From Nannocystales bacterium (GTDB taxonomy: Bacteria > Myxococcota_A > Polyangia > Nannocystales > Nannocystaceae), in contig JBOEGF010000048.1 in assembly GCA_050633305.1 (NCBI GenBank), positions 1-17,879 of the forward strand: a stretch of 17,879 nucleotides of DNA, given 5' to 3'. The notes under the pieces were generated by a model. That model was not told where the DNA came from. It did no database searches and was given only the letters and a program-made list of their open reading frames with translations. The position numbers were made by a program, and so were the translations under genes. This document shows positions 1-17,879 of the stretch, piece after piece; position 1 is the first letter of the stretch; every line of letters begins with the position of its first letter.

Positions 1-236
1 GCCCGCCAGGGCGAGGACTTACAGCGATTCTGCGACGCAGCGCGGAGAACCCCTCCTTCTGGAGGCGAACCTCGTGCTGACGATCGCCCCCGACAGGCAC
101 GCAGACCTCACAGGGCGCTGAGCACTGGGGCGCGCCATCGAGAAGGACCTGGCTCCCATCGACGCCGCCCATCACGAGTGCTCGGCGGCGGCGAGGAACG
201 AAGCTGTCGCAAAAATGAGGGCCTTCGCTGCGCGGA

Positions 237-1784
237 TCACGGAACCGTGTCCGCCCCTGCGTAGTCCATCGCACCGTCGGTGTTTGGCCGGGTGTCGCCA
301 TCGAAGTCGAACGGCGGGTCACCGTCTTCCCAGATGGCGATGTCCGCGAACTCGGTTTGGCCTGCGGCGGTCAGCCGGAAGTTGGCACCCGCCACGCTCT
401 CGAACCATCCGGGGATGAGGGCGCCTGCATTCTCGTTGCCTGCAACAGCCTCGTCGAACGCGGAATTCGAAGCATCGAGAACGCTGCAATCGATGGAACT
501 CGCATCAGAACCGACAAGGATGCTGTTGCGAACGACCGCGGACCCGCCGTTGCACTGAAGGGAGTCCGCGCCGTCGCCATCGTTCGCGACGATGCTCGAG
601 TACAGGATGCTCAGCTCGCCCGCAGATTCGATACCGGTCGTGGATGCAAACTGGCCGCCGTTCAGGCCCACCATGCAGTTGCGAAGGAACCCACTCGTCC
701 CCGCGGCCAGCGTGATGCCGCCGCCGGTGTTCTGAGCCACCCGTGTGCTGTCCGCGTACAGCGTGCCCGAGGCCTCCGCTGAGATGCCCACGTCGTCTGT
801 GTTGGCGATCAGCTCCATGCGGTGCAGGTAGACGGTCGAGCCCGCACCGGTCACCGTGACGGTGGGGTTGCCACCTGCGCCACGGACTTCCCGCTCGGCG
901 GCGCTATCCGAGACGATGGCGATGGTCTTCCCGCCGTCGACCGTCACCGTGTGGTTACCTCCGCCGCCCGTGAGCAAGATGGTGTGCTCCGCTCCATCGG
1001 CAACCGCGCCGATCGCCGCCTGAATGGCGCCGTTGCTGCCAGCATCGACCTCGCTCACGTTCGCCGCGTCTGCCGAGAAGCATGCTCCCGTTGCGATGTT
1101 GCACGCGTGCAGGTCGATGTCTTGGCACTCCTCGTGGAACGAGCACCCCACGCACGTGTTAATCGCCGCGTCGCACAGCGGCGTCTCACCTCCGCACGCG
1201 CTCGAGTCCTCGGCCGTGCACTGCACGCAGGACGTCCCCACGCACAGCGGCAGCGCCTCGTCGAGCGTCGCGCACGACTCATCCGGCACCGCTGTCGCGT
1301 CGCAGGTCGAGCAGGCTCCGTCCACGCAGAACGGTGCGGCCGGGCCCATGCATGGCACGGTCTCGGAACACTCCGGGCCCGTCGTCGCGCTCGGCTCCTC
1401 CGTGTCGGTCTCAGGCTCCACCGTCGTGCTCGAAGAATCCGTTTCGCCGCCGCTGCTTGTGCTCGCGTCGGCGATCGTCGTCTCTTCTTCGACGCACGAA
1501 GTGTCGTCGGCGATGGCGTTTCCTCGGCCGCAGGGGCTGTAGCACTCGTCTGCAGGGCGTTCGGGGACGCAGCCGTCGATGTCATCCTCGATGTCTGCGA
1601 CGCAGTCCTTGAGTCCGAACGTGCAGTAGTTCCGCGAGCCGTCGGGGTACTTTTCCGCGCAGAACGAATCTCCGTCCTGCGCTCCACTGCAATAGTCGGG
1701 GCTGAGGGCAGTCCAGGTCTGGAGGCATGAGGTGCCCGCGGCAAGGCCGAGCGTAAGGGCGAGTAGAGCTGTTGTGCGGTGCAT
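237..1784 (-). CDS. Cys-rich secreted (lipo)protein with C-terminal right-handed beta-helix (pectin-lyase-like) region, 515 aa
   Basis: Signal peptide ends in a lipobox-like AGTSC. Two Cys-rich regions are separated by a Ser/Thr/Glu-rich linker. The C-terminal half has beta-helix-like repeats (NTGGGI, NCMVGLN, YSSIVAN, VRNSIL) and ends in DFDGDTRP...DYAGAD, typical of beta-helix C-terminal caps. An AAGGA RBS precedes the ATG. Confidence 0.8.
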   Translation of the reverse strand: MHRTTALLALTLGLAAGTSCLQTWTALSPDYCSGAQDGDSFCAEKYPDGSRNYCTFGLKDCVADIEDDIDGCVPERPADECYSPCGRGNAIADDTSCVEEETTIADASTSSGGETDSSSTTVEPETDTEEPSATTGPECSETVPCMGPAAPFCVDGACSTCDATAVPDESCATLDEALPLCVGTSCVQCTAEDSSACGGETPLCDAAINTCVGCSFHEECQDIDLHACNIATGACFSADAANVSEVDAGSNGAIQAAIGAVADGAEHTILLTGGGGNHTVTVDGGKTIAIVSDSAAEREVRGAGGNPTVTVTGAGSTVYLHRMELIANTDDVGISAEASGTLYADSTRVAQNTGGGITLAAGTSGFLRNCMVGLNGGQFASTTGIESAGELSILYSSIVANDGDGADSLQCNGGSAVVRNSILVGSDASSIDCSVLDASNSAFDEAVAGNENAGALIPGWFESVAGANFRLTAAGQTEFADIAIWEDGDPPFDFDGDTRPNTDGAMDYAGADTVP

Positions 1785-1795
1785 GGTCTCGTTCC

Positions 1796-2605
1796 TTAGA
1801 ATCGTCCGGTCAGTCGCAGGCCAGAAAAACTGGGGGAAGCGTCAAGCTGTACGCGAGTGGTCTTCTTGCGCGGCTTCTTCGTCCTGGCTATGCCCACGGC
1901 GATGAGGGCGGCTCCAGCGGCGAGCGCTACACCGCCGACGACAATGAATCCGGTTCCGCGTTGTGAATGATCGACGTAGTTGTCGGAGGTGGGGTTCTCG
2001 GACTTGGATCTGAGCGTGCCTCGGGAGAGGTCGACCGCGCCTGCTATCCCGAAACCCAGGCCTGCTGCAGCAACGGCGGCGCCTACGGAAATGCTTGCGA
2101 GCCCCCACGGGTCCCGTGTTGTCGTGTCGCTCTTTCCCTCAGGTGTTTGCTCTGGTGCTTCCGCATGCTCTGTTTCCTCTTCTCGAGGGATCAGATGCAT
2201 CACGTCGGGGAGTCCGCTGAGGGCGCAGCCGATAAGTTCCGCCTCGCCTTTCTGCAGGCAGCCGATGATCTTGTAGTCGCCGACCCTCTCTCCGTCGACC
2301 TGCACCTCGATGTGCGTGGCGTAGTCGCTTACGGCCTTGTCGGGCTGCACCTCCTCGGAGGCGTTGACCACCTGAAAGACCACCGTCGTGTTCGATGTTT
2401 CGTCGACCGTGACTCCACGTTTTTCAAGCTCCTCGATTGCCCGGCGCTCGAACTCGGGTTTGAGCCGCTCGATTCGGGCCGGATAGTCTCGTTTGAAGCG
2501 CGTCTCAACCGCGACGGCTTGGTAACGAGGCTCGGCCGAGGCTGGCGAGGCGATCGTCCACACGATGAGGGCTGCGAGGCCGCTTCGATATTGGTTCGAA
2601 TTCAT
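1796..2605 (-). CDS. Secreted/membrane hypothetical protein, about 269 aa: signal peptide, globular domain, two C-terminal hydrophobic helices, basic linker and terminal beta-hairpin ending GRF
   Basis: Start reassigned from 2692 to ATG 2605, which has a GGAGGAG RBS and an ATGA overlap with the stop of the upstream kinase. N-terminus is a signal peptide (LAALIVWTIASPASA). Gly/Ala-rich helices are LASISVGAAVAAAGLGFGIAGAV and FIVVGGVALAAGAALIAVGIA. C-terminus is VQLDASPSFSGLRLTGRF. Confidence 0.75.
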   Translation of the reverse strand: MNSNQYRSGLAALIVWTIASPASAEPRYQAVAVETRFKRDYPARIERLKPEFERRAIEELEKRGVTVDETSNTTVVFQVVNASEEVQPDKAVSDYATHIEVQVDGERVGDYKIIGCLQKGEAELIGCALSGLPDVMHLIPREEETEHAEAPEQTPEGKSDTTTRDPWGLASISVGAAVAAAGLGFGIAGAVDLSRGTLRSKSENPTSDNYVDHSQRGTGFIVVGGVALAAGAALIAVGIARTKKPRKKTTRVQLDASPSFSGLRLTGRF

Positions 2606-4266
2606 AGCTCCTCCGTGGAGATCTTTCGGTAGCACTCGTTGTTCAGCCGTACAAGAACTGGAGAGCTGTGCCCCAGGGTTTCTTGAGCGCACGCTGCATA
2701 TCGTCCGAGCTGCATGAGGGCGTTCGCTCGCAAGCGAGTTCTCTCAGTCTTCGAGGGCCAGCAAGACGCTTTCTCCGTGGACGCCAGGACATCCTTCCAC
2801 TGCTTGCTGTTGGCTGCGGCCTTTGCTTCCCCGCGCCGTTCTGCGCATGACGGTGGTGGGGGTTGAGTGGCTTTTCCCTTCTCCGGGGCTGGCGGCGGCG
2901 TGGGCTTCCGAACCTTTGTCTTGCGAGGGGGCTTCGCCGAGGAATCTTGGATGGGCTTAGGTGGGCCTGTGGCGGGCTCGATGTCGATGGGCTCGATGTC
3001 GATGGGTTCGACCTTGGGCTCAGGTTGTGGCTCGGCTGGCGTCTCGGTCAAACCCTCTGGTTGGAGGGCTCCGAGCTGTGATGGCAGGCTTCGCATGATG
3101 GGTGCCGCGGTCGTGCCGGGAGCGGGCAGGGCCCATATGGCGACTAGGCCCGCGAACAAGCCGAGGCAGAGGGTTCCTCCGATGACCGCCAAGCGAAGTG
3201 GCCATGAGGAGGGCACCAGTTCGGATACTGATTCCTGGGGGCTGGGCTCTTGGGGGGTGGGCTCCCGAGGTGTCGCTTCGGGAGGAGTGGCCGTGTTTGG
3301 GAGCGGCTGGACAACGTCGTTCGCTTCTTCCGGCTCGTCCTCTTCCGACCGAGCGAACGACGGTGCCGGGCCGGAGTGAAGGTCACGGATGCGCTTGGCG
3401 AGTTCGGCCGCTGTTGGGCGTTCGTCCGGATCGGTCCCAAGCATGCTGTCCAGCGCGTCGGCGAGTTCTGGCGGGGTTGAGCGACGCATGCGCAGGACAG
3501 GCGGAATTTTCTCCGTCAATTTCTTCTTGAGAATGGAGCGGTCCGCGACGTGCCCAAAAGGAGGGGAGCCCGTGAGTACTTCGTAGAGGGTGGCCCCGAG
3601 GGCATAAATGTCGAAGCTGCAACGGGGGCGAACGCCCGTGCCCTGCTCGGGGCTCATGTAGCGCTTGGTGCCGATGATTAGACGGTTTTCTGTTAGGTCA
3701 GGGCTGCGAGGTTCTTCGCCCTCTCCGGTCGCGAAGGCAAGTCCTAGATCGATGAGGACCGCGGTTCCGTCGTCTCGGACCATGATGTTCTCTGGCTTGA
3801 TGTCTCGGTGCACGACGCCGCGTTCGTGCAGGTGTTCGAGCGCATTGAGAAGGTCGTGGGTGATCCGGATGGTGGCATCGAAGGGGAAGCGACCCGAGTG
3901 GAAGATGATTCGCTCCTTGAGCGAGCGGCCGCGGATGAAGTTGGTGACGAGGTATGGCGAGGAATCGTAGGGGTGCTCAGGGTGGGCGAGCGTCCCGCGG
4001 TCGGTGGCTTGGGCGATGCCTCGTTCTGGGGAGAGTCGGGCGCCGATGCGGATCTCGTTCTCAAAGCGCTTTAACAGACCCGGGTCTTCGCCCGGTTTTG
4101 CGATCTTGACAGCGACCTCCGTATCAAGTCTCAGGTCTGTGGCTCGGAACACGGCGGCGAAGCCTCCGTGGTCGACGAAGGCATCAAGTCGATATCGCTC
4201 ACCGAGCAAAAGACCTTCGAGCTGTCGAGCTGTTTGTGCTTCGGCTTCTGGGTCGCGAGGTTGCAT
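2602..4266 (-). CDS. Membrane Ser/Thr protein kinase (Hanks-type) with Pro-rich linker and Cys-containing TPR-like extracytoplasmic domain, 554 aa
   Basis: Kinase motifs: HGGFAAV (degenerate Gly loop), VAVK, HRDIKPENI, DLG (DFG variant), GTKRYMSPEQ, DIYALG. TM helix LAVIGGTLCLGLFAGLVAIWAL is followed by a Pro-rich region and a helical domain with four Cys. Confidence 0.95.
   Translation of the reverse strand: MQPRDPEAEAQTARQLEGLLLGERYRLDAFVDHGGFAAVFRATDLRLDTEVAVKIAKPGEDPGLLKRFENEIRIGARLSPERGIAQATDRGTLAHPEHPYDSSPYLVTNFIRGRSLKERIIFHSGRFPFDATIRITHDLLNALEHLHERGVVHRDIKPENIMVRDDGTAVLIDLGLAFATGEGEEPRSPDLTENRLIIGTKRYMSPEQGTGVRPRCSFDIYALGATLYEVLTGSPPFGHVADRSILKKKLTEKIPPVLRMRRSTPPELADALDSMLGTDPDERPTAAELAKRIRDLHSGPAPSFARSEEDEPEEANDVVQPLPNTATPPEATPREPTPQEPSPQESVSELVPSSWPLRLAVIGGTLCLGLFAGLVAIWALPAPGTTAAPIMRSLPSQLGALQPEGLTETPAEPQPEPKVEPIDIEPIDIEPATGPPKPIQDSSAKPPRKTKVRKPTPPPAPEKGKATQPPPPSCAERRGEAKAAANSKQWKDVLASTEKASCWPSKTERTRLRANALMQLGRYAACAQETLGHSSPVLVRLNNECYRKISTEEL
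2974..3011. repeat. 15-bp tandem repeat (GGGCTCGATGTCGAT x2 plus a partial copy) encoding EPIDI repeats in the kinase linker
   Basis: Read directly from the sequence; the protein reads VEPIDIEPIDIEPA. Confidence 0.8.
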
Positions 4267-4272
4267 GGCGGG

Positions 4273-5874
4273 TCAGGGGCCGAGGAGCAGGCCTGCGGCT
4301 AGGCCTGCGAGGAGGAATATGACGCATGCCGCGACCCAGAGTTTGTACTCGGGGATGCTGTCGAGCGTGTTGAGGAGGTTGGGGGTCGATGCAGCGATGT
4401 CTTCGGGGTCGTTGGGCTCGGTTTCGTGGGCGGAGTTGCGAGGAATGGCGGCGTCGAGTTCCTCCGATGGGGGGCGCTCTGTTTGGTCGTGGTCGGCGGC
4501 AAGAATCACCTTGGCCGGGGGAGCGCCGTCCTTGAACGCCGCAAATGCCTTGTCGTCGTTGAGGATCTTGATCGACCTGGGGTCGTCGAGGTCGAGTGTC
4601 CATCCCTTATTCCGGGAGGCAGGAGGTGCTGGTGCGATATGTGGAGGAGGGAGGACTTGTGTTGTCTCGATAGTGCCCGTGTGGACTCGTGGCCGGATGA
4701 TCGTCGGCTGCGCTTCGTAGAAGCTTTCGGCCGTCGCGTGTCGTGTGGGGCTCTCGTCGTCGAAGTCTGTGGCGACTTGGGGAGAGGGGGGCTGTGCTGC
4801 TCCGCTGGAGGGCGGGGGAACATGAGAGGTCGCGAGGAGCGTTGCAGGACGGGCTGCCGCGGCGATGTCTTCGGGCGTGATGGCCGTCAGGAAGGCCTCC
4901 GTCTTGCCAGAGGTGCTGCGCTTTCCGTAGCGGCTTTGGATGATGTCTTCGAGATCCTGTTGACCTCGAGCGAGGCTGAGTTCAGGTGACTCGGTGATGA
5001 TGTCCAAAAGCTGAGCCCGTGCGACGGGAGCCGAAGGGCGCTCGCTCGCGTCCCGTTCGAGCATATGTTCGAGGAGGTCGACGAGGCTCTCTGGTACGTA
5101 AGAGGCGAACGGGGGGAGGTCGTGGTCGAGGATTGCTTTGAATAGCGGATAGTCTCCGAGGGTAAGTTTGTCTCCTAGAAACTTCTTTCCGTGGAGCATT
5201 TCCCATGCCACCGCGGCGATGCTCCAGATGTCCATCGCCGTGGTTTGCTCTCCACTCTCGATGCCCTCGGGGGATGTGTAGCTGGGCTTTCCGACCAGCG
5301 AGGGTTCTCGCGAGCGCTCGTTGACGGCCGACGACACCCCGAAATCGGTAAGCACCACAGAAACGGTGGGGCGGCGGATGAGAATGTTGTCGGGAGTGAC
5401 ATCACGGTGGATGACCTCCAGCGTCTCGCCGTCCTTCATGGCCGCGTGGTGGAGGTACTGGAGCGCGACAAGGACCTCGTTGAGAAGGTAGACGGATGCG
5501 GAAAGGGGGAGGCGGGCGCCGCTGCGTTGAAGGTCTCTGAGAAGCGTTTTGAGCGTGACGCTGAAAACGAAATCCATCGCGTAGTAGGGGCGGAGAACCC
5601 CATCGATGTCGTGGATACCTACGTCTCTGATGGCGACGAGGTGAGGGTTCGACAGGCACGACATCAGTTCCATTTCGCGGCGGAATCGGTCCTCCGAGGC
5701 TTCGTCGAGTTCGAGTGTGGGGTACTTGATGGCGACGGGGATCTTGATACTGCCGTCGATCTTGAGTGCTTGATAGACGACGCCCATCCCTCCTTGCCCA
5801 AGGCGCTCCCCGATGGAGTAGTTTCCAACGATACGCCCCGAGAGGTTGGTTGTTTTGTTGGGGGGCGTCGTCAT
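4273..5874 (-). CDS. Ser/Thr protein kinase (Hanks-type, myxobacterial HRDVTPxN type) with C-terminal membrane anchor, about 533 aa
   Basis: Motifs LGQGGMGVVY, VAIK, HRDVTPDNIL, DFG, GKPSYTSPE, DIWSIA. A low-complexity linker leads to a single terminal TM helix (LWVAACVIFLLAGLAAGLLLG). Start placed at ATG 5874 (MTTPPNK) rather than the non-ATG 5934. Confidence 0.93.
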   Translation of the reverse strand: MTTPPNKTTNLSGRIVGNYSIGERLGQGGMGVVYQALKIDGSIKIPVAIKYPTLELDEASEDRFRREMELMSCLSNPHLVAIRDVGIHDIDGVLRPYYAMDFVFSVTLKTLLRDLQRSGARLPLSASVYLLNEVLVALQYLHHAAMKDGETLEVIHRDVTPDNILIRRPTVSVVLTDFGVSSAVNERSREPSLVGKPSYTSPEGIESGEQTTAMDIWSIAAVAWEMLHGKKFLGDKLTLGDYPLFKAILDHDLPPFASYVPESLVDLLEHMLERDASERPSAPVARAQLLDIITESPELSLARGQQDLEDIIQSRYGKRSTSGKTEAFLTAITPEDIAAAARPATLLATSHVPPPSSGAAQPPSPQVATDFDDESPTRHATAESFYEAQPTIIRPRVHTGTIETTQVLPPPHIAPAPPASRNKGWTLDLDDPRSIKILNDDKAFAAFKDGAPPAKVILAADHDQTERPPSEELDAAIPRNSAHETEPNDPEDIAASTPNLLNTLDSIPEYKLWVAACVIFLLAGLAAGLLLGP

Positions 5875-6068
5875 CGGTATCACGTTCCTGTGCGGGATCC
5901 GGGCCGCCGGTCTTCGGGGGGAAAAGTAGAACAATCCTAAGCCCGGGGAGCTGGCGGAGTGCTCGGTGAAAGTGTACCGTTCACGGGACAGTGTGTCAGG
6001 TGATGGACGTCCGGAAGATGCGTGTGGAGTTGACGGGGACCCTCTCTCAGCGGCGAAGGGGGGAGGTC

Positions 6069-7355
6069 ATGGCGCCGTGTGCCAACCGCGTTCGGTTTCG
6101 GGTTCGCCCAGCTTCGGGGGGGCGAGGGCGAAGCGTGGAGGTGGAAGGGGACGTTGTGACGGCCGGCCGGGCGCCCGAGAACGACCTTGTGCTCGATGAC
6201 CCTGAGGTCAGCGTCCTCCATGCGGAGTTTCGGCTTGTTCCGGGCGGGGCGGAGGTGCGAGACCTGGGGAGCACGAACGGCGTCTGGCACGGGGACGTGC
6301 GTCTTGACGTTGGCCTCGTTCCCGAAGGGGCCGAGGTGCGGATGGGTAGTTTTCTCGTTGGGATACGAAAGGTGTCCGAGACTGAAGAGCCGCTCTCCAG
6401 TCGACGTGCGTTCGGCCAGTTCGTCGCGGTGGGGACGGAAATGTCACGCCTCTTTGCCAAGCTGGGGCGCCTCTCAAAATCGCCATGGCCTATCCTCGTT
6501 CAGGGCGACACGGGGGTCGGAAAGGAGTTGATCGCGCAAGCAATACGCGAGCATTCCAAGAGAGCGAGCGGGCCGTACCATGCGCTGAACTGCGGAGCGC
6601 TGCCCCCGTCACTCATCGAGGCCGAGTTGTTTGGTCACGATGCAGGCGCGTTCACGGGGGCCAAAGTCGCCAAGCGAGGGGTCTTCGAGCGCTCGTCGGG
6701 AGGGACGGTGTTTCTGGATGAGATCGGTGAGCTTCCGCTCTCTCAACAAGCCGCGCTGCTTCGTGTGCTTGACCCGGGCATGGTGAGGAGACTGGGGGAG
6801 GATGGCTCGGAGCGGCCCGTCGATGTTCGCGTGATCGCAGCAACGAACCGAGATCTGCGGAAGATGGTGAACGAGGGGACGTTTCGGGCAGACCTGTACT
6901 TCCGGCTCGCCGTTGGCGTCGTGCAGATTCCTCCTCTTCGGGAACGCTCGAAAGGGAACATCGCCGCGCTGCTCAAACTGTTTTCTCAGGGTGTTGGTGA
7001 GGAGCTTGGCGTGGATATTGTTTTCTCTCGCGATGCGCAGAAGGCTCTGGAGCAGTACCCGTGGCCGGGAAACGCGAGAGAGCTGCTGTCCTTCGTTCGT
7101 GCCAGCGCTCTGGAGACCCCGGTCGAAGGCTCGCGAGTCTTGGTTACGAGGCGTGTCGTGGGCGAAGTGCTGCGGGATGGTTTCGTTGTGAGCGCGGTTG
7201 GAGGAGCCGACACGACGGAATCGTTCGACCAGTTCACGAAGGGATGTCAGCAGCGGTACGTCATGACGGTCGTCGAAGAATGTGAGGGGAACAAGGCGGC
7301 AGCAGCAAAGCGACTCGGGATTTCACGGAGCCAGCTCTACCGTTTGCTCCCTTGA
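6069..7355 (+). CDS. FHA-domain sigma54-dependent transcriptional activator (FHA-AAA+-Fis HTH), about 428 aa
   Basis: FHA motifs GR, SVLH, DLGSTNG. Walker A GDTGVGKE, EAELFGH, intact GAFTGA, Walker B FLDEIGELP, FRADLYFRL, WPGNAREL. C-terminal HTH GNKAAAAKRLGISRSQLYRLL. ATG 6069 is preceded by a GGGAGG RBS. Confidence 0.96.
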   Translation: MAPCANRVRFRVRPASGGRGRSVEVEGDVVTAGRAPENDLVLDDPEVSVLHAEFRLVPGGAEVRDLGSTNGVWHGDVRLDVGLVPEGAEVRMGSFLVGIRKVSETEEPLSSRRAFGQFVAVGTEMSRLFAKLGRLSKSPWPILVQGDTGVGKELIAQAIREHSKRASGPYHALNCGALPPSLIEAELFGHDAGAFTGAKVAKRGVFERSSGGTVFLDEIGELPLSQQAALLRVLDPGMVRRLGEDGSERPVDVRVIAATNRDLRKMVNEGTFRADLYFRLAVGVVQIPPLRERSKGNIAALLKLFSQGVGEELGVDIVFSRDAQKALEQYPWPGNARELLSFVRASALETPVEGSRVLVTRRVVGEVLRDGFVVSAVGGADTTESFDQFTKGCQQRYVMTVVEECEGNKAAAAKRLGISRSQLYRLLP

Positions 7356-7445
7356 GTGTTCCCGCTGAGGGACGCTTCTGTGTCTGCTGTGGGATTCTTT
7401 GCGGGGGTGACGTTGTAAGTGCCTGAGATGACAGACACTTGATCC

Positions 7446-7461
7446 TGGTGGTCAAGTTGCT
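7446..7461 (+). promoter_or_regulatory. Candidate sigma54 (-24/-12) promoter for the vgrG operon
   Basis: TGGTGGTCAAGTTGCT has GG (7447-7448), exactly 10 nt, then GC (7459-7460), with a TTGCT -12 element. It differs from the consensus TGGCAC-N5-TTGCW at the CAC positions. It lies in an AT-richer intergenic stretch downstream of an EBP gene. Confidence 0.5.
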
Positions 7462-7631
7462 TTGTTGTCGGCCGTGCTTGTTCAGCGCATCGAAGACAAG
7501 GCAGAGGGAGAACGGGCGCTCCGCTTGATGAGGTGGCGATCGCCGCCACGCGGAGTGGCGTTCAGGTCGAACGGGGCCCTTGTGGTGGGAGACGCCATCT
7601 CGGGCGCCATTCAGACCGAACAGGGGCAGGG

Positions 7632-7808
7632 ATGACCCGCAGCATCCTCCCGCCGTTCCTGCGCCGAGAGTCGCCTTCAGGTCGTCTCTCGGCATCGTCG
7701 AAGCGCCCGGGGTTCTCGCTACCTCCGACGCCAGCGATCGACCCCTGGATGCCCAGCGGGGTCCCTCTGGCCGAGCTCGCTCGCATGACCGAGGGGGCGG
7801 TGCGATGA
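7632..7808 (+). CDS. Small Pro/Ser-rich hypothetical protein, 58 aa
   Basis: ATG follows a purine-rich AGGGGCAGGG. Its TGA overlaps the next ATG (ATGA at 7805-7808). Confidence 0.45.
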   Translation: MTRSILPPFLRRESPSGRLSASSKRPGFSLPPTPAIDPWMPSGVPLAELARMTEGAVR

Positions 7809-8044
7809 GCCGGCCGAGAATGTGGATGCAGGTCGGGACCTGGCCGCCGCCACCGGAGGCTCGTCCAAGAGCGGGACACGTCCAGTGGCAACCCCCACCT
7901 GTGTTCGCGCAGTGGCGTCCGTCTCGGAACTCGCAGGTTCAGCGGCGTCGATGGATCGCAGCGAGCATTGTCTCTGCTGCTGCCTTCGGAGCGACCGCGG
8001 GCAGCCTCGCGACGGCCATGCTGATCGGTGCGGTGTGCGGATGA
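7805..8044 (+). CDS. Small Pro/Trp-rich protein with C-terminal TM helix, 79 aa
   Basis: ATGA overlaps at both ends (7805 and 8041) and a GAGGGGG RBS. Sequence MSRPRMWMQVGTWPPPP...WIAASIVSAAAFGATAGSLATAMLIGAVCG. Confidence 0.6.
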   Translation: MSRPRMWMQVGTWPPPPEARPRAGHVQWQPPPVFAQWRPSRNSQVQRRRWIAASIVSAAAFGATAGSLATAMLIGAVCG

Positions 8045-10410
8045 CCCTTCTCCCCGTCAGCGTCTCCACGCACCTGTGCACTGCCGATGGAGAAGAGCCC
8101 GTACTCGCGACTCGGCGTTTCGAGTTGGTCGAGCGCATCGACCATCCCTTCGAGGCCACCGTCGAGTTGGTCACCGAAGACACGGGACTCGACGTTCGCT
8201 CTCTGCTCGGCGCTCGGGCCGTTCTCGAACTCGACCGACCGGACGTGACCGCGCGAACGCTGGGCGGCGTGGTCACGCGCTCGGAGTACATCACGACCCG
8301 TGGCCGGCAGCTCTTCGTGCGGCTGGTCGTCGAGCCTTCGCTGGCACTACTCCGCTACTCGACGCGGCGCCGCATCTTCGCCGACTTGACTTTGCTCGAA
8401 GTGCTGGAGGCCGTGGCCGGTCCGGTCTTCACCGCTCACGGGGGAACGTGGGACGCCTCGCGCCTGCGGAGAAAGCCGGAGCCACGGGACTACGTCGTCC
8501 AGTACGACGAGACCGACCTTGAGTTCGTACTGCGGCTGCTCTCGGAGTCTGGGCTGTGCTTGCTGCACGGCATGAGCGAGGAGGAGGGCGAACCGCTCTA
8601 CGTTCTGCTCGACAGCAACGACGCACTGCCGAGCTTCATCATGGACCCGAGCATCCCGGCCGACTCCACTCCGTGGACGGTGTCGTTCGTACCCGATGCT
8701 GAAGAGGAGGCGGACGAGCCGAACGTGCAATACCTCGGGCGCTGGGACGGCCTGCATGCGCAGGGGACTACGACCGCGGCGCGCAACTGGAAGACGCTTG
8801 GGGGCACCCGGTTTGCGACGAGCATCGAGCTGGGCGACGACCGTGGGCGGGAAGGGCACGCGTGGAGCTATCACCCGGGCCGTCTGGACGAGGGGAAGGG
8901 GAGCGAAGGCCCCCTCCACAACGATACCGAGGCGTGGGCGGCACGACTGCTCGAGGAGCAGCGCGCTGGCGGAGTGGAGGTCACGGGCGCGAGCAACGTG
9001 GCGGACTTCACCGCAGGCGCAACGTTCGAGCTGCAGGAGCACCCGCATGTTGATCTCGACCAGCGCTACGCGGTGCTGAGCGTCGTTCACCAGGCGGACT
9101 TTCCTGAGGCGGAACTCGCGGACGGACACCGAGCCCCGAGCTATACAAACCGCTTTGTGGCTGCGCCTTTGGATGCTGGCCCCGTGCGGCCGCCGCTACG
9201 GCCCAAGCCTCGCGCAACGGGCATCGAGTCGGCCACGGTCGTGGGCCCCGATGGCGAAGAGGTGCACACCGATGCGCTCGGCCGCGTGCAAGCTCGCTTT
9301 CACTGGGACGACGCGCCGAGCCAGACGTGCTGGCTACGGGTGATGTCGCCATGGGCCGGCCCCGGCTACGGAGCGAGCTTCATTCCCCGCATCGGAATGG
9401 AGGTCGTGGTCGGTTTCTTGGGCGGCGACCCGGACCGCCCCGTCGTGACGGGCTGTCTGTACACGGGCACAAACACGCCGCCGGGCGCTCTGCCGGAGAC
9501 CAAAACCTGCACCACGCTGCGGACACAGAGTACGCCCGGCGGAGAGGGGTTCAACGAGTTGCGCTTCGAGGATGCCGCCGGAAGCGAAGAGGTGTTCATG
9601 CATGCCCAGCGCAACCAGCGAACGGTTGTGCGTGCGGCTCAGTCCACGAACGTCGGCGCCTCGCGGTCCCTGTCGGTGGGCAAGGACTCCACCCGCACCA
9701 TCGGCGGCAATGAAACCGTGCAAGTGGGAACGCCCAACGCCGAGGAGAAGGGCGAGCTTCAGGTCTCCGTGACCGGAGGCGAGCTGCGCAAGATTGGGGA
9801 CATTCACGCGCTGGAGACGGGGTCCGCGTTCTGGACCGCTGATGAGGCCATCGTGGCCAACGCGGAGGAGCGTGTCTGTTGGTCTTGTACGTCCGGCCCC
9901 CAGAGCTTGGCGGGGGTGCCTACCGGAGGCACGGTCCTCACGCTCGAACCGAAAACGGCGAAGCTCGAGGCGCTGGAGAGCATCGAGCTGCGGGTCGGCA
10001 AGACCTCGCTCAAGTTGACGCCCCGAGGCATCGAGCTTCGTGGCGATCTCATCACGGCGAAAGCCGATGAGCAGGTCTGGGTCGCTGCACCCGGAGGGCG
10101 GTTGTCCTGCAACAAGAGGGAGGCGGAGGTCTCCGGTGGGGCAGGGCGCGAGTCCTTCGTAAAACTGCGGGCCGATGCTCTGGACTGCAAGGCAAGGGGG
10201 CTGCTCCGTCAGTCGGGTAAGTCGGTCATTGTGGCTGGGACCGACGTCGTGCGGACCCTGTCGAACTCCGGCATCGAGCTGGAGGCCGGCGGAGACGTCG
10301 GCGTGAAGACAAAGGCGGGGCACGTCACGGTCGCCGCGGGCTCGATGGACCTTCACGCTCCTGAGGGCATCGTCGATGTCCGGGGGTCCCGAATCAAGCT
10401 GAACAGCTGA
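8041..10410 (+). CDS. vgrG: Type VI secretion spike protein VgrG (TssI) with extended beta-strand-rich C-terminus, about 789 aa
   Basis: Hallmark motifs RRIF, DYVVQYDETDLEFVLRLLSESG, SATVVGPDGEEVHTDALGRVQARFHWD, CWLRVMSPWAGPGYGASFIPRIGMEVVVGFLGGDPDRPVVTGCLY and NELRFEDAAGSEEVFMHAQRN, then gp5-like repeats, ending VRGSRIKLNS. Start taken as ATG 8041 (ATGA coupling). Confidence 0.97.
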   Translation: MTLLPVSVSTHLCTADGEEPVLATRRFELVERIDHPFEATVELVTEDTGLDVRSLLGARAVLELDRPDVTARTLGGVVTRSEYITTRGRQLFVRLVVEPSLALLRYSTRRRIFADLTLLEVLEAVAGPVFTAHGGTWDASRLRRKPEPRDYVVQYDETDLEFVLRLLSESGLCLLHGMSEEEGEPLYVLLDSNDALPSFIMDPSIPADSTPWTVSFVPDAEEEADEPNVQYLGRWDGLHAQGTTTAARNWKTLGGTRFATSIELGDDRGREGHAWSYHPGRLDEGKGSEGPLHNDTEAWAARLLEEQRAGGVEVTGASNVADFTAGATFELQEHPHVDLDQRYAVLSVVHQADFPEAELADGHRAPSYTNRFVAAPLDAGPVRPPLRPKPRATGIESATVVGPDGEEVHTDALGRVQARFHWDDAPSQTCWLRVMSPWAGPGYGASFIPRIGMEVVVGFLGGDPDRPVVTGCLYTGTNTPPGALPETKTCTTLRTQSTPGGEGFNELRFEDAAGSEEVFMHAQRNQRTVVRAAQSTNVGASRSLSVGKDSTRTIGGNETVQVGTPNAEEKGELQVSVTGGELRKIGDIHALETGSAFWTADEAIVANAEERVCWSCTSGPQSLAGVPTGGTVLTLEPKTAKLEALESIELRVGKTSLKLTPRGIELRGDLITAKADEQVWVAAPGGRLSCNKREAEVSGGAGRESFVKLRADALDCKARGLLRQSGKSVIVAGTDVVRTLSNSGIELEAGGDVGVKTKAGHVTVAAGSMDLHAPEGIVDVRGSRIKLNS

Positions 10411-11750
10411 TGGCGGACGACTCCACATTGTTCGAGGGCCTTGGTCTGCCCGTGCTCGATGACGCCGCCCGTGCCCGGGCACGAACCCGGGAGCGGATGG
10501 CTGATCTTGTTCGTCAAGGGCAGGTGCCTTGGCCGAGCAAGGTCCAGCGGCCCCGCTCGCCGAGTGAGGAACTCAGCCAGTGCACGGGGCTCCTGACGCA
10601 TGCGGACATCTTTGGGACGACCCCGTGTCTCGAGGGCTGGGCCGACGAGCACTATCCCGACCTCGACTCGGAGAGGGAAGAGGACGAGCCTGAGGAGGAT
10701 TGGGATGTCCCGTGGTGGATCGTTGGGCCCATTGGGGGCGGCCTGATCGTTTGGGAACTGCTCGATAGGCCTGTTGGGTTCGGCTCGGGGGAGATTTCGT
10801 GGGAGTTCGATGGCTTTGAGATCGACGGGATCCCCTGGACGGTCGAGACGCTGTACAAGCCTGGGCCGCCTTTGGCAGCCCGGGTCGGCGAGATGACGCT
10901 GCACGGGGGGAAGGCGCTCCCCGGGCCGGGGTCTCTCGATGTTTACATCGGTGGCCAGCGAGCGCTGACCGTTGCGCACTCGGTCGCTACATGTGAGCGG
11001 ACCACCACGCTGGGCGTCCCCCATGCCCCTCAGCCGAAGGCTTGGACGACGACGAACACCTCGGTGGTCGTCAACGGGGAGCTGCTGCTGCGAGCGGGTG
11101 ATTGCGTCTTGGAGTCCCCCGGAGGCCCCAATCCCCTCGTCAGCGGAATGCCTACGGTGTTTGTCGGCCCTCCCGCGAATCCGGTGATGGTCCAGGAAGA
11201 GGGGTACGTGGGACTCGACTTCTTCATCGACGACCTCGAACACGTGGGTTGGTCGGGCGGGGAAATCACTTTGGAGGCTTCGGTGAGCTGGACCTACCAG
11301 GACGCGGCCAAAGGGTTGGCGGCGATCGGTTTGTTTCACCTGGGGGCCGCCAACCCGATGGTTGCGCCCGTGACCACGTGGGGCGCCCGATCGATCTTGG
11401 CGTCGATGAACAAGCCCGAGATCAAGCTGAGGTTCGAGGTCGAGGGCGGGACGGTCATCGCCGACACGCGCGAGGACTACGTGACCGTGGGTCCGGGCGG
11501 GGTGAAGCATAGGACCAAGCGCGAGCGCTGGGAGTTCGACTTGTGGGACTTCTTCGACGAACGCTCGGCGGAGGTCGATCCGGCGAAGCCGTTTCCGCCC
11601 ATCAAGAAGGACGAAAAGAGCGGCACGAAGACCACGCCGATCGACAAGGAGACGACCCGGATCGACGAGGACGAGATCGAGGTGGGCCCCTTTCGCAAGA
11701 AGAGCCAAACACACGACGCCGACGAGGCGCCCAAGGACTGGGACGAGTGA
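10410..11750 (+). CDS. PAAR-domain protein with N- and C-terminal extensions (candidate specialised T6SS effector), 446 aa
   Basis: Internal PAAR-like domain at about aa 153-253 (LAARVGEMTLHGG...DVYIGGQRALTV...C...PH...SVVVNGELLLRAGD...PNPLVSGMPTVFVG). TGATG overlap with vgrG. Hydrophobic segments lie before and after the PAAR domain. Confidence 0.85.
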   Translation: MADDSTLFEGLGLPVLDDAARARARTRERMADLVRQGQVPWPSKVQRPRSPSEELSQCTGLLTHADIFGTTPCLEGWADEHYPDLDSEREEDEPEEDWDVPWWIVGPIGGGLIVWELLDRPVGFGSGEISWEFDGFEIDGIPWTVETLYKPGPPLAARVGEMTLHGGKALPGPGSLDVYIGGQRALTVAHSVATCERTTTLGVPHAPQPKAWTTTNTSVVVNGELLLRAGDCVLESPGGPNPLVSGMPTVFVGPPANPVMVQEEGYVGLDFFIDDLEHVGWSGGEITLEASVSWTYQDAAKGLAAIGLFHLGAANPMVAPVTTWGARSILASMNKPEIKLRFEVEGGTVIADTREDYVTVGPGGVKHRTKRERWEFDLWDFFDERSAEVDPAKPFPPIKKDEKSGTKTTPIDKETTRIDEDEIEVGPFRKKSQTHDADEAPKDWDE

Positions 11751-11752
11751 CC

Positions 11753-12793
11753 ATGAAGAACGAACAAGCCCTGTTTCGCCATCCTGAGCCCAACCCCGAA
11801 GCGCTGGCGCAGTCGCACGAGGTGCGGTGCATCGAGATGAACTTTGACGCGAGCGCGAGCTTCGCGGTGCCCGTGCCGCGAACGATGGTGACGGCACGTC
11901 CGAGCCGGCACGTTCCCGAGGCGCCTGGTCGCCCGATGCCGCTGGCGGTGTTCGGGGAGCCGCCGAGCCTCGACGGGCCGCAGCTGCGGGTGAGCTCGCA
12001 AACCCTGCGGTGGGAGGTCGACCCGATGGAGTGGCTTCGTTGGCAGGGGACGCTTCAGGGGTGGCGCGTTGCCCTGGTGAAACGTCATCCGGGGCCCAAG
12101 GGTCCGCGCTACGAGTTGGGTGCTCTACGAGAGAAGGATGGGCGCGTGGAGGTGCGTCGGACGATGGCGACCCGTTCCGGGGCGCGATTGATGCGATGCG
12201 ATGCCGTGGCACCGTTGGAGGACTGGTCTACGCACCACGATGCGCTGTGGCACTCCATTGAGGGGTTCCGGCTCGGCCGATGCGAGCGAGCCTCAATCGA
12301 GTCGCTCGCTGGGCACGAGGGGCCTCTGCTGGGCTTCGCGGTGCCGGGGTCGTGGGACGCTCGCGGCGTTGGTGATGTGCGTCGCATGGTGTGGAGCGCC
12401 CAGCTTGCCGACCACGCCCAGCGTGGCGGAGCACTCAAGCTCCACGTGCAGGTTCTGAAGGAGGCGCCCGATGCCCAGGCTCGCCGGGACTCCCTATGGC
12501 GGGAGCTGAAGCGCGACGGTGTGAAGCTGGGAGCGGTGCTTACGGCGGAGCGTTCCGAGTTCACGAAGTCCGTGCCTGGGTGGGTCGGGCAGTGGCAGGC
12601 GGCGGTCGGTTCCGACGGTCGAGAGGGGGTCGTGGTGTTGGTGCAGCGTGAGGACGATGGCCTGGCCGTCGACTACCTGATGGTGGCCCCGGCGGCCGGA
12701 ACGGAACACGTCGACTGGATGCGAGCGAGCAGGGCGCTCGACGTGGCGATTGCGACCACGGACCTTCGTGGTGCGGAAGCGGAGGCGGCATGA
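11753..12793 (+). CDS. Hypothetical protein with two PsbP/DcrB(DUF1795)-like repeats; candidate effector chaperone/adaptor, about 346 aa
   Basis: Two halves share a pattern: FAVPVP/FAVPGSW start, central amphipathic helix, strands ending in AVAP/MVAP, and a terminal Trp-containing helix. It lies directly behind the PAAR gene; alternative start GTG 11747 overlaps that stop. The fold assignment is inference. Confidence 0.6.
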   Translation: MKNEQALFRHPEPNPEALAQSHEVRCIEMNFDASASFAVPVPRTMVTARPSRHVPEAPGRPMPLAVFGEPPSLDGPQLRVSSQTLRWEVDPMEWLRWQGTLQGWRVALVKRHPGPKGPRYELGALREKDGRVEVRRTMATRSGARLMRCDAVAPLEDWSTHHDALWHSIEGFRLGRCERASIESLAGHEGPLLGFAVPGSWDARGVGDVRRMVWSAQLADHAQRGGALKLHVQVLKEAPDAQARRDSLWRELKRDGVKLGAVLTAERSEFTKSVPGWVGQWQAAVGSDGREGVVVLVQREDDGLAVDYLMVAPAAGTEHVDWMRASRALDVAIATTDLRGAEAEAA

Positions 12794-12945
12794 GACCGGC
12801 TCAACGCTACGGGCAGCGGACGACGCGGCTCGACATGCAGCTGCGCGGCCGGCCCTGGAGTCACGTGGCGCCAGGTGTTCGATGGCGAGGCGGATTTCGG
12901 AGCGCTGGGGTGCCCGTACGAAGGGAGGCGATGAGCCATGGATGA
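12790..12945 (+). CDS. Small basic hypothetical protein, 51 aa (below the ORF-track cutoff)
   Basis: MRPAQRYGQRTTRLDMQLRGRPWSHVAPGVRWRGGFRSAGVPVRREAMSHG. GGAGG RBS at 12781, ATGA overlap with the upstream gene and ATGGATGA overlap with the downstream gene. Confidence 0.45.
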   Translation: MRPAQRYGQRTTRLDMQLRGRPWSHVAPGVRWRGGFRSAGVPVRREAMSHG

Positions 12946-13483
12946 ATGGGAAACACAGGAAGGCGCGATGCCGCAGAGAAACCGGCCGGGGACTCCTCGG
13001 GGCACGTGGGGCGAAGCTAGGCCCGCCGTGTTGCGATTGGCTCGTGAGCAGGCCGAGGCGGAGGCTGTGAGATTCGAGGGGTTGCTGTCGACCTTGGTCG
13101 CTCTCCTCGAGTGCAAAAGGGGCGACGCGAAGGCGATCGAGGGCGTGAAGGAACAGATGCGTGCCCTCCTTCCTTCGGTCGGAGGAGGGATGGCTGACCT
13201 GCCCGCGGATGCCCCCAGGGGAACGGTGTCCTGCGGGGACCTGCGGCGCGAGCCCGACGGCCGATGGTTCTTTGGAACCACGTATTTGGGACGGGACGGT
13301 GAGCCGATGGCGGTCATGGTCGGCTCTCTCGGCGACCGCTTGGGCGTGGTCGCAGCACGTCTTGCGGAGGCCCTCGGTCAGACGTGCGATGCGATGGACG
13401 GGTGGGGCGATGCGCTGGCGGTCCAGACTGGCCGGGACACGCTGCGCCGGTTCGAGCGGTGGAAAGTGGGGCGCTCATGGTAA
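12938..13483 (+). CDS. Hypothetical cytoplasmic protein, 181 aa
   Basis: AAGGGAGG RBS upstream and a stop overlapping the next start (ATGGTAA). No signal peptide or recognisable motif. Confidence 0.65.
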   Translation: MDEWETQEGAMPQRNRPGTPRGTWGEARPAVLRLAREQAEAEAVRFEGLLSTLVALLECKRGDAKAIEGVKEQMRALLPSVGGGMADLPADAPRGTVSCGDLRREPDGRWFFGTTYLGRDGEPMAVMVGSLGDRLGVVAARLAEALGQTCDAMDGWGDALAVQTGRDTLRRFERWKVGRSW

Positions 13484-14244
13484 GACGAAGATGCATGATG
13501 AGGTCGTGCCTCCTCGCTGCGCTCACGCTTGCCGCGTCCTTCGGGTGTGGTGGCGGCGAAGGCAGCAGGCTTCGTCTCGAAGCGCCTCCGGAGCTGACCT
13601 CGATGCTCGAGGACGTGATTCGGACCTGCGGCGAGGGTTCAGTCGAGGCCTGTCGCGCGGCCCAGAACGCGCCTTCGGGGGCCTCTGAGTACGAGGCTGT
13701 GTTCCCCCCGGGGTTACTGAAAATGTCGGTGGTCGAGTCGTGTCGCTCGCAGAACTTTGCCGAGCTCGAGGCGGTCGTGTTCCTCAAGTCCGGGACGACG
13801 CACATCCGCGCCGGGTTCGTTCGCTACGAGGACGGGGCATGGTTCAGCAAGCGAATCGCGACCGTGGATGGGTCAACGCCGGAGCTGTGCGCGGACCTTC
13901 CGAATGTTCACACCGCCGAGGAAGCGAAGGCAGCCCTCGCGGACAAGGATGACTGGGTGCGTTGGTCCCGTCAGGACGGGCGCGACATCGCAGACTTCGC
14001 GCACCTGATGGACTACGGATGTGGGGTCAAAGGGCTCTTGGTCGGGGAGTCGTCCGACCAGGAGCCGATGCCCTTCGAGGTGAGGTGCTGGCACACCGAC
14101 GGGTTCCCTGTGTCAGGAAAGAGTCTGCCGCCGCGCTTCAATCTCGAAGACGCGCCCTACCTCTACGTCAAGCTGGCATTCACCGACGGGACTTCCACCG
14201 CGGTCGAGAAGGTCGAGAATCCGTATCGCAAGGGAGGGGCGTGA
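13477..14244 (+). CDS. Lipoprotein, about 255 aa, C-terminal domain paralogous to the next gene (candidate immunity/accessory)
   Basis: MVRRRCMMRSCLLAALTLAASFGC has a lipoprotein-type signal. The C-terminal domain reads WVRWSRQDGRD...L..YGCG...PF..C...VKLAFTDGTST...ENP. Confidence 0.75.
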   Translation: MVRRRCMMRSCLLAALTLAASFGCGGGEGSRLRLEAPPELTSMLEDVIRTCGEGSVEACRAAQNAPSGASEYEAVFPPGLLKMSVVESCRSQNFAELEAVVFLKSGTTHIRAGFVRYEDGAWFSKRIATVDGSTPELCADLPNVHTAEEAKAALADKDDWVRWSRQDGRDIADFAHLMDYGCGVKGLLVGESSDQEPMPFEVRCWHTDGFPVSGKSLPPRFNLEDAPYLYVKLAFTDGTSTAVEKVENPYRKGGA

Positions 14245-14930
14245 TGACGATGGTGTTGAGGCAAGTCCGCAGGGGGCTGGGCGCTTTGCTCTGCTCGGTG
14301 TTCTTCTTGTGTGCCATGGCCGCCTGTGAGTCCAGCGTGGACCGCCGGACGAAGAACAGCGGTATCGAGATGTGGGCCCGGCCCGAGCCCTCGAAGAACG
14401 ACGGCTGGGGCATCTCTTTCGGGGGAATCCGGGGGCGCGCGACCGATGTTGTCGTGCGCTTCGGCGACGAGCGAGAGGAGACCTTCCGTCATCCGAGGTT
14501 TGAGCTCCCCGCCGATATCGAGGGACCGATCGATATCTGGCTGCTCGAGTACAAGATCAGCGGCAAAACCCACCGGGGGCCGTTTCGGTTTCACTTCGAC
14601 CCCCAGGCTATGCATGTCAAGAACGCCAAGGACGACCTCGACATGCTTCAAACTCAATGGGTTGCGTGGCGTCGGTTGGGGGATGCGGACCTTTTGTACT
14701 CGACGTTCCTCGTGGGCCATGCCTGCGGCATCGACCACGTCGACTATGGGTTTGGCGAAGAGCCCGACCAGCGGCTGCCTTTCGCCGAGTGCGGAGAGTC
14801 GCTTGTTGATGCTGACATCTACCTTCGTTTGCCGAAAGGCAAACACTCCCACGTCGTCGTCCGCGTCACGTTTGCGGATGGGGAGACGACGCCGATTCGT
14901 CGGTTTCCGAACCCTGACTTCGGTGGCTAA
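14244..14930 (+). CDS. Lipoprotein, about 228 aa, C-terminal domain paralogous to the previous gene
   Basis: AAGGGAGG RBS and GTGATG overlap with the previous stop. Signal MTMVLRQVRRGLGALLCSVFFLCAMAAC. The C-terminal domain reads WVAWRRLGDADLLY..FL..HACG...PF..C...VRVTFADGETT...PNP. Confidence 0.75.
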   Translation: MTMVLRQVRRGLGALLCSVFFLCAMAACESSVDRRTKNSGIEMWARPEPSKNDGWGISFGGIRGRATDVVVRFGDEREETFRHPRFELPADIEGPIDIWLLEYKISGKTHRGPFRFHFDPQAMHVKNAKDDLDMLQTQWVAWRRLGDADLLYSTFLVGHACGIDHVDYGFGEEPDQRLPFAECGESLVDADIYLRLPKGKHSHVVVRVTFADGETTPIRRFPNPDFGG

Positions 14931-14958
14931 GGCCGCTTTGCGGACCGCCGGACTCGGG

Positions 14959-15145
14959 GTCTAGGCCCCGGACTGGGGCGCTGTGGCCGTGGTCGTGCAG
15001 CGCGAGGATGCGTGCGCTGCTCTGGATGACGTGATGTGGGCTCCCACTGTGGGAGTCGACATCTATGGATTGGATGCGGAGGACCGAAACGCTCGACGTG
15101 GTGATCGCGACGAGTGAACTCCGGTCGCCCGGTGTCGCCGCCTAA
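14959..15145 (+). pseudogene. Degenerate, frameshifted copy of the 3' end of the 11753-12793 gene
   Basis: Translates as V*APDWGAVAVVVQREDACAALDDVMWAPTVGVD, then a +1 frameshift near 15061-15067, then DWMRRTETLDVVIATSELRSPGVAA*. The intact gene reads VGSDGREGVVVLVQREDDGLAVDYLMVAPAAGTEHVDWMRASRALDVAIATTDLRGAEAEAA*. The two are colinear up to the stop codon. Confidence 0.8.
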
Positions 15146-15167
15146 CGGCGAGCGTCGAGTTTGAACA

Positions 15168-15188
15168 GGCGGGGAGGACAACCCCGCC
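15168..15188. other. GC-rich hairpin (GGCGGGG-AGGACAA-CCCCGCC), possible terminator or processing stem
   Basis: Perfect 7-bp inverted repeat just after the pseudogene stop. There is no clear U-tract. Confidence 0.35.
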
Positions 15189-15242
15189 AACCCCACGCAC
15201 AGCGCCGTGCTGCGACGTGAACAGGAGACGTGTGCCCAAGTC

Positions 15243-15647
15243 ATGAAGACAGAACAACCAGATCGTTTGGAACGCTACGCCCGGTGGCTGTGGAAACGGT
15301 GGCTCCGCGCCGCTCACTACGCTCAGAAGACGAGCGTCGTCGATGCGCTGCTGCGCTATCGGTTCAACGACCACCAAGAGGTCCGCAAGGCGGTGCGAGA
15401 CGTCGTCGCCGGCCCCGAGGGGCTGGTCTACATGCTGCATCGAGCGAGGAGGGCTGCGCGGTACCGGCTCCGAGAAGAGGTCGAGGACATCGCAATCCGC
15501 ATCGCGTTCGCGATGCCTGCGGGGGGCGGAGGTGTCATCGCGGAGAAGGTGCGAAAGGCTGGCTACGCCGTGAGCCGGTCGACGATTCGGCGGATCATGG
15601 TGCGACGCGGCGTGTGGGGGAAGGAGGGCGCAGATCGTGCCAGCTGA
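15243..15647 (+). CDS. Basic protein with C-terminal transposase-like HTH and no catalytic domain, about 134 aa
   Basis: RLREEVEDIAIRIAFAMPAGGGGVIAEKVRKAGYAVSRSTIRRIMVRRG resembles the HTH that precedes the DDE core in IS481/IS630-type transposases. No DDE domain follows. Confidence 0.55.
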   Translation: MKTEQPDRLERYARWLWKRWLRAAHYAQKTSVVDALLRYRFNDHQEVRKAVRDVVAGPEGLVYMLHRARRAARYRLREEVEDIAIRIAFAMPAGGGGVIAEKVRKAGYAVSRSTIRRIMVRRGVWGKEGADRAS

Positions 15648-15915
15648 CCGCAACGCCGTGGCCGCATGGCAGGAACTCGAGGATGCCGTCGGTTGCCTCG
15701 ACTGGGCGGCCGCATCGAAGCTCGCTCAGGAGTTTGAGAGGGAGTGGAATGCGGTTCGAGGCTTTGTTGAAATGTTCGCGGGGCCGGATGGGGAGACGTG
15801 GGGCCACCTGGTGGACAAGGCGATGAAGGCCCTGGTCGAAGCCCTGCGTGCGCGTCCTGTTGACTCCACGGTGGTCGACACGGCGATGTCCCGGTTTCGG
15901 ATGTTCATGCGGTGA
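15637..15915 (+). CDS. Small predicted alpha-helical hypothetical protein, 92 aa
   Basis: GTG start with an AAGGAGGG RBS, overlapping the stop of the HTH gene. Confidence 0.6.
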   Translation: MPADRNAVAAWQELEDAVGCLDWAAASKLAQEFEREWNAVRGFVEMFAGPDGETWGHLVDKAMKALVEALRARPVDSTVVDTAMSRFRMFMR

Positions 15916-16206
15916 GGCCAGGTGATGCCACCGGTGGACACCGAGCCCGTCCCCCGCTCGCGGCGTTTTCACGCGCCGCTTCGAGCTTCCCGAGCAACGA
16001 CCCTCCAACACTTCCGAGTCCGGACCTCCGGGCTCTCAGTACGCAAGGACAAGACCATGACCCACGAACGACAAACAACGGCCCCCATCTTTCTGCACGA
16101 AAAGGCCCCGCACCCTCACCTCGGCCGAGCGCCCGCTGAGGACCGTGCAGGGCCTCGTGAAAGCGAGGGCAGGCGAGTGACGAACGACGAAACGAGCGAT
16201 GAGACG

Positions 16207-17301
16207 ATGAAGAAGAGAACGAGACTCAGGAACGGAGTTGCCCTGTTTTCCCTGCTCGCGAGCGCAGCCGCGTGTGCGGACGAGCTTGAGCTGCCGCCGC
16301 TGACCATCGAGACGCAGTGGACGCAGATCGGGGTCGAGGACGAGTTTCACCATCCCTGCGCGGGCGACCTTGCAGCGGTCGATGCGTACGTCGATGAGCT
16401 GAGAGACCTCGCGGGACTCGAGCCTGCGCCAGTCGACGTCTACTTGCTCACGGATATGGGCGATATCGGACGGTTCTGTGGGTACGATGAGTCGTCGTTT
16501 CTGTTTGGGTGCTTCAGTCGCGGACGGGGCATCGCAACATTCTGGAGCGCACTGCGGCATGAAATCGGGCACTCGTTCGCTGCATCCGAACTCGACTTCG
16601 GCGGGCGAGCGTTCCTCTCCGAGGGCTTTGCAGAGGTCGCGGCGGGAAGGCACACAGCGTTCGCGTCGTATCCGATGCAGGTCAGCGACCTCGACCTCGA
16701 CGACGACGAGCTGCGCAGCTCTGTGGGGGCGCACCGCTTCGCTCGGTACCTGGTGGAGACACGGGGATGGCCTTCGTATGTGGCCGCGATGAGACATGGC
16801 GACCTCGAAGGGGTCTTCGGGATGAGCGAGGCGGCGCTGGTGGAGGAGTTCGAGCAAGAAGCGCCCGCTTTGTACCCGGGGCGGAATCCGTGCGACCACC
16901 CCGTACTTCCAGAGGTTGCGGAGGGCGAGTGGGAGGAGACGATGACGTTCTCTTGCGGGTCCGAGGGCGCGACGCAGTACGAGTTCTCCAGCTGGTCGGC
17001 GACCCGAGACGCCGCGCTGTGGCGGTCGGTGACGCTGGAGGAGGGCCGGTATGGCCTCGAAGTCGAAGGGGGCGCGCAGGCGCTGATCGTTCAGTGCCAG
17101 ACCGAAGTGCTGGCCGAGGAGCCGTCTTTGGTCTCACGCCTCGATGTTCGCAATGAGGCGGACAACCGCCGACAGGATGTTCCACTGGCCGCCGGTGTGG
17201 AACACGAGCTGGAGGTTGCCGCTGGGACCTATCGGGTGGGCATTTCGTCAGGGACGGAGGGCCAAGCGACGATGCGGGTCCATCTGCGGCGGTTGGAGTG
17301 A
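16207..17301 (+). CDS. Lipoprotein with HExxH...E zinc-metallopeptidase (gluzincin-like) motif, about 364 aa (alternative start 16057)
   Basis: Signal MKKRTRLRNGVALFSLLASAAAC. LRHEIGHSF is followed by FLSEGFAE, supplying a third-ligand Glu. C-terminal beta-rich domain. Confidence 0.8.
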   Translation: MKKRTRLRNGVALFSLLASAAACADELELPPLTIETQWTQIGVEDEFHHPCAGDLAAVDAYVDELRDLAGLEPAPVDVYLLTDMGDIGRFCGYDESSFLFGCFSRGRGIATFWSALRHEIGHSFAASELDFGGRAFLSEGFAEVAAGRHTAFASYPMQVSDLDLDDDELRSSVGAHRFARYLVETRGWPSYVAAMRHGDLEGVFGMSEAALVEEFEQEAPALYPGRNPCDHPVLPEVAEGEWEETMTFSCGSEGATQYEFSSWSATRDAALWRSVTLEEGRYGLEVEGGAQALIVQCQTEVLAEEPSLVSRLDVRNEADNRRQDVPLAAGVEHELEVAAGTYRVGISSGTEGQATMRVHLRRLE

Positions 17302-17523
17302 TGAGCGGACTTCTGCGAGGGCCGTTCTGCCCCCATCTTTGATCGAAGAGACGGGGCCGTAGCGGTCTTTGCAGCCCCGGGTCTGGCGGCATTGGGGGTG
17401 TTCATGGAGGTTCCTGGTGCCTCCCTGCATCGACGCGCCCCGCAGCGTCATTTCACTCGCCCTCGTCGTGCTCGAAACGACAGCGGGCCGTTCTCTTCAC
17501 TCCAACAAGACAGGTACAAGACC

Positions 17524-17879
17524 ATGCTCAAAATCGAACGACAGACAACCCTTGTTAGAAGACCGGAGGCGCAGGTGGGCAGGGGGAGCCTCGGGATCTT
17601 CTGCCTGGGTGTCTTGGGGAGCTGCTCTGCCGAGCCGGACCTTCCGCCGCTCGAGATTTTCTCCGAGCGCATCGCAATCGCGGTCATCGGCGAACACCCT
17701 CCGTGCGCTGGCGACCTTGCTGCCCTCGACACTCATGTCCGGGAGGTCGAGCGGCTCTCTGGGTTCTCCGGGGCTGAGACGATCGACGTCTATCTCGGCT
17801 CCGTCGACGAGCGCTGTAGAGGCTTCCCCATGGAGTTCGTCCGAGGCTGCTATCGGCAGGGCCTTGATGCGGTTTTCTC
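17524..17879 (+). CDS. Paralog of the preceding metallopeptidase-like lipoprotein (5' part, cut by the window end)
   Basis: Own translation: MLKIERQTTL...LGIFCLGVLGSCSAEPDLPPLEIFSERIAIAVIGEHPPCAGDLAALDTHVREVERLSG...IDVYLG...C...GC. It shares LPPL, PCAGDLAA.D..V.E, DVYL and the Cys positions with the upstream gene. Lipobox LGSC. Confidence 0.8.
   Translation, partial: MLKIERQTTLVRRPEAQVGRGSLGIFCLGVLGSCSAEPDLPPLEIFSERIAIAVIGEHPPCAGDLAALDTHVREVERLSGFSGAETIDVYLGSVDERCRGFPMEFVRGCYRQGLDAVF

What the first reader, a model, noticed from the sequence alone, without database searches (positions are those of the whole stretch)
237..14930. Candidate kinase -> FHA-EBP -> sigma54 circuit wired to an orphan VgrG-PAAR effector operon
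Seen: two Ser/Thr kinases are transcribed divergently from an intact FHA-AAA+-HTH activator. The activator is followed by a correctly spaced GG-N10-GC element and a coupled vgrG-PAAR operon, with no hcp, sheath, baseplate or membrane-complex genes in the window. Established: FHA domains bind phosphothreonine, FHA-EBPs beside Ser/Thr kinases occur in myxobacteria, sigma54 EBPs such as VasH control hcp/vgrG clusters in Vibrio, and the PpkA/Fha pathway controls T6SS post-translationally. Inference: here Thr phosphorylation would act transcriptionally, giving one spike/effector module its own envelope-sensing trigger. I do not know this combination as a described system.
Basis: partly seen in the sequence, partly recalled or inferred. 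Interest (0 to 1): 0.8.

Follow-up and report, generated by a model that had tools for sequence, protein, structure and literature searches.

The report
Kinase-switched islands for bacterial injection spikes
In one family of predatory slime bacteria, spare tip genes for a toxin-injecting needle sit on islands that each carry their own pair of membrane kinases and their own gene activator with a matching private DNA binding site, so each island may be switched on by its own signal; this is predicted from sequence and not yet tested in the lab.

Summary
Observation confirmed and extended. The window holds two intact membrane Ser/Thr kinases divergent from an FHA-AAA+-HTH activator (EBP), then a sigma54 site and a coupled vgrG-PAAR operon. 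A complete core T6SS and rpoN lie elsewhere in the genome. The module recurs in this genome (3 complete copies, 4 partial or with other cargo) and in 12 of 20 regions fetched from family relatives, in shuffled order. The tip promoter has full sigma54 anatomy: palindromic operator, IHF-like site, -24/-12. Kinases and EBP travel together while VgrG alleles are swapped. Many EBPs carry an N-terminal T-x-T-hydrophobic tail like the self-phosphopeptide switch of DgcB/GarA. Limits: nothing experimental; the window's own sigma54 sites are among the weakest; a subclade lacks the FHA Arg; 8 of 15 independently anchored loci have no tip genes; no toxin was identified in the window. Kinase-driven T6SS transcription (Xanthomonas PknS-EcfK) and EBP control of orphan vgrG (VasH, Sfa2) are known; this per-island wiring was not found in print. 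New variant of a known kind.

The parts
237..1784 (-). g1: secreted or lipid-anchored Cys-rich protein with predicted beta-helix region; last gene of the kinase operon
   Evidence: No Pfam hit itself; homologues at C46 and C68 hit Beta_helix PF13229; family in 58 of 72 family genomes; lipobox pattern not matched
1796..2605 (-). g2: signal peptide, soluble domain, two hydrophobic segments, C-terminal G-x-F; third gene of the kinase operon
   Evidence: Hydropathy and C-termini across loci; Atlas look-alikes are unnamed Myxococcota clusters
2602..4266 (-). Kinase B: Hanks-type kinase, one TM segment, Pro-rich linker, extracytoplasmic helical domain of about 75 aa with four invariant Cys (candidate sensor)
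   Evidence: domain found in 70 of 71 other family genomes and in none of 297 sampled genomes of other families
4273..5874 (-). Kinase A: Hanks-type kinase with a C-terminal TM anchor and no extracytoplasmic domain in this copy
5891..5906 (-). Predicted sigma54 -24/-12 element of the kinase operon (GG 5905-5904, GC 5893-5892), 17 nt before the ATG; weak
   Evidence: Score 7.3, 11% tail; 9 of 10 close-relative loci score in the top 5%
5972..5989 (.). Predicted EBP operator for the kinase promoter (GTGTWCC-N6-GGGAC type), just upstream of the EBP start
   Evidence: Picked by the palindrome-pair search; pattern occurs 6 times in 11 Mb, twice in this window
6018..7355 (+). FHA-AAA+-HTH sigma54 activator with N-terminal V-E-L-T-G-T-L tail (start 6003 or 6018)
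   Evidence: member of the module EBP clade
7356..7373 (.). Predicted EBP operator for the tip promoter, same type as 5972-5989; a weaker second copy at 7380-7395 was seen by eye
7416..7428 (+). IHF-like site, two mismatches to YAANNNNTTGATW
   Evidence: consensus and 16-bp interval in Vibrio hcp promoters from PMC5963220 section 15; three HU/IHF-family genes in the genome
7446..7461 (+). sigma54 -24/-12 element of the tip operon, 171 nt before the first leader ORF
   Evidence: 168-178 nt spacing in 8 of 12 close-relative promoters
7632..7808 (+). Leader ORF 1 (58 aa), conserved, no family
7805..8044 (+). Leader ORF 2 (79 aa, hydrophobic C-terminus), overlaps ORF 1 and vgrG
8041..10410 (+). 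VgrG (789 aa), gp27/gp5 core plus beta-repeat extension; no effector domain found
10410..11750 (+). PAAR protein (446 aa) with N- and C-terminal extensions; no toxin domain found
   Evidence: (His165 and His205 nearly invariant)
11753..12793 (+). g8: two tandem PsbP/Mog1/DcrB-fold domains, no signal peptide; candidate chaperone/adaptor or immunity protein
   Evidence: Model pLDDT 90.7; CyanoP Z 17.4, rmsd 2.1 over 141 aa; DcrB Z 11.3, PA0094 11.1, TplEi 10.2, SciW 8.8
12938..14930 (+). g9 (12938-13483), g10 (about 13490-14244) and g11 (14244-14930): copy-specific segment; g10 and g11 have hydrophobic N-termini; function unassigned
   Evidence: Homology to the C46 copy stops at 12768 and resumes at 15066; no family
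15207..15915 (+). Small HTH gene (weak IS481-like match) and 92-aa partner; usually follow g8 in close-relative copies

Best explanation
A self-contained, self-amplifying sigma54 switch that controls one set of T6SS spike genes. Step 1 (inferred from topology only): an extracytoplasmic cue reaches kinase B through its four-Cys domain, and kinases A and B act as a pair. Step 2 (inferred, about 55%): a kinase phosphorylates the Thr in the EBP's N-terminal tail; the phospho-tail docks in an FHA domain, as in DgcB/GarA/OdhI, and licenses the AAA+ domain. Step 3 (supported by comparative sequence, about 80%): the EBP binds its own palindromic operator at two sigma54 promoters, one for the kinase-kinase-g2-g1 operon (positive feedback) and one, IHF-assisted, for leader ORFs-vgrG-PAAR-g8. 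Step 4 (from established T6SS biology): the spike is loaded on the core T6SS encoded elsewhere. Each paralogous island has a different kinase pair, HTH and operator, so islands can be induced separately, and cargo is exchanged downstream of the promoter. T6SS tip genes are a frequent but not the only cargo.
For: Own genome: 4 of 14 FHA-EBPs, and 0 of 31 other EBPs, lie within 8 kb of vgrG (Fisher p 0.007; paralogues are not independent). Two kinases + FHA-EBP + vgrG + PAAR occur in 12 of 20 regions fetched from relatives. 11 of 14 metagenome loci with kinases + EBP have tip genes. Module EBPs form one clade (SH-aLRT 93, quick tree). sigma54 site in the top 5%: 9 of 10 kinase promoters and 9 of 12 tip promoters in close relatives, 0 of 19 EBP upstream regions. 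Other genera: site before the kinase run in 13 of 21 loci with an EBP vs 1 of 10 without (p 0.009). IHF-like site 14-16 nt upstream in 9 of 13 tip promoters vs 1% background; within 12-15 nt in 5 of 7 held-out promoters. Only 11 such IHF + sigma54 sites exist genome-wide and 6 are module promoters. Operator similarity within loci exceeds that across loci (p 0.002 and 0.003; 0.007 without L041; 0.035 held-out). FHA and HTH track the kinases (r 0.30-0.35, p 0.001, 20 non-redundant loci) but EBP and kinases do not track VgrG (r -0.07 to 0.18). T-x-T-[ILVM] 28-55 aa before the FHA Gly-Arg (mostly 42-44) in 18 of 34 EBPs vs 2.7% background; DgcB precedent (PMC6733907). rpoN present.
Against: No experiment or expression data. 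The window's two sigma54 sites are among the weakest (7.6 and 7.3; 10-11% tails). The IHF pattern was set after seeing the sequences, and the window operator was first seen by eye. The FHA Arg is Ala in 4 of 34 EBPs (L005, L036, L040, L041) and in 5 of 14 metagenome EBPs. 16 of 34 EBPs lack the strict tail motif. No site was found before the kinase run in 8 of 21 EBP loci of other genera, including four vgrG loci (L044, L046, L048, L050). 8 of 15 EBP loci anchored on g1 have no tip genes even with wider flanks. The AAA domain does not track kinase A (r -0.03), and physical linkage alone can make neighbours co-vary. The genome has about 286 kinase ORFs, any of which could be the input. g1 and g2 do not track the kinases within the genus, so no cognate sensor partner is identified. 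No toxin found in the window's cassette.
Confidence: 0.55

Rival explanations
1. The EBP does drive both promoters, but the two kinases are only outputs of the regulon (for example acting post-translationally, PpkA-like, on spike or envelope proteins), and the EBP is controlled by another kinase or not by phosphorylation.
For: FHA Arg-to-Ala subclade keeps the same wiring; about 286 kinases in the genome; the C65 copy has EBP and vgrG with no kinase within 5 kb; another four-Cys kinase run lies before the C18 vgrG with a small LuxR-like HTH gene instead of an EBP.
Against: FHA domain and kinases co-vary while VgrG does not; conserved tail Thr; kinases and EBP stay together in many rearrangements.
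Confidence: 0.25
2. The kinase-EBP unit regulates only the kinase-g2-g1 surface operon; vgrG cassettes collect beside it in island hot spots and are expressed independently.
For: 8 of 15 g1-anchored EBP loci lack tip genes; VgrG ancestry is uncoupled from the EBP; neighbourhoods hold ParA, integrase and transposase genes.
Against: Tip promoters carry the local operator type, an IHF-like site and a sigma54 site at fixed spacing. L005 and L041 share EBP type and operator but differ in cargo; L040 and L041 share cargo but differ in EBP and operator. In genus g15 the tip genes follow g1 in the same direction.
Confidence: 0.12
3. The window's copy is a decaying or silent paralogue, with weak promoters and no toxin.
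For: Low site scores; truncated EBP before the C17 vgrG; broken g1 and vgrG copies in some relatives.
Against: All window ORFs are intact; near-orthologue L114 keeps the EBP at 99% while VgrG, PAAR, g2 and g1 are 84-91%, with 0 changes in 97 nt of predicted elements vs 10 in 307 nt around them (suggestive only).
Confidence: 0.08

Closest known systems
VasH-RpoN-IHF (Vibrio) and Sfa2-RpoN (P. aeruginosa H2) control of orphan hcp/vgrG clusters
   Same: sigma54 EBP activating orphan vgrG genes; IHF site about 16 bp from the sigma54 element (PMC5963220 abstract and section 15; PMC8855297 abstract; PMC10482370 passages)
   Different: There one EBP encoded in the main cluster co-regulates all islands, and Sfa2 has a GAF input domain (PMC13584744 passage). 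Here each island has its own FHA-EBP and operator, no hcp, and the core T6SS operon heads show no sigma54 site by my matrix.
PknS-EcfK of Xanthomonas citri
   Same: Transmembrane Hanks kinase switches on T6SS transcription by phosphorylating a transcription factor (PMC13147305 abstract; PMC6653060 and PMC13584744 passages)
   Different: ECF sigma factor, one kinase, core cluster, acting through TagK. Here two kinases, an FHA-EBP with sigma54, orphan tip islands and predicted feedback.
FHA-EBPs of Myxococcus xanthus (Jelsbak et al. 2005)
   Same: Same FHA-AAA+-HTH architecture; a link to neighbouring Ser/Thr kinases was proposed (recalled; only the title was seen, in reference lists; paper not held)
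   Different: Studied in fruiting-body development; no vgrG target, operator code or tail switch known to me.
DgcB (Bdellovibrio), GarA/OdhI self-phosphopeptide FHA switch
   Same: N-terminal Thr with hydrophobic -3 and +3 and Glu at -2, about 45 residues before the FHA Arg (PMC6733907 abstract and passages; window tail V-E-L-T-G-T-L)
   Different: Output there is a GGDEF enzyme or steric occlusion; here it would be an AAA+ activator. Not tested.
PpkA-Fha-PppA threonine phosphorylation pathway
   Same: Membrane kinase plus FHA protein tied to T6SS
   Different: Post-translational, in the core cluster, with a phosphatase. This genome has separate Fha genes in both core clusters; no phosphatase family was hit among the window proteins.
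Eag (DUF1795) chaperone with class II prePAAR effectors
   Same: g8 has the same fold class; the PAAR protein is about 450 aa
   Different: No DUF1795/DcrB Pfam match; tandem fusion; the AAR motif lies at residue 156 directly before the PAAR body; hydrophobic segments are weak and absent in many homologues; no toxin domain.

Membership tests
sigma54 enhancer-binding protein | AAA+ domain with Walker A and GAFTGA, C-terminal HTH | tested here: met
sigma54 enhancer-binding protein | rpoN in the genome and -24/-12 target with upstream operator | tested here: met
   (prediction; window sites weak on their own)
FHA phosphothreonine sensor | Conserved Gly-Arg, Ser-x-x-His, Asn | tested here: met
   Window EBP; Arg is Ala in 4 of 34 relatives
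FHA phosphothreonine sensor | Binds a phospho-Thr peptide | not testable with these tools
   Needs biochemistry
DgcB/GarA-type self-tail switch | Conserved N-terminal Thr with +3 hydrophobic residue at a linker distance from the FHA cleft | tested here: met
   18 of 34 strict, 24 of 34 loose (background 2.7% and 32%)
DgcB/GarA-type self-tail switch | Phosphorylation of that Thr changes activity | not testable with these tools
   Needs experiment
Hanks-type receptor kinase | Catalytic motifs and a TM segment | tested here: met
   only kinase B has an extracytoplasmic domain
Orphan T6SS vgrG island | vgrG above TIGR03361 cut-off, away from a complete core cluster in the same genome | tested here: met
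Orphan T6SS vgrG island | Effector-immunity pair | tested here: inconclusive
   None recognised in the window; Tox-PAAR, SUKH and TsiV genes occur in sister islands
VasH/Sfa2-type regulation | EBP encoded in the main T6SS cluster | tested here: not met
   No EBP among the genes scanned in either core cluster; EBPs are on the islands
PpkA-Fha-PppA pathway | Stand-alone Fha and phosphatase in the core cluster context | tested here: not met
   FHA is fused to an EBP; no phosphatase hit in the window
Eag/DUF1795 chaperone | DcrB/DUF1795 profile match | tested here: not met
   No Pfam family for g8 at E 0.1
Eag/DUF1795 chaperone | PsbP/Mog1-type fold | tested here: met
   the fold is also shared by immunity proteins Tsi3 and TplEi
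prePAAR class II effector | N-terminal AARxxDxxxH motif separated from PAAR by a TMD | tested here: not met
   Motif at residue 156 (Glu for Asp in the window), contiguous with the PAAR body (definition from 10.1101/2020.10.28.356139)
Integrative mobile element | Integrase, att sites, transfer genes | tested here: inconclusive
   ParA and tyrosine-recombinase genes flank several copies; att sites not searched; tRNA in only 2 of 42 sources; no relative in viral contigs

The most novel reading that the evidence does not exclude
A family of mutually orthogonal receptor-kinase switches: each island's kinase pair phosphorylates only its cognate EBP on an N-terminal Thr, the phospho-tail/FHA closure activates the AAA+ ring, and a private operator gives a bistable decision to build one particular T6SS spike. 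One cell thus holds up to about six separately triggered spike modules whose cargo is shuffled by recombination behind fixed promoters.
Probability: 0.35. Interest if true: 0.85.

Novelty: new variant of a known kind. Interest (0 to 1): 0.68.

Why it matters
Orphan vgrG islands are generally described as co-regulated with the main T6SS by one activator. Island-private kinase-EBP-operator sets would let a cell choose which spike to load according to a local cue. The module also offers a compact test of an open question: how myxobacterial FHA-EBPs are activated. It supplies cognate kinases next door, a candidate phospho-Thr in the EBP's tail, two predicted target promoters with operators, and natural swap pairs as specificity controls. 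If orthogonal, the sets are also parts for kinase-controlled gene switches.

Tried and rejected
Bare GG-N10-GC as evidence: rejected, about 19 matches per kb. EBP control of the core T6SS: no sigma54 site above 4.0 at seven core operon heads or at the C4 and C18 vgrG loci; not supported, though gene starts there were approximate. PAAR protein as a Tse6-like TMD effector with g8 as Eag: motif position and hydropathy do not fit. The complex prediction g8 + PAAR gave no verdict. The PAAR model was low-confidence (pLDDT 57.6) and Foldseek found nothing at E 0.001 or below. Sequence search of PDB with the g8 profile gave nothing convincing. Atlas searches for g8 and g2 gave unnamed clusters; CsgG/LpoB look-alikes for g2 scored under 0.9 and are leads only. 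IHF-like sites at kinase promoters: 0 of 10. g1/g2 as cognate sensor partners: they do not track the kinases in the genus. Prophage or eCIS reading: no relatives in viral contigs; flanking gene runs in L101 and L105 mostly had no Pfam family. g8 not found in 300 sampled phylum genomes, with only 6 candidates scored per genome. RNA runs: none was listed. The careful EBP tree did not finish and no AU test was run. Earlier scan findings: nothing returned. Jelsbak 2005 could not be read.

Full report
1. Observation. The window is the whole contig C48 of an 11.0 Mb, 65.9% GC genome, 92% complete. A close homologue's record is titled Myxococcota; the family is probably Nannocystaceae (my inference, from no call). 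The sigma54 element is TGG-N8-TTGCT at 7446-7461. Taken alone it is weak: GG-N10-GC occurs 337 times in the window, and the site lies at the 10% tail of 4,145 background upstream regions. A complete core T6SS (TssA, B, C, E, F, G, J, K, L, M, ClpV-type ATPase, Hcp, TagF, Fha) lies on C18 with no vgrG among the genes scanned, and a second, partial cluster with its own vgrG lies on C26. rpoN is present.

2. The module is repeated. In this genome, C48, C46 and C60 each carry two kinases, g2, g1, an FHA-EBP, vgrG, PAAR and g8, in three different orders. C68 carries kinases and EBP followed by DUF2169, Tox-PAAR, SUKH and TsiV genes. C65 has the EBP and two vgrG without kinases, C17 has an EBP remnant before vgrG, and C16 has the kinase operon running to a contig end. 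Gene calls come from my own codon-model caller. Of 45 EBPs, 14 have FHA; 4 of these 14 and 0 of the other 31 lie within 8 kb of vgrG, against 1.3% of random genes. The kinases and EBPs of the copies are only about 35-55% alike, so this is not a recent duplication. g8 was found in 13 of 72 family genomes, in three genera. I fetched 20 regions around g8 matches in 10 of the 12 other genomes; 12 regions, from 5 genomes, hold both kinases, the FHA-EBP, vgrG and PAAR. Of the other 8, three end at contig ends, one is a fragment, one overlaps a counted locus and holds a second cassette, two have vgrG without intact kinases or EBP in range, and one has kinases, EBP and g8 without vgrG. L035 is also complete; L031-L034 were not counted (L031 shows only g1 and g2; the others repeat counted maps). 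Of 29 metagenome loci, the 23 with clear g1 matches were mapped: 14 have kinases plus EBP, of which 7 have vgrG, 4 have Tox-PAAR and 3 have neither in range; several are near-copies.

3. It is not always a T6SS module. Forty regions chosen on g1 alone (top matches not already covered) gave 15 with an FHA-EBP; 5 of these had tip genes within 20 kb, and 3 of the 25 without an EBP had vgrG. Widening flanks for the EBP loci only raised the count to 7 of 15 (and L133). The other 8 show peptidoglycan-binding or peptidase genes, integrases or housekeeping neighbours. The four-Cys domain of kinase B occurs in 70 of 71 other family genomes and in none of 297 sampled genomes of other families. The 31 module EBPs form one clade with one further EBP of this genome (SH-aLRT 93, quick tree only), with vgrG-linked and unlinked members interleaved.

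4. Promoter anatomy. A matrix was trained on this genome outside the modules, seeded with a recalled consensus, with GG and GC forced. In close relatives a site in the top 5% lies before the first kinase in 9 of 10 loci (the window's, at 11%, is the exception) and before the tip cassette in 9 of 12 (all within 10.5%), 168-178 nt before leader ORF 1 in 8 of 12. Upstream of the EBP, 0 of 19 reach the top 10%; antisense controls give 3 of 21 and 1 of 23. In the other genera 9 of 11 regions before the tip genes have no site; in most of these the tip genes follow g1 in the same direction and may share the kinase promoter. Before the kinase run in other genera, 13 of 21 loci with an EBP but 1 of 10 without have a site (Fisher p 0.009). 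An IHF-like motif ends 14-16 nt before the site in 9 of 13 tip promoters and in 0 of 10 kinase promoters, against 1% background; I set this pattern after seeing the sequences. It then matched 5 of 7 held-out metagenome promoters, one of which is a near-orthologue of the window. Genome-wide only 11 places combine both motifs, and 6 are module promoters. Vibrio hcp promoters have the same layout (PMC5963220, section 15).

5. Private operators. Within a locus, the DNA upstream of the kinase promoter and of the tip promoter shares a palindrome more than across loci: 12.8 vs 11.6, p 0.002; palindrome-aware 13.0 vs 12.0, p 0.003, and 0.007 without L041; 12.9 vs 12.1, p 0.035 in six held-out loci. 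Some loci (L006, L008) show no clear shared site. For the window the search picks the pair at 5974 and 7358; the extended pattern occurs 6 times in 11 Mb, twice here. Nucleotide homology between the window and C46 begins at 7552, downstream of the promoter: the VgrGs are 94% identical over the core, but EBPs and operators differ. L005 and L041 share EBP type and operator but not cargo; L040 and L041 share cargo but not EBP or operator. Across 20 non-redundant loci, FHA and HTH identity track both kinases (r 0.30-0.35, p 0.001), while EBP and kinases do not track VgrG (r -0.07 to 0.18, 13 loci) and the AAA domain does not track kinase A. These are simple identity correlations, and linkage contributes.

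6. Input. Kinase B has one TM segment and a conserved four-Cys extracytoplasmic domain; kinase A of the window has only a C-terminal anchor. The stimulus is unknown, and 'envelope sensing' rests on topology alone. 18 of 34 module EBPs have T-x-T-[ILVM] 28-55 residues, mostly 42-44, before the FHA Gly-Arg (background 2.7%). The window's V-E-L-T-G-T-L segment is closely matched in L065 and L067, which places the start at 6003 or 6018. DgcB of Bdellovibrio is activated by its own phosphorylated N-terminal Thr binding its FHA, with hydrophobic -3 and +3 and Glu at -2, as in GarA/OdhI (PMC6733907, abstract and passages). I infer the same switch here. Against it, the FHA Arg is Ala in 4 of 34 EBPs and 5 of 14 metagenome EBPs, and 16 of 34 lack the strict motif.

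7. Cargo. VgrG has no effector domain; the PAAR protein keeps its His ligands but shows no toxin fold. g8 folds confidently as two PsbP/Mog1/DcrB-type domains, a fold shared by Eag chaperones and some immunity proteins; Eag and prePAAR membership tests were not met. Segment 12769-15065 is copy-specific. 'Effector operon' is therefore unproven here, although sister islands carry Tox-PAAR and immunity genes. In near-orthologue L114 the EBP is 99% identical and the exported proteins 84-91%.

8. Mechanism and odds. EBP-dependent sigma54 transcription of both operons, about 0.8; input from the neighbouring kinases, most likely through the tail Thr, about 0.55 overall. Rivals are listed separately.

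9. Relation to known systems. EBP, sigma54 and IHF control of orphan hcp/vgrG is established, but by a single activator in the main cluster (PMC10482370 passages; PMC8855297 abstract; PMC5963220; PMC13584744 passages). Hanks-kinase control of T6SS transcription is established for X. citri PknS-EcfK (PMC6653060 passages; PMC13147305 abstract). Orphan vgrG and many paralogues are known in myxobacteria (PMC5801462 passages). FHA-EBPs of M. xanthus are known (title seen; content recalled). PMC2875238 passages added nothing. Searches listed no paper whose title or abstract opening describes kinase pair + FHA-EBP + orphan vgrG, or island-private operators; most subscription papers are outside that library and no supplements were read. 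Verdict: real, conserved, a new variant assembled from known parts, with specific testable predictions; interest 0.68.

Noticed in passing
L018:8741-18650 (G000 C18:370740-380650): A run of three Ser/Thr kinases, the last with the same four-Cys domain, lies upstream of another orphan vgrG, with a 135-aa LuxR-like HTH gene between them instead of an EBP; no sigma54 site found.
   Followed up: partly
window 2605-2859 (-): The four-Cys helical domain of kinase B has no Pfam family, is present in 70 of 71 other family genomes and was not found in 297 sampled genomes of other families: a candidate family-specific sensor domain.
   Followed up: partly
L012-L014 and L015-L016 (G000 C18 and C26): Two T6SS clusters, each flanked by a similar set of FHA-WD40, FHA-LysM-M74 peptidase, Fha and kinase genes. 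Only one Hcp match in the genome; L016:4445-5077 before tssE has no family.
   Followed up: partly
window 7462-7631 and 7632-8044: A leader of about 170 nt and two small coupled ORFs are conserved before vgrG in close relatives; RNA structure and function were not examined.
   Followed up: no
L008:10325-10460 (G000 C68): About six tandem 18-nt near-palindromic repeats right after the EBP stop, upstream of an IHF-like and sigma54 site; possibly an amplified operator. A similar unit lies before the C17 vgrG.
   Followed up: no
L005, L036, L040, L041, L117-L121: A subclade with the order EBP-kinase-kinase has Ala in place of the FHA Arg but mostly keeps the tail Thr.
   Followed up: partly
L038:3505-10141, L087, L088, L092: g1-type genes form tandem arrays of up to five or more copies, some broken, suggesting a variable surface-protein repertoire.
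   Followed up: no
L065, L067, L071, L089, L069, L073: In other genera the kinase operon is followed by M23 peptidase, peptidoglycan-binding, LysM-M74, OmpA and FGE-domain genes, sometimes ahead of vgrG: candidate cell-wall-targeting cargo.
   Followed up: partly
L101:861-17741, L105:5301-14342, L113:7865-16964: Runs of co-directional small genes almost without Pfam families (one amidase) near modules in two genera; possibly an unknown mobile-element backbone.
   Followed up: no
L096, L098: CRISPR-Cas genes (Cas4-Cas1 fusion, Cas2, Cas3) and a reverse transcriptase lie within about 20 kb of modules in two genomes; L098 has two Cas1-Cas2-sized gene pairs.
   Followed up: no
window 16207-17301 and 17575-17879: g14-type lipoprotein family with 9 matches in the genome, mostly on island contigs; the last copy is cut by the contig end.
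   Followed up: no
L109:10709-12121 (G000 C8): An FHA-EBP that falls in the module clade but has no kinase, g1 or tip gene in the 20 kb fetched.
   Followed up: partly
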